In this document: in pieces, positions 1-64,000 of the stretch
How the letters are laid out: each line of letters opens with the position of its first letter
Position numbering within the stretch: position 1 is the stretch's first letter
IMG/VR virus record: IMGVR_UViG_3300028800_000076
Location: 12,205 to 76,204 of that record
Length of the DNA stretch: 64,000 nucleotides
DNA from: a virus
Reading direction: 5' to 3' (one strand)
Made by a program: the position numbers and the translations under genes
The notes under the pieces: model-generated
The model's input: only the letters and a program-made list of their open reading frames with translations
What the model was told of the DNA's origin: nothing
Database searches by the model: none

Positions 1-102
1 CAAAGCCGGGCCAGTCGCATAGCTCGATATAGTCCCGCGCCTTTGGCTGTAAGGCGCGGATTTCAGGGATGGATTGAAGGCCTAGGAATTGTTCGTGCAT
101 GG

Positions 103-972
103 CTAGGACTCCTGCCCGGAGTAGCGCGCCAAATTGCGTTCAATCCATTTTGCAGGATCGGTGATCAATTCATCGTTGAGGAATATCCCCGGGATGCAAA
201 GCGTTTCCGAAATGTGAGGCAGGGCAACGGCCATGACTCGTTCCATCTCGTCTTGAGTCAGTGGGCTGGATTTAGAAAATGGCCACGCGCCGCCGGAACC
301 ATGGTGCGTACAAATTTTGTAACCTACCTCGCGTGACCATGCGGCGGATGCGATGCACGGCGCAGCATGGGAAAGGTCCATAGGCGAGGTTTCAACACGA
401 TGGCCGGTAAAGGTTGCGCTTTTGCCGTAAGGCTCACCAGCCAAGCCGCTTTGCCCGGCAAACACCCATAACTCTACCGGGCGACGGGCAGACAAAGCAC
501 GCACAAAGGCGAGAATGGCCGAGCCGCGCTTATTGATCATGCTCGCGTCAATACCGCCGCTAGACGTGCTATCCACAATGACAGCTAGCGGCGCGGTTTC
601 TCTGACCGTGCGATGGCGCAAGCGCATGTTCATAGGGTTGCTCGCGATATAGTGCGGGATATTGGGAGAAGCGCCGATAACCGAGTCGATAACCTCCCAT
701 GATGCGCGCATGGGAGCGAAAGCCTCAAACCGAGAGAGCATTTCGTCGGACTCGCGCGCCGCATCGAGATTGCCGTTTAGGGCATATTCGCAAGCTTGCT
801 TGCCCGAAACGTCAGACCATCCACCAACGGCATTTTCCTCGCGATAGGTGCCGTTTTCCAGCGCCCATGCGGCCATATCCGAGCCGCTATCAAAAAGGAT
901 GAATTGAGCCCGCGCGGCTGACTCCGCGCGGGGATAGGGAACGGTTAGTGTGCTGATGATTGGCATGGCCAT
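103..972 (-). CDS. vWA/CobT-like partner of the MoxR-type AAA ATPase
   Basis: Hydrophobic strand followed by DSTSSGG (MIDAS-like DxSxS); directly downstream of the AAA gene. Start taken at the ATG (972) just after the AAA stop. Confidence 0.55.
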   Translation of the reverse strand: MAMPIISTLTVPYPRAESAARAQFILFDSGSDMAAWALENGTYREENAVGGWSDVSGKQACEYALNGNLDAARESDEMLSRFEAFAPMRASWEVIDSVIGASPNIPHYIASNPMNMRLRHRTVRETAPLAVIVDSTSSGGIDASMINKRGSAILAFVRALSARRPVELWVFAGQSGLAGEPYGKSATFTGHRVETSPMDLSHAAPCIASAAWSREVGYKICTHHGSGGAWPFSKSSPLTQDEMERVMAVALPHISETLCIPGIFLNDELITDPAKWIERNLARYSGQES

Positions 973-976
973 GTGA

Positions 977-2263
977 TTAGCCTTCCACCATGCGGCGTTG
1001 TTCAACCGTGAGATTGGCCAGATAGGTCATGCTGGCCGCTTCGTCGGAAGAGAAACCGCCAGCAATCAAAGCCGCGCCAGCGATGGAAGCGCGTGGATCG
1101 ATCAGCACCTTGATTCCCGCCGCCTTGGCCTTCTCGCGTGCCTTTTGGACGCGCTTGGCAAAGCCTGCATTGCCCGAGATGGATTGTTCCATATCGGTAT
1201 CGTAATCCCATTGGATACGGACCGGGAACCGAGAGAGGAACGCAGCGTCGATTTTGGCGCGGCCAACGTAATCGGCCGTCGCGCCGAGCCCCCATGTGTT
1301 GGCCGTGGCGATGATTACCGAGTCGGCATGCCGTTCCGCTTGCCCGTCAGGGAATGACGCGCGGCCATTGGCAAGCGCTGCATTGAGCGCAAGCAATGCG
1401 GTATTGTCCGAGCCATCGACTTCGTCAAACAGGTAAACAGCAGCGCTGCTATAGGCCTTGCGGAATGGCGTTTCATGATAGGTGCCGCCTGCGTCAATGA
1501 ACCCGAGCAATTCATGCGGCATCGACAACGCGCCATTGTATTCGAAAGCGAGTCCCAAGGCCTTGGCCACAGTCTTCGCGGCGTAGGTTTTGCCCGAGCC
1601 TGCCGGACCTGAAATCCAGATATTCGGATGGAAACCATCGGCCTGACGCGATGCGGCGGCCTTGAGGAGCTTGGCGAATTGTGGATGGTGCGCGCCTTCC
1701 AATTGCACGAATTCGTCCGAGTCGTGCGCCTTAACCTCAATGCGAATGGCCGCGTTTTCTGCTAGCTCTTCGAGCTTGGCTTCCACCTGACGCTGCAAGT
1801 TAGGGAGCAGCGAATTGAGTCGCGCGTCGATATCGCGGCCGATTTGAGCCATATCGACTTGCGGGCCCATGCTGGACATGACGGCCGCAACGACTGCGGC
1901 AATGCGATTTGCATCGTTGTTCTGTGGCGCTGGCGCGGCTTGTGGAGCACCGAAGGCTTGCGCTTGTGCAATCGCTTCGTCCGAAGGTGGGGCGGATAGA
2001 ATTGCAGCGGCGGCACTATTGCAATCGATATCATCAGCTTCCTGTGCCTTAAGCTTGGCTTGTTCAAGCTTGGCATTGGACAAGTCATTATAGACAGACG
2101 CGATAGCAGCCCGCGCAAGGCCTGCGGCATACATGCCCGGAACGCCGTTAGCAGTGAGCCATTTGCGCGCGTTGTGTACGTTGTCGGCAGTGACGAATAG
2201 ACGGCCGCGCGGACCTAGCAGGGCCTCGCATTCTTGCGGCGTCATTGATGGTGTACGTGCCAT
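977..2263 (-). CDS. MoxR/CbbQ/CobS-like AAA+ ATPase
   Basis: Walker A GPAGSGKT, Walker B YLFDEVD, IATANTWG and IDAAFLSRF arginine-finger motifs. Confidence 0.85.
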   Translation of the reverse strand: MARTPSMTPQECEALLGPRGRLFVTADNVHNARKWLTANGVPGMYAAGLARAAIASVYNDLSNAKLEQAKLKAQEADDIDCNSAAAAILSAPPSDEAIAQAQAFGAPQAAPAPQNNDANRIAAVVAAVMSSMGPQVDMAQIGRDIDARLNSLLPNLQRQVEAKLEELAENAAIRIEVKAHDSDEFVQLEGAHHPQFAKLLKAAASRQADGFHPNIWISGPAGSGKTYAAKTVAKALGLAFEYNGALSMPHELLGFIDAGGTYHETPFRKAYSSAAVYLFDEVDGSDNTALLALNAALANGRASFPDGQAERHADSVIIATANTWGLGATADYVGRAKIDAAFLSRFPVRIQWDYDTDMEQSISGNAGFAKRVQKAREKAKAAGIKVLIDPRASIAGAALIAGGFSSDEAASMTYLANLTVEQRRMVEG

Positions 2264-2266
2264 GAT

Positions 2267-2449
2267 TTAGGCCTCCTCAATGGATTGATCGAGGCGAACG
2301 CCGGTCACGTTGGCCGCGCCAACAGTCCAGTCTTGCCAATCGCAAGGCGGTTCATCTAAGGCCGCATTGATAGCGTTTGATATTTCAGCCTCAGTCGTAG
2401 TGTGAGGCGCGCTAACCTCAATTGTTATGAGGTACGTTCGAATAGCCAT
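2267..2449 (-). CDS. hypothetical protein
   Basis: GGGAG SD; first gene after the leftward promoter at ~2500-2525. Confidence 0.6.
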   Translation of the reverse strand: MAIRTYLITIEVSAPHTTTEAEISNAINAALDEPPCDWQDWTVGAANVTGVRLDQSIEEA

Positions 2450-2497
2450 TTCCCAAGTCTCCCGTTTTGCCGCGCAGGAATCACGCGGCCAATGCGA

Positions 2498-2525
2498 GGT
2501 ATGACACAGATTGGGTTAGGTGCAA
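2498..2525 (-). promoter_or_regulatory. leftward promoter with operator in the spacer
   Basis: Minus strand TTGCAC-CTAACCCAATCTGTGT-CATACC; same layout as the promoters at 9629-9656 and 58614-58641. Confidence 0.55.
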
Positions 2526-2676
2526 TGGGGTAAATAATATGGACGGTAAATCAATGGGTTATGGGACACTGCGCCAAGCTTGATTGCGCGCCCATAATCC
2601 GCTATTGTGCCAAGCCGTTGATAGTACAGACTAATCATTGCGCGGCTTTAGTCCGCGCCCCAACGGGGAACACGGC

Positions 2677-3228
2677 ATGCCAGCGCTAGCTAATCCCAGA
2701 CATGAACGCTTCGCGCAGTGCATTGCTGCGGCCTTGGCAGGCGAGACAAGGCTAGAGCAAGCGCAGAGCACGGCCTACCGCAACGCTGGCTATCTAGCAA
2801 AGCCCGGTAACAGCGCAGAGGCGGCAGCATCTAGGCTGTTAAGGCGAGTTAAGCCTATCACAGATAGAGTGCGTGAAATTCAAGCGCAGATAGCACGCAA
2901 GAAAGGACGGACTATCGAGGTCATTGTGGAGCGCATGGCATTGGCCAGCCAGATAGCTGAAGAGGATAGAAACCCGACTGCGATTACAGGCGCAGAGAGC
3001 GCAATCGCTAAGGTTTTAGGCATTCAAGTCGAACGTCATGAGCATGGCACGCCTGGATCATTCGAGAGTGTGGATAGTACAGCGGACTATGCCGATACAA
3101 TGCTGAAGGCCTACAGCCATGAGCAATTGAATGTGAGTGAGGGAATGCGGGAGATGGCGCTTGCAGAGCTAGCACGCCACGCTGAAGCCATGGCCGCTAT
3201 CGCACATGGCACACTAGGCGAGGCTTAG
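2677..3228 (+). CDS. terS: terminase small subunit
   Basis: N-terminus MPALANPRHERFAQ...AYRNAGY...AEAAASRLL typical of TerS HTH; followed by a non-coding GC-rich region. Confidence 0.7.
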   Translation: MPALANPRHERFAQCIAAALAGETRLEQAQSTAYRNAGYLAKPGNSAEAAASRLLRRVKPITDRVREIQAQIARKKGRTIEVIVERMALASQIAEEDRNPTAITGAESAIAKVLGIQVERHEHGTPGSFESVDSTADYADTMLKAYSHEQLNVSEGMREMALAELARHAEAMAAIAHGTLGEA

Positions 3229-3479
3229 CATAATCATATCAATGGCTTAGCACGAATGGCACTAGCCCTAGTGCGACTAGTCTAGTCCATCATAGTGAAC
3301 TAATGTGGACATTCTGGAATGGCGAACAGTGCGAGCACAAGGCCGATAGGCCCACAATCGGTCTACAATGGCCGCTGATGCGTTATGTGGATAGAAGCTA
3401 GGGCTGTCTACCTCGAAGCGCTTTAGCGCACAGGCGGCCTTTATTCTGGATTGTGGACGGCCAACTGGGTCCGGTGCAT

Positions 3480-3570
3480 ACCCGGGGGACCCGCTGCCGG
3501 GGGCGAGGGGGCCCGGGTCCAGGTCTCCTCACACCCCGAACACAGGACCCAAATTTCCTTACGGGTCCCC
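3480..3570. other. candidate packaging (pac/terminus) region: G-run cluster and inverted repeat
   Basis: G-runs at 3484-88, 3499-3503, 3507-11, 3515-17; GGACCC/GGGTCC inverted repeat 3545-3568; downstream of terS at a compositional boundary. Confidence 0.4.
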
Positions 3571-3633
3571 TTGACGTAGCAACTACCCAGTAGTATCTAC
3601 ATAACTGTAGTATCTACATGAGGTAGCATCTAC
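3571..3633 (+). promoter_or_regulatory. promoter overlapped by four GTAG-N3-CTAC palindromes
   Basis: TTGACG at 3571; GTAGCAACTAC 3576, GTAGTATCTAC 3590, GTAGTATCTAC 3607, GTAGCATCTAC 3623, the last abutting ATG 3634. Confidence 0.75.
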
Positions 3634-3930
3634 ATGGATAGAGATGCCTTGATCGAGCTTGCAGAGAGGCTCCGTAAAAATATGATTAGGGGCCACCTGC
3701 TGGACTATGTGGAAGGGTCCCTGGCCCTCCTGAAAAAGGGTCCCTCTAGCCCTGAGCCAAAAACAGTTGGCCAGAAAATCCTGGCCTCTGCACAGGAGGC
3801 GGTAAGCATCGCCAAGGGCGAGCTACCAGTCCTCCACCATTTTCATGAGTGCCCGACCTGCAAGGAACGGCGGGCTAAGAAGGCAGCGGCTCAGAAGCGC
3901 TACCGGGCCAAACTTGGAGTCAAGGCATGA
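3634..3930 (+). CDS. small basic protein with HxCxxC and K/R-rich tail (possible DNA-binding protein)
   Basis: HECPTCKERRAKKAAAQKRYRAK; GAGGT SD. Confidence 0.55.
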   Translation: MDRDALIELAERLRKNMIRGHLLDYVEGSLALLKKGPSSPEPKTVGQKILASAQEAVSIAKGELPVLHHFHECPTCKERRAKKAAAQKRYRAKLGVKA

Positions 3931-4124
3931 GCAAGGTTGACGACGGCTACGTGACTGTAAAGGGCAGGCGGTACCCCTCTAGGTATCCTCCAGGCATGAA
4001 TGCTGACCTGGATGAGGCCTGGGCCATCCTGGATACCATAAAGGATGGGGTGATCCCTGACGATGTGCGGGCCTTCTTGGCGGGCCAGATTACAGGCCTG
4101 TTACTCCGAAAGCGTCAGTCTTAA
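3927..4124 (+). CDS. hypothetical protein
   Basis: ATGA overlap with the previous gene. Confidence 0.6.
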   Translation: MSKVDDGYVTVKGRRYPSRYPPGMNADLDEAWAILDTIKDGVIPDDVRAFLAGQITGLLLRKRQS

Positions 4125-4343
4125 CCTTAAGCGCTATTGCCTCTGTTATCAGGTGTAGGGCGAGCTTGTGGGAGGCGGCTCCGGTGAGGCCTAGGTGGGC
4201 CTCTATCTGATCGAACCGGGTGCCTAGGCTCTGAAGCTCTTCGGGTTGGAAACTGACCATGGATACTCCTCCTGTGTGTGAGGGAGGAGCCTAGGCCCTG
4301 TGTGTGACACCTGTCTGTGCGTTAGTGCTCACATCTGACTAAT

Positions 4344-4538
4344 TTATCTGAGCCGCATGGGCGGGCCTACGCCTGTCATGTTGAGCAGGAAGCCGATCAG
4401 AACGACGGCGCAGATGACCACAAAGACGATCATCACGATCTTGTTCAGGGGCTCCGGGAGCGTGACCTGGGAGAGGAGCCACCAGACCAGGATGGCGAGG
4501 ATGATGAAGATGGCGAGGTAGACCAGGATATCGAGCAT
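4344..4538 (-). CDS. small two-TM membrane protein (Thivi_2564-like)
   Basis: Two hydrophobic helices separated by LPEPLNKI. Confidence 0.65.
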   Translation of the reverse strand: MLDILVYLAIFIILAILVWWLLSQVTLPEPLNKIVMIVFVVICAVVLIGFLLNMTGVGPPMRLR

Positions 4539-4565
4539 GATGGCGTGCCCTCCAGGGCTGCCATC

Positions 4566-4931
4566 CTAACGCCCCACCCCCTCCCCAGTTCCATCCACCT
4601 CGATCACCCGTATCCCCGCCTTCCGGGCACGCCTGACCATATCGGCTGCGCCTGTCCCGCCCGGGAAGGCCACCACCAAGTCCGGCTTGCCCTCGTCCAG
4701 CATCTGCTGATTACGGATAGGCCCCGCTCCCTTGCCGTGCTTCTTCCAGTCGGCCGGAAAGGACCTGACGGGCACGCCCCTGTCCTTGGCCCACTCATCT
4801 GCCAGCCTATCTGCGCCCCGAGCAGCGCCGTGAATGATCCCATCACCCTCCAGGTGAATGGCATCAAGCCTGCCTGTGAGGAGCGCTACGTCATCGAAGT
4901 CACGACCGCCGCAGATCAAGATCGTCCTCAT
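4566..4931 (-). CDS. SLOG-family protein (YspA/DUF2493)
   Basis: [40 protein letters not shown]. Confidence 0.85.
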
Positions 4932-5082
4932 CGTGCGTCCTCCTCCTATCCCGCTCTGCCTTCCAGCACTTCTGGCAGAGATCGTGATCGTCGTCCTGGG
5001 GTCTACACCATGTCTTCCAGCGTGGATTGTAGATCAGGATGGCTCGACCACAGTCCACGCAACCTCGCTTGCTCGTGCCCAT
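4900..5082 (-). CDS. small Cys-rich hypothetical protein
   Basis: CxxC...CxxC; overlaps neighbours on the same strand. Confidence 0.45.
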
Positions 5083-5519
5083 GGATTCTCCCCCAGCGGC
5101 AGGTCAATTCCACAATGTCCTTTATACAGAATCCCCTTCTCGCTGGGCGGAGGCTTAATCCCCGGCCCAATCACAACCTCAGGGCTGAGATAAATCCCGC
5201 CCTCACCCGTCTTGCCGTCGTGATAATCGAACGAGGTCACCCTGCGCACCATCTCGGTATGGTCTGCGATGTAGGCGATGGACCCGATACTGGAGGCATC
5301 GTGGAGCACGCGTGGCACCAGGATTGTCTCGTAGACCCGCATGCCCATGTGATCGAAGCCCATAACGTTATAGGCCACGGTCTCGGTCAAGGGATCATAA
5401 GCGACACGGATATCCCGCATCACCTTCACCGGCATCAGGCTACCGGCACGCACGATGGCTGGCGCTGCAAAGAGCGAGGCTCCCAGGCCAACCAGCAGTC
5501 CTCTCCGGTTCATCTTCAT
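5034..5519 (-). CDS. hypothetical protein with twin-arginine-like N-terminus
   Basis: MNRRGLLVGLGASLFAAPAIVRA. Confidence 0.6.
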   Translation of the reverse strand: MKMNRRGLLVGLGASLFAAPAIVRAGSLMPVKVMRDIRVAYDPLTETVAYNVMGFDHMGMRVYETILVPRVLHDASSIGSIAYIADHTEMVRRVTSFDYHDGKTGEGGIYLSPEVVIGPGIKPPPSEKGILYKGHCGIDLPLGENPWARASEVAWTVVEPS

Positions 5520-5732
5520 CGCCTTAGCCTCCCGTACTGATCAACATCATTGATGTGGGTTATCGCGCTCCCGTAGCCCCATCGCATAGTGCGGGTGGCA
5601 TTATGGACCTTGGTGTTGAGTCGTTGCCAGTCTGCACCACAACGCGCGCAGACCATCGTCACCTGGGTCACGCCCAGTCTATCCATGACTGGCACCTTCC
5701 TGCTCTTCACCCACAAATGATCGTGGGTGGGA

Positions 5733-5936
5733 TCAGGACCCATCTTCGGACCACATCCGGATCGTGTCCACGATCTTGAGTGTCTGGACAGCACGCATCA
5801 TCCGGCCTAGCACCGGCTTTGGCACCCTGCGGCACCACTGCTGGTACTGCACATCGGATATCCCAGCCGGTGGCGTCTGCACCTCAGCCCTATCCTTAAT
5901 GTCCCAGATGCCTGAGTTCTCGTAGAGATAAGTCAT
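5733..5936 (-). CDS. hypothetical protein
   Basis: SD and ATG 3 nt after the AAA gene stop. Confidence 0.5.
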   Translation of the reverse strand: MTYLYENSGIWDIKDRAEVQTPPAGISDVQYQQWCRRVPKPVLGRMMRAVQTLKIVDTIRMWSEDGS

Positions 5937-5939
5937 GTC

Positions 5940-7136
5940 CTACCTCCCAGAGAAGCCGATGCGACGCACGGGTGCCCCGCCCTGATGCTGGTTGAAGAGG
6001 CCAGCCAGGGTGTACTCCCCCTTGTTCGTCGGCACCGGCAGGCTAGCCACCTTGGCCACCGCCTGGGCCTCCGGCAGGTTGAGCGTGCGGGTATGCACCA
6101 CGCCGTAGCACCGGCCCGGCCGCAGCAGCGCATCATCCACGCGGCCGAAGTCGCTGATGTTGGTGGTGAACACCACCTTCTTGTCCGGCAGCTTGATCAA
6201 GCCATCCGATACGTTGAGGAAGCGGCTCATCAGCTTGTTGCCCTCAGCCTCGCGTGAGGCGAGGATGGTGTCCGCATCCTCAATCACCAGAATGTCGCCA
6301 TCCGCCTCGAACAGGAAATTCTGGAACACCGTGTCATTGCGCATCAGGTCCTCGTCATAGATGACATGGGCCGTCAGCTTGTGATCGCAGATCAGGTGGC
6401 GCAGCAGCGTGGTCTTGCCCGTGCCGGGAGGACCGGCCAGCAGCAGGATCGCTGCCTCGCTGTCCAGGTAATCCTGGAGGAACTGCTTTGGATCACTCAG
6501 GTCCGGATAGAACTCGCTGCGCAACTCAGTCTTGAGCGCAGGTAGCCGCACAATGCGCGTCTCCGGACCACGCGCCCCCTTGTACCACCACTTGACGATG
6601 GAGTGGTGCTCCTGGGCAAACGCCTTGTCCAGCACGTCAAAGACAAGCTCGCAGCCCTGCCGGTTCGAAGTCACCAGGACCTGGAACTCATAGATGTCCT
6701 TGGAGCGCGCCACCTTGGCGCGGCCGACACTGAGCCCAGTAGGTCTGGACGACGCATCCCCGCCCTCGTTCTGGTAGATATCGATAAAGACCGGGATGCC
6801 CTGGCACTCGGCCGTGAGGATGGTGGAGCGCTCATAGAGCCCCATCACGCTGGCCTCGGTCAGCGCTGGATACAGCGCATCCAGAATGCTCAGCACATCG
6901 CTGGAGATGGTGTACTTGCGCTTGAGGGTGATGCCCTCGTTCTCGCCAAAGGCACCCAGCACATTCTGGATGAAGAGGATGCGGGCCTGCTGCTGGACTG
7001 TGATATCGCAATCGGCCGTGCTGTGGCCGTCCCGCTTCCACACGTCTGCGCCCCAGGTATCGCGATAGTGCTCTTTCTCCTGGCTGCGATCCCGGTTAAA
7101 GGATGCATCCGTCGTGGTCCTGCTGATATCTCGCAT
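5940..7136 (-). CDS. AAA+ ATPase (classical AAA clade)
   Basis: GPPGTGKT, ILVIEDAD, FLNVSDG, FTTN, DALLRPGR. Confidence 0.9.
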   Translation of the reverse strand: MRDISRTTTDASFNRDRSQEKEHYRDTWGADVWKRDGHSTADCDITVQQQARILFIQNVLGAFGENEGITLKRKYTISSDVLSILDALYPALTEASVMGLYERSTILTAECQGIPVFIDIYQNEGGDASSRPTGLSVGRAKVARSKDIYEFQVLVTSNRQGCELVFDVLDKAFAQEHHSIVKWWYKGARGPETRIVRLPALKTELRSEFYPDLSDPKQFLQDYLDSEAAILLLAGPPGTGKTTLLRHLICDHKLTAHVIYDEDLMRNDTVFQNFLFEADGDILVIEDADTILASREAEGNKLMSRFLNVSDGLIKLPDKKVVFTTNISDFGRVDDALLRPGRCYGVVHTRTLNLPEAQAVAKVASLPVPTNKGEYTLAGLFNQHQGGAPVRRIGFSGR

Positions 7137-7164
7137 CGTTAATGTCCTCCACTCTCCGACGCAT

Positions 7165-7212
7165 CAAGTAACCCATTCTGTCCTTGACTTCAAGACCTGC
7201 ATCCCACATCTT
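7165..7212. promoter_or_regulatory. divergent promoters with an operator half-site
   Basis: Plus: TTGACT-17-CATCTT. Minus: TTGAAG-17-TACTTG with AACCCA (7170) in the spacer. Confidence 0.45.
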
Positions 7213-7234
7213 TTAGGACACGGAGGATAAGCCC

Positions 7235-7510
7235 ATGAAAGACTACAAGATGCCCGGTCATGACTGCTTGCGCTGTCATGGTGTGCTGAATGGTGCAACG
7301 AACGTCACCAACAACGCCATGCCGAAAGACGGCGATCTCACCATCTGTATCTACTGCGGCCACCTCATGGCCTTCACCGACGATCTCAGTCTGCGTGAGC
7401 TTACCGCAGAGGAGCAGGAGTGGTGCAACAAGAGCAACCTAATCACTCTCGCCAAAGAGTCCGTTAAGGACATTAAGGCTGTCCACCCTGACAGGAGGAC
7501 GCTGCAATGA
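7235..7510 (+). CDS. Zn-finger hypothetical protein
   Basis: CxxC...CxxC; GGAGG SD. Confidence 0.65.
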   Translation: MKDYKMPGHDCLRCHGVLNGATNVTNNAMPKDGDLTICIYCGHLMAFTDDLSLRELTAEEQEWCNKSNLITLAKESVKDIKAVHPDRRTLQ

Positions 7511-8052
7511 TCGTCGGGTACGCTCGCGTCTCAACGACTGAGCAGAACCTGGACCTCCAGATCAAGGCCCTGAAGGAGGCGGGCTGTGAGAAGATTTACT
7601 CCGACAAAGCCTCCGGCAAGAATATGGACCGCCCAGAATGGGCGAAGTGCCGCAGGTATATCTCCACGGGAGATACTCTGGTCTGCTGGAAGCTTGATCG
7701 TGTTTCCCGCTCCATGCTTGATCTCATCACCACGGTGCAGTCGCTGGATGAGCGAGGCGTGGGCTTCAAGGTGGTGACCGCGCCTATCGACACCACCACA
7801 GCGCAGGGCCGCCTGATCTTCGGCATCTTCGCAGCACTGGCTGAGTTCGAGCGCGCCCTGATCCGGGAGCGTGTCCAGGCTGGCGTGAAGGCCGCAAAGG
7901 AACGCGGCGTCCAGTTCGGCAGGCCCCGCAAGGTCACCGTGGAGGTTCTGGAGCGCGCCAATGATCTGCTGGTGGCCGACCCCGAGATGACTGTACGCAA
8001 GGCAGCAGAGAAGCTAGGCGTCTCTAAGAGCGCTCTTTATCGGGCTCTCTAG
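7507..8052 (+). CDS. small serine recombinase (resolvase/invertase, Hin/Pin family)
   Basis: GYARVST catalytic Ser, KLDRVSRS, AEFERALIRER, GRPR and C-terminal HTH. Confidence 0.95.
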   Translation: MIVGYARVSTTEQNLDLQIKALKEAGCEKIYSDKASGKNMDRPEWAKCRRYISTGDTLVCWKLDRVSRSMLDLITTVQSLDERGVGFKVVTAPIDTTTAQGRLIFGIFAALAEFERALIRERVQAGVKAAKERGVQFGRPRKVTVEVLERANDLLVADPEMTVRKAAEKLGVSKSALYRAL

Positions 8053-9203
8053 GCGGCCTCCTGCCGCTTCTCCAGCGCATCACCCACCTTCTTGAAGGCT
8101 TCGGCCATGGCTTTCATATGGCTACGACTGGGATCGTAGGCACAAACCTCGAAGAGCATCAGCTTGGAGTTGACCTCTTCCGTGATCGGAAAGCTGCCGT
8201 GCCCCTTGAAGCGCTTGAAGGCCGGGAGGTTATAGAGCGGCTCCACATAGCCAGCACGCACCGGCACGCCCTCCGCCCTCAGAGCCTTCACTACCCAGTC
8301 GCGGTCTCTGACCACCTCAGCCGCCCACATATAATAGACGTGCTTGCAGCCCTCGCGCTGGATCGGCGGCATGATCCACGGAATGTCCTTGACCATGTGC
8401 GTTAGCTCTTCGGCCAGTTCGATGCGGCCTGTGATGATCGCCTCGCGCTTGGATAACTGCGCCAGGGCGATAGCGGCCGTGATCTCGGTCATCCGAAGAT
8501 TAAGACCCGGAACGACGGTATCAGCCAACTCAGAATGATTACGATATAGCCGCATCCGATCAGCCAGAACGTCGTTGTCAGTAACGCAGAGTCCTCCTTC
8601 TCCACATTGAATATGCTTATGCACATTAAGTGAGAACACACCAATATCACCCACAGTGCCAGCATACTTGCCGTCCTCCATGGCAAAGGGAGCCTGCGCA
8701 TTGTCTTCGATCATGATGGTCTTCGCGCCACAGTGACGCTTCCAGCGTGCCAACTCGGCTGGGTGGCCAAAGATGTTTGGCACGATGATAGCCCTGGTCT
8801 TGGTCCCAGGCACGCCATCCATATTGAAGGTCTTGGCTTCGATGTCATTGAACTTGATGTTCGCGCCCAGGAACGCTGGGGCAGCCGCTGTGGCGCTCAT
8901 GGTATAGGGCGATGTGATCACCTCATAACCCTTAAATACGCCTGCCGCCATGCAGGCCACCAGCAATCCTGACGTGGCGCTATTCACAGCCACCGCATGC
9001 TTAGAGCCGATCATATCCGCGAAGGTCTGCTCCAGCGCCTCGACACGCAGGCCGCCGTGTAGCTCGCCCCCCAGGTAACCGCTGAGGGGCCCAGCACGCA
9101 GCACGGATGTGGCCATGCTGATCTCCTCCGGCCCTATCGTGTTGAAGGGCCGGAGAGACTGCTTGATGGCCGCAGGACCGCCGTCGATGGCCAGAACAGT
9201 CAT
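8049..9203 (-). CDS. DegT/DnrJ/EryC1/StrS sugar aminotransferase (PseC-like)
   Basis: AVNSATSGL, IEDNAQA, FSLNVHKHIQCGEGG (PLP Lys). Start MTVLAIDGG overlaps the upstream stop. Confidence 0.9.
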   Translation of the reverse strand: MTVLAIDGGPAAIKQSLRPFNTIGPEEISMATSVLRAGPLSGYLGGELHGGLRVEALEQTFADMIGSKHAVAVNSATSGLLVACMAAGVFKGYEVITSPYTMSATAAAPAFLGANIKFNDIEAKTFNMDGVPGTKTRAIIVPNIFGHPAELARWKRHCGAKTIMIEDNAQAPFAMEDGKYAGTVGDIGVFSLNVHKHIQCGEGGLCVTDNDVLADRMRLYRNHSELADTVVPGLNLRMTEITAAIALAQLSKREAIITGRIELAEELTHMVKDIPWIMPPIQREGCKHVYYMWAAEVVRDRDWVVKALRAEGVPVRAGYVEPLYNLPAFKRFKGHGSFPITEEVNSKLMLFEVCAYDPSRSHMKAMAEAFKKVGDALEKRQEAA

Positions 9204-9628
9204 GATCTTTTCTCCAATGCAGCGATAGAACGCATGACATGAATGAGCGTTTCTGCTCGTTCTATCTGGCCCGCCCTCTTGGCTTCTCCAATCTCTTTGG
9301 AGAACTGTTTCTGTAGCAATCGCAGTGGGGGTCGCAGATAAGACAATCTCTGCGACCCCCTTCTCATCCCCCTTGATACCTGAGAGGAACGAACGCCGTG
9401 AGATGCACAGGTGTCTGCGTCGGCGTTTTCTGACGGCATAACCGTCAACACATCCAGCCACTGGGCTGTCAGTGTTCCTGCGGCCCGTTTAGCGATAGAC
9501 CGGGCCAGTTGCGGAGATGGTCGAAATTCAGGGTGAGCATCTGACGTATTTTTAATCGCACCTTCCACAGCGCGCAAGATGCGACGTTGCGATGGGGTAG
9601 CTCGTTTATAAAGCGAAACCATCGGCAA
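9200..9628 (-). CDS. hypothetical basic phage protein
   Basis: Fills the gap between pseB and the aminotransferase; has its own promoter. Confidence 0.55.
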   Translation of the reverse strand: MPMVSLYKRATPSQRRILRAVEGAIKNTSDAHPEFRPSPQLARSIAKRAAGTLTAQWLDVLTVMPSENADADTCASHGVRSSQVSRGMRRGSQRLSYLRPPLRLLQKQFSKEIGEAKRAGQIERAETLIHVMRSIAALEKRS

Positions 9629-9656
9629 AAGATAGCCCGAAATGGGTTAGTGTCAA
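9629..9656 (-). promoter_or_regulatory. promoter with operator in the spacer
   Basis: TTGACA-CTAACCCATTTCGGGC-TATCTT on the minus strand. Confidence 0.65.
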
Positions 9657-10507
9657 GTATCCTGGAGGGCCTGCCGTAACTCAGCCACGCTCATGCGCCG
9701 TGCCTTGTCGCTGCTGTTGCCCTTGGCCATGGATTCGTGGCGCTTCTCCCATGTCGGAAGCCCTGTGACACGCACCGGCACACCTAGCGCCTCCGCAAGA
9801 TCGCCCAGGCGGTAGGCTGGCAGTGTCGGGATGGCCAGTTCGCCACCCTTCATGGTTTGGATTGTGGATAGAACCAAGTCCACAGCCTCGGACATCCGCA
9901 TAAAGAATCTTGTGCATTCTAGATCGGTCACCGGAAGCACGGTCGCGCCCTTCGCAATCATGGCCCGCCACACGGGCACGACTGAGCCAGTCGAGTTCCA
10001 GACATTGCCATAACGGCAGGCAGCAAACCTGGGCCCCTTCCAGCCTGTGGTGTTGTTTGCGGCCAGGAAGATGCTCTCAGCCAGCGCCTTGGAGCAGCCA
10101 TAGGGGCTCACCGGCTCAAAGGCTTTGTCGCTGGAGAGCGCGACCACCTTCTTCACGCCAGCGTCTTGGGCTGCTTCGATCACGTTGATCGCGCCATCCA
10201 CATTGGTCTTGACCATTTCGACCGGATTATAATTACCGACCTCGATGCGCTTGAGGGCCGCAGCATGAACCACAACCTCGATACCTTCCATGGCCCGCCG
10301 TAGTCGGTCCCTGTCGCGTACATCTCCGATCATGAAACGAGTGATCTCAGAGCGGGCGCGAACCTTGAGTGCTTCAGCCTGTTGAAACTGTCGAAATTCC
10401 CCACGCGAGAAGACCACAATACGCTGGACGCTCAGGTCGAGCAGCAGCCGTCTCACAAAGGCGTCGCCAAAGGCTCCCGAGCCCCCCGTAATCAGCACGC
10501 TCTTCAT
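9653..10507 (-). CDS. pseB: UDP-GlcNAc 4,6-dehydratase (PseB/FlaA1 family)
   Basis: TGGSGAFG, IGDVRD, HAAALK, LSSDKA, YGCSK, RYGNV..STGSVVP. Confidence 0.88.
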   Translation of the reverse strand: MKSVLITGGSGAFGDAFVRRLLLDLSVQRIVVFSRGEFRQFQQAEALKVRARSEITRFMIGDVRDRDRLRRAMEGIEVVVHAAALKRIEVGNYNPVEMVKTNVDGAINVIEAAQDAGVKKVVALSSDKAFEPVSPYGCSKALAESIFLAANNTTGWKGPRFAACRYGNVWNSTGSVVPVWRAMIAKGATVLPVTDLECTRFFMRMSEAVDLVLSTIQTMKGGELAIPTLPAYRLGDLAEALGVPVRVTGLPTWEKRHESMAKGNSSDKARRMSVAELRQALQDT

Positions 10508-10761
10508 TTATTGGCTTTCTCCAGCAGAATATCGGCATGGCACGGCAGCGGTGAGCACCAGCACACCAAGTCCTTGCCCTTCAGATCATGTACCTCAGCG
10601 CAGACTAAGGCTTCGGAGAAGTGCTTGCGATACTTCTCGATGCATTCCTCGCGCGTGCCGTCCTTACCGACCACATAGGGGTTTCCCCACTTGGTTGGCC
10701 TGCCGACATAGACCGCGTTAGCAGGTCTATGCCTGTCCCGCATGTTCCAGACCTTAGGCAC
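10504..10761 (-). CDS. DUF4326 domain protein
   Basis: VYVGRPTKWGNPY...LKGKDLVCWCSPLPCHADIL. Confidence 0.85.
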   Translation of the reverse strand: MPKVWNMRDRHRPANAVYVGRPTKWGNPYVVGKDGTREECIEKYRKHFSEALVCAEVHDLKGKDLVCWCSPLPCHADILLEKANK

Positions 10762-11764
10762 TGATCATCTCCCAGGTTAGGGCTTGGCCGCGCTTAAGTC
10801 TCCGGATCGTGTGCTTGCCCAGAATTTTGGGAAGCTCTTTTGGGGGAAGTCCATAGGCCGGACGGATCGAGCGGACATTCTCATTGGTGAATATCTCTCC
10901 GGCCTCCATGTTCTCCACGACATAGAGCGAGCGGCGGAACTGCTTTGATGATTCTTGACTGGTTGGTGCCCTAGGCGTGTTTATCGCAGTCCAGGTATCG
11001 CGCACAGTCTTGCACATACCTTTGAATTCTTCGGGCTCCATGCTGAATTCAGCGTCCTCGATATCATCCTCACGCGAGACGCAAAAATGCTTCTCGATAA
11101 TAGATGCACCAAGCGCAGTCGCAGCAATAGGTATCTCCACGCCCACGGTATGGTCTGAAATTCCTGTCACAAAATGCGAACGTCCGATCTTTCTCAAATC
11201 GGCCTCAGCCACAGGCGTAGGATAGCCACTAATGCACGCTAGCGCCGTGGCATTATTTCCTGCCGCCACCATTGCGGCATCAATCTCCTCCTCAGAGGCC
11301 ATGCCAGTCGAGATAATGAGCGGCTTTCCTGTTCTGGCCACAGCCTTGATCAAAGGAATATCCACAATCTCCATGCTGGCTATCTTATAGGCTGGGCACT
11401 CCAAGCTCTCTAAAAGCTCAAGCCCGGTCTTATCAAAGACAGAGGAGAAAACTGTCTGGCCATATTGTTTGGCGAGATGGAAAATACTCTCTACCAAGCC
11501 GGGAGGTGTCTGGGCCTTGCGATAAAGTTCGTGAAGCTTGCGGCCCTTCCATGGGCCCTCCTTAATGATAAAGTCGGACCCATCACTATCAATTGTTAGA
11601 CTATCAGCGGTATAGCACTGAATTTTGACGGCATCTGCTCCTGCTCCAGCAGCTAGGCCCATCAGATAGGCTGCTTTCTCAAACGAGCCCTGATGATTGC
11701 CGCTAATCTCCGCAATCATATATGGAGGTTCGCCAGGACCAATCTTGCGGCCGTTAATGATCAC
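10754..11764 (-). CDS. pseI: nonulosonic acid synthase (PseI/NeuB family, C-terminal SAF domain)
   Basis: IAEISGNHQG, ADAVKIQ, KIASMEI, IISTGMA, GISDHT, IEKHF, FRRSLYV...RSIRPAYGL. Confidence 0.9.
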   Translation of the reverse strand: MIINGRKIGPGEPPYMIAEISGNHQGSFEKAAYLMGLAAGAGADAVKIQCYTADSLTIDSDGSDFIIKEGPWKGRKLHELYRKAQTPPGLVESIFHLAKQYGQTVFSSVFDKTGLELLESLECPAYKIASMEIVDIPLIKAVARTGKPLIISTGMASEEEIDAAMVAAGNNATALACISGYPTPVAEADLRKIGRSHFVTGISDHTVGVEIPIAATALGASIIEKHFCVSREDDIEDAEFSMEPEEFKGMCKTVRDTWTAINTPRAPTSQESSKQFRRSLYVVENMEAGEIFTNENVRSIRPAYGLPPKELPKILGKHTIRRLKRGQALTWEMISA

Positions 11765-11955
11765 GAAGGTATCTCTCCGAGTTTCATCATTTGATCGGCA
11801 ATGAACCGATCATTCTGATTAATTTGCCGCAATACAGTCCTTGTCTCTTCGGGGGCCTTCTCAAGCGCGATGCGCAAAAGCTCCATCCACAGCCCATTAT
11901 TGTGACGACGTGTCTCCTCTATGAGACCGATGGTTGTGTGTTGCGCAATGTTCAT
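11761..11955 (-). CDS. hypothetical protein
   Basis: ATGA overlaps at both ends. Confidence 0.65.
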   Translation of the reverse strand: MNIAQHTTIGLIEETRRHNNGLWMELLRIALEKAPEETRTVLRQINQNDRFIADQMMKLGEIPS

Positions 11956-13967
11956 GACACTCTCACGCTTGCAGTCGCCGCAATGGATGGCCCAACGATA
12001 TCACTCTTCACCTTGTCTTCGGCCACAGCCTTCTTGATCACACCCAGCGTCCGGTCATAGGCGTTTACGATGCGGCGCATGTCGGCTTCATTGTGGGCGT
12101 ACATGAAGTTGTGGCTGGCGATGATGAGCACGCCGTTCTTGATCATCTCCTGCATGTACAACGTCTTGATATCCTCAGCGGTGTTCATGCCAACGGCTAT
12201 GAAGTTCACGCGCGAGAAATAAGAACCCGTGATGCGCAGGCAGTGGATGCCGTGCTTTTCCTGCATGAAGGAGACCAGCGTGGAAATCTCGCGGTTCTTC
12301 GCCATCAGCGCATCATGCACGGGCTCACGCTCCATCTTCTCGATAACTGCGAGCGAGGCGGCGAGCGAGAGCGTCTCGCCAAAGAACGTGCCGCTGAAGC
12401 AGACCTGATCCATCAGCTTCATGTACTTTTTCTTACCGACCAGGGCGCTGATCGGCATGCCGTTGCCCATGGCCTTGCCGAAGGTGGCCAGATCAGGGGT
12501 AACCCCCCAGACTTTCTGCGCTCCCCCCAGGCCAAACCGGAATCCCGTGATGATCTCATCAAAGATCAGCAGCGTGCCAGTGAGATTACAGAGAACGCGC
12601 AATCTTGCGAGGAATTCTGGATCGGTCTCCGGCTCCACAATGACGCAGGCAAAGCGCTTGGTGACCAAAGCCTTCTCGGCAAACGTGATATCGCCATGCC
12701 GCATGACGGTGGTGAAGTCGCGGATGCCTTCGGGCACGCCGATGTTGCGCACCGGGTCCCGCGCGATGGCCCAGTCCATCCAGCCGTGATAGCCCGCACT
12801 CAGAATATGGTCGCGGCCGGTCATGGCCCTGGCAAGCCTCACCGCAGCGCTGGTGACATCCGTGCCGTTCTTGCCAAAGCGCGCCATCTCAGCGCATGGA
12901 ATGTAACGATTCAGCTTCTCGGCCAGCTTATGCTCTAGATCGGTGGCGAGACTAAAGCTGATCCCACGATCAAGCTGCATACGGATAGCACGATCAACAT
13001 CAGGGTCCCGATGACCCAGAATAACTGGGAGCAAACCACCCACAAGGTCGACATAATCGTTCCCATCAACGTCATAGACGTGTCCTCCGCTGCCGTGTGT
13101 GACAAATAAGGGCGACTCCACGGGATACTGGAGCTTGCTCTTGGAGTAGGTCTGCGTACCCAGCGGAATGAGGCGCTCCGTGACGCCCAGCATGGCATGG
13201 GAGACCGTGTGCTCGCGCTTCACCGGCTCCTCAACCACAAGCTCATCCCAGAAGCGCTCATTGCGCGGATGATACTTGTTGAGATTGCGATACTCTGGGT
13301 TCTTATCCAGAAAGCGTTTGATGCCCAGATACGAGAAATCCAGGCACTTTTCAGCCAGTATCTGACACAGATGATAGTCATCCTGGGTGTCGAGCACCCA
13401 TCGCTCCTTGTGCATGTCCGGAAGCGGGCAAGTCAGGTTCACGATCTTGTAGCGCATCCTGTTACGCAGGATGTATTGCGTCACGGTGTTGCGATCAGAG
13501 GGTCTGGTGGCCTTTTCGTTGGCCTCCTTGAGTGCCTTAACCGTCATCACCTCGCAGTCGAGTCCGTCAGGCCATGTCGGCGGGTCGATATTGGAGGCGT
13601 AGTCGGCTCCTGTGGCCTCTCGTAGGGCCGCAACCTCGCCCACAACGCGCGGATCAATAAAGGGGCAATCCCCTGTCAGACGAATTACAACATCCGCCTC
13701 CGCAGCGATGGCTGCTCCTGTAAATCTAGACAAAACATCAGTCTCGCTACCCCTGAAACACTTAATGCTTTTCTTTTTGCACCACTCTTCAATTACATTG
13801 TCTTGTTCGAGAGTGCTGGTGGCTATCCACACCTCGTTGACGCCGGGAATGCTATATGCAGACCCCGTTACCCAATCTAAAACAACACCCCCGCCAAGGG
13901 ACATCAACACTTTCCCCCTCAGACGAGTGCTGCCAATCCTTGCAATGACAATCGCAACCGTTTTCAC
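11952..13967 (-). CDS. SpsF/KdsB-like cytidylyltransferase fused to a class III (GSA-AT-like) aminotransferase
   Basis: N-half: ARIGSTRLRGKVL, RGSETDVLSRF, RLTGDCP. C-half: DVDGNDYVD, KNGTDVT, LIFDEIITGFR, FGKAMGNG. Confidence 0.9.
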   Translation of the reverse strand: MKTVAIVIARIGSTRLRGKVLMSLGGGVVLDWVTGSAYSIPGVNEVWIATSTLEQDNVIEEWCKKKSIKCFRGSETDVLSRFTGAAIAAEADVVIRLTGDCPFIDPRVVGEVAALREATGADYASNIDPPTWPDGLDCEVMTVKALKEANEKATRPSDRNTVTQYILRNRMRYKIVNLTCPLPDMHKERWVLDTQDDYHLCQILAEKCLDFSYLGIKRFLDKNPEYRNLNKYHPRNERFWDELVVEEPVKREHTVSHAMLGVTERLIPLGTQTYSKSKLQYPVESPLFVTHGSGGHVYDVDGNDYVDLVGGLLPVILGHRDPDVDRAIRMQLDRGISFSLATDLEHKLAEKLNRYIPCAEMARFGKNGTDVTSAAVRLARAMTGRDHILSAGYHGWMDWAIARDPVRNIGVPEGIRDFTTVMRHGDITFAEKALVTKRFACVIVEPETDPEFLARLRVLCNLTGTLLIFDEIITGFRFGLGGAQKVWGVTPDLATFGKAMGNGMPISALVGKKKYMKLMDQVCFSGTFFGETLSLAASLAVIEKMEREPVHDALMAKNREISTLVSFMQEKHGIHCLRITGSYFSRVNFIAVGMNTAEDIKTLYMQEMIKNGVLIIASHNFMYAHNEADMRRIVNAYDRTLGVIKKAVAEDKVKSDIVGPSIAATASVRVS

Positions 13968-14593
13968 TAGATTTTTCCCTCTAAAAGAGCCGTGACAGCT
14001 TGTTGTCCCGAGAGACCGAGTATTGATGTGAGCTTTTTGAGCTTGGCATAGCTCAATCCAAGTCTTTGGGAGGCGACTTTCATCGGAACCATTTCTTCTT
14101 CAATGGCAATCCATTGTGTCCAATTCCGATTTATCGACTGCGTATACTCATCAGCCCAACGCACATTCCCTGGTTCATAATTTCCGTTTGGGTCTACCCG
14201 GTCTAATTCTAGTTTTTCTGGGCATTCTCCCATATAATTAAGAAAATTTTCAAACTTCATCCACGGCTCATAAATCGTAATGCCTCGTCCGTGGTAGTTT
14301 GGATAATCCTTACAATTTGGATTTGTGCAGCGCTCTATCATCTTAGCCCAGGATTTATATGTTCTGGACATTCTTCCTCGTCGAGAATGGCCATGTATTA
14401 CACGAGCCGATCCGTCCAACTTGAGGCATCCACATGATTTTGTATGGCCTCTATTCAGCAGTTTTCCCATAGCGATATGGGGCTTACCGCAGTCACAAGA
14501 ACAAAGCCACGCAGATCGGCCTTCGACATTCTTCCACCGCTCTATAACCGTTAAACGGCCGAATCTCATCCCAGCCAACCGCAGCGCCCTCAC
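13967..14593 (-). CDS. free-standing HNH homing endonuclease
   Basis: RFGRLTV...WLCSCDCG...SCGC, RGITI, LDRVDPNGNYEPGNVRWA; AT-rich; GTG start overlaps the upstream stop. Confidence 0.85.
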   Translation of the reverse strand: MRALRLAGMRFGRLTVIERWKNVEGRSAWLCSCDCGKPHIAMGKLLNRGHTKSCGCLKLDGSARVIHGHSRRGRMSRTYKSWAKMIERCTNPNCKDYPNYHGRGITIYEPWMKFENFLNYMGECPEKLELDRVDPNGNYEPGNVRWADEYTQSINRNWTQWIAIEEEMVPMKVASQRLGLSYAKLKKLTSILGLSGQQAVTALLEGKI

Positions 14594-15459
14594 CGATATC
14601 CTCCCATTTCGCGCACCTTCAGACATATCTCCAGCACGTCCAGGGCCTCCTGTCCCGTGCACCCGATTGTCTCCTTGCCATCGATCCTATCGATAAAGGC
14701 CTGCATCTCGTCCTTGTAGTCCTGATCGTAGCTGCCTTCGGTGTCCCAGTAATGAAGAGCGCCTTCTTCAGCTTCTGGGACATGCAATGTAGCTCTGCGC
14801 TCCGGCAGATTTACTTCGATCCAGCCTCCTGGGCCGCCAATGGCGAAGCCGCGCCGCTCTGGCTTCGTCACATAATCCAGGTGGATGTGGCTGATGACGG
14901 AGCGCTGATGCGACAACAGAATATCGGCCGCATCGTCATGCTCGCCACCGCTTACGGCCGCCGAGTGAACCTTCGCAGGGCCCAACAGATAAAGGGCAAG
15001 ATCAATCTCGTGGCTCCAGTTCAAGACTACGCCATCACGTAGATACTGCGGCTTATCGTTATACTGAGCACAGCAGAATGTAGCCCATGTGGGAGAGCCT
15101 ATAAGCCCACCATCCAGCCATGCCTTGGCTTGCTTTACCGCGCTATTAAAGCGCTGGTTATAGCCGCACATCAATGGATAGGATTTGCCTCCAAGGATAA
15201 TCAGTTGATCCATAGTCGCGGCTATGGGCTTCTCTACAAAAACAGGCTTATCCCTTGCCATAAGCAAGTGAGCGAAATGGTGGGTTGTCGGACTTGCAAT
15301 AACCACAGCATCAGACTTCTCGATCAACTCTTGCTCTGACTCAACAGAGCGCCCCATGCTGTCATCCGGATCGTAGACATAAATGGTATGCCCAAGCTCA
15401 AGAAGATTATGAGCATGCCGCCTGCCAATCGACCCAAAGCCAATGATACCAACCTTCAC
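14590..15459 (-). CDS. Gfo/Idh/MocA NAD(P)-dependent oxidoreductase
   Basis: GIIGFGSIGRRH, IASPT..H, VFVEKPI, GYNQRF, SHEID. Confidence 0.9.
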   Translation of the reverse strand: MKVGIIGFGSIGRRHAHNLLELGHTIYVYDPDDSMGRSVESEQELIEKSDAVVIASPTTHHFAHLLMARDKPVFVEKPIAATMDQLIILGGKSYPLMCGYNQRFNSAVKQAKAWLDGGLIGSPTWATFCCAQYNDKPQYLRDGVVLNWSHEIDLALYLLGPAKVHSAAVSGGEHDDAADILLSHQRSVISHIHLDYVTKPERRGFAIGGPGGWIEVNLPERRATLHVPEAEEGALHYWDTEGSYDQDYKDEMQAFIDRIDGKETIGCTGQEALDVLEICLKVREMGGYR

Positions 15460-16088
15460 GACTCCCTCCTCGGCCAGCCGCGCGTTAGGTCCTTGCGCAG
15501 CGTAAAGACACCCTCGCGGCCTTCGCCCTTGCCGAAGATCACAAACTGCTCCAGCAGGTACGCAGGATTGGCGAGCCACAGATTGTGGTATGGCATCTTG
15601 TATGTGGTGATGCGGGAGTCGTGGGCGTAGTCCTTGGTGTGCGGCTCCTCTGGCATAAAGTCGTGGATAACCAGAACGCCTTTATCTTCGAGCACGCGAT
15701 CCACCTCGGAGACGATCCTGAACAGGTCCTCGCGGTCCACCAGATAGAGAAAAAAGCCCAGGACCACGAGATCGAAGCTACCTGGGCCGTAGCCCAGCAC
15801 ATCAGCGCTGCCGACACGCAGGCCTAGCTCACGATAGCGCCTGCGGCCCTCCTCAATGGCATCCCAGGATAGGTCGCATCCCTTACAGGATTCGGGTCCA
15901 TAGCGGGTGTGTAGCTCATCGAGCCGCCAGCCATTGCCGCAAGCCACCTCCAGAATGTTCTTGGGCTTGATGCGGTCGTTGGAGAAGATTTCCCTGAGCA
16001 CAGGATCATCAACGCGCGACTTTCCACGGTTACGCTTATGCCAATTGTTACCTTCCGACTCTCTAACGATTTCCGATTGCTTGCCCAC
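15456..16088 (-). CDS. class I SAM-dependent methyltransferase
   Basis: ILEVACGNG motif I, GCDLS, FDLVVLGF, VLVIHDF. Confidence 0.85.
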   Translation of the reverse strand: MGKQSEIVRESEGNNWHKRNRGKSRVDDPVLREIFSNDRIKPKNILEVACGNGWRLDELHTRYGPESCKGCDLSWDAIEEGRRRYRELGLRVGSADVLGYGPGSFDLVVLGFFLYLVDREDLFRIVSEVDRVLEDKGVLVIHDFMPEEPHTKDYAHDSRITTYKMPYHNLWLANPAYLLEQFVIFGKGEGREGVFTLRKDLTRGWPRRES

Positions 16089-16644
16089 GGCTGATCCTCC
16101 CCATGTCTTCCACGAACTCCACAGGGGTTTTCCATCCGGCCGGGAGCACTATCTTTTCTCGATCTTTAACCCGGTGCAAGGTGCCTTTACCCTCTTGTTT
16201 AATCGCCGGTATCTCTTTCCCTGCCACAATCCAGGACCAAACAGACTCAAGGGCAAAAAGGGCGTGATCCTGGAGGTGCCGATAGCTGCTTTCGAGGGTT
16301 TCTTTTTCAGGGTTGAGGAACCTAACCTTGAGTTGGAGCGCGATATCACCTGTGTCCAGACCTTCATCGATGTGGTGGACTGTTACGCCTTTGGGGGTGT
16401 CATCGAACCAGGACCATAGGTTGCAATCTGCCCCGCGATTCCACGGGAGCAATGACCAATGGACATTAAAAATACGGCCGCGATACTTCTCGATCACCTC
16501 CGGCTTGATGATGTGCCTGTGGCCATAGCTGATCACGTAGTCGCAATCAACGAAGGGCTGGTTATGGGCCTGCGTGAGAATAGTGTGATCCTTGAAGATA
16601 TGCTGGATCAGGTCTGGTCTTGTGGTGAGGAGCATGACCTTCAT
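16063..16644 (-). CDS. N10-formyl-THF-dependent formyltransferase (sugar N-formyltransferase type)
   Basis: NVHWSLLPWNRG, GVTVHHIDEGLDTGDI. Confidence 0.88.
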   Translation of the reverse strand: MKVMLLTTRPDLIQHIFKDHTILTQAHNQPFVDCDYVISYGHRHIIKPEVIEKYRGRIFNVHWSLLPWNRGADCNLWSWFDDTPKGVTVHHIDEGLDTGDIALQLKVRFLNPEKETLESSYRHLQDHALFALESVWSWIVAGKEIPAIKQEGKGTLHRVKDREKIVLPAGWKTPVEFVEDMGRISRGQAIGNR

Positions 16645-17204
16645 GGGAAGAACTTTGCAAAGTGGACGAGAGCGATAGGTCTGCCGTTCTCGGACAGGAA
16701 GTGGTCATAGCGCACGCCATCCGGCTGCATGCCAGCAGCCAGCGCTAGCCTCACCATGGCGCGGTTTGATGTGTAGCACCCAGCCTCGATCTTGTGCATG
16801 TGGCACTGCTTTTCGAGAAAGGTCATGACTGCGGACCATGCCTCACGGCCTACGCCCTGGCCCCAATGCTCCTTGCCAATAAGGATGCCCATATTGGCGA
16901 TGCGGTTATGCTCATCGATGTGGGCTGAGATAGTCCCTATATCGAAACGGCCTTGATGTTTGATAAGCCAGATGTGCGAGTTGGCCGGAAAGCTATTGAG
17001 GTAATTATGCTGGCTTTCCTCTGTGTGCTTGCTATGCCGCTGTTCGGAGTATCGGACATTCTCTGGATCATTCAGCCATGCCACCTGGGTGGCAGTCACG
17101 AGGCTGGCACGGTGTGGCTCCAGTGTGAGCCGCTCAGTGGCTAATGTAGCTCGTCGGGGAGCGTCCCGCTGTCCAGACTTCGAAACCCCTTTTGCTTTAG
17201 CCAT
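16641..17204 (-). CDS. RimJ/RimL-type GNAT N-acyltransferase (PseH-like)
   Basis: TERLTL, WLNDPENVRY, GILIGKEHWGQGVG, NRAMVRL. Confidence 0.85.
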   Translation of the reverse strand: MAKAKGVSKSGQRDAPRRATLATERLTLEPHRASLVTATQVAWLNDPENVRYSEQRHSKHTEESQHNYLNSFPANSHIWLIKHQGRFDIGTISAHIDEHNRIANMGILIGKEHWGQGVGREAWSAVMTFLEKQCHMHKIEAGCYTSNRAMVRLALAAGMQPDGVRYDHFLSENGRPIALVHFAKFFP

Positions 17205-17428
17205 TCACGCGATTCCATCCGGACTTTGAGAGGCAGAGACAGGCACGCCGTAATGGCCTTGTGCATGCCGATCTCAGCCGTTTTATGATCAGTGGGGCCG
17301 GGATAGCCTGGGTTATGCTTCTTCTGAAAAGCAATAACCCGGTCTACATCCTTCGACATGAGGACTTCATCGCGCTCCTTCGTGAAGGCCGCGATGGCTT
17401 CCTCAAGGTCGATCTGCTTCTCGGTCAT
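17141..17428 (-). CDS. hypothetical protein
   Basis: TAATG coupling to the vWA gene. Confidence 0.55.
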   Translation of the reverse strand: MTEKQIDLEEAIAAFTKERDEVLMSKDVDRVIAFQKKHNPGYPGPTDHKTAEIGMHKAITACLSLPLKVRMESREWLKQKGFRSLDSGTLPDELH

Positions 17429-18033
17429 TACTGCTTCAGCTTCTGTTTCTCTTCGTCTGTGAAGGCCATCGCCTGACCAGTCGCACCATAGGTGCCGCGC
17501 TTGCTGGCCATAGTCGATAGGGTTGCTCCATAATTTCGCACGGAGGACTGCACAGTGCTGGCAGCAAGGTTGCCGTAGCTTGCGGCTTGCCCCGCATTAT
17601 CGAAGTTTGCGCCCAGGAAGATCACCTGCCAGTTCTTGGCGCGGCATGCATCGAGCAGCTTCTTCGCCTGCTCCACCGAGAGTTCGCGACTGTTATTCTC
17701 GTGGCCATCCGTCATGATGATAATGGCCACCTTGTCGTAGCCGCCTGCGTTGGCGAGGGCGACGATCTTGCCGGTGGCGTCATTCAGCGGGGTCATACCG
17801 CGAGGCGGGGCCTCGGTCGGATCGACTGCTTTCCAGGTTTGCGGCGTGATGCGGTCCCGCAGAATCTGGAAGTCCAGTTTCCCGCTTTCGCTATCAAAGA
17901 CGGCCAGCGTCACGCCGGTATCCACTTTGTCTTCGGCCAGCTTCTTGACGTAGGTATTCACCGAGTTGATGGCCTCAGTCCACTGAGCTTCCATGGAGCC
18001 TGAGCGGTCGAGAAGGATGAAATCATGTTGCAT
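17428..18033 (-). CDS. vWA domain protein
   Basis: LLDRSGSM, GMTPLNDA, IMTDGHEN, FLGAN. Confidence 0.9.
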   Translation of the reverse strand: MQHDFILLDRSGSMEAQWTEAINSVNTYVKKLAEDKVDTGVTLAVFDSESGKLDFQILRDRITPQTWKAVDPTEAPPRGMTPLNDATGKIVALANAGGYDKVAIIIMTDGHENNSRELSVEQAKKLLDACRAKNWQVIFLGANFDNAGQAASYGNLAASTVQSSVRNYGATLSTMASKRGTYGATGQAMAFTDEEKQKLKQ

Positions 18034-18034
18034 T

Positions 18035-18229
18035 TTACTTTGCTCCTTTTGAGCGTTTGGTCGTGGTGACCGGAATGGTTTCCTTGATGTGCCGCAGCAA
18101 CTCGAAGGTGAGTTGGCACAACATCAGGATGGTATGGGCATCCGGGCTGTAACCCCCAAGGCCCTGCCGGGTGGATATCTCCTTGTGCAGGATCAGTTCG
18201 TAGCGTTCGCAGTCCTCGCGTGACAGCAC
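18035..18229 (-). CDS. hypothetical protein
   Basis: Tightly packed in the operon. Confidence 0.5.
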   Translation of the reverse strand: MLSREDCERYELILHKEISTRQGLGGYSPDAHTILMLCQLTFELLRHIKETIPVTTTKRSKGAK

Positions 18230-18582
18230 TAGGCCTTCTCCATCGGATGCTCGCGCTGCATGTCAATGGCGCGCTGGAACCAGCTTACGACGGTCTGCTG
18301 GTCGGTGAGATTATTATGATTCACAATATCCCAACGGGGATCATGACTGCCCTTTAATCCCTGTGGGACGGCGGCATGAAGCGCAAGAATATGTGGGTCG
18401 CATAATTCTAGGTTGTTGGCCCCAAGAATTCCTCTCACGGCATCCAAAGCACCCAGGGCACAGTGAGCATACCCACCCTCTTTACGAGGGGTTTTCCGAA
18501 CATGCTTTGCGTAACCGCCCGGGCGCGCGATCAGGTCTCGCGCCTTCTCCAAATTCTCCACCACTCTCGTCACATCAACCAT
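18229..18582 (-). CDS. DUF6197-like protein (paralog 1)
   Basis: LEKARDLI...HCALGAL...HNN...VVSWFQRAI. Confidence 0.65.
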   Translation of the reverse strand: MVDVTRVVENLEKARDLIARPGGYAKHVRKTPRKEGGYAHCALGALDAVRGILGANNLELCDPHILALHAAVPQGLKGSHDPRWDIVNHNNLTDQQTVVSWFQRAIDMQREHPMEKA

Positions 18583-18649
18583 GATCTTCCTCCAGTTTCA
18601 GTAGTTGCTTGGCCAGCGACTGCACTTCGGCTTGTCGATGGTTCGGTAC

Positions 18650-18901
18650 TCAAGACGCTGCATTAGAATACCTCTTATAGGTATGCCAGTTCATGCGGAT
18701 GCAAACCAGATTTGCGGCCGCAAGGCCCAGATTGATGATGCCCAGCACCTCGGTGAATGCTCCCATATGCAGCGGGCCAAGGCAGAGATACGCCACATAA
18801 AAGCAGAAGGCTGCTACCAAAAAGTGCAGCACCATCAATACTATGGCCATGTTTCTAAGGGACACGACGAGCCTCCACGCTCGGTTGATGTGGCCCATCA
18901 T
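18650..18901 (-). CDS. small membrane protein
   Basis: Two hydrophobic segments; first ORF after TTGACA at 18926. Confidence 0.45.
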   Translation of the reverse strand: MMGHINRAWRLVVSLRNMAIVLMVLHFLVAAFCFYVAYLCLGPLHMGAFTEVLGIINLGLAAANLVCIRMNWHTYKRYSNAAS

Positions 18902-18920
18902 GTGTCACTTGGAATGCAGT

Positions 18921-18946
18921 TGTCAAGCGCAAACCCAAACTGGGTT
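18921..18946. promoter_or_regulatory. perfect operator palindrome next to a leftward -35 box
   Basis: AACCCA-AAC-TGGGTT at 18932-18946; minus-strand TTGACA at 18926-18921, heading the operon that contains the sugar cluster. Confidence 0.7.
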
Positions 18947-19431
18947 AATTGCTCTTATATGTCAGGGGCTTGACGGGAGGCTAAGGCTGAGGCACAAAAG
19001 GGAGCCCCCGCGAGGCGCAAACCTCCGGGGGCGTGATCGGTGGATATCTTGCTTGGGCAGCAGGGACCGATGGGTAGTAAATACCCTTCCTAGGTCCTCC
19101 ACGCAAGCCCCAAGCCGCCAATCACACAGTCCAACAGACGGGCTGCGTGCCTCCGTGAACAGAGCGGGGAGCCAGCGAGGGACAAGCCTACCAGCACAAA
19201 TAGGATGCCTTGAAACAGAGGCAGGTGATTCGGGCCGATGGTTGGACCCGATGAGCTACCGTCAGATGAAGCAGCGGAAGGACCGACAGGCTGACCCCGG
19301 CCCATAATCTCCGCTCAACCATGAAAGCCTGCGCGCCGTGGCTCCATCAGTCATGACCGGCTACTTCGGCCAGGGATGGTCGAAGTCTGCCCCGCCTTCC
19401 GTTCACCGCTCAGTCATGTACTATCTTATTC

Positions 19432-21081
19432 ATGAACCAAGCCCTTCTCCTCGCAGCCGCAGCCAAGAAATACAGGGAACTGGCTGAGCGAGAGCAGTGT
19501 GAAGATGATCTCTACAAGTTCCTTCAGGCAGGCTGGAAGTACATTGACCCCGCCCCTTTTGTCGGCGGCTGGCATCTGGAGGCCATCGCAGAGCACCTGG
19601 AGGCGGTCACCAGGGGCCAGATCAAGCGGTTGCTGATCAACGTGCCGCCCCGCTCCTCCAAAAGCTCCCTGTGCTCTGTGGCATGGCCAGCCTGGACCTG
19701 GGCGCAGTCAGTGCAGGGTCCTTGCTCAGGCCCTCACGTCCAGTTCCTCAGCGCGTCCTATGCGCAGACCCTGGCATTGCGTGATTCGGTCAAGAACCGC
19801 CGCCTGATCGAATCGCCATGGTTCAAGAAAATCTGGGGCGAGCGATTCCAGATGACCTCGGACGTGAACACCAAGGGCCGATTCGAGAACAACAAGGGCG
19901 GGTACAGACTCGCAACGTCTGTAGACGGGGCCCTAACTGGGGAAGGCGGACAGGTCATTTTAGTGGATGACGCCCATAATGCCACCGAGATCGAATCAGA
20001 CTTGGTGCGCGAATCCACCATCATGTGGTGGGACGAGGCCATGAGCACCCGCCTCAATGATCCGGCCACAGGTGCCTTTGTGGTGATCATGCAAAGGCTT
20101 CACCAGGAAGACTTAACGGGCCACATCAAGGACAAGGACCCCAACAACGACTGGACGTGGCTGATGCTGCCCATGGAGCACGACCGCTCCAGGCACTGCA
20201 TCACCTACGCCAAGAATGAATACGGCGAGAAAGAACAACTCTGGGAGGACCCTCGCGAGGAGGAAGACGAGCTTCTGTGCCCCACCCGCTTTCCCCGCGA
20301 GCAGGTGGACCGCCTCAAGGCCCAGCTAGGCCCCTTCGCAGCGGCGGGCCAACTTCAGCAGAGCCCCACGCCCAGAGGCGGCGGTATCATCAAGGAGGAG
20401 TGGTGGCAGGACTGGGAGGAGGATTCCTACCCGGTATTTGAGTACCTCATTGCCTCTGTGGATACGGCCTACACCGAGAAAGAGGAAAACGATCCCAGCG
20501 CGCTGACCATCTGGGGCGTCTTTCGCGAATACCGCACCGGCAACATGAAGATCATGCTGGTCTGGGCCTGGGAGGGCAGATTCGAGCTACACGACCTCGT
20601 GGAGGAAATCCTAACCACTTGTACGGTCAGTCCTATTTCCAATACACGCCAGGAGAAGCACGCAGGCAGGCCACGCTTTCCGGTCCATCTTTTATTGGTG
20701 GAATCCAAGGCTTCGGGATTGTCGGTGGGGCAAGAACTCTACCGGCTCATTGCGGGCAATGCGCCCTTCAACATCCAATTCCCCAACCTCAATAAGGGCC
20801 GATACACCCAGGACAAGGTGGCCCGGCTTTATTCGGTCCAGCATATCTTTGCGGACAAGATGGTCTACGCCCCACTGGGTAGAACCTTTGTGGACAAGGT
20901 GATCGATCAGGTCTCGGCCTTCCCCAAGGTCTCCCACGACGACTTGGTGGATACGGTCTCCCAGGCGCTCAAGTACCTCCGAGACACCGGCATCTTGGTG
21001 CGTCGGGACGAGCAGGCACTAGATTTAGATAGGGAAATGGCTTACCGTCCCAAGCAATTACCATTGTACCCAACCGGCTAG
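19432..21081 (+). CDS. terL: terminase large subunit
   Basis: INVPPRSSKS Walker A, ILVDD Walker B, IMQRLH, ASVDTA, VESKASG, DKVAR, HDDLVDT nuclease motifs. Confidence 0.95.
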   Translation: MNQALLLAAAAKKYRELAEREQCEDDLYKFLQAGWKYIDPAPFVGGWHLEAIAEHLEAVTRGQIKRLLINVPPRSSKSSLCSVAWPAWTWAQSVQGPCSGPHVQFLSASYAQTLALRDSVKNRRLIESPWFKKIWGERFQMTSDVNTKGRFENNKGGYRLATSVDGALTGEGGQVILVDDAHNATEIESDLVRESTIMWWDEAMSTRLNDPATGAFVVIMQRLHQEDLTGHIKDKDPNNDWTWLMLPMEHDRSRHCITYAKNEYGEKEQLWEDPREEEDELLCPTRFPREQVDRLKAQLGPFAAAGQLQQSPTPRGGGIIKEEWWQDWEEDSYPVFEYLIASVDTAYTEKEENDPSALTIWGVFREYRTGNMKIMLVWAWEGRFELHDLVEEILTTCTVSPISNTRQEKHAGRPRFPVHLLLVESKASGLSVGQELYRLIAGNAPFNIQFPNLNKGRYTQDKVARLYSVQHIFADKMVYAPLGRTFVDKVIDQVSAFPKVSHDDLVDTVSQALKYLRDTGILVRRDEQALDLDREMAYRPKQLPLYPTG

Positions 21082-21084
21082 GGC

Positions 21085-21306
21085 ATGGGCCAAGGCGCAC
21101 AGCACGAATTCGAGGTTGTGACTGACTACTGCATCCGATGCGGATGCTCCCGCATCGATGACGTTCAGGGCTTCCGGCATCACTGTGATGAGGTGGGGAA
21201 TGTGGTGGGGATTTCGCATCTGGTCTTGCTGAAAAGGTGGAGGAAGCCACTCGATGAAATCTGCAAAGAACTCAGCGAGCATTCTAGCGCCGCCAAATCC
21301 GGCTAA
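21085..21306 (+). CDS. hypothetical protein
   Basis: CxxC; directly after terL. Confidence 0.5.
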   Translation: MGQGAQHEFEVVTDYCIRCGCSRIDDVQGFRHHCDEVGNVVGISHLVLLKRWRKPLDEICKELSEHSSAAKSG

Positions 21307-21538
21307 CATCGATATGTTACGCAAGATTGTGGAGGACCTTTCCCCGCAAGCCCTTCCCGAAGGCGCAGCCCTGTTCTGGAGCCCCGATGGTGGCTTTCAG
21401 CTTCATGTGCCGGAGCCCCCAGCAGGCGAGAGTATCCCGATGCCAGCCTACATTATGGGGCTCTGCTTTGTCCGCCTGACGACTGACCCGTATTTCAAGC
21501 AAGAAATGATGAACTGGGCCAACCGGAACCAGAATTAA
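21254..21538 (+). CDS. hypothetical protein
   Basis: Same-strand packing; stop coupled to the next ATG. Confidence 0.5.
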   Translation: MKSAKNSASILAPPNPANIDMLRKIVEDLSPQALPEGAALFWSPDGGFQLHVPEPPAGESIPMPAYIMGLCFVRLTTDPYFKQEMMNWANRNQN

Positions 21539-21663
21539 TGGACCACGCAATCACATTGGGTGATGTTCTGGTGGTTCTGGCCGTGTTTGTCGGCGTTCTG
21601 GGCGCGCTCGGTCTTCTGGTTCTTGTGATCAGCCTTACGAATCCATTCAGGAGCGGCCATTAA
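21538..21663 (+). CDS. 41-aa single-TM peptide
   Basis: MDHAITLGDVLVVLAVFVGVLGALGLLVLVISLTNPFRSGH; TAATG overlaps at both ends. Confidence 0.6.
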   Translation: MDHAITLGDVLVVLAVFVGVLGALGLLVLVISLTNPFRSGH

Positions 21664-24335
21664 TGGCGCGCAGGCCCTCCGCACTGAAGCTGGTCCAGCC
21701 GGAAAACGCCCTTCCGGGCCCCGCCAGCGTTGACGTGCCCCCGCAGGGGCCTGATTCGCCTGTTTCGGTCAAAGATGGCGTCCTTTCCATCGAACATCCG
21801 GACGGTGCGGTCACCATCGACTTCAATCCGGACCTCTCGAACCCAGACAAGAAGATTTCAGGCGACTTTTACGCCAATTTGGCGGGCGAAATAGACGAAG
21901 GGACGCTGGAAACCATCGCTGCTGATCTCCTGGAGGGCTTCGACCGCGATGTGCAGTCCCGCAAGGAGTGGCTGGACACCCGGGCACGCGGAATCCAGCT
22001 TTTGGGTCTCAAACTGAATGACCCTAAGTCTGCCCCGGTCGATGGAACGGCCTCAATGGAGGGCACGTCCCAGGTTACGCACCCCCTGCTGCTGGAATCC
22101 ACCATCCGCTTCCAGGCCACCGCCCGTGGCGAGCTTTTGCCTGCCTCAGGGCCGGTCAAGGTGCGCAACGACGCGGTGCCGAACCCGAAGCCTGCCCCGC
22201 CGATGCCGCCCGTGGCCCTGCCGCCGCCGTCCCAGGAGAACAATCTGGGCATGGTGCCGGACGGCATGCCTGCTCCAGGCTCACCTGGGGCTGCACCTCC
22301 CGCACCGTCTCCAGGGCCGCCACAGGGCATGCCAGGGCCCGCAGGAGGCGCTCCTGGGGCTCCGCCGCTGCCTGCCCCGCCCCCGCCTCCTCCTGAGGAT
22401 CAGCCGATCAGTGACGACGATCTGGCGGGTGCCCTCGAAAAGGATATGAACCACTACCTGACGGTGACGGCGAAGGAATACATCCCCGACACCGACAGAA
22501 TGCTGTTCTACATCGGCTTTGGCGGTGACGGCTTCAAGAAGGTCTTTAATTGTCCCCTGAGGCAGCGCCCGGTCTCGGAGAGCGTAGACGCCGAGGACCT
22601 GATTGTATCCAACGCTGCGACTGCGCTGGCCAATTGTGGGCGCATCACGCATCGCATCCGGATGCGCAAATCCATCCTCAAGCGCATGCAGATTATCGGC
22701 GCGTACCGGGATGTGGAGCTTAATACCCCCTCCCCGCCGCAGCCGACCCCCGTAGACGTAAAGAAGGCTGAGATCGCAGGCGAGAATGTCAACGTCCAAC
22801 GCCCCCAGGATCGCGACTACGAGATTCTGGAAATCTACTGCGAGCTTGATCTGGACGACTTCGCGCCCAAGCACCTCAGGAAAGAGGGCCTGCCGCTGCC
22901 CTATCGGGTGACCATCGAGAGGCAATCCAGGCAGGTACTCTCGGTTATCAGAAACTGGAACGAAGACGACAAACAGGCCCTGCCCAAGCAGTTCTTTGTG
23001 CAGTTTCCCTTTGTACGTGGCCTTGGCTTTTATGGCCTGGGCTTCATCCACATTCTGGGCAACACCACTATTGCGCTTACGGCTTTGTGGCGCGAAATCA
23101 TCGATGCCGGAATGTTCGCCAACTTCCCGGGCTTCCTCTATCTCAAAGCGCTGGGCAGGCAGCTAACCAATCAATTCCGGGTGCCTCCTGGCGGCGGCGT
23201 GGGTCTCGATGGAGGTCCCGGCCAAGACATCCGCTCCATGGTGATGGCGCTCCCCTACAAGGAACCCGGCGCGGCCATCACATCCTTTACCTCGCACATC
23301 GAGGAGGTGGGCCAGCGTCTAGGCATGACCGGCCAGACGGAGGTGGGCGAGGGCAAGCAGGATGCTCCAGTTGGCACCACGCTGGCCCTGATCGAGCAGG
23401 CCACCAAGATCATGGACTCGGCCCACAAGCGGCTTCATGCCGCCCAGGCCGAAGAATTCCAGTTGCTCAAGGAGCGCTTCAAGGAAGACCCAGAAGCGCT
23501 GTGGCGGCACAACAAGCGCCCCACATTGCCCTGGAAAAAGGAGATGCTCTTAAGTGCCCTGGAGAACCATGATCTGGTTCCGGTGGCCGATCCGAACAAT
23601 CCCACGTCGCTGCATCGTGTGGCCAAGGCGCAGGCCCTCCAGCAGCTTCAGCAGACCTATCCGAACCTCTACAATCCGCTGGCGATCAACCAGCGCATTC
23701 TGCGCACGGTGGATATCGACCCAGAGGGCCTCTTCAACGAGACGCCGACTCCGGATAAGCCAGACCCGAGACTGGTTGCGATCCAGGAGAAGGCTAAGGC
23801 ATCGCAGATGCAGGCCCAGTTGGGTGCGATGCAGGCCCAGTTGCAGCAGACTGTAGAGACCATGAAGGTCCAGAATGCCCAGCAGGACCGCGAATCACGC
23901 GAGCGCATTGCTGCGGCCAAGCAGCGCCTGGAAGAAACCCGGCTGGTGATCGAGCAAATCAAAGACTCGGATCAGTGGAATATGGAAAACGCTCAGCGCA
24001 TCCAGGAAATGTACCACAAGGAAATGGCGCAAGCGGCTGACCTGGAGAATGAGCGCCGCCGCATGGTCATGGATGGCGCGCAGAAGCACCAGGAGCTTCA
24101 GCAGCAGGGCGTGGAGAAGGCCGTTGAGATACATCACGATAACATTGCCGCCACGCATGAGCATGAGCGAGCTAAGCAGCAGCATTCTGCCGATATGGAC
24201 ATGGCCCAGCAAAAGCACGAGCAGGCCATGGAGCATCAGCGCCAGCTTCACGAACAAAAGCTGGAGCAAGCCAAAGCCCTTGCGGCTCAGGCAAAAGCAG
24301 CTAAACCTAGCAAACCCACAAAGGGGAAAAGCTAA
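21663..24335 (+). CDS. portal protein
   Basis: Position after terL; FYANLA, SRKEW, HPLLLE..IRFQA, GFYGLG, APVGTTLALIE; C-terminal coiled-coil barrel. Confidence 0.9.
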   Translation: MARRPSALKLVQPENALPGPASVDVPPQGPDSPVSVKDGVLSIEHPDGAVTIDFNPDLSNPDKKISGDFYANLAGEIDEGTLETIAADLLEGFDRDVQSRKEWLDTRARGIQLLGLKLNDPKSAPVDGTASMEGTSQVTHPLLLESTIRFQATARGELLPASGPVKVRNDAVPNPKPAPPMPPVALPPPSQENNLGMVPDGMPAPGSPGAAPPAPSPGPPQGMPGPAGGAPGAPPLPAPPPPPPEDQPISDDDLAGALEKDMNHYLTVTAKEYIPDTDRMLFYIGFGGDGFKKVFNCPLRQRPVSESVDAEDLIVSNAATALANCGRITHRIRMRKSILKRMQIIGAYRDVELNTPSPPQPTPVDVKKAEIAGENVNVQRPQDRDYEILEIYCELDLDDFAPKHLRKEGLPLPYRVTIERQSRQVLSVIRNWNEDDKQALPKQFFVQFPFVRGLGFYGLGFIHILGNTTIALTALWREIIDAGMFANFPGFLYLKALGRQLTNQFRVPPGGGVGLDGGPGQDIRSMVMALPYKEPGAAITSFTSHIEEVGQRLGMTGQTEVGEGKQDAPVGTTLALIEQATKIMDSAHKRLHAAQAEEFQLLKERFKEDPEALWRHNKRPTLPWKKEMLLSALENHDLVPVADPNNPTSLHRVAKAQALQQLQQTYPNLYNPLAINQRILRTVDIDPEGLFNETPTPDKPDPRLVAIQEKAKASQMQAQLGAMQAQLQQTVETMKVQNAQQDRESRERIAAAKQRLEETRLVIEQIKDSDQWNMENAQRIQEMYHKEMAQAADLENERRRMVMDGAQKHQELQQQGVEKAVEIHHDNIAATHEHERAKQQHSADMDMAQQKHEQAMEHQRQLHEQKLEQAKALAAQAKAAKPSKPTKGKS

Positions 24336-24541
24336 TGGCCCAAACCAAAGAGCTTACCAAAGGTCTTGTTGACGAGACGGCAGCCACACCTGCCCAGGAA
24401 CAGAAGCCACAGGCCTATTGTGATCGACAGGGCCCCGGCTACGACAACGATGTCTCGCTCAAAAGCTGGCTCCGCAATGGGGATGCTACGACCAAGCCCG
24501 GCTTCGATCACACAGGCAAAGGCACGAAGGAGAAGGTCTGA
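24335..24541 (+). CDS. hypothetical head-module protein
   Basis: TAATG coupling to the portal gene. Confidence 0.6.
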   Translation: MAQTKELTKGLVDETAATPAQEQKPQAYCDRQGPGYDNDVSLKSWLRNGDATTKPGFDHTGKGTKEKV

Positions 24542-24747
24542 TGGCCCATCCTTATGCCGATAAGATTCCAGGCCGGGCTAAAGCGCAGGCAATGTGTAAA
24601 GCTGACGGTGGTATGGTCGTAGCCACTCAGGCTCCTGTGAATGAGCAATTCCCCGGAGCCTCTACAGACAATCCCATCGATCAGTCTCGAACGCGGCACT
24701 TCCAGCGCCAGCGCAAAGACTATTCGTCTGAACCGAAGGTGGGCTAG
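24541..24747 (+). CDS. small protein with KADGGMV motif
   Basis: TGATG coupling; MAHPY start parallels MAHPF and MANHPY in the next two genes. Confidence 0.6.
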   Translation: MAHPYADKIPGRAKAQAMCKADGGMVVATQAPVNEQFPGASTDNPIDQSRTRHFQRQRKDYSSEPKVG

Positions 24748-25197
24748 ATGGCGCACCCCTTCAAAAGCACAGCCAAGAGCGGTTCACGCGGCAAGTTCAA
24801 GGCGCTGACCGGCAAGAAGAGCCGTGCTGAAGGGGATGTGGACGGCTCACATCTTCAGCCAGCCCACAAGCGAATGGCCGACATGGGCATGGTCAAGGGC
24901 GATAAGTCGATGCCCAGGATCGATAAACGGGCCCGTGGTGGCCGCACCAAGTCGAAAATCAACATCAACATCATATCTATGCCTCATGGCGCTGAGCAGG
25001 GGGGTCCTCCTCCACTACCCTCCGCTCCGCCGATGGGGGCAGCCCCCGCCCCGGGTCCTCTCCCGTTCTCGGGCGCGGGGGCACCTCCCATGCCTATGCG
25101 CAAGCGTGGCGGTCTGGTCAAGATGACGGGCGGCGCTGAAGGCGGCTTAGGCAGGCTCCAAAAAGCTCGCAACGCAAAGAAGATGCGCGGTGGCTAA
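24748..25197 (+). CDS. basic, Pro/Gly-rich protein with GG motifs (putative core protein)
   Basis: DKRARGGRT, RKRGGLV. Confidence 0.7.
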   Translation: MAHPFKSTAKSGSRGKFKALTGKKSRAEGDVDGSHLQPAHKRMADMGMVKGDKSMPRIDKRARGGRTKSKININIISMPHGAEQGGPPPLPSAPPMGAAPAPGPLPFSGAGAPPMPMRKRGGLVKMTGGAEGGLGRLQKARNAKKMRGG

Positions 25198-25378
25198 TCA
25201 TCCGTATCTGCGCAAGGTCCAGGCCAAGCTCGAAAAGGTCCGCCAAGAGCAGACCGCTCGCATGATGGACGGCCAGTGCAGCGACTACGCCACCTACCGT
25301 GAATACGTCGGTATGGACCGTGCTATAGGCATGGCCATTCTGATGTGCGACGATATTGAAAACGAGGAGAAGCAATAG
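25190..25378 (+). CDS. hypothetical protein
   Basis: DYATYREYVG helix of the kind usually found before phage GroES. Confidence 0.65.
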   Translation: MANHPYLRKVQAKLEKVRQEQTARMMDGQCSDYATYREYVGMDRAIGMAILMCDDIENEEKQ

Positions 25379-25783
25379 ATGCCGGTGGCATTTGCCAAGA
25401 AGACCGAGGTTATCTCTCAGGCCGAAGACCCTGCTGAAGCCATTCGCAAGGCCATCGGAAACACCAAGGATTTTCAAACCTTGGGCGATTTGGTTCTGGT
25501 TGGCACGTATATTCAGCCAGAACAGCGCAAAAGCGGGCTTTACCTCCCCAAGGAGGCAGTTCGAGAGGACGAATACCAGGGCGTGGTCGGACTGATCATC
25601 CAGATGGGGCCTGACGCTGAAGCGCACGCCAAAGAGATCAATGGCCCCATTGTGGGCGACTGGGTTGTCTATTCGGTCAATAATGGATGGTCGATGCACC
25701 TGCGGGATACCGCGTGCCGACTGGTGCCCTACGACAAGCTCCGCATGCAAATTTCCAGCCCAAGGCTAATTTACAATGCCTAA
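25379..25783 (+). CDS. groES: GroES-like co-chaperonin
   Basis: LGDLVLV...KSGLYLP...GLIIQMGPDA...VGDWVVY. Confidence 0.75.
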   Translation: MPVAFAKKTEVISQAEDPAEAIRKAIGNTKDFQTLGDLVLVGTYIQPEQRKSGLYLPKEAVREDEYQGVVGLIIQMGPDAEAHAKEINGPIVGDWVVYSVNNGWSMHLRDTACRLVPYDKLRMQISSPRLIYNA

Positions 25784-26804
25784 ACTCAGAGCCGTTCGCA
25801 CCAAGGAAGAAGCTGAGCTTGTGCCCCCGACCGAGTCGGTGGCCATCGATCTTTCGCCCGCCCCCATTCCTGCGGAGAAAGAGCCCGATATCCAGGTTGC
25901 GCCCAAGCAGCCCGAGCAAGTCACTGAGCCCCCGGCCGAAGACAGCATCAAGCTCCTCAAGGAGCAGCTTGAGCAATCCAAGAACGCCGAGAAGGCCGCC
26001 CAAGACGCACTGATTGCGGCCCAGCAGCGCGAGCAATCGCTGGCGCGGGAGCGTGATGAAAGTCGCGCCCACGGCACGACTCTCAAGCAGGAGGCTGACG
26101 AGGCCAAGTATACGGCCGTGGTGAATGCCCTGGGCGGAGCCATCGCAGAAGCAGAGGCTGCCCAGCAGGCCTGGGAGGCTGCTGACATCGCGGCCGACTC
26201 CAAGAGCAAGGCAGAGGCCCAGCGCAGGCTTACGCGCGCCGAAGCCAATGTGGCGCGCTTTGAGGACGCCAAAGACAACATGGAGGCCCGCCGCGAGCAG
26301 GCCAAACGTGAGCCCCCGCCGCGTCCACAGGCCCCGTCCGATCCGGTCGAGGCTGCACTGGCCACAATGCCAACGCTACCCTCGAACGCCCAGACATGGC
26401 TGCGGTCTCATCCAGAATACCTGACGGATGTGCCCAAGAACGCCAAGCTCCAGGCGCTGCACTGGGAGGTGGTCCGGGCAGGCCATCCACAATTCTCACA
26501 GGGCTACTTCCAGGACCTGGAAGAGCGCCTGGGGTTGCGCCAGAAGGCCCAGCCCACGCAAGAAGACATTGAAGTCGAGGAGCCACCCGCTCCACAGCCA
26601 AGGAGAACCTCTGTGCCCTCAGCCCCGCCGTCTCGCGATGTCCCGTCTGGCGGGACAGGCCAGCGCAGCAAGACCCGTGTCGAGCTTACCCCGGAAGAGC
26701 GCGAGATCGCGCGCCTCAGCGGGGTAGACGAAGTAACTTACGCCAGAGGCAAGCTCGAACTAGAACGCCGCAAATCCAACGGCCTGTATCAGGAAAGAAA
26801 CTAA
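25776..26804 (+). CDS. capsid scaffolding protein
   Basis: Acidic coiled coil; C-terminal VELTPEEREIARLSGV..YAR; upstream of the capsid genes. Confidence 0.75.
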   Translation: MPKLRAVRTKEEAELVPPTESVAIDLSPAPIPAEKEPDIQVAPKQPEQVTEPPAEDSIKLLKEQLEQSKNAEKAAQDALIAAQQREQSLARERDESRAHGTTLKQEADEAKYTAVVNALGGAIAEAEAAQQAWEAADIAADSKSKAEAQRRLTRAEANVARFEDAKDNMEARREQAKREPPPRPQAPSDPVEAALATMPTLPSNAQTWLRSHPEYLTDVPKNAKLQALHWEVVRAGHPQFSQGYFQDLEERLGLRQKAQPTQEDIEVEEPPAPQPRRTSVPSAPPSRDVPSGGTGQRSKTRVELTPEEREIARLSGVDEVTYARGKLELERRKSNGLYQERN

Positions 26805-26806
26805 TC

Positions 26807-27400
26807 ATGGCTTGGCCCAAAGGAAAACCGCGTGGTAAGACTGCTCCTTCGGTTGCTGACCTTGCAGGTGCTCCAGCCACCCCAGTGGAACGCGCGCCCC
26901 TCAAGGCTCGCCCCACTGGGGTGAACCGCTTCAAACTCAAGGCGGGCGCGAATTGGGAATCGACCGATGATAGTCTCCCGGACGGCATCGACCGCTATCA
27001 CATCGACAAGGAAGAGATTCCAGAAGGCTTCGACCTTCAGTGGGTGACGGTCAGCGTCCTGGGCCAGGACATGCCGCGCGAGCGTGCAGCCTTCGAGCGT
27101 AAGGGCTGGACGCCTGTCCATCAGGAAGACTTCGACGGCACCTTTAATGGCCGCTGGATGCCTCGCGATGCGGATGGCGAGATCAATGAGGGCGGTCAGG
27201 TGCTGATGGCACGCCCGCTTGAGATCAGCCTGAAGGCCCGCAAGCGCGATCAGCAAATGGCCCGCGATCAGATTCGCGTCAAAGAGCAGGCGCTGTATTC
27301 GGGTGATCTGCCCATCTCGGGCGCGGATCACGTCTCGGCGCGTAAATTCAATTCGATCAATCGCAGCGTTGAGAGGATTGCGGTTCCCTCGGATGATTGA
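26807..27400 (+). CDS. conserved head-module protein
   Basis: IPEGFDLQWV..SVLG...GWTPV...GGQVLMARP. Confidence 0.7.
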   Translation: MAWPKGKPRGKTAPSVADLAGAPATPVERAPLKARPTGVNRFKLKAGANWESTDDSLPDGIDRYHIDKEEIPEGFDLQWVTVSVLGQDMPRERAAFERKGWTPVHQEDFDGTFNGRWMPRDADGEINEGGQVLMARPLEISLKARKRDQQMARDQIRVKEQALYSGDLPISGADHVSARKFNSINRSVERIAVPSDD

Positions 27401-28043
27401 TTCCTATTCTGCTGCGAGGGCCGCAGGCGCTAAGAAGTATTTTACTGGGAAGCCCTGTAAATACGGTCACCTCGCAGAGCGGCTTGCTTCGACTGGCTCC
27501 TGTACACGATGCAATGAGATTAATAATCTATTGTGGGATGCTGCGCACAGGCAGCAGCGAAGCGAAGCTGCAAAATCTCGTCGTCAAGAGAATCCGGAAA
27601 AACAACGGGAGGCTGTGCGCAGACATTACATTTCCAATAAAGAAAAAAGGCTCGCATTTGCGAGGCGGTATGCTGAAAAACACAGAATATTAATTGCAGA
27701 AAAACGAAGGCTTCCAGCCAGCAGGGTCAGGGACCGGGAGCGGTTGAGGAAATGGAGAAAAGATAATCCAGAAAGTGTAAAAATGAGCACTAGCCGCCGC
27801 AGAGCGGTAATTGGCAATCATAGTCGCGCAGACATATCAGAGATACTAGGATGGCAGAGAAATAAATGCGCGTATTGTCGTGTGAGTCTGCGGAAAGGTT
27901 TTCACCTGGATCATATTTTGCCTATCGCTAAAGGCGGATCGAACTTTAGAGCCAATCTTCAGGCCCTATGCCCAGACTGTAATCTGCGGAAAAATGCCAA
28001 ACACCCTATTGAATTTGCCCAAAATATTGGATTGCTGCTCTAG
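27393..28043 (+). CDS. HNH endonuclease
   Basis: YFTGKPCKYGH; CAYC...HLDHILPIAKGGSN..NLQALCPDCN; AT-rich. Confidence 0.9.
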   Translation: MIDSYSAARAAGAKKYFTGKPCKYGHLAERLASTGSCTRCNEINNLLWDAAHRQQRSEAAKSRRQENPEKQREAVRRHYISNKEKRLAFARRYAEKHRILIAEKRRLPASRVRDRERLRKWRKDNPESVKMSTSRRRAVIGNHSRADISEILGWQRNKCAYCRVSLRKGFHLDHILPIAKGGSNFRANLQALCPDCNLRKNAKHPIEFAQNIGLLL

Positions 28044-28050
28044 AGAGCTA

Positions 28051-28197
28051 TTGACGCCATACCGCCAATAGCCTTATAGGTAATTGATACACCCAGATAA
28101 TGGGTGTGAGCGCGCCGCTCAAAATCCAAACATCACACGCCGTGGTGGTTCCGGTAGACGCCCAATCATGGGCTCTACGAGAGAGGAGCCCTGCACC
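28051..28197 (+). promoter_or_regulatory. late promoter and structured leader
   Basis: TTGACG at 28051 with TATAGG near 28075; hairpin ACACCC-AGATAAT-GGGTGT; GAGGAG SD. Confidence 0.45.
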
Positions 28198-28824
28198 ATG
28201 GCTAATACGAATAACGCATTTGGTTTCCGCTCGTTTGGCCATCAGGATGGCTCCGCCCCGACGATGGGGCTTCAGCGCTATTTCATCAATTCCAGCGACA
28301 CCAACCTGTACTTCACGGGTGATCCGGTGGCGCTCTCGTCCGCTGTTGGCGGCGGCAACATCCAACCCTATAGCGGTAGCTCGCTCTCGGTCATCTGCCT
28401 TGGCATCTTCGCAGGCTGCGAATACTACAACACCAACGTCCAGAAACAGGTCTGGTCGCCATACTTCCCGGGCAACGTCGGCTCTTCGAGCCCTTGCACC
28501 GCCTACGTCATCACCGATCCGGAAATGCAGTTTCTGGTCCAGGCCTCATCGGGCCCGGTGACCTCCAGCTATATCGGCTACAACCTCAACATCATCTCGG
28601 CCGTTTCCTCGTTGGGCAACACCACCAACGGTATCTCCAACGTCACCATCAACTCGTCGGCGGGCACGCTCGGTGGCTCCTCGCAGCCCTTCCGCGTGAT
28701 CGACGTTTATTCGAACTTCGCACCTCCGGGCGCTCCGGGTGCTGATGTCACGACTGCTTTCAACTGGGTTGTTGTCGCGCCGAATAACTGGGCTCGCCGG
28801 ACCCTCACGGCCGTCAGCACCTAA
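28198..28824 (+). CDS. capsid decoration/minor capsid protein
   Basis: MANTNNAFGF...GIFAGCEY...AYVITDP; position before the MCP. Confidence 0.7.
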   Translation: MANTNNAFGFRSFGHQDGSAPTMGLQRYFINSSDTNLYFTGDPVALSSAVGGGNIQPYSGSSLSVICLGIFAGCEYYNTNVQKQVWSPYFPGNVGSSSPCTAYVITDPEMQFLVQASSGPVTSSYIGYNLNIISAVSSLGNTTNGISNVTINSSAGTLGGSSQPFRVIDVYSNFAPPGAPGADVTTAFNWVVVAPNNWARRTLTAVST

Positions 28825-29507
28825 TCATGACAACCGCCCTCGCCAATAACGTATTTCTTGGTCTTGCGCTTCCTGGGAAGCGCAGCCAGGATTTCGGCTG
28901 GCGATTTGCCTTGGCTTCCAAGAGCCAAGATTATTGCGATGGTTTCTTCGGTAATAATGGCGCTAAATTCGGAACCGTCATCGATGTGTCGCCACGAACG
29001 ACCAGTGACGATACTGTTGACTGTGCCGTAGGCGAGTCCAAGGGACTTGGCCACCGCGACTTGCTGCTCGCCTTCCGTAACGCGGCGTTTAATCTCCCTT
29101 ACTTCATCTTCCGAAAGCTTTTTTCGCCAGCGGCCAGCGTGCACAGAATCACGGATGTTTTGTCTGTGCGAAAGCCATTCGAGGTTGCTGGCCGCGTTGT
29201 TCATCGGATCATGATCAATGTGGCTGGCGTCAGAAAGGTTTTCCGGGTTGGGAACGAAAGCAATCGCAACCAGTCGATGGACCAGGAATTGGCGCTCATT
29301 TCCATTCTTGGAAAGGACGACACACAGTCGGCCGCCTTGTCGGCCCCCGGCAAAGTTGGTGCTCGGCTTCAGAACGTGGCCATTCCGGCGAATGCTCCGA
29401 CCCCGGCCGTCCGTCACAATACGCTCGATGCTTCTTACACGGCCAAGGTCGCTAACTTCATACAGGCCTTCGTAGCCAACCACTGCACGCCATTCCTCAA
29501 GAAACAT
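28821..29507 (-). CDS. NUMOD4-HNH endonuclease with HTH, antisense within the capsid operon
   Basis: EEWRAVVGYEGLYEVSDLGRVRS, VHRLVAIAF, HIDHDPMNN..NLEW; own TTGACA-17-TACATA promoter at ~29569-29541. Confidence 0.9.
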   Translation of the reverse strand: MFLEEWRAVVGYEGLYEVSDLGRVRSIERIVTDGRGRSIRRNGHVLKPSTNFAGGRQGGRLCVVLSKNGNERQFLVHRLVAIAFVPNPENLSDASHIDHDPMNNAASNLEWLSHRQNIRDSVHAGRWRKKLSEDEVREIKRRVTEGEQQVAVAKSLGLAYGTVNSIVTGRSWRHIDDGSEFSAIITEETIAIILALGSQGKSPAEILAALPRKRKTKKYVIGEGGCHD

Positions 29508-29650
29508 TCTTATTCTCCATTCATGGAACCTAACAGGGTTTATGTAATGGATGCTAATAAGCTTGTCAATGGTCACCACAAATTCCTCTCAGGCGACTAT
29601 GATACTGCAAAAAATGCAGTTAAATCAGCGCCTTATTTGGGAGTACTATA

Positions 29651-30565
29651 ATGCCCGTAGCTCTTTCGCAAATCCGCGATTTGCTGCTCCCAGGCCTCTG
29701 GGGAATAAGCGGTAAGTATCCTATGATTGAGAGGCAGTGGCCAAAAGTTTTTCGGCAAACCGAATCCAACATGGCGCTCGAACGTCGCGCGGCCATGAGG
29801 TATCTCGGCTACGCGCAGCTTAAGCAGGAAGGCGCTCCGACTTCCTTCGATAACGCGGCTGGCCAGCGCTACATCTACAATGCAGAGCACTTTGAAATTG
29901 CTCTCGGCTATGCCATCACCCGTAAGGCCATCGACGACAACCTCTATAAGTCAGAGTTTGGTCCCAATAACGACGGCCTGATGGAGAGCTTCAAGGAGAC
30001 GGAGGAGCTTTACGCTGCCAACGTCTTCAATCAGGGCTCGACTTATAATCCGGCTATCGGCGGCGACGGCGTGGCGCTCTTTAGCACCTCGCATCCGACT
30101 GATGCGGCCACCATCTCCAACATCGCATCTCCGGCCGTGGGTCTGAACGAGACCTCACTGCTCAATGCGCTCATCACCATCCGCACCACTTGGCTTGATA
30201 ACGCGGGCCTCAAGATTCACGCCCGTGGCCGCAAGGCTGTGGTGCCTCCGAATCTGGAGCCGATTGCGCTGCGACTGTTCCGCAGCGAGTTGCGCCCCGG
30301 CACGGCCAACAACGATGTGAACGCCATTCTGGGCATGAACGAATCCCTCAAGGAGGGATTCCTGACATGGGACTATCTCACGTCGTCCTTTGGTTGGTTC
30401 GTTCTTACCAATCATGAAGGCCTGATCTTCTTCAACCGCAAGCCGTATGAGACGGATATGTCGGTTGAGTTTACGACTGACAATCTTCTGGTGAAGGGCT
30501 ATCAGCGATACGTGCCGACCTACTATGATTGGCGCGCGGCCTGGGCTTCTTACGCCACGTCGTAA
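29651..30565 (+). CDS. major capsid protein (Mu gpT-like, HK97 fold)
   Basis: LLPGL, ALGYAIT...DDNLY, GDGVALFSTSHP, VVPPNL, WFVLT, DWR. Confidence 0.88.
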   Translation: MPVALSQIRDLLLPGLWGISGKYPMIERQWPKVFRQTESNMALERRAAMRYLGYAQLKQEGAPTSFDNAAGQRYIYNAEHFEIALGYAITRKAIDDNLYKSEFGPNNDGLMESFKETEELYAANVFNQGSTYNPAIGGDGVALFSTSHPTDAATISNIASPAVGLNETSLLNALITIRTTWLDNAGLKIHARGRKAVVPPNLEPIALRLFRSELRPGTANNDVNAILGMNESLKEGFLTWDYLTSSFGWFVLTNHEGLIFFNRKPYETDMSVEFTTDNLLVKGYQRYVPTYYDWRAAWASYATS

Positions 30566-30591
30566 TAGGAATAGCGGCTGGAGACCAATAG

Positions 30592-31578
30592 ATGACGATT
30601 AGTGCATGGACTGGCCCAGTAGTCAGCTTTGGTACTGTCCTTAATTCCACCAATGGCCTGACGGGCACGAGTGCGGATAACAATCCGCAGAATGGCCCGT
30701 CCATGTTCGCTAATGGCGGGGCGCTTCTCGATCCGCGTGCTGCCTACCAGTATTTCCCTGGCGCGGGCATCTCGACGCCGGTCTATGGGTTTATGTACGG
30801 CGATGCGACGGTGGACTATGCTCCGTCTTCGGCCTCGTCCAATGCCTTTGCGGTTAGCTCTGCAACCCAGCCCGGCGCTAGCTCTGCGATCACGCTCACG
30901 CCCTCGGCGGCCAAGGGCACATTTCTCACCACCATTGTGGCTCCTGAGAATGGCCAGACTGTTTCCGTTATCGCCATCGACTCGACGGCCGCATTCCTGA
31001 GCTTTGGTTCAGACGCCAACGTGCGCGTTTGGAACCCGACCGCAGGCACGGGCCGCTGTATCTCCATCACCACGTCTTCGTCTGGTGACCAAGGAAGCTG
31101 GACTATCGCTGGCCGCGATATGTACGGCTATAAGATGACTGAAGTGATCGCCACGTCGAGCGTCACCTTCACCACCCAGAAGGCCTTCAAGTATCTGAAT
31201 GCCAATGGCGCGATTACGGCCTCTTCGGTTGTCACCAGCACGGGTGTTAGCGTCGGTCTATCCGATACCTATGGCATGCCATTCCGTGTGAACCATGCAG
31301 GTGTTGTGAACCTCCTTCTGGCGATGTCGTCTGGAGCGGGCGGCGGCTTGCTCCTGACAACGGTAGCCCCGACTTCTGGTAACCTCGTCTTCGGCTCGAC
31401 TGCTCTCACGGCCACTGCGACAACTGCCGATCCGCGCGGCACCTGGGCCTCTTCGCTGGCGTCCGGTAGCTCGAATCGCATGCAAATCCAGGTGACGCCG
31501 ACTGCGGCGGCCCTGGCCTCGATGACCAGCAGCAACATGCAGCCGTTGTTCGGCTATCCACAATTCTCTTCGGTCTAA
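30592..31578 (+). CDS. Ser/Thr-rich virion protein
   Basis: Follows the MCP; GRDMYGYKMTEVI...KAFKY, ADPRGT. Confidence 0.75.
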   Translation: MTISAWTGPVVSFGTVLNSTNGLTGTSADNNPQNGPSMFANGGALLDPRAAYQYFPGAGISTPVYGFMYGDATVDYAPSSASSNAFAVSSATQPGASSAITLTPSAAKGTFLTTIVAPENGQTVSVIAIDSTAAFLSFGSDANVRVWNPTAGTGRCISITTSSSGDQGSWTIAGRDMYGYKMTEVIATSSVTFTTQKAFKYLNANGAITASSVVTSTGVSVGLSDTYGMPFRVNHAGVVNLLLAMSSGAGGGLLLTTVAPTSGNLVFGSTALTATATTADPRGTWASSLASGSSNRMQIQVTPTAAALASMTSSNMQPLFGYPQFSSV

Positions 31579-31592
31579 GGAGCACCTAGACA

Positions 31593-31829
31593 ATGGCCAA
31601 TCGTCACAAGATGGCTCGCAAGAGCGGTGGCAAGGTTTACTACGATGGCGGGTCTTCCAAGGTCGCCAAGGAAGCCAGCGAGCGCAAAGACGGTGGCTCG
31701 GTCAAGCGCGCCGAAGGCGGCAAGGTCCCAGCCAAGGCAGCGGGCGGCCGTCTGGACAAGCGTGCTCGCGGCGGACGCACAGGCGCGGACAAGAGTCCAT
31801 TCTCTTCGGCGGCCCTCAAAAAGGGGTAA
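31593..31829 (+). CDS. small basic protein with six GG motifs; -1 frameshift extension to 32011
   Basis: AAGGAG SD; ends in A_AAG_GGG_TAA followed by a stem-loop/pseudoknot. Confidence 0.75.
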   Translation: MANRHKMARKSGGKVYYDGGSSKVAKEASERKDGGSVKRAEGGKVPAKAAGGRLDKRARGGRTGADKSPFSSAALKKG

Positions 31830-31885
31830 CAGCGTTCGCGAGCGGGGGCTGGATCGCGGGCGCGGTGAAGCACAAGGGAGCCCTC
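31820..31885 (+). promoter_or_regulatory. -1 ribosomal frameshift signal (slippery heptamer plus H-type pseudoknot)
   Basis: AAAGGGG 31820-26; 5-nt spacer; stem 31832-41/31854-63; loop GGGGGCT pairs with AGCCCTC 31879-85. Confidence 0.65.
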
Positions 31886-32015
31886 AGGCAGGCCGCGCAT
31901 CGTGCCGGAGAGAGCACGCACGAGTTTGCAGAGACTCACAAGAATGCTCCAGGGACTCTAGGACGCAGAGCTAGATTGGCCCTCACTCTCTCAAAGCTGA
32001 GGAACCGCTGATCCC

Positions 32016-32465
32016 ATGAGCTTCCCCTACCTTCAGCGCAGCATCGCGGTCGGCACATCCTCCACAAACGCCTATGCGGCCAACCAAACCATTGGGGGGC
32101 TGAATCAGATTCAGAACGTGCCATCCGGCATGTTCATCCAGGCTGTAACCATCACCACGAAGTCGTGCAACACCGGCCAGATGGACTTCCTGCCGTTCAA
32201 TTCCTCGATGCCCAATACGACCTTTAGCGATCACAGTTCGATTGCGATTTCATCACAGGATGTTGGTTCGGTGATGTCGCCCATCCACATTACCGACTGG
32301 ACTGCGCTGGGCACGCCATATGTGGGGACAGCCAATGGGCTGGCCTATGTCTATCAGGTGCCATCCAATGCACCGCCATCCCTCTATTTTGCGCTGGTGA
32401 CACGCGGCACGCCTACCCTTGCTTCTTCAGCCGACGTGCAGGTGACTGTCACCTTTGTGAGCTAG
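32016..32465 (+). CDS. virion structural protein (possible head-spike base)
   Basis: Beta-strand-like S/T-rich sequence upstream of the fibre gene. Confidence 0.65.
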   Translation: MSFPYLQRSIAVGTSSTNAYAANQTIGGLNQIQNVPSGMFIQAVTITTKSCNTGQMDFLPFNSSMPNTTFSDHSSIAISSQDVGSVMSPIHITDWTALGTPYVGTANGLAYVYQVPSNAPPSLYFALVTRGTPTLASSADVQVTVTFVS

Positions 32466-32471
32466 CCTCAC

Positions 32472-35174
32472 ATGCGCGGGATCATGTTTCCCCCACTTCA
32501 GGGTTTCGGATATCTGCCACAACTGGCGAGGAGCGGGATTCCTAATTGGGTTGTGGCCCGGTATGGTAGCGTCGGCATTCCGAATATTGCCGCCGATTTT
32601 GTAAATGATCGATACTGGGTCAGCGGGATAGGCTCTGTAAGTCTTACACAGCTTTTATCGGTCACGAGAGCCTCTCCAGAGACCGCGACTGATTCCTCCG
32701 GCAACGTGTTCTCGTTCGCGAACAATGTGGCCGCGCGCACGAACCTGGGCCTCGGCGTCTGGGAGGGCCGCACCAACAGCGTCCCCACGTCGGACATGAC
32801 GGGGGCGGTGGCGATCGACAACGCGCTGACGAACGGGTTCTTCAACAGCCCGAGCGGCGCGGGTAGCGGGTGGACGCCCTTCGTGGGCGGAAGCGGGTCA
32901 GTCACGTTCACGACCGGGCAGGTCAGCATCGTCGGTGACGGCACCAACAACTCAGGAATTGATCAGCAGTTCACCACCGTCAACGGTCAAGTCTACGAGC
33001 TGAATTACACGCTCGCTCCGGGCTCGATGAATGTGTCGGTCGGGACCACTCAGGGCGGAACGCAGTACGGCACACCAGGCACCTCGACCGGACAAAATAT
33101 TTTCAGGTTCACGGCCACCGGAACGACGGCTTGGCTCCGGTTCTATCGAAGCGTCAACGCCGTCAACGCGGCCATCAGCGCCGTCAGCGTCCAGGCCGAG
33201 CTTGTCACCAACGGCGACTTCGCGTCGAACCCGATCAACGCATCGCAGAACACCACGTCGAACGGCTGGCAGTGGAATGCTGGCGGCACGTCTGCGCCGA
33301 CCTATAACAGCGGCGCTCAGAACGTCACCTTGACCAGTGATGCTGGTGGCGATGCGGTCAACTTCAACACTATCCTCTTTGCGACGGTCGTGGGGGTGAC
33401 ATACACGATCCATCTTGACGCGACGCTTAGCGGCGGCGCATTCACAATGCGCGCCGGGACGTCCATTGGCGGCAATCAGCTTTTGAACTCGACCGGTAAT
33501 ACATCGGGGACGAACAAGCAGTTTCAGTTCACTGCGACCACGACGACTTCCGGCATTAGCATTGTCTTTGGCGCCGCGTCACAGACGATGCTGATCGACA
33601 ACGTGTCCGTGCAGAGCGCGGGCAAGCTGCCGAACAACTGGACGAGTTTCCCGGTCCCTGGAACGATCAGGACTGTTGTCGGGGTGGGGACGGACAGCGG
33701 CTTTACAACAATCGATGTTCGTGACAGCGGCACGCCGACCGCAAGTTCTCAGGCGCTCATGGGCGTTGCCTCTAACGGTTCTATCGCCATGAGTGTCGGT
33801 CAAGTTTGGACCCTCAGCGGCTATGAAAGATTGGTGGGTGGCTCTTACACTAACGTCACATCGCCAGTGTTTTCGGCTCAAGCGCAGAACAGCGGCGGAA
33901 CGTTCACCGAGTCGTTCATTACCACCAATGCGGTAGCGACATCTGCGGCCTTGGGGACGCAGAGATTTAGCGCCACAAACGCTCTGGCCGTCATAACGTC
34001 CGCATTCAATCGCGGGCCATTCTACGCCTATAACACTACGAACGGCAGCGCGATTGACATAACGCTTCGTCTTGCTGCCCCGCAGCTTGAACTCAACCCC
34101 TCGACCCAGGCGCTGACCGCGCCGACGACGGCGGGCGGCTCGCCGGGCACGCCGGGCACGTTACCGACGACGAGCGGCAACTCGTGGTCGGACAACTACG
34201 TTGCGGCGGGCATCCCCACACGCACGCTCGCGTTCGCGACGCACGGCGGTCAGAGCGTGATGGATGCAACCTATTCCGGGGCGGTGACGAACCCGCCCGG
34301 GCTATTCGTGCTGCCGAACCCTGACGGCTTCACCGGACCGGCCGTAAGCCCCGGTGAGCAGGTCGTTGCCAGCGTCTATTATCAGACCGTCACTGACGAC
34401 GCGCACATAACGTCCGTGGCGCTCGAAATGCTGTTCTTGAACGGCAGCAATGTGCAGCAGGGCAGCACCGCCAGCGTCTCGATCAATAAGGCGACCGGGT
34501 CCGTGACGCAGTACAGCGTGAGCGCGACGGCCCCAGCCAACACGACCAAAGCGATCATTCGCCTCAACCATGCGACGGCGGCAGGTTCCTATACGCTGGC
34601 CTACGAAGCCTACATCGGCCCGTGGTCCCTCACTCCCAATCGCGGCATGGCGACGCCGTGGATCAGCACCACGAGCGGCGCGGTGGCGAGGGTTGTGGAT
34701 GTGATTAGTGTCAATTCAACTTTTGTTCCTCAATTTGGTGCCAGCAACACCGGCTATTATGCAGGAACACCTGCCTCGCCAATCGCATATTCTAATTTCC
34801 AGGCCGGACTGGAGCTTGACGACAACTCACTGAACAATCGTACTTCGGTTTCCCGCGCAGCCAGTTCTGGGCAACCGTTTGCAGTCTATCGTTCTGCTGG
34901 GAGCGTGGTTTTTAACACGACTGTGACGGGCGGCCCCTGGGCACAAAATGTTGCCGGTAAGACCGCGTTTGCTTACGCAGTTTCTGACCAAGCAGCATCG
35001 TTTAACGGTAATTCAGTCACAACGAACAATTCGGCTTTGGTGATTTCTGGGTTGAACACTATTCATGTGGGAACCGACACAGGTGCCTCTCCTTGGAATG
35101 GTCCTATTACCGAGTTCGCTGTCTGGGCCACTAGGCGGTTAGCGAACAGCGCTCTACAGGTTCTTACCACATGA
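32472..35174 (+). CDS. head-spike/fibre receptor-binding protein with inserted carbohydrate-binding-like modules
   Basis: SVTRAS...D.SG...GLGVWEGRTN and PQLE...TPWISTT..AVAR..D frame; repeated LTNGFF/LVTNGDF modules; LamG-like C-terminus. Confidence 0.7.
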   Translation: MRGIMFPPLQGFGYLPQLARSGIPNWVVARYGSVGIPNIAADFVNDRYWVSGIGSVSLTQLLSVTRASPETATDSSGNVFSFANNVAARTNLGLGVWEGRTNSVPTSDMTGAVAIDNALTNGFFNSPSGAGSGWTPFVGGSGSVTFTTGQVSIVGDGTNNSGIDQQFTTVNGQVYELNYTLAPGSMNVSVGTTQGGTQYGTPGTSTGQNIFRFTATGTTAWLRFYRSVNAVNAAISAVSVQAELVTNGDFASNPINASQNTTSNGWQWNAGGTSAPTYNSGAQNVTLTSDAGGDAVNFNTILFATVVGVTYTIHLDATLSGGAFTMRAGTSIGGNQLLNSTGNTSGTNKQFQFTATTTTSGISIVFGAASQTMLIDNVSVQSAGKLPNNWTSFPVPGTIRTVVGVGTDSGFTTIDVRDSGTPTASSQALMGVASNGSIAMSVGQVWTLSGYERLVGGSYTNVTSPVFSAQAQNSGGTFTESFITTNAVATSAALGTQRFSATNALAVITSAFNRGPFYAYNTTNGSAIDITLRLAAPQLELNPSTQALTAPTTAGGSPGTPGTLPTTSGNSWSDNYVAAGIPTRTLAFATHGGQSVMDATYSGAVTNPPGLFVLPNPDGFTGPAVSPGEQVVASVYYQTVTDDAHITSVALEMLFLNGSNVQQGSTASVSINKATGSVTQYSVSATAPANTTKAIIRLNHATAAGSYTLAYEAYIGPWSLTPNRGMATPWISTTSGAVARVVDVISVNSTFVPQFGASNTGYYAGTPASPIAYSNFQAGLELDDNSLNNRTSVSRAASSGQPFAVYRSAGSVVFNTTVTGGPWAQNVAGKTAFAYAVSDQAASFNGNSVTTNNSALVISGLNTIHVGTDTGASPWNGPITEFAVWATRRLANSALQVLTT

Positions 35175-35455
35175 TAGACCTTCACCCGGCCCCGATATTG
35201 GCTGCCTATCAATCAGCCCCGTCAAACTATGATTATCCCTATGCTGGAATGGTGATCGAGTTCACAGACACGGCTGAGAATGTTGAGCATCATTGCGGGA
35301 AGAATGCGGGAGCCTGCACGCTGATACTGCCGAATTTCAGAGGAGATAAGTGTTATATCCTGTTGCCGTTCGTGGGCCGTGGCGGGGTATCCCTCGCCAC
35401 CCAGGAATTGCTTCGCCATCACGAGGTGGCCCACTGTAATGGGTGGAGGCATTGA
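35171..35455 (+). CDS. small protein with HExxH motif
   Basis: LLRHHEVAHCNGW. Confidence 0.6.
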   Translation: MIDLHPAPILAAYQSAPSNYDYPYAGMVIEFTDTAENVEHHCGKNAGACTLILPNFRGDKCYILLPFVGRGGVSLATQELLRHHEVAHCNGWRH

Positions 35456-35848
35456 GTGGCTGTCAATTATAGCCAGACTGCAATCAACGACCGGCTTTTG
35501 GGGGTTATTGCGGCCATTGATGGGGGCGCGACCAACGGGAGCCTGTTACTGATGGCGGGCTCCATATTGGTATCCACAATTCAATTGGCTAGACCTTGCG
35601 GGACTGTGAACGGCGGGGTACTAACCTTTGCGGGTACTCCGCTCCTGGACCCCTCGGCCGCAGCGACTGGAAACGTGGATAGCGCCATCATTCAAGACGG
35701 GAATGGTTCCACCATGGTCTCCGGCCTGACCGTGGGCATCCCCCTTTCAGCCAGCGTCGATATCGTCATCAGCAACGGCCTGAACAGCACCCTGGTTACG
35801 GCAGGCCAGACCGTCGAGCTTCTTGCAGCACAAATAACGGGATCGTAA
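35456..35848 (+). CDS. virion structural protein
   Basis: Beta-rich; TAATG coupling to the next gene. Confidence 0.65.
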   Translation: MAVNYSQTAINDRLLGVIAAIDGGATNGSLLLMAGSILVSTIQLARPCGTVNGGVLTFAGTPLLDPSAAATGNVDSAIIQDGNGSTMVSGLTVGIPLSASVDIVISNGLNSTLVTAGQTVELLAAQITGS

Positions 35849-36729
35849 TGGCAAAACTGACCGAAACCTTTAATGATCGCGCTCGTGCCAATGGTGGCAT
35901 GATCCACATTGAGCCGCCGCATGAACCCCTGACCAATGAACCGTACCCCCCGCTTGTATCGGTTACAGCCGGGCTGATAACTCCCCAGCCAGTTCCGGAA
36001 GCCAAGCCACAAGAGCTTAAGGTGGCGCTGATCGGGACTGCGCCCTCCTCGCGGCTCCTGGCCCCCTTCAACGACAACTCCTGGCAAATCTGGGCCTGCT
36101 CGCCGGGCAACATGAACACCATCCCCAGGTGGGATGTCTGGTTCGAGCTTCACGGCAATCTGCTCTGGGAAGAGAACAAGGGCTATGGCGAGCCTTATAT
36201 CAACTGGCTCAAAACCCATAGAACGCCGGTCTATATGCAAGACCAGCGTTATTGTCCCAATGCCTCGACCTTTCCCATGAAGGAGATGGTCCAGGAGTTC
36301 GGTAGGGACTTCTTCACGTCAAGCTTTGCCTGGATGATGGCCTTCGCCATCCACAAAGGGGCCAAGGAGATCGCCATGTATGGCATCGATATGGCGTCCC
36401 GTGACGAATACATCCTTCAGCGGCCCGGCTTCTACTTCTTCCGGCACCTCGCCCAGCAGCGCGGCATTAAGGTGTCAGCGCCTCATGAATCTGATATTAT
36501 GCAGTCGCCTGGGCTTTATGGTTATTCGGACGTGACCCCGATGGGCCGTAAAATCCTGGCGCGCGAGCAAGAGATCAACAAGAGGCGGGACGGCATGCGG
36601 GCCGAGCTTCAGCGTCTTCAGCAGAACCTGACCTATCTCGATGGTGCCTCGGAAGACATCGACTATTTTAAGAGTATCTGGATGGGCCAAGGGTCCGCCG
36701 TGCCCGAAGGGGGGCTAAACAATGGCTAA
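35848..36729 (+). CDS. putative CMP-nonulosonate transferase (Maf/GT42/GT29-like fold)
   Basis: KVALIGTAPSS...QIWACS...DVWFELH resembles sialylmotif-L / IxGxGPS; FTSSFAWMMAFAIHKGAKEIAMYGIDM resembles sialylmotif-S / GxxEIxLxGxD. Confidence 0.65.
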   Translation: MAKLTETFNDRARANGGMIHIEPPHEPLTNEPYPPLVSVTAGLITPQPVPEAKPQELKVALIGTAPSSRLLAPFNDNSWQIWACSPGNMNTIPRWDVWFELHGNLLWEENKGYGEPYINWLKTHRTPVYMQDQRYCPNASTFPMKEMVQEFGRDFFTSSFAWMMAFAIHKGAKEIAMYGIDMASRDEYILQRPGFYFFRHLAQQRGIKVSAPHESDIMQSPGLYGYSDVTPMGRKILAREQEINKRRDGMRAELQRLQQNLTYLDGASEDIDYFKSIWMGQGSAVPEGGLNNG

Positions 36730-37255
36730 CTTTGCTGTCGCCAATTCGACCACTGCTGGCCTTGGTAGCTCGCAGGCTCCGCTCACCACCACCTACAAGA
36801 CCATCTGCTGCATTGCAGCCTCCTCGCAGGCCAATACGACGGGCGGCTCGATGCTCCGTCGAGGCAAGCTCTACGACATCCTGGTAGGCACCAACGGTAC
36901 GCCAGCCGATAACTATGTGGAGTACCGGGTTTCTCGTGCCACGGTCTCGACCTCCTCGGGAGCCTGGGCAGGCGCGCTTTCCAGCGTCTCCAGCGGCATC
37001 ACCCTGGATCAGGCTGATATCTCGGCGGCGGGCCTCATCGCAGTCAACAGTTCCGCTGAGACCCAGGTCACGCTCACCAGCGTGGGTGATCTTTGGTATG
37101 TGGGTGTTAACCAGCGCGCCTCCTATCGCTGGGTTGCGGCCCCTGGCTCTGAGTTTGTCTACCCTGCCACCTCCAGCAACGGTCTGGTGCTTCAGGCGCG
37201 CTCGGGTGGCTATACCGGCACGGTGACTGGCACCATTCTCTTCACTGAGCAGTAA
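36722..37255 (+). CDS. Ser/Thr-rich virion protein
   Basis: Beta-rich; NQRASYRWVAAPGSE. Confidence 0.65.
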   Translation: MANFAVANSTTAGLGSSQAPLTTTYKTICCIAASSQANTTGGSMLRRGKLYDILVGTNGTPADNYVEYRVSRATVSTSSGAWAGALSSVSSGITLDQADISAAGLIAVNSSAETQVTLTSVGDLWYVGVNQRASYRWVAAPGSEFVYPATSSNGLVLQARSGGYTGTVTGTILFTEQ

Positions 37256-37560
37256 TGCGCAAGCCGCAGGGATACGCTGTCATTGTTACGCCTGAGGATG
37301 CTCAGGTTAACTTTGATGGTCTTCGCTGTGAGAATATCCAGGCAGGTTCTTTCGAGGTAGAAACAGTTTCTTGCGGCCATTGTGGACGGGTGATCCATGT
37401 GCGCCCCAGAATGGACCCGGCTGACATGGGTGGCCTCTGCAAGCAGTGCTACCGCTTCGAATGTCCATCATGCGTAGGGAAAGGCTGCTCTCCCCTGGAG
37501 AAAAAGCTGGAGGCCATGGAGAAGAAGCAGGTGGCGCTGCGATCTTATGGCCTGGACTAA
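37255..37560 (+). CDS. Cys-rich Zn-binding protein
   Basis: CGHC, CKQC, CPSC...C. Confidence 0.65.
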   Translation: MRKPQGYAVIVTPEDAQVNFDGLRCENIQAGSFEVETVSCGHCGRVIHVRPRMDPADMGGLCKQCYRFECPSCVGKGCSPLEKKLEAMEKKQVALRSYGLD

Positions 37561-37569
37561 GAGGATGGC

Positions 37570-38139
37570 GTGGAAGACGCAGGCACGAGAGAGATTTACC
37601 AGCACAGCGCGCCTCTCTCGTATGTAACGCAGAGAGTTCCTCTCTTTATCACGACTTCGACTGCTAACCTCAACGCCAATAATGCAGGATTTGCAGGCTT
37701 TAATGTCAGGCAAGGCGTGCCTGCTTCGTCTTTTGCTACAAACGGCACTCCGATACGCTTAACACTGACGCCCCCATCTGCGGGGACTTCCACTGTTATT
37801 GGAGGATTATGGGTTGGAACGACGACCTCATTCCCGGACTTTTCAGCAGCCCCCACTCAGGTTCTTTTTTCCGGAAGCTCCACGGTAACCCTGACAGCAG
37901 GTGGCGCTGTTGTGGTGTCCGATTCAATCGGAATTACCTTGCAGTCGTCTCTGCAATTTATGGCATCCTTCGCCATAACCTCTGGTGATATCCGGTTTAA
38001 CACTGGCGGCCAGTCAAGTTGGACGAATTATTTCCATTCTTTGGCTTCTAGCCAATCCAGCAACACCCTCAATCCAGGCTCCGGAACCATTCAGAATAAC
38101 TCTGCCGGTATTATCAGCCTTATCCAAGCGATGGGTTGA
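37570..38139 (+). CDS. Ser/Thr-rich structural protein
   Basis: Very few charged residues; many S/T. Confidence 0.55.
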   Translation: MEDAGTREIYQHSAPLSYVTQRVPLFITTSTANLNANNAGFAGFNVRQGVPASSFATNGTPIRLTLTPPSAGTSTVIGGLWVGTTTSFPDFSAAPTQVLFSGSSTVTLTAGGAVVVSDSIGITLQSSLQFMASFAITSGDIRFNTGGQSSWTNYFHSLASSQSSNTLNPGSGTIQNNSAGIISLIQAMG

Positions 38140-38696
38140 TAATGGCCAGGATTATATTTCCGACCATTACGCAACCGCCGCTTGGCACTTTCCCGGCAAT
38201 TGCTCAGTTTGAGGCATCATGGCATCAGCCATGGTCTGAGCCGGTCAGGACAAAACCTCGTCTTCAAACCGGACTTCAGCAGGCATTCTTTCCACCGGGC
38301 CAGATCGTCCCAACCGATATTGCTTGGTACGCCCCATTCACCAATCCGGTCAGGACTAAGCCCAGGCTCCCACCGAGCGAAAATCCATTCTTCTTCTTTG
38401 AGCCAGAGCCTCCCGTCTTTGAGCAGATGGCTTGGTATCAATGGCTGTCGGAGCCCAAGCGCTTCAAGAAGGGACTATCCCCGGAGCTTCAGCACTACTT
38501 CGAGGGGCCACCCAGATTACTGCCGACCCCTACTGTCTTCGTGACCATGAATGCGACTGAGATTAATACGGACGTGTTCCTGGGTGCTATCAATGTGTAT
38601 ACTCCCAGCGGCATAACAACTTCAGGGGCGGGTGCTAGGGTTTCTATTATGGAAGTCCAGGTTGGAGGAGACCCGATCAGCATCCGGGAGACCTAA
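38136..38696 (+). CDS. structural protein with three W..(S/T)(E/N)PVRTKPRL-like repeats
   Basis: WHQPWSEPVRTKPRL, WYAPFTNPVRTKPRL, WYQWLSEPKRFKKGL. Confidence 0.65.
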   Translation: MIMARIIFPTITQPPLGTFPAIAQFEASWHQPWSEPVRTKPRLQTGLQQAFFPPGQIVPTDIAWYAPFTNPVRTKPRLPPSENPFFFFEPEPPVFEQMAWYQWLSEPKRFKKGLSPELQHYFEGPPRLLPTPTVFVTMNATEINTDVFLGAINVYTPSGITTSGAGARVSIMEVQVGGDPISIRET

Positions 38697-39010
38697 TGAC
38701 GGTCTTTAATAGCGGGCCAATCAACATTGAGGCAGGCAACAGCGCGGCCTTTACCGTGGAGTTTCTGGACTCGTCCGGGAACATCACGGTGCCATCCGGA
38801 GGCTCCCTGGCGGTAACCTATCTCAATGCAAGCAATTCCAGCCAGACCGATACAGTGACCCTGGCGGGCAATGGCTCGTTCTTCACCGGAACTTGGTCCT
38901 CAACCTCAGCGGCGTTGGGCACAGCAACCTGGGTGGCCACAATAACCGGCAGCACCATCACGCAGTCTGCTGGGCAAGTGCGGATCATCCAAAGGCAGAG
39001 CACATACTGA
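38696..39010 (+). CDS. Ig-like structural protein
   Basis: Beta-sandwich pattern; coupled at both ends. Confidence 0.6.
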   Translation: MTVFNSGPINIEAGNSAAFTVEFLDSSGNITVPSGGSLAVTYLNASNSSQTDTVTLAGNGSFFTGTWSSTSAALGTATWVATITGSTITQSAGQVRIIQRQSTY

Positions 39011-39720
39011 TGGGCCTCTTTCCCACCACACAAGTCTATAGCGGAAGTTATGACTTCGCGCCCTCTGGCGGTGAGATTGTCGTGGCCGCCTTCCAGCGCA
39101 TCCAGGTGCGACCAACAGAGCTTACGCCCTCGCATCTCCAGCAGGCCACGGTGGAGCTAAACCTGCTCCAAGCCCGCCTATCTGGGCTTCAGCCCAATTT
39201 ATGGACGGTGGACCTTCAGGCTCTTCCCTTGGTGCAAGGCCAGAACACCTATTCGCTCCCGGCTGAGACTGCGGTGATTACTGATGCGTATATCCGCACC
39301 GGCTCCGGAACCGCAGTTAACGACCGGATTATCTTCGGCATCAGCCGCACTGAGTATGCATCTATCTCCAATAAACTCACTCAGGCCTTTCCCAACCAGT
39401 TCTGGTTTGACCGGCTGATCTCACCCACAATCACATTCTATCCCACGCCAGACGGCAATGGGCCTTATACCTGCTACTACTATCGTGTTCGGCTTCTTCA
39501 GGATGCGAAGATGCCGAATGGACTGAACGTCGAGATACCGGCCTTGTGGCTTGATGCGGTGGTCTCTGGCCTCGCGCACAGGCTGGCGCGTGTCTATGCG
39601 CCGCAACTTGAAGACAAGCGCAAGATGGATGCTGATGAGGCCTGGGCTCTGGCATCCAAGCAGGACGTGGAAGATGTGCCGATGCACATCACTCCAGGCA
39701 TGAGTGGATACTTTCGGTGA
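39010..39720 (+). CDS. head-tail adaptor / tail tubular protein A-like
   Basis: NLWTV, ISRTEYASI, PNQFWFDR, YPTPD, GLAHRLA. Confidence 0.75.
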   Translation: MGLFPTTQVYSGSYDFAPSGGEIVVAAFQRIQVRPTELTPSHLQQATVELNLLQARLSGLQPNLWTVDLQALPLVQGQNTYSLPAETAVITDAYIRTGSGTAVNDRIIFGISRTEYASISNKLTQAFPNQFWFDRLISPTITFYPTPDGNGPYTCYYYRVRLLQDAKMPNGLNVEIPALWLDAVVSGLAHRLARVYAPQLEDKRKMDADEAWALASKQDVEDVPMHITPGMSGYFR

Positions 39721-40532
39721 GCTTTCGCCCGCACGGTCGCGCCAGTATCAGCCCGACCAATCCCAGAGCTCTGGGTATCTGCGACCGTTGCGACGCGCGT
39801 TACAATCACGATCAGCTAAACTGGCAGTTTGCCTGGGGTGGTCCCCGTATCTACAATACAAGGATTCTGGTCTGCCAAAGCTGTCTGGATAAGTTGCAGG
39901 AAAATGGATTACGTACCATTGTTCTACCCCCCGATCCAATTCCTATCGATAATGCGCGGCCAGAAGCTGACGTACAGGATACCAATCCGCTCTCAGGGCT
40001 TGGCATGAGCGCCAATCTGTTCATGCCGCAGTATGGCTCCTTTATAGGCAACCTAACCGGAGGCGGTGGTCTTAATGCTGCCTTCGATGCCAACTCGGCC
40101 AAGCCATCGTGGCAATCGGCCAGCAATATGGTCTCCAATTCCAGCTATAACAATTATGTCGGTATGAACTGGGCTGGCCGCGTTGATAACCTCAACATGC
40201 CATCGAGCCTCAAGCCGCCTGTCATTAGACACTCTCTGGTTGGCTTCTCGATCACGGCACCAAATGATCGTTCGTTCTTAGGGAACGGGCCTACGTCCTT
40301 TGTGGTCCAGGGCTCCCCCACGAATACGGCTCTCTATGGAGCGTGGACCACAATCTCAAGCGGCACGACTTCGGGCACGCCGGGTGAGACCATCGGCGGA
40401 GAATGTACAGGCTCTCTCTATCAATTCCATCGCGTGGCCTTTCTGGGCGATCAACTCAGTCCAGTTTCGATAGCCCAGGCCGCATTTAACGTCGCGCAAA
40501 TCGGCCATATCGTTACGGCGGGGTCTTCGTGA
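39717..40532 (+). CDS. neck-region protein with N-terminal Zn ribbon and extra C-terminal domain
   Basis: ALGICDRC...LVCQSCLD...DPIPIDNARPE. Confidence 0.7.
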   Translation: MSFRPHGRASISPTNPRALGICDRCDARYNHDQLNWQFAWGGPRIYNTRILVCQSCLDKLQENGLRTIVLPPDPIPIDNARPEADVQDTNPLSGLGMSANLFMPQYGSFIGNLTGGGGLNAAFDANSAKPSWQSASNMVSNSSYNNYVGMNWAGRVDNLNMPSSLKPPVIRHSLVGFSITAPNDRSFLGNGPTSFVVQGSPTNTALYGAWTTISSGTTSGTPGETIGGECTGSLYQFHRVAFLGDQLSPVSIAQAAFNVAQIGHIVTAGSS

Positions 40533-41020
40533 TTAGTCACTCCGAACTTTGTAGGAAGCTTTCATACGATCCAATTACGGGATCGTTTAAGTGGCTTATT
40601 CGCCCTCGGCAAAGAGTTGTGGTGGCGGAGAAGGCTGGTTGTATTAATCCATATGGGTACAGACAAATCTGTCTGAATCAAAAACTTTACAAGGCCCACC
40701 GACTTGCATGGTTCTATATGTATAAAGTGTGGCCGCCATCTGCCATTGATCACATCAATGGGGATAGAGATGATAATCGAATAGAAAACCTCAGATTGGC
40801 TAATTCGCAACAAAATCAAGCCAATTCTAAAGTCAGAACGAATAATAAATCTGGTTTTAAGGGAGCCTCGCTACACAGTCTAAGTGGTCTCTATATGTCG
40901 AGAATTATGGTTGATGGAAAGACCAAGCTTCTTGGGTATTTCAAAACACCAGAAGAAGCTAACGTGGCTTATACGAAGGCTGCCAAAGAAGCCTTCGGTG
41001 AATTCTCGAATGGAGGATAA
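40529..41020 (+). CDS. HNH-AP2 endonuclease
   Basis: YDPITG, AHRLAWFY, IDHINGDRDDNRIENLR, NKSGFKG...LGYF.T.EEA..AY...FGEF. Confidence 0.9.
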   Translation: MISHSELCRKLSYDPITGSFKWLIRPRQRVVVAEKAGCINPYGYRQICLNQKLYKAHRLAWFYMYKVWPPSAIDHINGDRDDNRIENLRLANSQQNQANSKVRTNNKSGFKGASLHSLSGLYMSRIMVDGKTKLLGYFKTPEEANVAYTKAAKEAFGEFSNGG

Positions 41021-41022
41021 TC

Positions 41023-41742
41023 GTGTCCTCGCTCAATTATACCACTTACGTTCAACAGATAGCTAATCTACTCGTGGTGGCATCATCCGATCTTAATTTT
41101 CAGACGATGTTGCCTGGAATGATTGACTACAGTGAACAAAGAATCTACCGCGAACTGGATTTGCTCTATACGCAGGTAACGGATGCCACCACGCAGGTTT
41201 CCAGCGGCGTTCGAGACTTCACGCTGCCGACTGACCAGGGCAGCTTTATCACGGTCGATAACCTGAACATCATCCTGCCCGCAGGAGCGCTCTCATCGCA
41301 GGGATCGCGCGTTCCGCTGACGCCAGTGGATCGCTCCTTTATCGATTTGGTCTATCCTTCTGGACAGACTATCACAGACACCCCGGCTTATTTTGCGCGA
41401 GCCTCGGAGACGGTGGTGATCTTTGGTCCATCGCCGGATGCTGCGTACTATGCGGAGGTGGTTGGTATCCAGCGGCCTGCATCTCTCTCGTCCGCCAACT
41501 CATCCACCATTCTCACGCAATACATTCCGGACGTATTTATCGCGGCGTCCATGGTGTTTGGCACGGCCTATCAACGCGACTTCGGTGCTCAGGCCGACGA
41601 TCCAGGCCGCGCCCAATCATGGGAGTCCCAGTATCAAACGCTGTCGAAGTCGGCAGGCGTGGAGCAGGCCAGAGCCAAGTTCGAGGCCGAAGGCTGGACC
41701 TCGGAATCCCCCTCTCCAACGTCGACGCCGCCCAGGGTCTAG
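41023..41742 (+). CDS. second adaptor/tail protein
   Basis: IDYSEQRIYRELD, FGPSPDAAY, PDVFIAASM. Confidence 0.75.
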   Translation: MSSLNYTTYVQQIANLLVVASSDLNFQTMLPGMIDYSEQRIYRELDLLYTQVTDATTQVSSGVRDFTLPTDQGSFITVDNLNIILPAGALSSQGSRVPLTPVDRSFIDLVYPSGQTITDTPAYFARASETVVIFGPSPDAAYYAEVVGIQRPASLSSANSSTILTQYIPDVFIAASMVFGTAYQRDFGAQADDPGRAQSWESQYQTLSKSAGVEQARAKFEAEGWTSESPSPTSTPPRV

Positions 41743-41745
41743 CGC

Positions 41746-43767
41746 ATGGCGATGCAAACCGTCAGGCTTCGTCCTGGCGTCAACACACAGTTCACCAAGG
41801 CCTTTAACGAGGCTGGCGTTTCTGTATCGAATCTTATTCGCTATAAGGATGGCTTGATCCAGAAAATCGGTGGCTGGGATCAGTATTATCCGCTCACAAT
41901 CTCATCCACGATCCGTGCCATCCACGCATGGCAAGGAGCGGCAGGGCAGCAATATGTTGGCGTTGGCGCAACTGGCTCCCTGAGCATTATCACGGCAGGC
42001 TCGCTCTCAGATGTGACGCCACAAACTCGCACCAGCAACTTCACGCCAAATCTTTCGATCTCATCTGGTAGTTCTATTATTACCGTCGTGGATGTTGGAA
42101 GCAGTGTGTCCACATTTGATGTGGCATATTTCAACACCCAGATGGCCATCGGCGGCAGCTTTATCCAGGGACCCTATCAGATCAATTCGGTGGGTGGCTC
42201 CAGTTCATATACCATCGGGTCCACTGGTGTTTCCTCCGTCGCTGTGACCAGCAGCGGTATTCTTCCGATCTTCACCGCCACGCAAAATAGCGGCGTCGTA
42301 AGCGTTGCTCTTCCGAACAATAACTATCAGTCCATTACTGGATTGTTCGAGCCATATATTGCGCCAACAACGGTTGGTGGCCTGACCATTCAAGGTAGGT
42401 ATCAGACCAGAACTGTTATCGACTCCACCAACTTTACGATTGTCTCTCCTGTCCAGGCCCTCTCTAACGATACCCAGACGATGAATGGGGGGCAGGCTCA
42501 GGTGGTGTACTTCATCACCATTGGACCGCCCTCTGGCGGCAGCGGCTATGGCATCGGTGGCTATGGCCTGGGTGGGTATGGCATGGGCTCCCCCACAACG
42601 GGGGGCACTGGCACGCCTATCACAGCCACAGACTGGACTATGGACAACTGGGGTGAGATTCTTCTGGCGTGCCCTGAAAACGGGCCCGTCTATGCGTGGT
42701 CTCCGGATAGTGGGTACTCAACGGCTGCTGTGGTTGCGACTGCGCCATTCTTCAATGGCGGCATCTTTATCTCGATGCCTCAGCAGATTTTGGTGTGCTG
42801 GCGCTCCACGCAGATCACGGGGGTCCAGGACCCACTGGAGGTGGTCTGGTCTGATGGCGGCGACTACACCAACTTCCAGATCAACAATCAGACCTCGGCT
42901 GGCAGTTTTCACATCCCGACCGGCTCCATCATTATGGGCGGCATCCAGGCCCCGACCTATGGGGTAATCTGGACCGATGTGGATGTCTGGCTCATGCAGT
43001 ATGTGGGCGGCGATGTGGTGTTCAACTTCTCCCGCGTCGGCAATGGTTGCGGCCTGATTGGCAAGCATGCGGCAGGCAAGATCGGCGGGAACGTCTATTG
43101 GTGCGGCCTGAATAACTTTTTCCTTTTGGCGGGCGGCCAAGTCACCACGCTGCCCTGCACGGTCTGGGACTTCATCTTCCAGAACCTGGATACGGCCAAT
43201 CAGGGAAAAATCTGCTGCGCCCCAAATAGCACCTTTAATGAGATTGCTTGGTATTTCCCCTCCATTAACGGGGCGGGCGAAAACGACTCCTACGTGAAGT
43301 ACAACATCACAGAGGGCGAATGGGACTATGGCACGCTATCCCGCAATGCCTGGGTGGATGTGAGCGCGCTCGGTAATCCGATCTCGGCCGATACTGTCAA
43401 TATCTATCAGCAGGAAGAGGGCTATAACGCCGTCACGTCCCCTATCAATAGTCTGTTCCAGAGTGGCTATTGGTCCATTTCGGAAGGCAATGATTTGGCT
43501 TTTGTGGACTGGTTCCTTCCGGACATGAAATTCGGAACCTATAGCGGTTCCCAGACTGCCTCGGTCCAGATCACCTTCCTGGCCGTCGATTACATGGGGG
43601 ATACGCCAAGGTCTTATGGACCCTATACCTTCAGCCAGAACACCCAATTCCTCGCGCCTCGACTGCGCGGTCGATTCATGGCAATAATCATTCAAAGCAA
43701 TGATACGGGGAGCTTTTGGCGTATTGGCGGGGCTAAATATCGCTGGGCGATAGCGGGAAGGCGATAG
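41746..43767 (+). CDS. tail nozzle (P22 gp10 / tubular protein B-like)
   Basis: RPGVN, QKIGGW, DNWGE, WSD, IWTD, FNEIAWYFP, PRLRGR...WRIG. Confidence 0.8.
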   Translation: MAMQTVRLRPGVNTQFTKAFNEAGVSVSNLIRYKDGLIQKIGGWDQYYPLTISSTIRAIHAWQGAAGQQYVGVGATGSLSIITAGSLSDVTPQTRTSNFTPNLSISSGSSIITVVDVGSSVSTFDVAYFNTQMAIGGSFIQGPYQINSVGGSSSYTIGSTGVSSVAVTSSGILPIFTATQNSGVVSVALPNNNYQSITGLFEPYIAPTTVGGLTIQGRYQTRTVIDSTNFTIVSPVQALSNDTQTMNGGQAQVVYFITIGPPSGGSGYGIGGYGLGGYGMGSPTTGGTGTPITATDWTMDNWGEILLACPENGPVYAWSPDSGYSTAAVVATAPFFNGGIFISMPQQILVCWRSTQITGVQDPLEVVWSDGGDYTNFQINNQTSAGSFHIPTGSIIMGGIQAPTYGVIWTDVDVWLMQYVGGDVVFNFSRVGNGCGLIGKHAAGKIGGNVYWCGLNNFFLLAGGQVTTLPCTVWDFIFQNLDTANQGKICCAPNSTFNEIAWYFPSINGAGENDSYVKYNITEGEWDYGTLSRNAWVDVSALGNPISADTVNIYQQEEGYNAVTSPINSLFQSGYWSISEGNDLAFVDWFLPDMKFGTYSGSQTASVQITFLAVDYMGDTPRSYGPYTFSQNTQFLAPRLRGRFMAIIIQSNDTGSFWRIGGAKYRWAIAGRR

Positions 43768-44006
43768 TGACTGACAGTAGCAATGGCGGTGGCAAGCTTA
43801 CGGAACTGCTGACGGCCATGCAGAATGGCGTCATTGCCATCAATGAGCTTGGCACGAAACTCGGCAATATCTTCCCGCAAGCCACAGCGCTATCGACCAC
43901 AGCGGCCATCGCCGGGACTATCACCTTCACCTCTTCTCAAGCCGTTACGTTCATGACAGTCCAGACAAGCTCGGGAGGCACCTACAAAGTGCCGCTTTAT
44001 ACCTAA
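43767..44006 (+). CDS. small tail protein
   Basis: Coupled to the nozzle gene. Confidence 0.6.
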   Translation: MTDSSNGGGKLTELLTAMQNGVIAINELGTKLGNIFPQATALSTTAAIAGTITFTSSQAVTFMTVQTSSGGTYKVPLYT

Positions 44007-45395
44007 ATGAGCAGCCCAACCCCGAATAAAGGCTATACCTATCCGGTACACGGCGGGGCCGTTAACGCCTGGGATACGCCGCTTAACGCTGACTTTGACG
44101 CCATCGATCTTAACCTTGGTGGCATGTACCCGATCATCATCGGGTCTTCGATTGTTGGTGTTACCTATGGCTCGACTGCGCTGACTGCATCGAGCACAGC
44201 AAATGTGCTGACGCTGCCGTCAACCCTGGCAGCCAATCTCTATTATCCGGTCTCAGGCACGCTCATCCAGAACCTGGATATTGCCTTCCCGGCCGCTGGC
44301 GGCATTTATTCGATCAACAATCAGTCGTCCGGAGCATTTGTACTCTCGATCTACCCCACAGGTAGCTCGGCAGGCTCGGTAAGCGTTACGCAAGGCGCTG
44401 CTTCGTTTCTGGTGTTGAATGCATCTGCTGCCACTGATGCTGATGGCAACAAGGGTCGTCTTCCCCCTCAAAGCAACAATACGTTGGTCGGCAATGTATC
44501 TGGCGCATCTGCCGTTCCGGGGGCCCTTACTATTGGTACTGGATTGACCCCAGGCAGCAGTACCTCGGCTACGATATCCGCTCCAGGCTTTGCTCCGCCA
44601 TCTTCGTTCAAGAATCTTGTCATCAAGGTTTTGACTAATACAACAATCAGCGTGTCGGCTGATTTCGTCACGACGACAGATGGAACCCATTATCAAACCA
44701 CAGCAGTTAATTCGACCGTTAATATGGGAACCACAGGAGTTGATGCTTTGATCGGTGGCTCTGGTGCTGACGGCACCATTACTGCGGGTACTTGGTACTA
44801 TCTTTGGGTAATTGTTCAATCAAACGGAACCACCAAAGTTGTTGCAGCTACAGAATCTACGGCAAATGCAACATTCCTGGCAAATCTAGCGAACATAGCT
44901 TCGGGGATTTATACCTATTATGCAAATATAGCTGCTGTACCAACTGCTTCTGGTGTGGCTCAGCTTATGGGCCTCTATCAGGAAGGTAGATGGGCTCAGT
45001 ATATTCTTGGTCTCGCTCAGACCACAGCCTCATCCGTTATCATGAGAAGTGGTGTTACCGGAGCCTACAGTCCAACAAGCCCTACAGGACAGTCTATTAC
45101 TGTAGCTGGCAATGGTCTATTGGTTCCAATTACAGCATCAAGAATTACAATGAATATAACGAATACATGGAAGTTTAATTCGGCTTCCAATGTCTTGATT
45201 GCTCCAAATGCTAGCTGGTTCGGTAGCCAGAATGGACCGGGCGGAAGTAACGGTGTGGTATGGCCAGTTTATCTCCAGCCTGGAGTTGGCACCAACGCTC
45301 AGATTTCCATGATGCTGGAATCAACAGCGCTGGTTATGTGCGCTGATACTTCTGGGTTTGCCGTAGCCTGCCTGGGTTGGGAGGTAAACCTGTAA
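44007..45395 (+). CDS. tail fibre/spike protein
   Basis: N-terminal TPNKGY.YP..G...AWDTPLN anchor; S/T/G-rich body; lower-GC C-half. Confidence 0.7.
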   Translation: MSSPTPNKGYTYPVHGGAVNAWDTPLNADFDAIDLNLGGMYPIIIGSSIVGVTYGSTALTASSTANVLTLPSTLAANLYYPVSGTLIQNLDIAFPAAGGIYSINNQSSGAFVLSIYPTGSSAGSVSVTQGAASFLVLNASAATDADGNKGRLPPQSNNTLVGNVSGASAVPGALTIGTGLTPGSSTSATISAPGFAPPSSFKNLVIKVLTNTTISVSADFVTTTDGTHYQTTAVNSTVNMGTTGVDALIGGSGADGTITAGTWYYLWVIVQSNGTTKVVAATESTANATFLANLANIASGIYTYYANIAAVPTASGVAQLMGLYQEGRWAQYILGLAQTTASSVIMRSGVTGAYSPTSPTGQSITVAGNGLLVPITASRITMNITNTWKFNSASNVLIAPNASWFGSQNGPGGSNGVVWPVYLQPGVGTNAQISMMLESTALVMCADTSGFAVACLGWEVNL

Positions 45396-47588
45396 ATGCC
45401 TTACAAGTCCCGCGCCCAAGCTGGATACTTCCACACGCACAAGGCTCAACTGGAAGCCCAGGGAGTTGATGTTGCGGAATGGGATAAGTCCTCGAAGGGC
45501 AAAAGCCTTCCGTACAAGGTCAAGAAGACCGCGATGAAGACTGCGCGCCGCTATGGCGGCCGTGCAGAGGGTGGTCCTGTTTTCGATGAGCGTCCCGATG
45601 AGGTTCTCGGCCGCGCCGGTAAGGCTGCTATCGACTACGTGAAGGATGCAGTCGATCCATGGAAAAAGGATGAGAGCGGAAAATATTACGCCGACCAGCC
45701 CCTCGCATCGCCATACGGCAAGACGCCTGAAATCCGCAAGGGCGCGGCAGACTATGCCCAGACGGCCATTGATGTGGGTTCCAACTTTATCCCGATGGGT
45801 GGCGGCCCGGCCAAGTCGATCTTCCTGGGCCCGCTGGCCACCAAGGCCCTACGCGCCACGATGCAGATGCATCCTGCCGTAGGCTCTGCGCTGACTGCTG
45901 CTGAGCAGGCTATTCTTAGGCGCGCGGCAGAGAACGGCCCAGAGGCGGTGACTGCGGCCCGGCGCGGTATCCAGAATAACCGCGATGCCATCGCAGCCAT
46001 CGACCTGAAGAACAATCCTGCGGCCGATCCAGAGCGTGATCGCCTGCGCTTTGCACTGACTGGAACGGCCCGCAATGCTGCTGAGCAGCCTGTTAAAGAA
46101 GCTTCCGACCTTGGAGTTGGTCTTAAGCCAATCGGCGCTGATAGTGAGTCATGGCGCTTCAAGATCATGCATCCGGAAGGTGATTTGCATGAAGCGCTTG
46201 GAATTCCGGCGGTTAAATTCGATTCAAAGATGAATCCTGGCGAAGCGGCTACCAACCGCAAGACTAATGAAATAACTCTAGGCGGAATGCCTTGGGTTAA
46301 AAGCCACATGCAGAAAGCTCTCGGGGCCCTGGTCCATGAGCTAGATCATGTGGCTGGTCTCAAGGACAATATGCCGATTGGTTCCTCTCCAGCCATAGAA
46401 CCAATTTTCCCACAAATGTATCATCAGGGCCTTGGCAAGGAAGCGCCATCGGATTCTGAGCAAGTTATGAAAGCTTTTGCTGCGCAGAATTTTGGTATGA
46501 GAGCACTTCCGGATTCTGAAAGAACTGCGGCATTTGATACTTATAGACGCTCGGCTGGTGAGGTTAGCGCTGAGAATGCCAGAGGCAGGCGCGCAAAGGG
46601 CTATAAGTATCTCAGCTATCCCGAAGACACAGAGCATACTGGACGTGGACAGCAAATCATTCGGTTTGATCGAGACTTCGACAAGCGCGCCGAAGAGGTC
46701 AATAAGGCAGACGGTGGTGCTCTGTCCGACATGGGACAGGCCGCAAGCTCTTACTTCGATCCAGACAAGCTGACGCAAGAGCAGAAGTATCAGCTTGGCG
46801 TAGCGCTGCTCAAGAAGCAGCTTTTGGCCAAGCCGCCGACTGATGATGTGGCGAATGATCCTTTCTCAAAGCTGATGTCTCCATTTGATGACGGCCCAAC
46901 CGTGCAGCAGCAGGAACGTGACTATCAGAGACTTGATGCGCCCAATGCCAATCGGCTGCATGACCTGGAAGGCACGATGGAGGACAATCTTCAAAAGCCG
47001 TGGGGAGATGGCCGTGCCATGAAAAATACGTTTCCGATTGCGATGGCTGGCGGCGGCAATCCGTATGCACCAAAGCAGCAGAAGGCCAGCGACATATCCG
47101 GCTATATGTCGCGTAAAATGATCCACAAAGCGGTCAGCCCAGGCATGCTCAAGAGCCAAGTGCCGGGCCGGACTGATAAGCTGCCGATCAGTGTTCCGGC
47201 AGGCTCATACGTCGTGCCCGCCGATATCGTCTCGGGCCTGGGGCAGGGCAACTCAGATGCGGGCAACGCTATTCTGAGCAAGATGTTCAAGAGTGGCCCG
47301 CTGGGCATGAAGGCGGCGGTGGGACCCCACACCGGGCAGGCGAGCAAGCTCAAGACTGGCTTTCTCTCGAAGGGCTCAAAGAGTTCAGCCCTTGCGGCTG
47401 GAGGCGCAACCGATCAGGTTCCGGTCATTGCGGCTGGCGGAGAATACATTCTCCATCCAGAACAGGTGATGGAGGTTGGTGGTGGTGACATTGATCGAGG
47501 CCACGAGGTTCTGGATCACTTCGTCAAGCACACACGCAAGCATCTCATCAAGACCCTGAGGAAGCTCCCAGGGCCTGCAAGGGACTAG
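45396..47588 (+). CDS. internal virion/ejection protein with LPD23-like zincin domain
   Basis: LVHELDH...YRRSAGEV; C-terminal GRTDKLP...GSYVVPADIVS.LG.GNSDAG...GEYI. Confidence 0.7.
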   Translation: MPYKSRAQAGYFHTHKAQLEAQGVDVAEWDKSSKGKSLPYKVKKTAMKTARRYGGRAEGGPVFDERPDEVLGRAGKAAIDYVKDAVDPWKKDESGKYYADQPLASPYGKTPEIRKGAADYAQTAIDVGSNFIPMGGGPAKSIFLGPLATKALRATMQMHPAVGSALTAAEQAILRRAAENGPEAVTAARRGIQNNRDAIAAIDLKNNPAADPERDRLRFALTGTARNAAEQPVKEASDLGVGLKPIGADSESWRFKIMHPEGDLHEALGIPAVKFDSKMNPGEAATNRKTNEITLGGMPWVKSHMQKALGALVHELDHVAGLKDNMPIGSSPAIEPIFPQMYHQGLGKEAPSDSEQVMKAFAAQNFGMRALPDSERTAAFDTYRRSAGEVSAENARGRRAKGYKYLSYPEDTEHTGRGQQIIRFDRDFDKRAEEVNKADGGALSDMGQAASSYFDPDKLTQEQKYQLGVALLKKQLLAKPPTDDVANDPFSKLMSPFDDGPTVQQQERDYQRLDAPNANRLHDLEGTMEDNLQKPWGDGRAMKNTFPIAMAGGGNPYAPKQQKASDISGYMSRKMIHKAVSPGMLKSQVPGRTDKLPISVPAGSYVVPADIVSGLGQGNSDAGNAILSKMFKSGPLGMKAAVGPHTGQASKLKTGFLSKGSKSSALAAGGATDQVPVIAAGGEYILHPEQVMEVGGGDIDRGHEVLDHFVKHTRKHLIKTLRKLPGPARD

Positions 47589-47592
47589 TAGT

Positions 47593-48084
47593 ATGCTGGC
47601 AGTTTCCCCGTCACTCGTGCGTGCCGCCACGCCTTCTGACCACCAAGAGGTGTGGCGCATGTTTCTCATGGCCCACCATGAGAATGGCATCTTCAAGCTT
47701 GCGCCAAATAAGGTTGAATTCTTCGTCCAGCGGGCCCTGCACCCAGAATTGATTCATCCCGCTGATACGGGGCCACGCGGCCAGATTGTGGTGATAGGTC
47801 CTGCTGGCAAGCTAGAGGCCATTTGCTTCGTCATTATTGGGAGCTTTTGGTATTCGGAAGACCGGCACATTGAGGAGCTATTGGTCTTTGTTGACCCCCA
47901 ATACCGTGCATCCGGTCATGCCAAAGCACTAATCGAATGGATGAAGAAGACTGCCGATGCCTTGGGCATTCAAGTTCTTAGTGGTATTATGAGCAATACT
48001 CGAACAGAAGCAAAGGTTAGGCTCTACAAGCGCCAGATGCCAATGATCGGCGCTTTCTTCCTTTATCCTAACAGCGGGGGCTAA
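47593..48084 (+). CDS. GNAT acetyltransferase (ejection module)
   Basis: VRAATPSD, FVDPQYRASGHAKALIEW. Confidence 0.8.
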   Translation: MLAVSPSLVRAATPSDHQEVWRMFLMAHHENGIFKLAPNKVEFFVQRALHPELIHPADTGPRGQIVVIGPAGKLEAICFVIIGSFWYSEDRHIEELLVFVDPQYRASGHAKALIEWMKKTADALGIQVLSGIMSNTRTEAKVRLYKRQMPMIGAFFLYPNSGG

Positions 48085-48085
48085 A

Positions 48086-51000
48086 ACGGGCACTAAAGGC
48101 CAGAGCACGTCGAATACCAATTCGACGCAGACCTATACGCCTAACCCGCTGACGGCTGGCGCGGCGACGCAGTCGCTGACGGCTGCGCAGCAGGCCGCGA
48201 GCCAACCATTTAATCTTCCAGCCCAGCCGGTTGCGAACCTAACCCCCGATCAGTTGGCTGCCTTCCAGAATGTCCGCAACACGCAGGGTGTGGGTAATCC
48301 ATATTTCTCACAGGCCCAGAATCAGTTCCAGACCAGCGCGTCCCCTGTCACAGCGCAGGACGTAAGTCAGTTCTACAATCCGATGGCTGGCAATGTTGCG
48401 GCCCAGCTTCAAAACATCTTTGGCCAACAGCAGCGCAACACCACGAGCCAGCTTACGCAGGCGGCCGGTGGCGTGGGTGCCTCACGCATTGGTGTCGGGC
48501 AGGCCAACCTTGCCAACCAGCAGGGGCTCGCGGCGGGTCAGACCTTCTCGAATCTCTACCAGAATGCGCTTCAGAGCGCGCTCCAGACCAAGGGTCTTCA
48601 GCAGAACGCTGGCTATGGCCTGGAGGGACTGGGCACCACCGTCCAGAATGCCGATCTTCAGGGCGCGAATGCGCTGCTGGGCACAGGCGGCCTCCAGCAG
48701 CAGCAACAGCAAGCACAGCTTAACTCGCCCTATAACCTTCAACTTCAGCAGTTCGCCTATCCATTCCAGACCGCCCAGTATCTGGCAGGCGTCACCGGCT
48801 CGCTGTCGCCCGCGCTGGGCGGCACGCAGTCGGGTCAGTCTCAGACTCAGACCACCCCGGCTCAGCCCAGCTTGTTCAGCCAGATCGCAGGTGCGGGCCT
48901 TGCGGGCATTGGTCTTGCGGGAGGCTTTGGCGGTCTGGGTGGCAAGGGCTCTTCTCCGGCCTATGGAGGCGGCAATGCCCTCAGTGGGGACGCCTATGGT
49001 GGCAACTCAGCCAATCCGCTCCCAGGCCTCTCCGCCTCGGATTATGGAGCGGGTTTTGCGGGCGGCGGCGCTGTCGATCCGATGGACGCTGGCCACGGCT
49101 TTGATGACGGCGGCCCGGTGGTCCCGGACATTACCGAGTATGCGAACTCCATTGTTCCCAAGGTGCAACTGCACCCGGGGGCCTATCCGCGTCCCATGAG
49201 CATGCCGTCAGGCCCTGGACCGCAGGCAGGCGCAGGGGCCTCGGGTGCCAGCGGCCTTTCTGGTGTGCTGGGTCAGGCAGGCCAGCTTATGAATCTGGGC
49301 AAGTCGGCAGGGTCCCTCTTTGGGGGCGGTAGCGGAGCTAGTCCATTCGCCAGTCTGTTTGGCGGCTCGGGCGCAGGCGCTGCTGGAGCAGCCGGTGGAG
49401 ATGCCGCTGCGGCCGGGGCAGGTGGTGGCGAGGCGGGCATGAGCATGGCCGAGATGCTGCCCTTCCTGCTGGCCGCACGCGGCGGAGCCATCCACAAAGA
49501 TGATGGTGGTGGCCTCTCCCAGGAAGATTTCGACGCAAGGTTTCCTCAGGCTGGAGATATCAATTCCGGCGCTGATGTGATGAGCAATCCACTGGCGGCA
49601 GCGGCCAAGCTTCGGGCTTCAGCCATGGGGGCTGCGCCTGTCCCGCTCCCCCGGCCACGACCCACCAACCCCTTTGCCACAATCCCGGGCGGGAACGTGC
49701 CCCTGGGCAATTCTGGTGCGGTGCCCCCCGGCGCACTAGGGATGGATGATGCGCCTCCGGACGATGGCAGCGATGCCCAAGCGCAGGGCTCGGGCAATGA
49801 TCTCCCGTTGCGTCAGTCCGACCTGACCGCTCCACAATCCCAACTGCCCTTCCCGAACGCCACACAGGGCAATGCAGGCCAGGACTTTGCCAAGAGTCCT
49901 TGGGCTGCGCTCACATCTGCTGGCCTGGGCATTATGGGTGGCTCCTCGCCCTGGGCTGGGATCAACATCGGCAAGGGAGCCCAGGAGGGCCTCAAGACGC
50001 TGGAGAACCAGCGCAAGGATACGCGCGAGGAGGTCTCCTCCAACCAGCGGGCCCAGCAACTCTTCCAGCAGGCCCAGCAGGAGCTTCTCAAATATAATCG
50101 TCCGGACGCCAATACGACTGAGCGCACCCAGCTTGAGCGCGAGAAGATGGCGCAGGAGCAGTGGACTCCGACCGGCACCACCGACAACGAAGGCAACCCG
50201 GTTCTCTTCAACAAGAAGACCGGCCAGACCAAGGTTATTAAGCCACCGGGTGGCGAAGCTGGATCGAGCCCAGCTTCTCAATCGGCCTATGACTGGGCCA
50301 AGGCCAATCCAGATAATCCGAAAGCGGCAGCACTTTTGGGTGACGCTGAGCGATATCTTAAGACCGGCACAATGCCCACCAATCTGGGCTCCAGACAACA
50401 GGCTGGCCAAGAGGGCCAGCGCATCCGGCAAACTGCTTATGCGATGGCCAAGGAACGCGGGATCGAAGCGGGCGATCTTCCGAAGAATTGGCAGACCTTC
50501 AAGAGCGAACAGACGGCCATTACCCGCTTCATGTCGGGGCCACAAGGCAACACGATCCGCTCGCTTAACGTGGTCACCGACCACGCCGACACGCTGCGCA
50601 AACTGGGCGAAGCTCTGAAGAATGGGGATACGAGGGTCTTCAACACCGTGGCCCAGGAATGGGCTCGTCAGACGGGCAAGCCCGCCCCCACCAACTTCGA
50701 CATGGCCAAGCAGATTGTGGGCGCGGAGTTGATCAAGGCCCTTGGCGTGGCAGGCGCTGGTACAGCCGAAGAGCGTGCTCAACTAGGCAAGTCGATCTCG
50801 CTCGCCAGTTCTCCGGCCCAGATTACGGAGGCCATCGACAATGTTATGCGGCCTCTCTTGGGTGGCCAGCTTCGTGGCCTACGTCAGCAATTCACCACAT
50901 CGACTGGTCTGCCTGAAGATCGCTTCAACGGCATGCTCTTCCCGGGCACGAGACAGTTCATAGAGCCGAAAGAAGATAAGAAGACGGAGACCAAGCCAGC

Positions 51001-51103
51001 GGCAACCAATCGCCCAGAGGGTGTTCCTGAAGGGTCGCGCCACGGCAAGAAGGGCGGTGTCTCCGGCTGGATGACCCCAGACGGCAAGTGGGTGCCAGAT
51101 TAA
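48086..51103 (+). CDS. DNA ejection (pilot) protein, probable ACG start
   Basis: Frame open from 48047; GGGGG SD then ACG GGC ACT AAA GGC; Q/G-rich pilot-type N-half. Confidence 0.75.
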   Translation, partial: TGTKGQSTSNTNSTQTYTPNPLTAGAATQSLTAAQQAASQPFNLPAQPVANLTPDQLAAFQNVRNTQGVGNPYFSQAQNQFQTSASPVTAQDVSQFYNPMAGNVAAQLQNIFGQQQRNTTSQLTQAAGGVGASRIGVGQANLANQQGLAAGQTFSNLYQNALQSALQTKGLQQNAGYGLEGLGTTVQNADLQGANALLGTGGLQQQQQQAQLNSPYNLQLQQFAYPFQTAQYLAGVTGSLSPALGGTQSGQSQTQTTPAQPSLFSQIAGAGLAGIGLAGGFGGLGGKGSSPAYGGGNALSGDAYGGNSANPLPGLSASDYGAGFAGGGAVDPMDAGHGFDDGGPVVPDITEYANSIVPKVQLHPGAYPRPMSMPSGPGPQAGAGASGASGLSGVLGQAGQLMNLGKSAGSLFGGGSGASPFASLFGGSGAGAAGAAGGDAAAAGAGGGEAGMSMAEMLPFLLAARGGAIHKDDGGGLSQEDFDARFPQAGDINSGADVMSNPLAAAAKLRASAMGAAPVPLPRPRPTNPFATIPGGNVPLGNSGAVPPGALGMDDAPPDDGSDAQAQGSGNDLPLRQSDLTAPQSQLPFPNATQGNAGQDFAKSPWAALTSAGLGIMGGSSPWAGINIGKGAQEGLKTLENQRKDTREEVSSNQRAQQLFQQAQQELLKYNRPDANTTERTQLEREKMAQEQWTPTGTTDNEGNPVLFNKKTGQTKVIKPPGGEAGSSPASQSAYDWAKANPDNPKAAALLGDAERYLKTGTMPTNLGSRQQAGQEGQRIRQTAYAMAKERGIEAGDLPKNWQTFKSEQTAITRFMSGPQGNTIRSLNVVTDHADTLRKLGEALKNGDTRVFNTVAQEWARQTGKPAPTNFDMAKQIVGAELIKALGVAGAGTAEERAQLGKSISLASSPAQITEAIDNVMRPLLGGQLRGLRQQFTTSTGLPEDRFNGMLFPGTRQFIEPKEDKKTETKPAATNRPEGVPEGSRHGKKGGVSGWMTPDGKWVPD

Positions 51104-52752
51104 TGGCTGATGATTTTGTCCCAGATGCTGACTTTACGCCCGATGATGATTTCAAGCCGGATAAGCCGACTGGCTTGAAGGATACGGCCATTGATGTTGC
51201 GAAGTCATTTCCGACTGGTGTCGTTAAGGGTGTTGCAGGCATTGCTGGGGCTCCCGGCGATCTCCAGAACCTCAAGGGCAGCGATTACAATCCATTTAAC
51301 TGGCTGACCAAGAAAGCCGCTGAAGTTCTGCCGACATGGTGGACAGAGCACAGCAAGCAGAATGCTGAGCGCGCTGGCCTTGGCGAGGGTATGAAGGGAG
51401 AAACGGGATTGCCCTCATCGGCCCAGATTGAGCAGGCGGTTAAGCCAGTCACAGGTGAGCTTCATAAGCCGGAAACCACAGCCGGTGAGTACGCCCAGAC
51501 AGCCGGTGAATTCGCGCCCAATATGCTGGGTCCAGGCGGACTTTGGCGCAAGGCGTTCATGCAGTGGCTTGGTCCGGCCGCCGCGACTGAAACGGCAGGA
51601 CAACTGACCAAGGGAACGGCCGCTGAGCCTTATGCTCGCGGTGCTGCTTCGCTGATCACGCCTTACGCCATGTCGCGGGTACGAACGCCGATCAATACAT
51701 CTCCCGGCCGCGCCGATATGGTGGATGATCTTGTCCGTGAAGGGGTCACCGGGCTTACAGCAGGGCAGCGCACCGGCAGCAAGAACCTCAGATATTTCGA
51801 GAGTGTTCTGGGCGATTATCCAGGTGCTGGCGAGGGGGCCACTCACGCGCAGACTCGCGCCAATGAACAGTTCACGCAGGCTACGCTAGCGCGCCTGGGT
51901 GTGCCGCGCAATATGCCGCCCACGCGAGCTATCCTGGATCAGCGCATCGAAGACCTGGGGACCACTTTCAACCAGATTTCAGCGCGCAATAACGCCAATC
52001 TGGATCGTCAATTCACGCGAGATATCTCCAACGTAGAGACACGTTATCAGCGCAAGCTGGACAGCCAACAACGCCAGATTTTCTATGATATCTTGGGAGA
52101 TATCCAGAACTACGGGCATCAAATGCCCGGGACGGTTTACCAGCCCCTGCGCTCAGACCTGACCAAGATGGCGTTCGGCGCGCGTGATCGCGATCCATTA
52201 TTTGCAGACGCTATTCGGGGTCTCAGAAATGCTCTGGATGGAGCCATGGGCCGCTCGATCTCTGCGCTGGACAGAAATCTCTGGGAGCGCACCAGACGCG
52301 AGTGGGGCAACTGGAAGACTGTGGCCGGTGCAGCCAAGAACACAGACGAGGCAGGCCATATCCTGATTACGCCAGCGGCGCTCAAGCAGGCAGCCAGCGC
52401 CAAGAATCGTGAGGCCTTTGCTCGCGGCGATGGCCCATTCGCCAATCTTGCTCAGGCAGGCTCAACTGTCATGCGGCAGCTACCACAGTCAGGGACGCAG
52501 CCTCGCCATGTGGCCGTCGCCATTCCATCCGTTATTGGATCAGTTCTGGCCGCGCCTCATGCTGGGCCGGAGGCCGCAATCGCTGCGATGGCGGGCCTTG
52601 CTGGCCCGGCTGTGGCAGGCCGCGCGCTCATGAGCAGGCCCGTGCAGCGCTATCTCGCCAACCGAGGGGAGATGGGGCACGCCAGAGACACGCGCACGCG
52701 CGCTTTGTTGCGGGAAATAGAAGCATCAACTGACCAAAGAGAGAAACCATGA
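51103..52752 (+). CDS. DNA ejection protein
   Basis: TAATG coupling; LTAGQRTGS, LPQSGT motifs typical of transfer proteins. Confidence 0.7.
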   Translation: MADDFVPDADFTPDDDFKPDKPTGLKDTAIDVAKSFPTGVVKGVAGIAGAPGDLQNLKGSDYNPFNWLTKKAAEVLPTWWTEHSKQNAERAGLGEGMKGETGLPSSAQIEQAVKPVTGELHKPETTAGEYAQTAGEFAPNMLGPGGLWRKAFMQWLGPAAATETAGQLTKGTAAEPYARGAASLITPYAMSRVRTPINTSPGRADMVDDLVREGVTGLTAGQRTGSKNLRYFESVLGDYPGAGEGATHAQTRANEQFTQATLARLGVPRNMPPTRAILDQRIEDLGTTFNQISARNNANLDRQFTRDISNVETRYQRKLDSQQRQIFYDILGDIQNYGHQMPGTVYQPLRSDLTKMAFGARDRDPLFADAIRGLRNALDGAMGRSISALDRNLWERTRREWGNWKTVAGAAKNTDEAGHILITPAALKQAASAKNREAFARGDGPFANLAQAGSTVMRQLPQSGTQPRHVAVAIPSVIGSVLAAPHAGPEAAIAAMAGLAGPAVAGRALMSRPVQRYLANRGEMGHARDTRTRALLREIEASTDQREKP

Positions 52753-52874
52753 TATTTTGGGCTTGGATTGGGGGATTTTCGGGCGGGTTCTTCGTGGGGC
52801 TGTTGGTCTTTGAACGGCCCGTTTGGGCCACAAATCTCATCGCCAAGATCAAAACCAAGATCGGATTATCATAA
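52749..52874 (+). CDS. 41-aa membrane peptide (possible holin/antiholin)
   Basis: ATGA and TAATG overlaps; hydrophobic N-half, basic tail. Confidence 0.5.
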   Translation: MIFWAWIGGFSGGFFVGLLVFERPVWATNLIAKIKTKIGLS

Positions 52875-53692
52875 TGGACCAGAACTTTAAGATTTGCTTG
52901 GCGGCTGTCCTCAAGGAGGAGGGCGGCAACGATGATGATCCGCGCGATCCGGGCGGTAGGACCTCACGGGGCGTTATCCAGCGTGAGTGGGATGCATGGC
53001 GCAAGTCGCATCCTGGGCTGCCTGAAGATGTCTGGAACGCACCTCAGGTCCAGATTGAGGCGATCTACCGGGAGCAATACTGGCTGCCGTTGTGCCCAGA
53101 ACTGCCATCGGGGCTCGATCTTGAGTTCTTCGACTTCTGTGTGAATTCTGGACGGACGCAGGCCGTCCGCACGCTTCAGCGTGCGCTTGGCGTCGGCGTA
53201 GATGGCATGGTCGGCATCTTAACCAAGCAGGCCATTAAGGACGCCAATATCCAAGACTTGATCAGAACCTATTCGCAAAAGCGTGAGGAGTTCTATCGCT
53301 CCCTGGACAAGTTCGATGTGTTCGGCAAGGGCTGGCTGGCGCGGACGGCTCGCATCGAGACCTCATCGCTCGGGCTCGCTAAGAACGATCTTGTGACGCA
53401 TCCGACCATCGACACGCAGCCGGGGCTGCCTCAGGTTACAGTGAGCCCCAAGGCCGATCCAAAGGATATCGCGCAGGCCACCATCAGCCCGAACACGGCG
53501 TCGGCAGGCACCATTGCCAGCACAGTGGGCGGCGCAATCTCGGACCAGCTTCAACAGACCAGCACGGCTCTACAGCCGCTGTCAGAGACCTTCCTGTATG
53601 TGAAGTACATCTGCATCGGCATCAGCATTATCTGTGCTGGCTTGGCCATTTACGCCGTGATCAAGAACCGCAGAAGTGCAGCCGCGTCATGA
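52874..53692 (+). CDS. GH108 endolysin with PG-binding domain and C-terminal TM tail
   Basis: EEGG..DPRDPGGRT.RGV, FDFCVNSG, LQRALGV.VDG, FGKGWLAR. Confidence 0.92.
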   Translation: MDQNFKICLAAVLKEEGGNDDDPRDPGGRTSRGVIQREWDAWRKSHPGLPEDVWNAPQVQIEAIYREQYWLPLCPELPSGLDLEFFDFCVNSGRTQAVRTLQRALGVGVDGMVGILTKQAIKDANIQDLIRTYSQKREEFYRSLDKFDVFGKGWLARTARIETSSLGLAKNDLVTHPTIDTQPGLPQVTVSPKADPKDIAQATISPNTASAGTIASTVGGAISDQLQQTSTALQPLSETFLYVKYICIGISIICAGLAIYAVIKNRRSAAAS

Positions 53693-53988
53693 TCGACTTC
53701 CTGTGGAATACGCTATGGGGATGGTGGGGCGTCACAGGGGTTATTCTTGTGGTCTGTGGCGTGATTGCGTGGTTGATCCCAACACTACGGCTGACAATGA
53801 TCGAAGCTGCCCTCGCTGTGCTTGCGGTTGTGGCCAGCTACACCAAGGGTAATCGTGATCAAGCCAATCTGGAACAGCGCCGCAAGGATGAAGCGGTGCA
53901 GAAAGCGAAAGAGGACTATGCCAAGATCGATGCTCGGCCTGATACCCCTGATGATGTTGCTAAGCGGCTGCGCGACAACAATTTTTGA
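53689..53988 (+). CDS. inner-membrane spanin (Rz-like)
   Basis: N-terminal TM plus periplasmic coiled coil; overlapped by a lipoprotein gene. Confidence 0.65.
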   Translation: MIDFLWNTLWGWWGVTGVILVVCGVIAWLIPTLRLTMIEAALAVLAVVASYTKGNRDQANLEQRRKDEAVQKAKEDYAKIDARPDTPDDVAKRLRDNNF

Positions 53989-54148
53989 CCCACGCGCGTG
54001 CCCAGATGTAAAACCTTATACCAAAGCGCAACAAAATCAGTTCCTGGCGGATTTACCCAAATCCCCACCCTCTATCCAGGGACTCGTGGTTGACTATGGC
54101 AAGCTCAGGGACAAAGCCAGGGCGTGCTCGCACCCGGGGCAAGTTTAA
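53918..54148 (+). CDS. outer-membrane spanin (Rz1-like lipoprotein)
   Basis: GAGGA SD; MPRSMLGLIPLMMLLSG-C lipobox. Confidence 0.7.
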   Translation: MPRSMLGLIPLMMLLSGCATTIFDPRACPDVKPYTKAQQNQFLADLPKSPPSIQGLVVDYGKLRDKARACSHPGQV

Positions 54149-54545
54149 GAGCATCGTGAACCGCAATCAGCCGACTATTGGAGGTTGGTTTTCCAACCAA
54201 CTGTGGAACACCAGTCTTCCATGGTTGCTGGGATTGTTCTTTATTGGAGCGGGCTTTTATTACACCACCACGCTTCGATTGGCCGAACTCGACAAGAAGG
54301 CTGTCGAGCTTCAGGTAACTCTCACGGAGCAAAAGCAGGCTTTGGTTGAAACCAAACGCTCGGACGCCTCGGAGCGGGAAAAGACCAGGGATGTCTTCAT
54401 GGCGGATTCCAAGGCCACGGCTCTGGGCATCGCAGAGCTTAACAAGCAGACTGCTGTGATGGCTACCACCTTGGCGGGGGTGCAAAAAGAGCTAGAGAAG
54501 ATCGGGGCGCGTCTCGATGCGCCACTCGTTCCCCCTAGAAGATAA
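54090..54545 (+). CDS. membrane protein with coiled coil
   Basis: One TM then heptads; true start may be GTG near 54156. Confidence 0.55.
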   Translation: MTMASSGTKPGRARTRGKFKSIVNRNQPTIGGWFSNQLWNTSLPWLLGLFFIGAGFYYTTTLRLAELDKKAVELQVTLTEQKQALVETKRSDASEREKTRDVFMADSKATALGIAELNKQTAVMATTLAGVQKELEKIGARLDAPLVPPRR

Positions 54546-54569
54546 TCCATAAGTCTGATATACCCCGGG

Positions 54570-54797
54570 TTGAACTTCCCCAGGCTCCAGGTAGGCACCG
54601 TGGATAGCAGCAACCTCTGGGTGCTCCTGGCGATTGCCTTTTTTAATGCAGTCACCGCTATCGCTGCTCTGATGACCAAGCGAGATATGGGCCGCCTGGA
54701 GAAGAACACCAATTCCATTGTGGCCCAGTTGATTGTTTCCACACGCTCTGCGGCTCACGCGGCAGGCATGAAGGAAGAAAAGGATAATCCCTCATGA
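54570..54797 (+). CDS. small membrane protein (possible holin)
   Basis: One TM then LEKNTNS. Confidence 0.5.
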   Translation: MNFPRLQVGTVDSSNLWVLLAIAFFNAVTAIAALMTKRDMGRLEKNTNSIVAQLIVSTRSAAHAAGMKEEKDNPS

Positions 54798-55090
54798 GCG
54801 TGTTTTCACAGATTGTGGAGTTCCTGCGAGCCCTGGTCAGCACGCCACTGACTTATCCCGAACTCGAAGGAGCCCTGGATAAGTTGGCGAGCGAGAATCC
54901 AGAAAAGCTCGACTGGAGAAACTCCATCGTAGACCTGATGAAGCTCACCAACCAAGACAGCGGATTGAAGAATCGGGAAAAGCTAGCCCAGGAACTGGGC
55001 TATCCGGGGCCCTATAATGGCTCAGCCGACATGAATGTCTGGCTGCACCAACAGGTTATGGATGAGCTAGCGAAGACACTTCCTCGCTAG
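54794..55090 (+). CDS. DUF3597 domain protein
   Basis: KLDWRNSIVDLMKL...LAQELGY...SADMNVWLHQQVM. Confidence 0.8.
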   Translation: MSVFSQIVEFLRALVSTPLTYPELEGALDKLASENPEKLDWRNSIVDLMKLTNQDSGLKNREKLAQELGYPGPYNGSADMNVWLHQQVMDELAKTLPR

Positions 55091-55102
55091 CCCCAAGCTC
55101 CA

Positions 55103-55408
55103 TTAAGGCGCTGCGGCTTTCGCCTTGGCAACCTCAGCCGTATTGGTGGTAATCAAGCCACGGATGGACTGAACGGCAGCCGCCACATCGGCGTCAGACG
55201 TACCCGTTGCCGTGATCTTGGTCAAAAGAGTTTCGATTTCAGCATTGTTGTCAGTGAGAGCAGTGGAAAGGTCTGCAATGGCAGCCTTCAGGTCATCGAT
55301 TGCGGCCACGATCTTATTCTCCATTTGTTGCAGTTTTCGCATCAACTCATGATCTGAGTTATCATGATGATGGGGTTCACGGCACATCTTCAATCCAAAT
55401 GTTTCCAA
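55103..55408 (-). CDS. coiled-coil hypothetical protein
   Basis: Ala/Thr-rich heptads. Confidence 0.55.
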   Translation of the reverse strand: METFGLKMCREPHHHDNSDHELMRKLQQMENKIVAAIDDLKAAIADLSTALTDNNAEIETLLTKITATGTSDADVAAAVQSIRGLITTNTAEVAKAKAAAP

Positions 55409-55866
55409 AGACGGCCAGATTTTATTTTTGCGATGGTAGTACCATGAACTCCAAATCTTCTACCTAGTTCCCTAGAAGAGCCATTCGCGCTTCGAATCTC
55501 TCTTACTAAATTCGGGGTAAGGACTGAATTGCCGTTCTGGGCCCCAGCAGGACCTCCGATCCCGTATCTGGCTTTTGCCACCATGTCCTGAACATTATCG
55601 TGTTGGGTTCCCAAGAATAAATGATCTGGATTGATGCAAGATGGTGTATCGCACCTATGTAGAATGCACGCCCCGTCTGGAATGGGACCGTTTTTTAACT
55701 CCCACGCAAGCCGATGGGCTGCTTTAGTTTTTCCCTTTATTCCTAGCTGCCCGTATCCATTTGAACCAATATTACCAACCCAAATATGACACCCGCATTC
55801 GGGGACCGGCATGGAATAAAATTCCAGACGGTCGGATATCTTGGTCCCATGTTTCATGGGCTCCAT
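55390..55866 (-). CDS. HNH endonuclease (His-Me finger, HTH tail)
   Basis: GCHIW, AHRLAWEL, LHRCDTPSCINPDHL.LGT..DN..DM. Confidence 0.9.
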   Translation of the reverse strand: MEPMKHGTKISDRLEFYSMPVPECGCHIWVGNIGSNGYGQLGIKGKTKAAHRLAWELKNGPIPDGACILHRCDTPSCINPDHLFLGTQHDNVQDMVAKARYGIGGPAGAQNGNSVLTPNLVREIRSANGSSRELGRRFGVHGTTIAKIKSGRLWKHLD

Positions 55867-55934
55867 GCTAAGACGTTGACAACACTCAATCAATAGGCAA
55901 AAACCTCCTGGGGATAAATCACAGGGGGTTCGGG

Positions 55935-56486
55935 ATGAACAGATTTCTTCTTCTGATCGTGACGATCTTGGTCTTCGGTGCGTCTTCAGAGCAGGCCCAG
56001 TCTCGTGCCTACAGCTACGAGACTCCCACCCGGTTCTCCCATCCCATGGGCTCCAATTCCTGGAGGTGGTGGGCCCCTCCTGTATACCAAGGCCATCGAC
56101 TGCGCTGCATCCACCAAGGCTGTAAGATAGCTCATGCCAAGAAGGCCCATCCAAAGGCCCAGAAACGCTCACCCATTAAGATTGCGGAGCGACTGCTACC
56201 CCACCCCCCAGGGTGCCCCAGAATCCGCTTCTGTGGCTGCGGCGTGGCTCTAAAGGTGTTCGGTAAGCCAGTGCGTAAGCTCTATTTGGCCGCCAATTGG
56301 CTCAAGTTTCCCAAGGCCAAGCCAGCCCCGGGGATGGTCGCGGCCAGATCGGGCCATGTCTTTCTGATCGTGAAGACCGTGGCTCCAGGGCTGGTCCTGG
56401 CCTACGACCCCAACAGCGGCGGCCACAGGACAAGGCTCCACCTTAGGAGCCTTGCTGGCTTCTCAGTCAGGAATCCCCGGGCATAG
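55935..56486 (+). CDS. secreted CHAP/NlpC-P60-like protein
   Basis: Signal peptide; FCGCG...AANW...PAPGMVAAR.GHV...YDPNSG. Confidence 0.65.
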   Translation: MNRFLLLIVTILVFGASSEQAQSRAYSYETPTRFSHPMGSNSWRWWAPPVYQGHRLRCIHQGCKIAHAKKAHPKAQKRSPIKIAERLLPHPPGCPRIRFCGCGVALKVFGKPVRKLYLAANWLKFPKAKPAPGMVAARSGHVFLIVKTVAPGLVLAYDPNSGGHRTRLHLRSLAGFSVRNPRA

Positions 56487-56829
56487 GCATTGAGGCTGCC
56501 TTGCGCATGGCTGCCGCAACCTCTTCCTTGGTGCGGCCGGGGCAGTCATTCCAAGTTGGAATATAAACCCCATGCGACGAAAGCGGACTATCCTCGCCAT
56601 ACACGACCTTGGCCAAGGCTCCAGCGGCCTTTATTCCAGTGTCCGAGAATTCCCAGCGGGAGGCATGACCACAGGTCACTTCGCCAATGGCTCCCAGAGC
56701 GCAAACATTCATGCCTGTATGACCAAGTCGACCCTGGCACCACCGCTCCTCCACAATCTCAGCCGCCTTCATCAAGGCACAGCGTACTGGATTGTCAGGA
56801 AGGGTAACGACCTTCTCATTCTCGTCCAT
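56467..56829 (-). CDS. DUF6197-like protein (paralog 2)
   Basis: WCQG...CALGAI...WNDCPGRTKEEV. Confidence 0.7.
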   Translation of the reverse strand: MDENEKVVTLPDNPVRCALMKAAEIVEERWCQGRLGHTGMNVCALGAIGEVTCGHASRWEFSDTGIKAAGALAKVVYGEDSPLSSHGVYIPTWNDCPGRTKEEVAAAMRKAASMPMPGDS

Positions 56830-56843
56830 GATCTTCTCCCGTG

Positions 56844-57986
56844 TTAGCGCAGCCGATGCTTCGACTTGCCCTTGTTCATATGCTCCAGCAGGTAGTTATA
56901 GAGGATCGGGGTCACCATCGTGCCGCCCGAGGCCAGCCGCCGGATTTCCGGATCGTGGATCGGGAAGGTGGCCAAACGCTGCCGCGTCTTCGTATCCACA
57001 AACATGCGCTTCTGATCCCCATCCTTCCACAATTCCGCATTGCGGGAGATGAAAAAGGCGAGCGTCATCAGGAAGTTGTTGCGCAGATGGGAATGCGCCG
57101 CGCCAATCTGGACGCTGCGAATGCCCCAACAGCTATCGATCAGGTCGAAGATGTCATGGATATTCTGCCGGAAGTTGGCCAGCCCTACCTCTTTGGCCAC
57201 ACGGTCCAGCAGGGAGGACATGGTGGCGGCTCCGGAAGAGGTAAGCCGTGCAGGCCCCTTGCCAGAGTTGGTCACGCCATCCGCCTGGGTGCGGTGGAGC
57301 GCCATGGCTGTACGCAGGAGGGAGGAGGCCGTGAGAAGCTCTCCCTTCCCCATGCGCTGGTTCCAACAGACCCGCCGATAGAGCGCAAAGGACGGATCAT
57401 TGAAGGTCAGGCCATAGGCCGTCAGAACTGACGGATGCTTGTCCCGGGAGTTGCGCAACAGCACGTTGGGGGAAACCGGCGTGCGAAGCTGGTTCAAGTC
57501 CGCAAAGCGCTGCTTCTCCCATTCCTTTGTGGAGTTGAAGTGGATGGTGGCCCCAAGGGGATTGAGAGCCTCGATCATCTCTTCCTTGCCCTCTTCCTGG
57601 AGCTTGGCCATCTGGAGGAGCATGGCGCTGACGCGCTGGAGTCCGTCGATAATGTAGACGGCATCGTGCAGGATGGTGGTCTTACCCTTGGTCTCGAAGT
57701 GCTGGCCCCGCATGCCCAGTTCAATGTCAGGCAACGTCACGCCATTGGCGATGCCGCGCTGAAGCTTGGAGGAGCGCTTGCCCCCCATGCCGGTATTGGA
57801 CAGCACCTCACGCTGGTAATCATCGGTCTTGAGTCGTGATAGCGTGTCAGTGTCGAGTACGCCACGTAGGATGATGGTGCCACCCTCGCGCTCCTCCAGG
57901 GAGCCATTGATCACCCGGATGCTACGATCATTGTCGTAGACATCCACAACCTTCTTCTCGGTCTTCATCAGCATGTCCTCCTCCAC
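56844..57986 (-). CDS. ParB/DGQHR-like domain protein
   Basis: DDYQRE, IIDGLQR, EKQRFADLN. Confidence 0.55.
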   Translation of the reverse strand: MEEDMLMKTEKKVVDVYDNDRSIRVINGSLEEREGGTIILRGVLDTDTLSRLKTDDYQREVLSNTGMGGKRSSKLQRGIANGVTLPDIELGMRGQHFETKGKTTILHDAVYIIDGLQRVSAMLLQMAKLQEEGKEEMIEALNPLGATIHFNSTKEWEKQRFADLNQLRTPVSPNVLLRNSRDKHPSVLTAYGLTFNDPSFALYRRVCWNQRMGKGELLTASSLLRTAMALHRTQADGVTNSGKGPARLTSSGAATMSSLLDRVAKEVGLANFRQNIHDIFDLIDSCWGIRSVQIGAAHSHLRNNFLMTLAFFISRNAELWKDGDQKRMFVDTKTRQRLATFPIHDPEIRRLASGGTMVTPILYNYLLEHMNKGKSKHRLR

Positions 57987-58116
57987 GAGGTATTTGGGCG
58001 GGAGCGGGCTGGACGGTTATCCCAGCTATTGCAACGCCTTGGTGGCCCGTGTTGCGTTTGTCCACCTGCTTCTAGGCCGCGTACCGATTTTAACGCTGTA
58101 CCGCTCCCACAAAGGA

Positions 58117-58575
58117 TCAGTAATCCATCTCTGCATGGCCATTCACACGCACGTCCTTGACGCGATGATTGACCCGCTTCTTGGCCTTGCCGCCCTTGCC
58201 TTGATGGCTGCGGGCCTTGGCGTCCTTGTGATATTCACGCTTATCGGACGGCGAAATGGGGAGCAGTGTATACTCGCCCACAATGAACCGGCCGCCACGG
58301 TCAAAGGCGATGATCTCGGATCGCAGGGAGCCTGGGGTCTGGAAGCGCATCCACTTCTTCTGGCCCGGCATCCGCAGGAAGACTCGTGAAAGATGGACCC
58401 GCGCCTCTTCGGCATGAAGATCACGGACGCAGGCTCTGGCCGCAACACACCCGGCTGGGTTCTGAGCCTTGCTCTTGGGAATGTCGTGCTGGCCAATGTG
58501 CAGGACGACGGGCTTGATGGCATCAACCACCGGCATTCCGTCGATCTTCTGCGCCTTTCCTTTCGAACTCGCCAT
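58117..58575 (-). CDS. hypothetical protein
   Basis: AAGGAG SD, MASSKGK start, downstream of an operator-containing promoter. Confidence 0.65.
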   Translation of the reverse strand: MASSKGKAQKIDGMPVVDAIKPVVLHIGQHDIPKSKAQNPAGCVAARACVRDLHAEEARVHLSRVFLRMPGQKKWMRFQTPGSLRSEIIAFDRGGRFIVGEYTLLPISPSDKREYHKDAKARSHQGKGGKAKKRVNHRVKDVRVNGHAEMDY

Positions 58576-58593
58576 GGTATCTCCTTGTGGCTC

Positions 58594-58641
58594 AACCCTA
58601 TTTGGGTAACCGATATGTAACCCAATTTGGGGCTTTGTCAA
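58594..58641 (-). promoter_or_regulatory. promoter with two operators
   Basis: TTGACA-AAGCCCCAAATTGGGT-TACATA; second site AACCCTATTTGGGTA at 58594. Confidence 0.7.
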
Positions 58642-59033
58642 CAGCTTGAGATTTGAGTGACTGTGATGATGCAGCAAGTGATTGAACTATCTCGTTCAAT
58701 TGAGACTTTCCAATTGTTCCTGTCGTCTCCAGTTAGTTCCCTGGAGACCAAAAAATCCTCCCCGGCCTTAATGCGGTTTGATACGTCACCACGTAATGTT
58801 GCAGGAACGGCAATCTCAACACGAAGCTGCCCCGTGAGTTTTTCACGAGGCAGTCCGCGTTTCTGGAGTAGAAGATGTCTGTCGGCTTGGTCGAGCCAAG
58901 CGCGGTAGACCGGAGATTTGATGCGGCCCTTCCCGCGTCCGCCCTTGCGGTTCAAATAGAGCGCATTGACCGAAGGGGGAACGGGAAGTTCGAGCTTAAG
59001 AACGGCGCTCTTCGTTGAGGTAGACAACGGCAT
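58638..59033 (-). CDS. rusA: RusA-like Holliday junction resolvase
   Basis: LPVPPSVNALY, GDVSNRIKA.ED.L, DD. Confidence 0.8.
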   Translation of the reverse strand: MPLSTSTKSAVLKLELPVPPSVNALYLNRKGGRGKGRIKSPVYRAWLDQADRHLLLQKRGLPREKLTGQLRVEIAVPATLRGDVSNRIKAGEDFLVSRELTGDDRNNWKVSIERDSSITCCIITVTQISSC

Positions 59034-59496
59034 GTCCTTCGCACCACGCCAGCGCACGCGGCACAATCTCGCTCTTGACGTTGCGGACGATGACTCCACG
59101 GGAACGCTGCTCCCGGATAGCCACATTGGCCCCACAGTACACCGCCAGACCATCAGGCCCGGTGCCGATAATGGACCGACAGTGATGGTCCTTCAGGTCT
59201 GTGATATGGACGCCTCCAGGCACTGGCTCTATCTTGGGCGGGACCTTCGGGGGCTGGCGCTTAACCTCCGGAAACTTCATGGACTTTGGCTTTCGGACAT
59301 AGGGCTTCTTGCCCGGGTTTCCTGCCACCTTTTTGGATGGCATTCCCAGTCGATGCGCCTTTCCGATGACCTTGTTCTTGTTCATGCCCATGATTGCACC
59401 AATTTGTCTGGTGGTAAGCGGTGGATCAGTCCTCTGCCATAAGTCGATCAGTTGCTGTTCTTGTTCCGGATGCCAGGAGGCTTTTACGAACACCAT
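58996..59496 (-). CDS. gcrA: GcrA-like transcription regulator
   Basis: W..E....LIDLW...QIGAIMG..KNKVIGKAHRLG; DL...CR.IIG...YCG...WC..H. Confidence 0.8.
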   Translation of the reverse strand: MVFVKASWHPEQEQQLIDLWQRTDPPLTTRQIGAIMGMNKNKVIGKAHRLGMPSKKVAGNPGKKPYVRKPKSMKFPEVKRQPPKVPPKIEPVPGGVHITDLKDHHCRSIIGTGPDGLAVYCGANVAIREQRSRGVIVRNVKSEIVPRALAWCEGHAVVYLNEERRS

Positions 59497-59521
59497 GACT
59501 CTATCCCTCCCCGATTACGCT

Positions 59522-59707
59522 TTAATGATACCAGTCCTCTTCGGTAACGCAGTTGTCTGTGATTTTCTTGATACGCAGCATGTTCTTGGGACGGGGGATG
59601 CGGATGCCATATCGGTACTTCCGGATTGCGTAGATCGATAGCTTGGCTTTGCGCGCAAAGGCACCATCTGTAAGCCCTTCTTTCTTGAGGTATTGAGACA
59701 ATTTCAT
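59522..59707 (-). CDS. Cro-like HTH repressor
   Basis: MKLSQYL...FARK...RIPRP..M.RI..IT...VT..DW. Confidence 0.8.
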   Translation of the reverse strand: MKLSQYLKKEGLTDGAFARKAKLSIYAIRKYRYGIRIPRPKNMLRIKKITDNCVTEEDWYH

Positions 59708-59736
59708 GGGCAGCCCTCATCGAAATAGATGGGTAT

Positions 59737-59802
59737 CATATAGCCCATCTTGGGCAAATTGCCAACGGCTGTCTTGACGACGAACCCAATACGGGCCATC
59801 TT
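59737..59802. promoter_or_regulatory. divergent promoter pair, each with an operator in the spacer
   Basis: Minus: TTGGCA-17-TATATG with AGCCCATCTTGGGCA. Plus: TTGACG-17-CATCTT with AACCCAATACGGGCC. Confidence 0.7.
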
Positions 59803-59826
59803 GAGACCATCATAGTGGAGAGGATC

Positions 59827-60369
59827 ATGGCGAACATCTCGGAGCGTGGCCGGAAGGCCATGAGAGCAGTCGAAGTCCTGACCGGAGCCCGTAACTTTCT
59901 CAGCAATAAGAATAATTGGAAGAAGGGCGACTGGATCAAAAGCCGCAGGGGGGAGCCGGTTGCCGCTTGCGCCCTGGGCGCGCTTGGCGTGGCCGCAGGT
60001 GCTAAAAGCAGGGATCAAATTGATGATGCCTCTGTTCGGGAGAAGGCGGCCTTTCAGGCCTTGGCGGATGTGATTCGCCCCGAAAACGCTGCCTTCCATC
60101 AGAGGTATCAAGCGTCTTCGTGGTTTGTTGATGTCTTCGGCTTCAATGATCGAGGCGATACATCTCACGCCGATGTGCTGGCGGCCTTCGACCTAGCCAT
60201 TGAAGGTCAGTGCCAGATCGTGCGGCAAGAGGCAGCACAGGAGCGCTTCGAGTTCGAGCCGCAGCAGAAGCCGAATACTGAAGTTAAATCGCGGCTGAGA
60301 GCATCCACATCATTCACCTCGGGGCCAACCTACGATTCCTCATTGTGGACAGGCCGTGAGAATGGCTGA
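59827..60369 (+). CDS. DUF6197-like protein (paralog 3)
   Basis: WKKG...CALGAL...FNDRGDTSHADVLAAFDLAI. Confidence 0.7.
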   Translation: MANISERGRKAMRAVEVLTGARNFLSNKNNWKKGDWIKSRRGEPVAACALGALGVAAGAKSRDQIDDASVREKAAFQALADVIRPENAAFHQRYQASSWFVDVFGFNDRGDTSHADVLAAFDLAIEGQCQIVRQEAAQERFEFEPQQKPNTEVKSRLRASTSFTSGPTYDSSLWTGRENG

Positions 60370-61123
60370 GATTGGCCACAACCAACCGCCTGATGCTTTC
60401 GCCCTGGCCATCGAGCCAGTCCAGGACATGAGCGCATGGCTTCACATCAATCCAGTCATCCAGGACGAGACCAAGGCCAAAGAAGCGAAGGTCCTGGTGG
60501 ACCGGGTTGTAGAGGCTCTGCGTGAGGTTGAGCAGGAGCGGGATGGCAAGGTGAGGCCCTTGAATGATCAGGTCGCGATTATCAACGGCCACTACAAGGC
60601 GCACCACAATACAGACTCCAAGAAGCCGGGGCTGTGGGACAAGACCCTGAAGGAGCTTAAGGCGCGCATCCAGGCCTTTATGGATGCCGAAGAAGCCAAG
60701 AGGCTGGAGGTGGCTGCTGAAGCCCAGAGGGCTCTAGCTGAAGCCGAACGGCTGGCCCGAGAGGCGGAGGAGAAAGAACGTGAGGTTATCTCAGATGCTA
60801 AAATGGGTGTCGAAGGTGACGTGGGCGCTGCTACGGCCGCCGCAGACCAAGCCTTCACCGAGTTCGCCAAGGCGGACAGGGCTGCCCAGAGGGCCGAGCG
60901 GGACTCCAAGGTCAAAGTCGCCGGAGGCTTCGGACGAGCCCTTGCATTTCGCCGCAAGGAAATCCTCAGCATCGAAACCATGGAAGACGCCCGCAAAGCA
61001 CTGAACTTTATGGGACTATCCAATCGTGTGATTGAGGCCCTTCTAACCGACGCCAGGGAATGGCGTAAGGAAACCGAAGAACTCCCGCCTGGGATCACCC
61101 AGAAATACGAACGAGGAATTTAA
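60362..61123 (+). CDS. coiled-coil protein (Gam/Gp157-like, recombination module)
   Basis: IGHNQPP start, long helix, LPPGI C-terminus. Confidence 0.55.
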   Translation: MAEIGHNQPPDAFALAIEPVQDMSAWLHINPVIQDETKAKEAKVLVDRVVEALREVEQERDGKVRPLNDQVAIINGHYKAHHNTDSKKPGLWDKTLKELKARIQAFMDAEEAKRLEVAAEAQRALAEAERLAREAEEKEREVISDAKMGVEGDVGAATAAADQAFTEFAKADRAAQRAERDSKVKVAGGFGRALAFRRKEILSIETMEDARKALNFMGLSNRVIEALLTDAREWRKETEELPPGITQKYERGI

Positions 61124-61581
61124 TGAGCACCGCAACGATCAAAGTCGCCTACGTCAACCAACCGAAGCCAACCAAGAAGTTTGGTAGCGTCAAGGATGAC
61201 GGCGGAACCTATTACAGCGTGACCCCAGCCATGCTTGGCCAATTCTCTCCGGGTGGAACCTACACCGTGGAATATCGCACCAGCGATGCTGGCTATCACA
61301 CCATCACCTCCATCACGCAGGCCCAAGCTCCGGCTGCTAGCGCGGCCAGTGGTGGCGGCAAATATGGATCAACGGATGATGCCACGTCTGAGCGCATCTT
61401 CGTCTGCGGCGCGCTGAATGCCTTTATCTCGGCAGGCCGCATCGAGCCCACCGCCCAGAATGTCACGGCCGCAGTCAATGCGCTGCGTTCGTCATGGTCC
61501 AATACCTTCGGCGGAAAGGCTGTCGTACCGCAGAAGAAGCAGACTGAAGAAGAACTTAACGACGAAATTCCATGGTCTTAA
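61123..61581 (+). CDS. putative ssDNA-binding protein
   Basis: OB-like N-terminus and acidic LNDEIPW tail. Confidence 0.55.
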   Translation: MSTATIKVAYVNQPKPTKKFGSVKDDGGTYYSVTPAMLGQFSPGGTYTVEYRTSDAGYHTITSITQAQAPAASAASGGGKYGSTDDATSERIFVCGALNAFISAGRIEPTAQNVTAAVNALRSSWSNTFGGKAVVPQKKQTEEELNDEIPWS

Positions 61582-61596
61582 GGCGTGGCCGGGGAA

Positions 61597-61673
61597 GCGG
61601 CCCTAGCTCAACTGGATAGAGCAGCTTTTTTCTAAAAAGCAGGTTCGAGGTTCAAGTCCTCGGGGCCGCACCA
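61597..61673 (+). tRNA. tRNA-Arg(UCU)
   Basis: Acceptor GCGGCCC/GGGCCGC-A-CCA, D arm GCTC/GAGC, anticodon stem GCTTT/AAAGC with loop TT-TCT-AA, T arm CGAGG-TTCAAGT-CCTCG. Confidence 0.92.
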
Positions 61674-61692
61674 AATACACGGGAGAAAAACG

Positions 61693-61980
61693 ATGTCGAA
61701 CGAAGTACGAGTTGTTAGCGATGACGAAGCAGAGGCGGCACAGTTTATGGTGTGTGCTAGAGCCGATACGAAGACACCATTTACAGACAATCTGTATGAT
61801 TTCTGTTGCGGATGCGGCGTTAAGGTTCAGTTCAGGCCAAATGCCCCGACTGTGCCCAAAAAGATTTGCTTTGCATGCGCCATTCCAGAGATGAACAAGC
61901 ATGCCGAAAATAACGATCTCCAGATCAACGTCTCAAAAGAAGGCGCGGAGATTATAAAGAGGAAATTGGGTGGAAACTAA
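61693..61980 (+). CDS. Zn-binding hypothetical protein
   Basis: CCGC...CFAC; GGAG SD. Confidence 0.6.
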   Translation: MSNEVRVVSDDEAEAAQFMVCARADTKTPFTDNLYDFCCGCGVKVQFRPNAPTVPKKICFACAIPEMNKHAENNDLQINVSKEGAEIIKRKLGGN

Positions 61981-62287
61981 CCAGCCGATATCCGAACAGT
62001 TCAGACGCGCAGCCGATACGTGGGTGGACGCAGAGGCCGCAGCTTCTTTGCTCGAAGACCTGAAGAGCGCGTTCCTGGCCGAGCAGATGCAGCAGCATGC
62101 ATCATTACCCATTAACCGTGCCGAGCAAATGGTGAAGTCATCCAGAGCATGGCGTGACTATATCGAGAAGATGGTTGGAGCTAGGAAGTCAGCCAACAAG
62201 GCCAAGGTGCAGATGGAGTATCTCCGGATGCGCGCAACCGAGTGGCAGAGCGAAGAAGCCAACAGACGAATGGAGGCTAGATTATGA
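61970..62287 (+). CDS. conserved phage helical protein
   Basis: WVDAEAAASLLE..KSA...EANRRME. Confidence 0.65.
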   Translation: METNQPISEQFRRAADTWVDAEAAASLLEDLKSAFLAEQMQQHASLPINRAEQMVKSSRAWRDYIEKMVGARKSANKAKVQMEYLRMRATEWQSEEANRRMEARL

Positions 62288-62760
62288 AGCAACTCAGGAA
62301 CAGAATGAGCGTGGGAGAAATCCTGCAAGGGGCTCGCAATCTGCTGGCCGAGCGTTGGAGCCAAGGCGCTTATGTCTCGGAAGACGGCAACGAGAAACAC
62401 TCCCAGGATAACGACTTTGGCATCCCGGACGATGATGACGACTGCTATACCTACTGTAGCGATGGCGCTATGCGCCGCATGATCGTCAACATGATCCGGC
62501 AAAATCGCGATAACATGAGCAAGAGCAGGGCTGATAGATTGTTGGTATCTGCTCAGAATGCAGTTTCGTCTTCAATTATGAAAAAGGCCCAATCCAGCAG
62601 CCAGGGCCACGCTGCTTCTGACATATGGGTCTGGAATGATGCGCGAGGTCGTACCAAGGAAGAGGTTCTGGAGGTCTTTGATGACGCCATTGCGAACAAC
62701 TGCCGCGTGGTGCAGCAACTAGCGGGAGAGAACCATGACAACACGGAAGAAGGCGCTTGA
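62284..62760 (+). CDS. DUF6197-like protein (paralog 4)
   Basis: WSQG...YCSDGAM...WNDARGRTKEEVLEVFDDAI. Confidence 0.7.
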   Translation: MKQLRNRMSVGEILQGARNLLAERWSQGAYVSEDGNEKHSQDNDFGIPDDDDDCYTYCSDGAMRRMIVNMIRQNRDNMSKSRADRLLVSAQNAVSSSIMKKAQSSSQGHAASDIWVWNDARGRTKEEVLEVFDDAIANNCRVVQQLAGENHDNTEEGA

Positions 62761-63034
62761 GCTTTTCGGCGATCAGGTCGTGAAAGGTGCGGACGAGGCG
62801 CTGGAGTTAGCGGACAAGATCACAGACTTGCTCGACGGCAAGTCGATGCCGGTCGGCACCTTTGCCATGGGGCAGGCCTTGGCCAGCATCATGGTCTGGG
62901 GCGGCATGGACAAGAAGGGGATGGAGCAGTTCGTCAAGCGGCAGTTTCCCACCATGGTGCTGGGCTTGGCGGACATCACCGCCGATCTCATCCAGAAAGA
63001 GGAAGAGGAAACAGAGGGTGGCACGCAGCACTAA
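62735..63034 (+). CDS. hypothetical protein
   Basis: GGAG SD; same-strand packing. Confidence 0.55.
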   Translation: MTTRKKALELFGDQVVKGADEALELADKITDLLDGKSMPVGTFAMGQALASIMVWGGMDKKGMEQFVKRQFPTMVLGLADITADLIQKEEEETEGGTQH

Positions 63035-63386
63035 GGAATGGATAGGTCGTCACGACAACGAGGCCGTCCCGCCCAGGGTGCGGCTTCGTGTGTTTCTGGA
63101 GCATAATGGATGCTGTGCTTGCTGTGGCAGCAAGATCAACAACAAGCCGTGGGACTGCGATCATAAGATCGCGTTGATTAATGGCGGTGAGCACCGCGAG
63201 AGCAACATGGTGCCGCTGCTGACAGAACATCACAAAGAAAAGACCAAGGAAGACGTTGCAGAAAAGTCCGCGACCTACCATGTGCGACTCAAGAACTACG
63301 GAATCAAGAAGGCCAAGAAACCCATGATGGGCTCGAAGGCTTCAGGTTGGAAGAAACGGATGGACGGCACAGTTGTGCGGCGGTGA
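63018..63386 (+). CDS. small HNH nuclease
   Basis: PPRVRLRVF...CACC...DHKIALINGGEHRESN...HKEKT. Confidence 0.8.
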   Translation: MARSTKEWIGRHDNEAVPPRVRLRVFLEHNGCCACCGSKINNKPWDCDHKIALINGGEHRESNMVPLLTEHHKEKTKEDVAEKSATYHVRLKNYGIKKAKKPMMGSKASGWKKRMDGTVVRR

Positions 63387-63720
63387 GGAGAGGTTATGGA
63401 ACAGCGCGCATACGACGATCGGATAGAGCGATTGAACACGGAAATAAACGTGATCGAGAACAGCTTCGGTCGCGGCCCGTTTTATGACGGCATCCTTCGG
63501 GAGCGCCTTGCTGACCTATGGCGCAAGCGCTCGGACCTGATGGAAGCTAAAATTCTCGAAGCTGTGGCCCGCTGATGCGCCCTGCTGGCTGACCGCAAAT
63601 TTTGCATGTTCTTGGCTAGGCAGGAGCGATCGCCGTGGAAGAAGTGCCGCTGATCATGATGATCTGCATCGTCCTGCTGATCCCCTACGGGGTCTATCAG
63701 GACTGGATCAAGCCCCAGCG

Positions 63721-64000
63721 TCACTCATCAGTCATCGTCACCAACGGCACAAACTTCCGGCGCGTCAGATCATAGTTGAGCATGATCTTGGACGGATAGC
63801 CTAGCTCCTCGAAGCGGGCCTTTCGATGATAAAAGGCGGTCTCAGTCTTGCGCTCCGTGCCCTCATACATCTGAGGCCGGTGGATCGAGAAGCCCTGATC
63901 CACCACATTGTCCCAGTGCTTGGCCCCCGAGATGTCTTCCAAGGTTGGCGGCTGGCCCCGGCGTCCACTATCCATTTTAGCGGGATGGGCCAGCACCTGG
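63721..64000 (-). CDS. C-terminus of a DnaB/T7 gp4 (Twinkle)-like helicase; truncated by the window
   Basis: VLAHPAK...PTLEDISGAKHWDNVVD.G.SIHR...RKARF. Confidence 0.75.
   Translation of the reverse strand, partial: QVLAHPAKMDSGRRGQPPTLEDISGAKHWDNVVDQGFSIHRPQMYEGTERKTETAFYHRKARFEELGYPSKIMLNYDLTRRKFVPLVTMTDE

Follow-up and report, generated by a model that had tools for sequence, protein, structure and literature searches.

A phage nonulosonate pathway and a sialyltransferase-fold protein that may decorate virions

Pseudaminic and legionaminic acids (Pse/Leg) need CMP activation ahead of transfer, and the central GT-A domain of Maf, the flagellin-modifying enzyme, resembles GT29 and GT42 (bioRxiv 10.1101/2022.03.25.485807). 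Among viruses, the spike protein VP4 of HRPV-1 bears a terminal nonulosonate, 5-N-formyl-legionaminic acid; the virus encodes no nonulosonate pathway, and its host makes and attaches the sugar (PMC6137143). Mycobacteriophages encode glycosyltransferases thought to act on the capsid (PMC11256854). We found no published description of a phage nonulosonate donor-plus-transferase system.

Here we analysed a window of 64,000 nucleotides from an uncultured, complete 76-kb phage (a 76,204-bp record); all positions are those of this window. The original prediction held that this phage makes its own CMP-nonulosonate and O-glycosylates its capsid or fibre proteins. As a whole it is partly supported, both of its computational tests, on fold and on co-occurrence, having been passed. 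Our overall explanation, to which we assign a probability of about 0.55, is that the phage combines its own CMP-nonulosonate pathway with a transferase of the GT42/Maf/GT29 fold that decorates the virion; it draws on the observed gene content, fold, co-occurrence, adjacency and gene fusion described below.

The sugar-pathway cluster

All eight predicted sugar-pathway ORFs were recovered at 8049-17204, on the minus strand, using Pfam and NCBIfam. Two non-sugar genes, coding for a DUF4326 protein (10504-10761) and an HNH endonuclease (13967-14662), interrupt them.

8049..9461, minus strand: DegT/PseC-like PLP aminotransferase, 470 aa (PF01041, 8.9e-61), with an N-terminal extension of ~130 aa
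9653..10507, minus strand: PseB-like UDP-GlcNAc 4,6-dehydratase, 284 aa, short at the C-terminus (PF02719, Polysacc_synt_2, 1.9e-74)
10504..10761, minus strand: DUF4326 protein between PseB and PseI (PF14216, 3.5e-28)
10754..11764, minus strand: pseudaminic acid synthase PseI, NeuB and SAF domains (PF03102, PF08666)
11952..13967, minus strand: fusion of a CMP-sugar synthetase and a class III aminotransferase (PF02348, PF00202)
13967..14662, minus strand: HNH homing-type endonuclease inserted among the sugar genes (phrog_374, 1.7e-58)
14590..15579, minus strand: GFO/IDH/MocA NAD(P) sugar oxidoreductase, putative tailoring (PF01408, PF22725)
15456..16088, minus strand: class I SAM methyltransferase, putative tailoring (PF13649, PF08241, ~1e-13)
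16063..16644, minus strand: formyltransferase-like protein (PF00551, Formyl_trans_N, 5.7e-18)
16641..17204, minus strand: GNAT N-acetyltransferase, candidate PseH (PF13302, 1.3e-21)

The synthase scored above the NCBIfam cut-off for PseI (TIGR03586, 384.2 bits against 340.25), with NeuB_NnaB reaching just 226 bits. PseC (TIGR03588, 7.3e-50) was the best NCBIfam match of the DegT-type aminotransferase at 170 bits against a cut-off of 424, and PseB (TIGR03589, 3.8e-91) that of the dehydratase at 305 bits against 408; though under the equivalog cut-offs, both proteins are, judged by sequence, clear family members. The GNAT protein matched PseH weakly (TIGR03585, 8.1e-5, 22.7 bits against a cut-off of 93). 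In the fusion protein, a PseF-type cytidylyltransferase (aa 4-194, CTP_transf_3, PF02348, 1.6e-22) precedes a GSA-aminomutase-like class III aminotransferase (aa 286-620, Aminotran_3, PF00202, 1.4e-46). The CTP_transf_3 match lies within open frames of 673-701 aa in most related records, a length over that match consistent with the same fusion. The oxidoreductase resembles UDP-GlcNAc 3-dehydrogenase (NCBIfam, 3.5e-18), and the formyltransferase-like protein matches the C-terminal half of the PF00551 profile only (positions 79-172).

As had been claimed, the gene content of the cluster includes no glycosyltransferase, flippase or polymerase, and no member of the GT2, GT4 or GT28_C families was found anywhere in the 76,204-bp record. 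PseG was likewise absent: TIGR03590 at E<=1 and PF04101 at E<=0.1 matched nothing in the entire record, and five other complete relatives lacked it too. Most of a CMP-nonulosonate pathway is present (PseI, the PseB- and PseC-like proteins, CTP_transf_3 and the candidate PseH), but without PseG the system falls short of being fully self-contained.

We predict a non-standard pseudaminic derivative, given the extra oxidoreductase, methyltransferase and formyltransferase-like genes. UDP-GlcNAc would be converted to a CMP-activated nonulosonic acid of the pseudaminic type by the phage PseB, PseC, PseH-like GNAT, PseI and PseF domain, with the UDP-sugar hydrolase step of PseG supplied by the host or by an unrecognised phage protein. 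The oxidoreductase and the class III aminotransferase probably tailor the sugar by adding an extra amino group, and the formyltransferase-like protein and the methyltransferase probably tailor it further.

The putative transferase and its neighbourhood

A single candidate user of this sugar lies far from the cluster, on the opposite strand, in the head-tail operon.

29651..30565, plus strand: major capsid protein, anchor of the module (phrog_371 major head protein, 7.4e-11)
30592..31578, plus strand: Ser/Thr-rich protein beside the capsid gene, candidate acceptor (27% S+T)
35456..35848, plus strand: 130-aa protein, conserved upstream neighbour of the transferase (20% S+T)
35848..36729, plus strand: putative CMP-nonulosonate transferase of GT42/Maf fold, 293 aa (AlphaFold model and Foldseek)
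36722..37255, plus strand: 177-aa protein of a virus-only family, conserved downstream neighbour of the transferase (25% S+T)
41746..43767, plus strand: virion structural protein, downstream anchor (phrog_3287, 6.2e-54)

In the 35848-36729 protein, a conserved N-terminal peptide and a linker rich in Pro (aa 1-56) lead into the putative catalytic core (aa 57-230), which is followed by a long C-terminal helix (aa 231-282); there is no membrane segment. It had no Pfam, PHROG or NCBIfam match, and none of 63 aligned members of its family matched Pfam. Its AF2 model (pLDDT 89) points to a sialyltransferase-type fold, as had been predicted. In Foldseek against the PDB, the best 15 of the matches listed were all GT42 (E 1.9e-6 to 3.7e-4, probability 1.00), led by CstII (1.9e-6) and followed by Cst-I and the P. 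multocida sialyltransferase; after GT42 came Maf (5mu5, 3.9e-3) and GT29 ST6GALNAC2 (5.3e-3). TM-scores to GT42 chains including CstII were just 0.38-0.48, and thiamin pyrophosphokinase, whose family belongs to the same fold class, appeared at ranks 17-18. A profile-versus-PDB sequence search also ranked GT42 first, at a weak E of 0.4-0.9, aligning a nucleotide-site motif (TS...A.AI..G..I.L.G.D) opposite CstII residues ~130-160. Across the family alignment S158, G179 and D181 are invariant or almost so, and His102 is invariant.

The description of this protein as Maf/GT42/GT29-like consequently holds for the fold by Foldseek but not for the sequence. By sequence it does not belong to GT42, neither the protein nor its 63 relatives having a Pfam match. 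Nor does it belong to Maf: there was no PF01973 match, and when the family alignment was compared by hhalign with Maf domains from 14 proteobacterial sequences the probability was 2.95% (P 0.015, 57 columns, same motif). As a side observation, ESM Atlas gave a tentative lead to PF01973 (score 0.80), which 16% of the cluster members carry.

The ORF is real and, as claimed, translationally coupled: its ATG overlaps the upstream TAA by one base (TAATG), and the ATG of the 36722 gene lies 8 nt ahead of its stop (8-nt overlap). That it sits between S/T-rich virion genes is borne out for composition, the flanking ORFs having 20-25% Ser+Thr, against 10% in the transferase and 8-13% in terminase, portal and major capsid protein. 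The virion label of these neighbours comes from their position between 29651-30565 and 41746-43767 and from conserved synteny; they had no Pfam or PHROG family match and no recognisable virion fold. The 30592..31578 protein, modelled as all-beta (AF2 pLDDT 71) with no PDB match, keeps its capsid-adjacent position in relatives. Within the 75-kb lineage the transferase gene has a fixed place a few genes past the major capsid gene, and its identity of 56-64% is exceeded only by that of the capsid protein (72-85% in relatives).

Donor, acceptor and alternative readings

The transferase family is large and essentially virus-only (~3,500 clusters at 50% identity). Co-occurrence with the pathway, the second test proposed, was seen across related and unrelated phages: among 19 family-carrying phage records, each at least 90% complete, CTP_transf_3 was present in 18 and NeuB/PseI in 17, and PseB-like genes occurred in all five distant complete records. 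As background, this PseI was matched in 3 of 50,697 catalogued phage records and the cytidylyltransferase domain in none. A single broad lineage accounts for much of this co-occurrence, which shared descent could partly explain. Three records (Microcystis phage Mvi-Yong1342-1, G026 and G013) carry the family without the full pathway.

In phages with T7-type portals, the transferase gene closes the sugar cluster immediately upstream of the large terminase. In loci L131 (T7-type portal) and L157 (a 53-kb DTR genome), the same strand carries, in order, NulO genes, a HisF-like gene, further genes, the transferase and TerL; L131 additionally has CTP_transf_3 and a methyltransferase. The stop codon of the transferase and the start of TerL overlap in L131 and L196, and in L157 the stop precedes that start by 2 nt. 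Protein P0212, from a rare cluster of two member sequences (one contig each), fuses CTP_transf_3 to a full-length transferase-family domain (38% identity). Because of the co-occurrence, the adjacency to the sugar genes, the cytidylyltransferase fusion and the rarity of this PseI elsewhere, it is well supported, and in our view likely, that the 35848-36729 protein uses the phage-made CMP-nonulosonate as donor.

Since the enzyme tracks the pathway across unrelated phages, it probably puts the sugar on the phage's own particle. The 293-aa soluble protein, a minimal member of its virus-only family, would take the CMP-sugar as donor. Its expression from within the head-tail operon makes O-glycosylation of the virion the most likely outcome; by analogy with Maf and flagellin, Ser/Thr-rich virion proteins would be modified while still in the cytoplasm, either ahead of assembly or as it proceeds. 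Gene position suggests virion proteins as the acceptor at even odds, and this argument is lineage-specific because other phages place the gene beside sugar genes and terminase, not capsid or tail genes. We likewise consider it a balanced bet that a portable, virus-only module, comprising a donor pathway and a minimal transferase of a new family, has passed between unrelated tailed phages and, by O-glycosylation, puts an acidic sugar of bacterial type on the phages' own virion proteins.

The less probable but most serious alternative is that the CMP-nonulosonate is transferred to a host structure (LPS/LOS core, capsule, flagellin or pilin), remodelling the cell surface against superinfection or against progeny adhering to debris. 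Indeed, lipooligosaccharide is the substrate sialylated by the enzymes of nearest solved fold (CstII, Cst-I and that of P. multocida), flagellin is the target of Maf, the gene travels with the sugar cluster rather than with capsid or tail genes in T7-like relatives, and two papers document phage-encoded modification of nonulosonate-containing host capsules (PMC12053666, PMC6586298). However, the transferase is without a membrane segment, the genome encodes no further glycosyltransferase and neither a flippase nor a polymerase, and in every case the gene lies inside the late operon or opens it. The module also moves among phages whose morphogenesis genes are unrelated, as would fit a phage that brings its own acceptor. 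Long-term surface conversion is unlikely because the ORFs scanned include no integrase, just a small resolvase.

A further, unlikely reading is that the protein at 35848-36729 does not transfer this sugar but is an enzyme of the same fold class, either using another donor such as CMP-Kdo or of a nucleotide-binding or pyrophosphokinase type, with the sugar cluster as an auxiliary metabolic module supplying host glycan synthesis. The missing Pfam match, weaker fold matches to thiamin pyrophosphokinase, SteA and YcfA NTP-binding proteins, and the three records without a complete phage pathway would suit such an enzyme, but the best fold matches are all sialyltransferases, and co-occurrence in 17-18 of 19 records, adjacency and the cytidylyltransferase fusion argue for a transferase. 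Moreover, the sugar would otherwise be without a phage-encoded user, because the genome holds no alternative transferase.

Finally, transfer of the sugar to phage DNA as an anti-restriction hypermodification is very improbable, as we know of no DNA-modifying enzyme with a CMP-nonulosonate donor or a GT42/Maf fold. In several phages the transferase gene lies just upstream of terminase, and some phage glycosyltransferases are known to add diverse glycans to DNA as hypermodifications, but the word nonulosonic is absent from the text describing them (bioRxiv 10.1101/2023.12.21.572611), and the ORFs scanned here include no 5-hydroxymethylpyrimidine pathway, an MT-A70 methyltransferase being their sole DNA-modification gene.

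Significance and comparison with known systems

If virion glycosylation is correct, these would be the first tailed phages known to have their own donor and transferase for decorating the particle with a nonulosonate. Display of a self-made sialic-acid-like sugar would bear on the surface charge and stability of virions, their adhesion to mucus, biofilm or soil matrices, their recognition by host lectin-like receptors, and the immune recognition of therapeutic phages. The enzyme would define a new, compact family of nonulosonate transferases with a ~225-residue core, which could serve glyco-engineering. With PseG absent and unusual tailoring genes present, these pathways could also bring new nonulosonate chemistry to light.

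Of the bacterial CMP-pseudaminic pathway (PseB, C, H, G, I and F), the phage has PseI, PseB- and PseC-like proteins, a GNAT protein and a PseF-type domain; it differs in having no PseG and in fusing the cytidylyltransferase to a class III aminotransferase. The best structural matches of its transferase are in GT42 (C. jejuni CstII and Cst-I and the Pasteurella multocida enzyme; PDB 1ro7, 1ro8, 2p2v and 9c08), over ~190-215 aligned columns. The two appear to share an N-terminal G-x-x-P-S strand-loop and a TS...G.D nucleotide-site motif, and gene context implies that they also share the use of a CMP-nonulosonate donor. The phage protein, in contrast, is only ~16-18% identical to GT42, matches no Pfam model including that of GT42 (CST-I), and has an additional helix of 50 residues on its C-terminal side; in this lineage its N-terminus is also extended by a disordered segment. 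GT42 enzymes act on lipooligosaccharide sugars rather than on proteins.

Maf (PF01973, MAF_flag10; the Magnetospirillum enzyme, PDB 5mu5) has the same GT-A-like sialyltransferase fold (E 3.9e-3) and is a soluble cytoplasmic enzyme, paired with a Pse/Leg pathway, that glycosylates Ser/Thr of a structural protein before assembly, as we propose by analogy for the phage protein. Maf, however, has three domains and ~650-880 aa (Maf open frames in 301 proteobacterial genomes were mostly 700-890 aa), whereas the phage protein has one domain and a helix in 293 aa, and the phage has no recognisable flagellin. Actinobacteriophage virions and HRPV-1 provide precedents for glycosylated particles of prokaryotic viruses. 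The enzymes of actinophages are, as far as is known, glycosyltransferases of the ordinary UDP-sugar kind; here, by contrast with both precedents, the virus itself would encode a nonulosonate donor pathway together with a dedicated transferase.

Genome setting and the predicted donor pathway

The source record (76,204 bp, CheckV completeness 100%), whose bases 12205-76204 make up the window, belongs to a tailed phage. Genes for replication, AAA+ ATPases, and an MT-A70 methyltransferase are found upstream. No catalogued phage resembling the genome was found by megablast of the sugar cluster, and the only sequencing run listed in a run search, from rhizosphere DNA (word share 0.05; no RNA run listed), was left out of the evidence.

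Structural genes and candidate transferase (window coordinates)
19432-21081: large terminase (phrog_38, 5e-86)
21663-24335: SU10-type portal (PF23899)
29651-30565: major capsid protein (phrog_371)
35848-36729, plus strand: candidate transferase, 293 aa
41746-43767: PHROG 'virion structural protein'

The eight sugar enzymes named in the original prediction were all found with Pfam and NCBIfam models, on the minus strand at 8049-17204.

Sugar cluster (all on the minus strand)
8049-9461: DegT aminotransferase; best NCBIfam match PseC, under the equivalog cut-off
9653-10507: dehydratase; best NCBIfam match PseB, under the equivalog cut-off
10504-10761: DUF4326 gene, interleaved with the sugar genes
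10754-11764: synthase; PseI equivalog model 384 bits (cut-off 340), NeuB/NnaB model about 227 bits
13967-14662: HNH homing-type endonuclease, interleaved with the sugar genes
16641-17204: GNAT; weak likeness to PseH
Within the cluster: cytidylyltransferase (PF02348) and class III GSA-aminomutase-like aminotransferase in one 671-aa fusion protein
Within the cluster: GFO/IDH/MocA oxidoreductase, SAM methyltransferase, and formyltransferase-like protein

The much higher score of the synthase on the PseI model than on the NeuB/NnaB model points to a pseudaminic-type rather than a neuraminic-type product. From gene content, we infer that oxidation and transamination by the tailoring enzymes would give the sugar an extra amino group, and that N-formylation or methylation would follow. 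In most relatives, the CTP_transf_3 match, the part covered by the scan, lies in an open frame of 673-701 aa, a length consistent with the same cytidylyltransferase-aminotransferase fusion. PseG had no match anywhere in the record, nor in five other complete relatives, so the pathway as encoded is one step short. The self-containment of the proposed system was thus overstated; its combination of a donor pathway and a transferase is well supported. A short NeuB-like gene, with open frames of 215-251 aa, was also seen in relatives G003, G007, G009, G020, and G021 (e.g., loci L034-L036); it matches only profile positions 1-120 and ~173-235, the middle segment of the NeuB fold being missing.

With the HNH endonuclease and the DUF4326 gene set among the sugar genes, the cluster is a mosaic and not a bacterial operon of the clean type. 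At the cluster edge, the gene for a small serine recombinase (7507-8052, plus strand; 181 aa, Resolvase and HTH domains, PF00239 4.5e-46) runs convergently with that of the PseC-like enzyme, and their 3′ ends share 4 nt (8049-8052). This small resolvase, which might be a trace of cluster acquisition or a DNA invertase, is the sole recombinase among the ORFs scanned, where no integrase was found. The cluster separates a weak small-terminase match (2638-3228, plus strand; Terminase_2, 3e-4) from the large terminase ~16 kb downstream, and genes for a VWA-domain protein (17428-18033) and a DUF6197 protein (18229-18582), both on the minus strand, lie between it and the divergent structural operon. 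The early region encodes four AAA+/STAND-like ATPases, all on the minus strand (977-2263 and 5940-7136 in the window; 4519-5802 and 6316-7809 in locus L199 of the same phage), an unusual number of paralogue-like genes for one 76-kb phage. A single tRNA gene, tRNA-Arg(TCT), is located at 61597-61673 (plus strand).

Sequence family and predicted fold of the candidate transferase

No match to GT2, GT4, or GT28_C was found at E ≤ 0.1 in the whole record, and its sole candidate transferase is the ORF at 35848-36729. The gene is tightly packed: its ATG has one base in common with the upstream stop (TAATG), and the ATG of the downstream gene begins 8 nt ahead of the stop of the transferase gene. Neither the transferase nor its neighbours matched Pfam, PHROGs, or NCBIfam, and phmmer against PDB sequences gave only chance matches, to Bak. 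The protein nevertheless belongs to a large family, with 876 proteins at E ≤ 0.001 in a word-indexed search and 3,538 clusters at 50% identity in an exhaustive one. Among 185,579 species genomes, the family occurs in just two, both times on MAG contigs that gave no host clue, and tblastn of two members against catalogued phages matched Microcystis phage Mvi-Yong1342-1 alone. The conserved core spans residues 57-281, and most members begin directly at the first Rossmann strand. Residues 1-56 (35848-36015), particular to the 75-kb lineage, consist of a peptide conserved at the N terminus (K-[LI]-T-P-T..D...GG) and, after it, a variable Pro-rich linker; they may serve in docking or targeting.

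The AlphaFold2 model of the protein, for which an alignment of 63 diverse relatives was used (mean pLDDT 89), was compared with the PDB using Foldseek. The top 15 matches listed were all GT42 sialyltransferases, namely CstII, Cst-I, and the Pasteurella multocida enzyme (E 1.9e-6 to 3.7e-4, probability 1.00), followed by thiamin pyrophosphokinase, Maf (5mu5, 3.9e-3), and human ST6GALNAC2 (GT29, 5.3e-3); TM-scores were modest (0.38-0.48). GT42 enzymes also came first when the family profile was searched against PDB sequences, at E values (0.4-0.9) short of statistical significance, and the alignment pairs the family segment TSS..wM.A.AI..G..eI.LyG.D with CstII residues ~130-160, part of the nucleotide-sugar site. 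His102 and Glu187/Tyr188 are possible general bases of the enzyme. The same motif was aligned in a profile-profile comparison with 14 proteobacterial Maf domains, but with a probability of 3% (P 0.015). The modelled transferase thus falls in the sialyltransferase fold class and is by sequence a member of neither GT42 nor Maf, so the most fitting description is that of a minimal, virus-only family new to this fold.

Linkage of the candidate transferase to the sugar genes

The transferase is tied to the pathway by evidence of three independent kinds: co-occurrence, adjacency, and fusion. For co-occurrence, a sample of IMG/VR phage records with the family was searched, each record in full. Among those at least 90% complete (n = 19, including this one), CTP_transf_3 was present in 18 and NeuB/PseI in 17, and PseB-like genes were found in all five distant complete records tested. 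In comparison, by tblastn against 50,697 catalogued phage records, the PseI of this phage matched three and its cytidylyltransferase domain none. The positives cover at least three architectures: a lineage of 65-77 kb with SU10 portals, genomes of 83-87 kb, and DTR genomes of 51-53 kb. Fragments resembling the last of these carry T7-type portals (PF12236, seen in L131).

At four loci (L123, L131, L157, and L196), PseI is followed on its own strand, after 2-4 kb, by the family gene; CTP_transf_3 was also seen in L123 and L131. The next downstream gene in L131, L157, and L196 is a 526-542-aa ORF, which matches a large-terminase model in L157; the transferase stop overlaps its start in L131 and L196 and precedes it by 2 nt in L157. 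HisF-like genes (PF00977) are found in L131 (4502-5254, 1e-61) and L157 (1852-2625, 7e-54), where they adjoin unannotated ORFs of 374 and 233 aa. This arrangement resembles the amidotransferase/HisH/HisF sets by which nonulosonates gain acetamidino groups, and different phage lineages therefore probably make different derivatives. A search for related loci with a single PseI gave no match.

The fusion evidence comes from P0212, a 492-aa protein in which a CTP_transf_3 domain (aa 13-181) and a full-length family domain, 38% identical to the transferase, are fused. The P0212 cluster comprises two sequences from separate contigs; a search of viral contigs with P0212 gave no match, and a search for longer family proteins found no fusion of more than 514 aa. 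As the fusion is rare, we count it as supporting rather than decisive.

Some carriers do not have the full pathway. Mvi-Yong1342-1, the one cultured phage that carries the family, lacks a cytidylyltransferase; one record (G026) has neither CTP_transf_3 nor NeuB, and another (G013) is without NeuB. These phages would need to draw on host CMP-sugars, or the enzyme would be otherwise used there.

The possible acceptor and comparison with known systems

The original prediction placed the sugar on virion proteins, a plausible reading to which we give a probability of about 0.5. In the 75-kb lineage, the gene order is fixed, running from the capsid gene and the homologue of 30592-31578 to the 35456 homologue, the transferase, and the 36722 homologue, and within the module only the capsid protein (72-85% identity) is better conserved than the transferase (56-64%). 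In other lineages and the Microcystis phage, it is at the head of the late operon, adjoining the terminase. The transferase is soluble and, in this lineage, bears the N-terminal peptide that could serve in docking; both features also count for a virion acceptor. Neighbouring ORFs contain 20-32% Ser+Thr, compared with 8-13% in the terminase, portal, and capsid protein; however, tail fibres are commonly Ser/Thr-rich regardless of glycosylation, which counts against this reading.

No recognisable virion fold was found among the transferase neighbours, a further point against. Besides the major capsid protein, the candidate acceptors are the products of 30592-31578, 35456-35848, 36722-37255, and 37570-38139. 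The conserved protein adjoining the capsid gene (30592-31578, plus strand; 27% Ser+Thr) has an all-beta AlphaFold2 model (pLDDT 71) and could represent a new type of head decoration or fibre protein. As this model had no significant PDB match and the virus-only family of 36722-37255 gave only a DUF6143 lead in an ESM Atlas search, the virion role of these candidate acceptors is unproven.

The main alternative is that the acceptor is the host surface. The closest solved enzymes of the fold act on lipooligosaccharide, which counts against a virion acceptor, but the module moves among phages whose morphogenesis genes are unrelated, a pattern more readily explained by an acceptor that moves along with the phage; we consider a host-surface acceptor possible but rather unlikely. 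It is improbable that the 35848-36729 protein is not a transferase for the phage sugar, as carriers with an incomplete pathway might suggest, given the three kinds of evidence linking it to the pathway. Transfer to phage DNA as a hypermodification is very unlikely.

For a virion acceptor, the working analogy is Maf-type flagellin glycosylation, with GT42 as the closest solved fold. Maf is a soluble GT-A-like enzyme that uses CMP-Pse or CMP-Leg to modify Ser/Thr of a structural protein before assembly (bioRxiv 10.1101/2022.03.25.485807). Among viruses, HRPV-1 VP4 bears 5-N-formyl-legionaminic acid, a sugar that the host both makes and attaches (PMC6137143), and glycosyltransferases encoded by mycobacteriophages are believed to glycosylate the capsid (PMC11256854). 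The mycobacteriophage enzymes are ordinary glycosyltransferases. Prophage genes modifying the nonulosonates of Acinetobacter capsules are also known (PMC12053666, PMC6586298). Our literature searches turned up no account of a tailed phage that encodes a nonulosonate donor pathway together with a dedicated transferase. The finding would represent a known process, the glycosylation of proteins from CMP-nonulosonate donors, that has passed into phages and is performed there by a new enzyme family.

Follow-up and report, generated by a model that had tools for sequence, protein, structure and literature searches.

A phage-borne pseudaminic acid operon with tailoring genes that may add an amino group to the sugar

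Introduction

Which sugar would be the product of a phage operon that combines genes for pseudaminic acid (Pse), a sialic-acid-like sugar, with a block of further tailoring enzymes? We examined this question in a 64,000-nucleotide stretch from an uncultured phage (hereafter the window, whose coordinates are used throughout), which spans bases 12205-76204 of an IMG/VR virus record that is 76,204 bp long and has a completeness rating of 100%. A sequence-only reading had placed four tailoring enzyme types in 11952-16644 and interpreted them as a route to an unusual nonulosonate, possibly 8-amino, N-formylated, and methylated. The gene identities, catalytic residues, conservation, and domain-fusion links described below were observed directly, and their best explanation overall, which we hold tentatively, is that the locus represents the tailoring half of a phage-borne Pse operon.

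Results and discussion

Gene content and organization of the operon

All four enzyme types are encoded by intact minus-strand ORFs of one operon (Table 1), whose genes overlap at their junctions (ATGA, GTGA, or TAGTG) and are translationally coupled. The interval also contains a fifth ORF, encoding an HNH homing endonuclease, which its phrog_374 match ruled out as a sugar-tailoring enzyme. This gene is absent from the corresponding place in relatives and is a mobile insert within the sugar operon; ORFs that are HNH-like by motif are located elsewhere in L006 and L007.

Profile comparisons indicate that the phage carries intact genes for Pse. PseI exceeds the TIGR03586 cut-off of 340 bits, with the NeuB equivalog falling under its own cut-off, while the PseB-like protein scores 305 bits against TIGR03589 (PseB; cut-off 407) and the PseC-like protein finds TIGR03588 as its best NCBIfam match at 170 bits (cut-off 423). 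The PseC-like gene probably starts at Met87 of a 470-aa ORF (8049-9461). Just beyond the tailoring interval, the same operon encodes a GNAT acetyltransferase that is weakly matched by the PseH model TIGR03585 (E 8e-5). It is kept in phage loci L002-L008 and has homologues in three cellular loci (L032, L038, and L049); its place in L038 is taken in L033 by a PseJ-like enzyme and a methyltransferase. The UDP-sugar hydrolase PseG was not found in six phage records. The phage is therefore unable to produce the substrate on its own, and part of a Pse pathway may come from the host.

Table 1. Coordinates of the sugar-operon features and of a candidate transferase in the window
Feature	Coordinates	Strand	Size	Supporting match
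PseC-like DegT-family aminotransferase	8049..9203	-		PF01041 E 8.9e-61; TIGR03588 PseC
PseB-like UDP-GlcNAc 4,6-dehydratase (inverting type)	9653..10507	-		Polysacc_synt_2 E 1.9e-74
PseI, pseudaminic acid synthase	10754..11764	-		TIGR03586 384 bits
Class-III (PLP) aminotransferase domain of fusion	11952..13217	-	residues about 251-671	Aminotran_3 E 1.4e-46
SpsF-type (COG1861) cytidylyltransferase domain of fusion	13218..13967	-	residues 1-250	CTP_transf_3 E 1.6e-22
HNH homing endonuclease	13967..14662	-		phrog_374 E 1.7e-58; phrog_3377 E 5e-35
Gfo/Idh/MocA NAD(P)-dependent oxidoreductase	14590..15459	-	289 aa	PF01408 E 1.8e-10; PF22725; PF02894
Class-I SAM methyltransferase	15456..16088	-	210 aa	Methyltransf_25 E 3.4e-13; Methyltransf_11
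PseJ-type sugar N-formyltransferase	16063..16644	-	193 aa	Formyl_trans_N E 5.7e-18
GNAT (Acetyltransf_3) acetyltransferase	16641..17204	-		PF13302 E 1.3e-21
Sialyltransferase-fold protein among structural genes	35848..36729	+		AF2 model pLDDT 76; fold matches

A cytidylyltransferase fused to a class-III aminotransferase

The fusion ORF (11952-13967, minus strand) encodes 671 aa in one frame with no stops, with CTP_transf_3 covering residues 4-194 and Aminotran_3 residues 286-620. Its SpsF-type domain, the sole nucleotidyltransferase in the operon, matches the cytidylyltransferase PDB 6OEW (E 3e-26); no PseF match was recovered for it, and KdsB-type matches were weak only. Relatives of this domain that are 37-42% identical occur fused to Aldo_ket_red (P0336, P0367, and P0381) or to a methyltransferase (P0369), those with the cytidylyltransferase-reductase architecture being 41-42% identical, and relatives fused to an aminotransferase were also found.

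In the aminotransferase domain, the PLP-binding Lys498 and Asp470 are present and invariant in the alignment. Among the best 60 of 156 PDB matches, GSAM entries come first (1e-57), followed by aminoglycoside C-6' aminotransferases (1e-40), with NeoN and ForI lower. By name, the top NCBIfam and PDB hits are glutamate-1-semialdehyde 2,1-aminomutase, as would be expected if the product were only CMP-Pse5Ac7Ac or CMP-Pse5Ac7Fo and the domain were a relic or a true aminomutase for haem synthesis. We regard that explanation as highly improbable: all HemL equivalog models score under their cut-offs (313 vs 486 and 231 vs 527), the HemL substrate motif GGVNSPVR is replaced by Q-x-x-S-K, and the domain groups with 14/14 aminotransferases of cellular Pse loci in one clade (SH-aLRT 99) that lies far from Salmonella HemL. 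The scores, motif, and tree position together indicate that the domain is not HemL. Furthermore, over 100 phage-type proteins keep the domain as a fusion at 50-74% identity, and their catalytic residues are intact.

The rank of the aminoglycoside enzymes provides a precedent for class-III activity on sugars. Aminoglycoside C-6' aminotransferases aminate a sugar carbonyl produced by a partner dehydrogenase. GenB1 and NeoN are class-III enzymes like the window domain, but they act on aminoglycoside aldehydes, have no cytidylyltransferase fusion, and match with weaker E-values than GSAM.

The oxidoreductase and its pairing with the aminotransferase

Although the listed ORF of the Gfo/Idh/MocA oxidoreductase reaches 15579, we took its start at 15459, where a GTG forms a GTGA overlap with the upstream stop and begins the Rossmann motif. 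The protein retains E76-K77-P78 and H150, with no variation in the EKP motif or His150 across 11 homologues. Its AF2 model (pLDDT 90) most closely matches the fold of GnnA (7BVJ), a UDP-GlcNAc 3-dehydrogenase, with a TM of 0.86; the Gfo fold is a generic one, matched by 405 PDB entries at E <= 0.001. GnnA supplies the transaminase GnnB with its substrate. YjhC and NanOx, which handle sialic acid via a 4-keto intermediate, are also among the structural neighbours, making C4 a possible oxidation site. By sequence, the best PDB match is 3EZY and the best NCBIfam match is inositol 2-dehydrogenase.

An oxidoreductase gene adjoins the aminotransferase in 13/13 cellular Pse-type loci (aldo-keto reductase in 11 and Gfo in 2), and a Gfo homologue shares the cluster with the aminotransferase in 8/8 related phage loci, being kept even in L009, where the cytidylyltransferase and aminotransferase are separate genes. 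Together with the aminotransferase clade and the GnnA-like fold, this pairing lends support to the earlier proposal of oxidation followed by transamination.

These contexts also bear on whether the oxidoreductase, aminotransferase, SpsF-type transferase, and methyltransferase constitute a separate pathway to a second CMP-activated product, such as another acid sugar or an aminocyclitol, with CMP-Pse left to a host PseF. The KdsB-type rather than PseF matches of the cytidylyltransferase domain, the inositol 2-dehydrogenase match, the dependence of the PseG step on an outside enzyme, and the presence of some same-clade aminotransferases from Syntrophomonadaceae in loci without Pse genes are all compatible with such a pathway. 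We nevertheless consider it quite unlikely, since the module accompanies PseB, PseC, and PseI in L002-L008 and PseI in L009, often occurs without any other cytidylyltransferase among the 13 cellular loci, and has no accompanying gene for the supply of another substrate. In addition, B. subtilis SpsF behaves as an activating enzyme for legionaminic acid (PMC7439481).

The aldo-keto reductase that is the usual partner in cellular loci belongs to a family usually reducing carbonyls, with which the reverse order (deamination, then reduction) or work on a side chain would also fit. Known N-acyl variants of Pse and Leg carry hydroxybutyryl, glyceroyl, and methylated glyceroyl or glutamyl groups, and the class-III family also covers transaminases for GABA and omega-amino acids. 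With aldo-keto reductases typically reducing aldehydes, the aminotransferase and oxidoreductase might make or remodel a hydroxy- or amino-acyl N-substituent, for example 4-hydroxybutyrate from 4-aminobutyrate, which the methyltransferase would then methylate. This remains doubtful in our view, because the phage operon lacks a CoA ligase, ATP-grasp enzyme, or acyl carrier for acid activation, and the fusion or adjacency of the aminotransferase to an SpsF-type or PseF-type cytidylyltransferase suggests that the chemistry takes place on the nonulosonate itself.

Methyltransferase and formyltransferase

The methyltransferase is conserved together with the oxidoreductase-aminotransferase module: homologues lie between the reductase and aminotransferase genes in L033, L037, and L046. 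The protein also shares 34% identity (E 1e-33) with the methyltransferase portion of the cytidylyltransferase-methyltransferase fusion P0369.

The formyltransferase matches PDB 6CI2/6CI4, annotated as 'formyltransferase PseJ', with E 2.4e-38 over 145 aligned residues, followed by the LgrA F domain. Like PseJ of Anoxybacillus kamchatkensis, which belongs to the Pse5Ac7Fo branch, it is a short enzyme that keeps the catalytic Asn/His/Asp (N60/H62/D97) and shares its operon with PseB and PseC; it differs in coexisting with a GNAT and in being optional within the phage clade, where it was found in only 2/9 loci (the window phage and L002). PseJ is the enzyme for Pse5Ac7Fo and formylates the UDP-4-amino sugar whose amine becomes N7 of Pse (PMC11040635). 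The formyl step would thus involve an already known enzyme type, and the group most simply goes on N7; the previously suggested formylation of a new C8 amine is not needed to account for this gene.

Comparison with known redox-tailoring systems

The closest parallels come from two systems that act on C8 of nonulosonates by way of an 8-keto intermediate, EpaA/EpaB and ElaABC (PMC12053666, PMC13656337), which make C8 a reasonable site, as the sequence-only reading had it. EpaA, a CTP_transf_3 domain fused to an aldo-keto reductase, acts with EpaB to convert Pse to 8-epi-Pse in Acinetobacter baumannii prophages (PMC12053666). Like the window module, this system is phage-borne and has a separate dehydrogenase partner; it acts on Pse, the predicted substrate in the window, and EpaA resembles the window fusion in joining a CTP_transf_3 cytidylyltransferase to the enzyme for the keto intermediate. 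The fusion partner in the window is instead a class-III aminotransferase, the dehydrogenase is Gfo/Idh/MocA rather than SDR, an amine rather than an 8-epimer is expected, and the window phage carries PseB, PseC, and PseI, whereas EpaA/EpaB come without the core pathway. ElaABC (A. baumannii KL49 and Vibrio vulnificus) likewise combines a Gfo enzyme with a cytidylyltransferase in one cassette; ElaA is proposed, from structures and docking, to oxidise the C8-OH of CMP-Leg5,7Ac2, and its nearest PDB entry is given as 3EZY (PMC13656337), which is also the best sequence match of the window oxidoreductase. The Ela substrate is legionaminic acid rather than Pse, and the ketone is converted back to a hydroxyl by the SDR ElaC, which yields an epimer; in the window the aminotransferase occupies the place of ElaC.

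That all published nonulosonate redox-tailoring systems we found end in an epimer raises the question of whether the window module is also purely stereochemical. The class-III domain would then be a PLP epimerase or racemase acting at an amine-bearing carbon after formation of a keto intermediate, or have no backbone role, and the product would carry two amino groups and be an epimer of Pse5Ac7Fo or Pse5Ac7Ac (e.g., 8-epi or 7-epi); GenB2 6'-epimerase, isoleucine 2-epimerase, and an amino-acid racemase are indeed among the listed class-III PDB matches. Epimerisation via a ketone, however, needs a second reductase, such as the aldo-keto reductase domain of EpaA or the SDR ElaC, and the phage operon has one oxidoreductase, with the aminotransferase in the second enzyme's place. 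Moreover, Pse amines are acylated ahead of PseI, leaving little room for a PLP epimerase. We therefore judge such an outcome unlikely.

The earlier analogy was to Kdo8N of Shewanella, whose KdnB is a member of the iron-containing (type III) alcohol dehydrogenase family. As chemistry the analogy stands, in that an ulosonic acid is oxidised, transaminated, and then CMP-activated, but the description of KdnA as GSA-AT-like does not: KdnA (5K8B) is DegT/ArnB-like, matches the PseC-like protein of the window (E 4e-27), and is absent from the best 60 of the 156 PDB entries matched by the class-III domain. KdnA and KdnB, the latter listed in a survey of iron-containing alcohol dehydrogenases (PMC5125639), are not homologous to the window aminotransferase and oxidoreductase, and C8 of Kdo is a primary alcohol, unlike the secondary hydroxyl proposed here. 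EpaA/EpaB and ElaABC are better precedents for this module. The GnnA/GnnB and WbpB/WbpE pairs share with the window a Gfo/Idh/MocA dehydrogenase that makes a keto sugar for a PLP enzyme to aminate, but their aminotransferases are DegT-family and they work on UDP-hexoses, with oxidation at C3.

Proposed pathway and product

An extra amino group on Pse, most likely at C8 and possibly at C4, is our best reading, advanced with some reserve; the substrates, modification site, step order, and final product are those that we infer. PseB and the PseC-like aminotransferase would produce UDP-4-amino-4,6-dideoxy-L-AltNAc, whose amine (the future N7 of Pse) would be formylated by the PseJ homologue or acetylated by the GNAT, probably just the PseH equivalent. 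After UDP removal by a host or unknown enzyme, PseI would condense the sugar with PEP. The Gfo/Idh/MocA enzyme would then turn a secondary hydroxyl on the nonulosonate into a ketone, C8 being likeliest by analogy with ElaA and EpaA/EpaB, and the class-III domain would convert the ketone to an amine, with CMP activation by the fused SpsF-type domain either before or after this exchange. The methyltransferase may methylate the sugar, possibly at the new amine, for which no dedicated capping enzyme was recognized in the operon.

In the searched literature, we found no triamino or 8-amino nonulosonate, and hence no support for the statement that 8-amino nonulosonates occur in bacterial glycans, and no assay of any module enzyme; Kdo8N, an octulosonate, is the only 8-amino case known to us. 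What endures of the initial interpretation is its oxidise-then-aminate logic and its C8 site, without the GSA-AT-like KdnA, the known 8-amino nonulosonates, or the formylated new amine.

Finally, a CstII-fold transferase among the virion genes could use the CMP-sugar. The protein encoded there has no Pfam or PHROG match, but the best PDB fold matches of its model are CstII (E 3.8e-6) and other sialyltransferases, with Maf 5MU5 at E 0.019, making it a candidate user of the CMP-sugar. It has 876 homologues, of which 30 aligned are 60-76% identical, and in L009 a homologue adjoins pseI.

Organization of the phage sugar operon

The nonulosonate genes occupy a minus-strand operon (8049-17204) placed between a serine recombinase gene and the terminase region of a virus record of 76,204 bp that IMG/VR rates as 100% complete. 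Its gene junctions overlap (ATGA, GTGA, TAGTG), and its G+C content (0.548) is near that of the window (0.566). The four enzyme types named in the sequence-only reading, namely a class-III aminotransferase fused to a cytidylyltransferase, an oxidoreductase, a formyltransferase and a methyltransferase, are all present, and to these we add a 231-aa ORF that encodes an HNH homing endonuclease, an identification that rules it out as a missing sugar enzyme. The HNH gene overlaps both of its neighbors and breaks neither.

Features of the window discussed in the text (window coordinates)
Feature	Position	Strand	Remarks
Serine recombinase	7507-8052	+	Resolvase E 4.5e-46; meets the PseC-like gene end to end at the operon edge
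PseC-like DegT aminotransferase	8049-9203	-
Small 142-aa ORF	9200-9628	-	Without family match; between PseB and PseC
PseB-like dehydratase	9653-10507	-
PseI	10754-11764	-	TIGR03586 384 bits, cut-off 340
CTP_transf_3 cytidylyltransferase + class-III aminotransferase fusion	11952-13967	-	671 aa
HNH homing endonuclease	13967-14662	-	231 aa; phrog_374 E 1.7e-58
Gfo/Idh/MocA oxidoreductase	14590-15459	-	Fourth in transcription order
Class-I SAM methyltransferase	15456-16088	-	Third in transcription order
Short formyltransferase	16063-16644	-	Second in transcription order
GNAT acetyltransferase	16641-17204	-	First in transcription order
von Willebrand factor A domain protein	17428-18033	-	Directly upstream of operon, same strand
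DUF6197 protein	18229-18582	-	Directly upstream of operon, same strand
Large terminase	19432-21081
Portal	21663-24335		Virion genes downstream
Candidate sialyltransferase-fold ORF	35848-36729		Among structural genes; no family match

HNH-like ORFs were also recognized by motif in two related phage loci (L006:9890-10441 and L007:7498-8004), at sites in the sugar operon that differ from that in the window; since the insertion positions differ among the three related phages, this suggests independent invasions. The 142-aa ORF has a 45% identical homolog in a different place in a third related locus (L004, 13549-14025), and is therefore probably a real small gene.

Conservation of the operon in a clade of uncultured phages

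Full-length homologs of the fusion protein, approximately 670 aa long and 50-74% identical, number more than 120, and many lie on contigs of 70-77 kb. Seven related IMG/VR phage loci (L002-L008), with neighborhoods reconstructed by tblastn and phmmer, share the GNAT, the methyltransferase where present, the Gfo/Idh/MocA oxidoreductase, the fusion protein, PseB, PseC and mostly PseI; the gene order varies, and homologous terminase and portal genes lie alongside. L004 lacks the methyltransferase, and PseI was not seen in L003 or in L006, the latter ending within PseC. The more distant L009 encodes the methyltransferase, the oxidoreductase, PseI, and the cytidylyltransferase and aminotransferase as separate genes, and the oxidoreductase homolog is kept in the cluster throughout L002-L009. 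The operon is thus a standing feature of a phage clade.

Against 50,697 phage records, megablast of the operon returned no match, and tblastn with the fusion protein recovered matches to the aminotransferase half only, mostly apparently host-derived hemL, GABA-aminotransferase or similar genes, with the cytidylyltransferase domain covered by none; no cultured phage with the fusion was found among these records. Ranked by portal similarity, uncultured phages come first, and phages of Pelagibacter, Roseobacter and Caulobacter next. Among 185,579 species-representative genomes the best match is no more than 30-39% identical, so the genes were not recently acquired from a sequenced host.

Core pseudaminic acid pathway

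PseI scores above the TIGR03586 cut-off. For the PseB-like and PseC-like proteins, the corresponding equivalogs are the best-matching families at scores below their cut-offs (305 bits versus 407 and 170 bits versus 423, respectively). The cytidylyltransferase domain of the fusion protein (PF02348, E 1.6e-22) is SpsF/COG1861-like, with no match to the PseF-type model TIGR03584. PseG (TIGR03590) had no match at E <= 1 in the record containing the window or in the virus records of L002, L004, L006, L007 and L008 (six records, two rated complete), and among possible substitutes, neither GT1 nor AP_endonuc_2 (xylose-isomerase-like TIM barrel) had a match in the window's record.

PseG is present in cellular loci that carry the same module of oxidoreductase, class-III aminotransferase and cytidylyltransferase, one of which (L042) encodes a PseG-PseH fusion. 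It was not found by searches of the cellular Pse-type loci L032, L033, L038 and L046. In these, a xylose-isomerase-like TIM-barrel protein lies by the cytidylyltransferase or before PseI (L032:6792-8012, L033:11945-12709, L038:7975-8733, L046:6291-7064); Pfam confirms that of L038 as AP_endonuc_2, and that of L032 is fused to a PseH-like GNAT. This protein may stand in for PseG or catalyze a further tailoring step.

The class-III aminotransferase domain is distinct from HemL and KdnA

The top family names for the aminotransferase domain are those of glutamate-1-semialdehyde aminomutase (HemL), an assignment that we reject on three counts. Every HemL model scores below its cut-off (PRK06209, 313 versus 486; TIGR00713, 231 versus 527). 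In an alignment of 69 aminotransferase domains drawn from all fetched loci, the PLP-binding Lys498 and Asp470 are invariant, and the HemL motif GGVNSPVR is replaced by Q-x-x-S-K in all phage members and in all Pse-locus members except L014, which has H for Q. Finally, a maximum-likelihood phylogeny with Salmonella HemL as its root unites the eight phage domains (SH-aLRT 100) inside a larger clade (SH-aLRT 99) that contains all 14 aminotransferases of cellular Pse-type loci, with Salmonella HemL far outside it. Closest in identity among cellular enzymes (33-37%) are eight aminotransferases of the same clade from Syntrophomonadaceae (L010-L019), whose surroundings gave no tblastn match to PseB, PseC or PseI within 10 kb.

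In the PDB, the best relatives of the domain after glutamate-1-semialdehyde aminomutase are aminoglycoside C-6' aminotransferases; NeoN and ForI rank lower. A partner dehydrogenase makes the sugar carbonyl that the class-III enzymes GenB1 and NeoN aminate. The precedent first proposed, KdnA as a glutamate-1-semialdehyde aminotransferase-like enzyme, does not hold as homology: KdnA (PDB 5K8B) is of the DegT/ArnB type, matches the window's DegT-type PseC-like protein (E 4e-27), and is not among the best 60 of 156 PDB matches of the class-III domain. The likeness to the KdnB/KdnA pair is chemical only.

Coupling of oxidoreductase, aminotransferase and cytidylyltransferase

The Gfo/Idh/MocA oxidoreductase matches PF01408 and retains E76-K77-P78 and His150, which are invariant in 11 homologs. 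Its AlphaFold model (pLDDT 90) is closest in structure to GnnA, a UDP-GlcNAc 3-dehydrogenase (TM 0.86), with the sialic-acid oxidoreductases YjhC and NanOx also near the top, and its best PDB sequence match is TM_0414 of T. maritima (3EZY).

We counted 13 cellular loci in which the aminotransferase lies with PseB, PseC or PseI, from Nitrosopumilaceae, Patescibacteria, Melainabacteria, Desulfovibrionaceae, Lentisphaerota, Alphaproteobacteria and Dehalococcoidia. An oxidoreductase adjoins the aminotransferase in all 13 (11 aldo-keto reductases and two Gfo/Idh/MocA enzymes), and in most of these loci a cytidylyltransferase of the SpsF or PseF type follows the aminotransferase or is fused to it. 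Aldo-keto reductases normally reduce carbonyls, and their being the usual cellular partner is a weak point for an oxidize-then-aminate reading.

A search with the cytidylyltransferase domain alone against 1.84 billion representative proteins was examined through its best 150 relatives (37-56% identical in most). These include stand-alone forms, fusions to the aminotransferase, fusions to an aldo-keto reductase (P0336, P0367, P0381) and fusions to a methyltransferase (P0369, P0308, P0297); the window methyltransferase aligns over its whole length with the methyltransferase half of P0369 at 34% identity (E 1e-33). Aminotransferase, reductase and window-type methyltransferase are therefore each joined to this cytidylyltransferase in some lineage, a good indication that the CMP activation of a single sugar is the step around which they all work.

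Two characterized or proposed systems share this layout. In A. baumannii prophages, EpaA (CTP_transf_3 + aldo-keto reductase) and the SDR EpaB convert Pse5Ac7Ac to its 8-epimer, as established by NMR (PMC12053666). Judged from the published description of EpaA, an N-terminal CTP_transf_3 domain is common to it and the fusion protein, whereas the C-terminus is an aldo-keto reductase in EpaA and Aminotran_3 in the window. Both have a separate dehydrogenase partner, EpaB in the one and the Gfo/Idh/MocA enzyme in the other, the latter directly upstream of the fusion gene with the HNH insert between. In the second system, the Gfo/Idh/MocA enzyme ElaA is proposed to oxidize the C8-OH of CMP-Leg5,7Ac2, after which the SDR ElaC reduces the 8-ketone, ElaB being the cytidylyltransferase (PMC13656337). 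The window protein has the Gfo/Idh/MocA fold with the EKP lysine and catalytic His, and its link to ElaA is an indirect one through 3EZY, the PDB entry nearest in sequence to each of them (PMC13656337 for ElaA). The phage module thus has the Epa/Ela layout with an aminotransferase in place of the second reductase. Nothing relevant came from our literature searches on triamino nonulosonates and on class-III aminotransferases in Pse loci; the same neighbors do appear in one gene table from Legionella.

In one Patescibacteria Pse locus (L020, features at 7829-8998 and 11282-12694), a Gfo and aminotransferase pair is directly preceded by a FemAB-family protein, of a family that attaches aminoacyl groups to amines, and the SpsF-type cytidylyltransferase carries a fused DUF218 domain.

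Formyltransferase, GNAT and methyltransferase

The formyltransferase matches PseJ best among PDB entries (6CI2/6CI4, E 2.4e-38 over 145 aligned residues), followed by the formylation (F) domain of the linear gramicidin synthetase LgrA (E 5e-28), with PurN (2e-11), ArnA and Fmt far behind both. Its N60, H62 and D97 align with the catalytic Asn-x-His and Asp of PseJ. In its original study, PseJ reportedly formylates the PseC product, UDP-4-amino-4,6-dideoxy-L-AltNAc, and the context with PseB and PseC fits a predicted formylation of the same compound from N10-formyl-THF. The enzyme named for completing the Pse5Ac7Fo pathway is PseJ (PMC11040635). Because the formyltransferase is a PseJ homolog and PseJ acts on the PseC product, the formyl group requires no new amine; most simply, it would end on N7, giving a known sugar. 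The initial proposal that formylation may act on a newly made amine is not supported by this match.

Among the phage loci, the formyltransferase occurs only in the window and L002. The cellular locus L033 has a PseJ-like gene where the near-identical L038 has a GNAT, so the GNAT is most simply a PseH equivalent. We had weighed the L033/L038 exchange as a sign that methyltransferase and GNAT are alternative caps for a new amine, a reading we rejected because the exchange is between a PseJ-like enzyme and a GNAT.

For the methyltransferase, the pseudaminic-acid-associated methylase model TIGR03587 had no HMM match in the record containing the window (E <= 1) and none in an NCBIfam search (E <= 0.001); a structural neighbor cluster carries that name (TM 0.83). 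A homolog of the window enzyme lies between reductase and aminotransferase in three of the 13 cellular Pse-type loci. Four phage loci encode a second, unrelated methyltransferase of 270-307 aa (L005:3634-4536, L006:5458-6351, L007:4872-5795, L008:5642-6454), located between the GNAT and the conserved methyltransferase, where the window and L002 have the PseJ gene.

Proposed biosynthetic route

With gene identity, intact catalytic residues, conservation and fusion links as the observed basis, we infer substrate, position, step order and product as follows. PseB and PseC would yield the UDP-4-amino sugar, which PseJ, the GNAT or both would acylate; a host or other enzyme would remove UDP, and PseI would then form Pse5Ac7Fo or Pse5Ac7Ac. 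The core pathway and the PseJ formyl branch are ordinary. Beyond them, the Gfo/Idh/MocA enzyme may oxidize the C8-OH (the C4-OH is less likely), the class-III domain may aminate the resulting ketone, the fused domain would supply CMP, and the methyltransferase would methylate the sugar. Amination might take place on the CMP-sugar, following the Ela model, or on the free sugar, as in the Kdo8N route. The oxidize-then-aminate logic of the earlier interpretation is thereby retained.

Overall, a nonulosonate tailoring variant is plausible. That it carries an extra backbone amine is a tentative, serious possibility; that this amine sits at C8 specifically is doubtful. If the module does exchange a Pse hydroxyl for an amine, the sialic-acid-like sugars of bacteria and phages would gain a new family, one with a positive or cappable third nitrogen, and the module would offer a general enzymatic route to it in which the ketone intermediate reduced in Epa and Ela is aminated instead. 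In a phage, this would exemplify viral production of a custom acidic sugar for the virus's own particle. Nonulosonates shape recognition by immune lectins, phages and antibodies, so that a different charge at C8 would be of consequence for surface biology and for making sugar probes chemoenzymatically.

A candidate user of the CMP-sugar

The model (pLDDT 76) of one ORF among the structural genes finds the sialyltransferase CstII as its best match (Foldseek E 3.8e-6), together with other sialyltransferases and Maf (E 0.019); the Maf/MptE model (PF01973) itself had no match in the genome. Given this predicted sialyltransferase fold, the position among structural genes and a homolog beside pseI in L009, the ORF is a plausible user of the CMP-sugar.

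The most far-reaching reading, unlikely when taken whole, credits an entire clade of uncultured aquatic phages of 60-77 kb with producing a CMP-activated 5,7,8-triamino nonulosonic acid, namely a methylated 8-amino-8-deoxy-pseudaminic acid with a formyl or acetyl group on N7. The CstII-fold transferase would attach this sugar to virion proteins of the phage itself, and the module would produce triamino sugars across many phyla of bacteria and archaea. By the literature searched, such a sugar class would be previously undescribed from any organism. The candidate transferase has 876 homologs, of which the 30 aligned are 60-76% identical, and is more conserved than the sugar enzymes.
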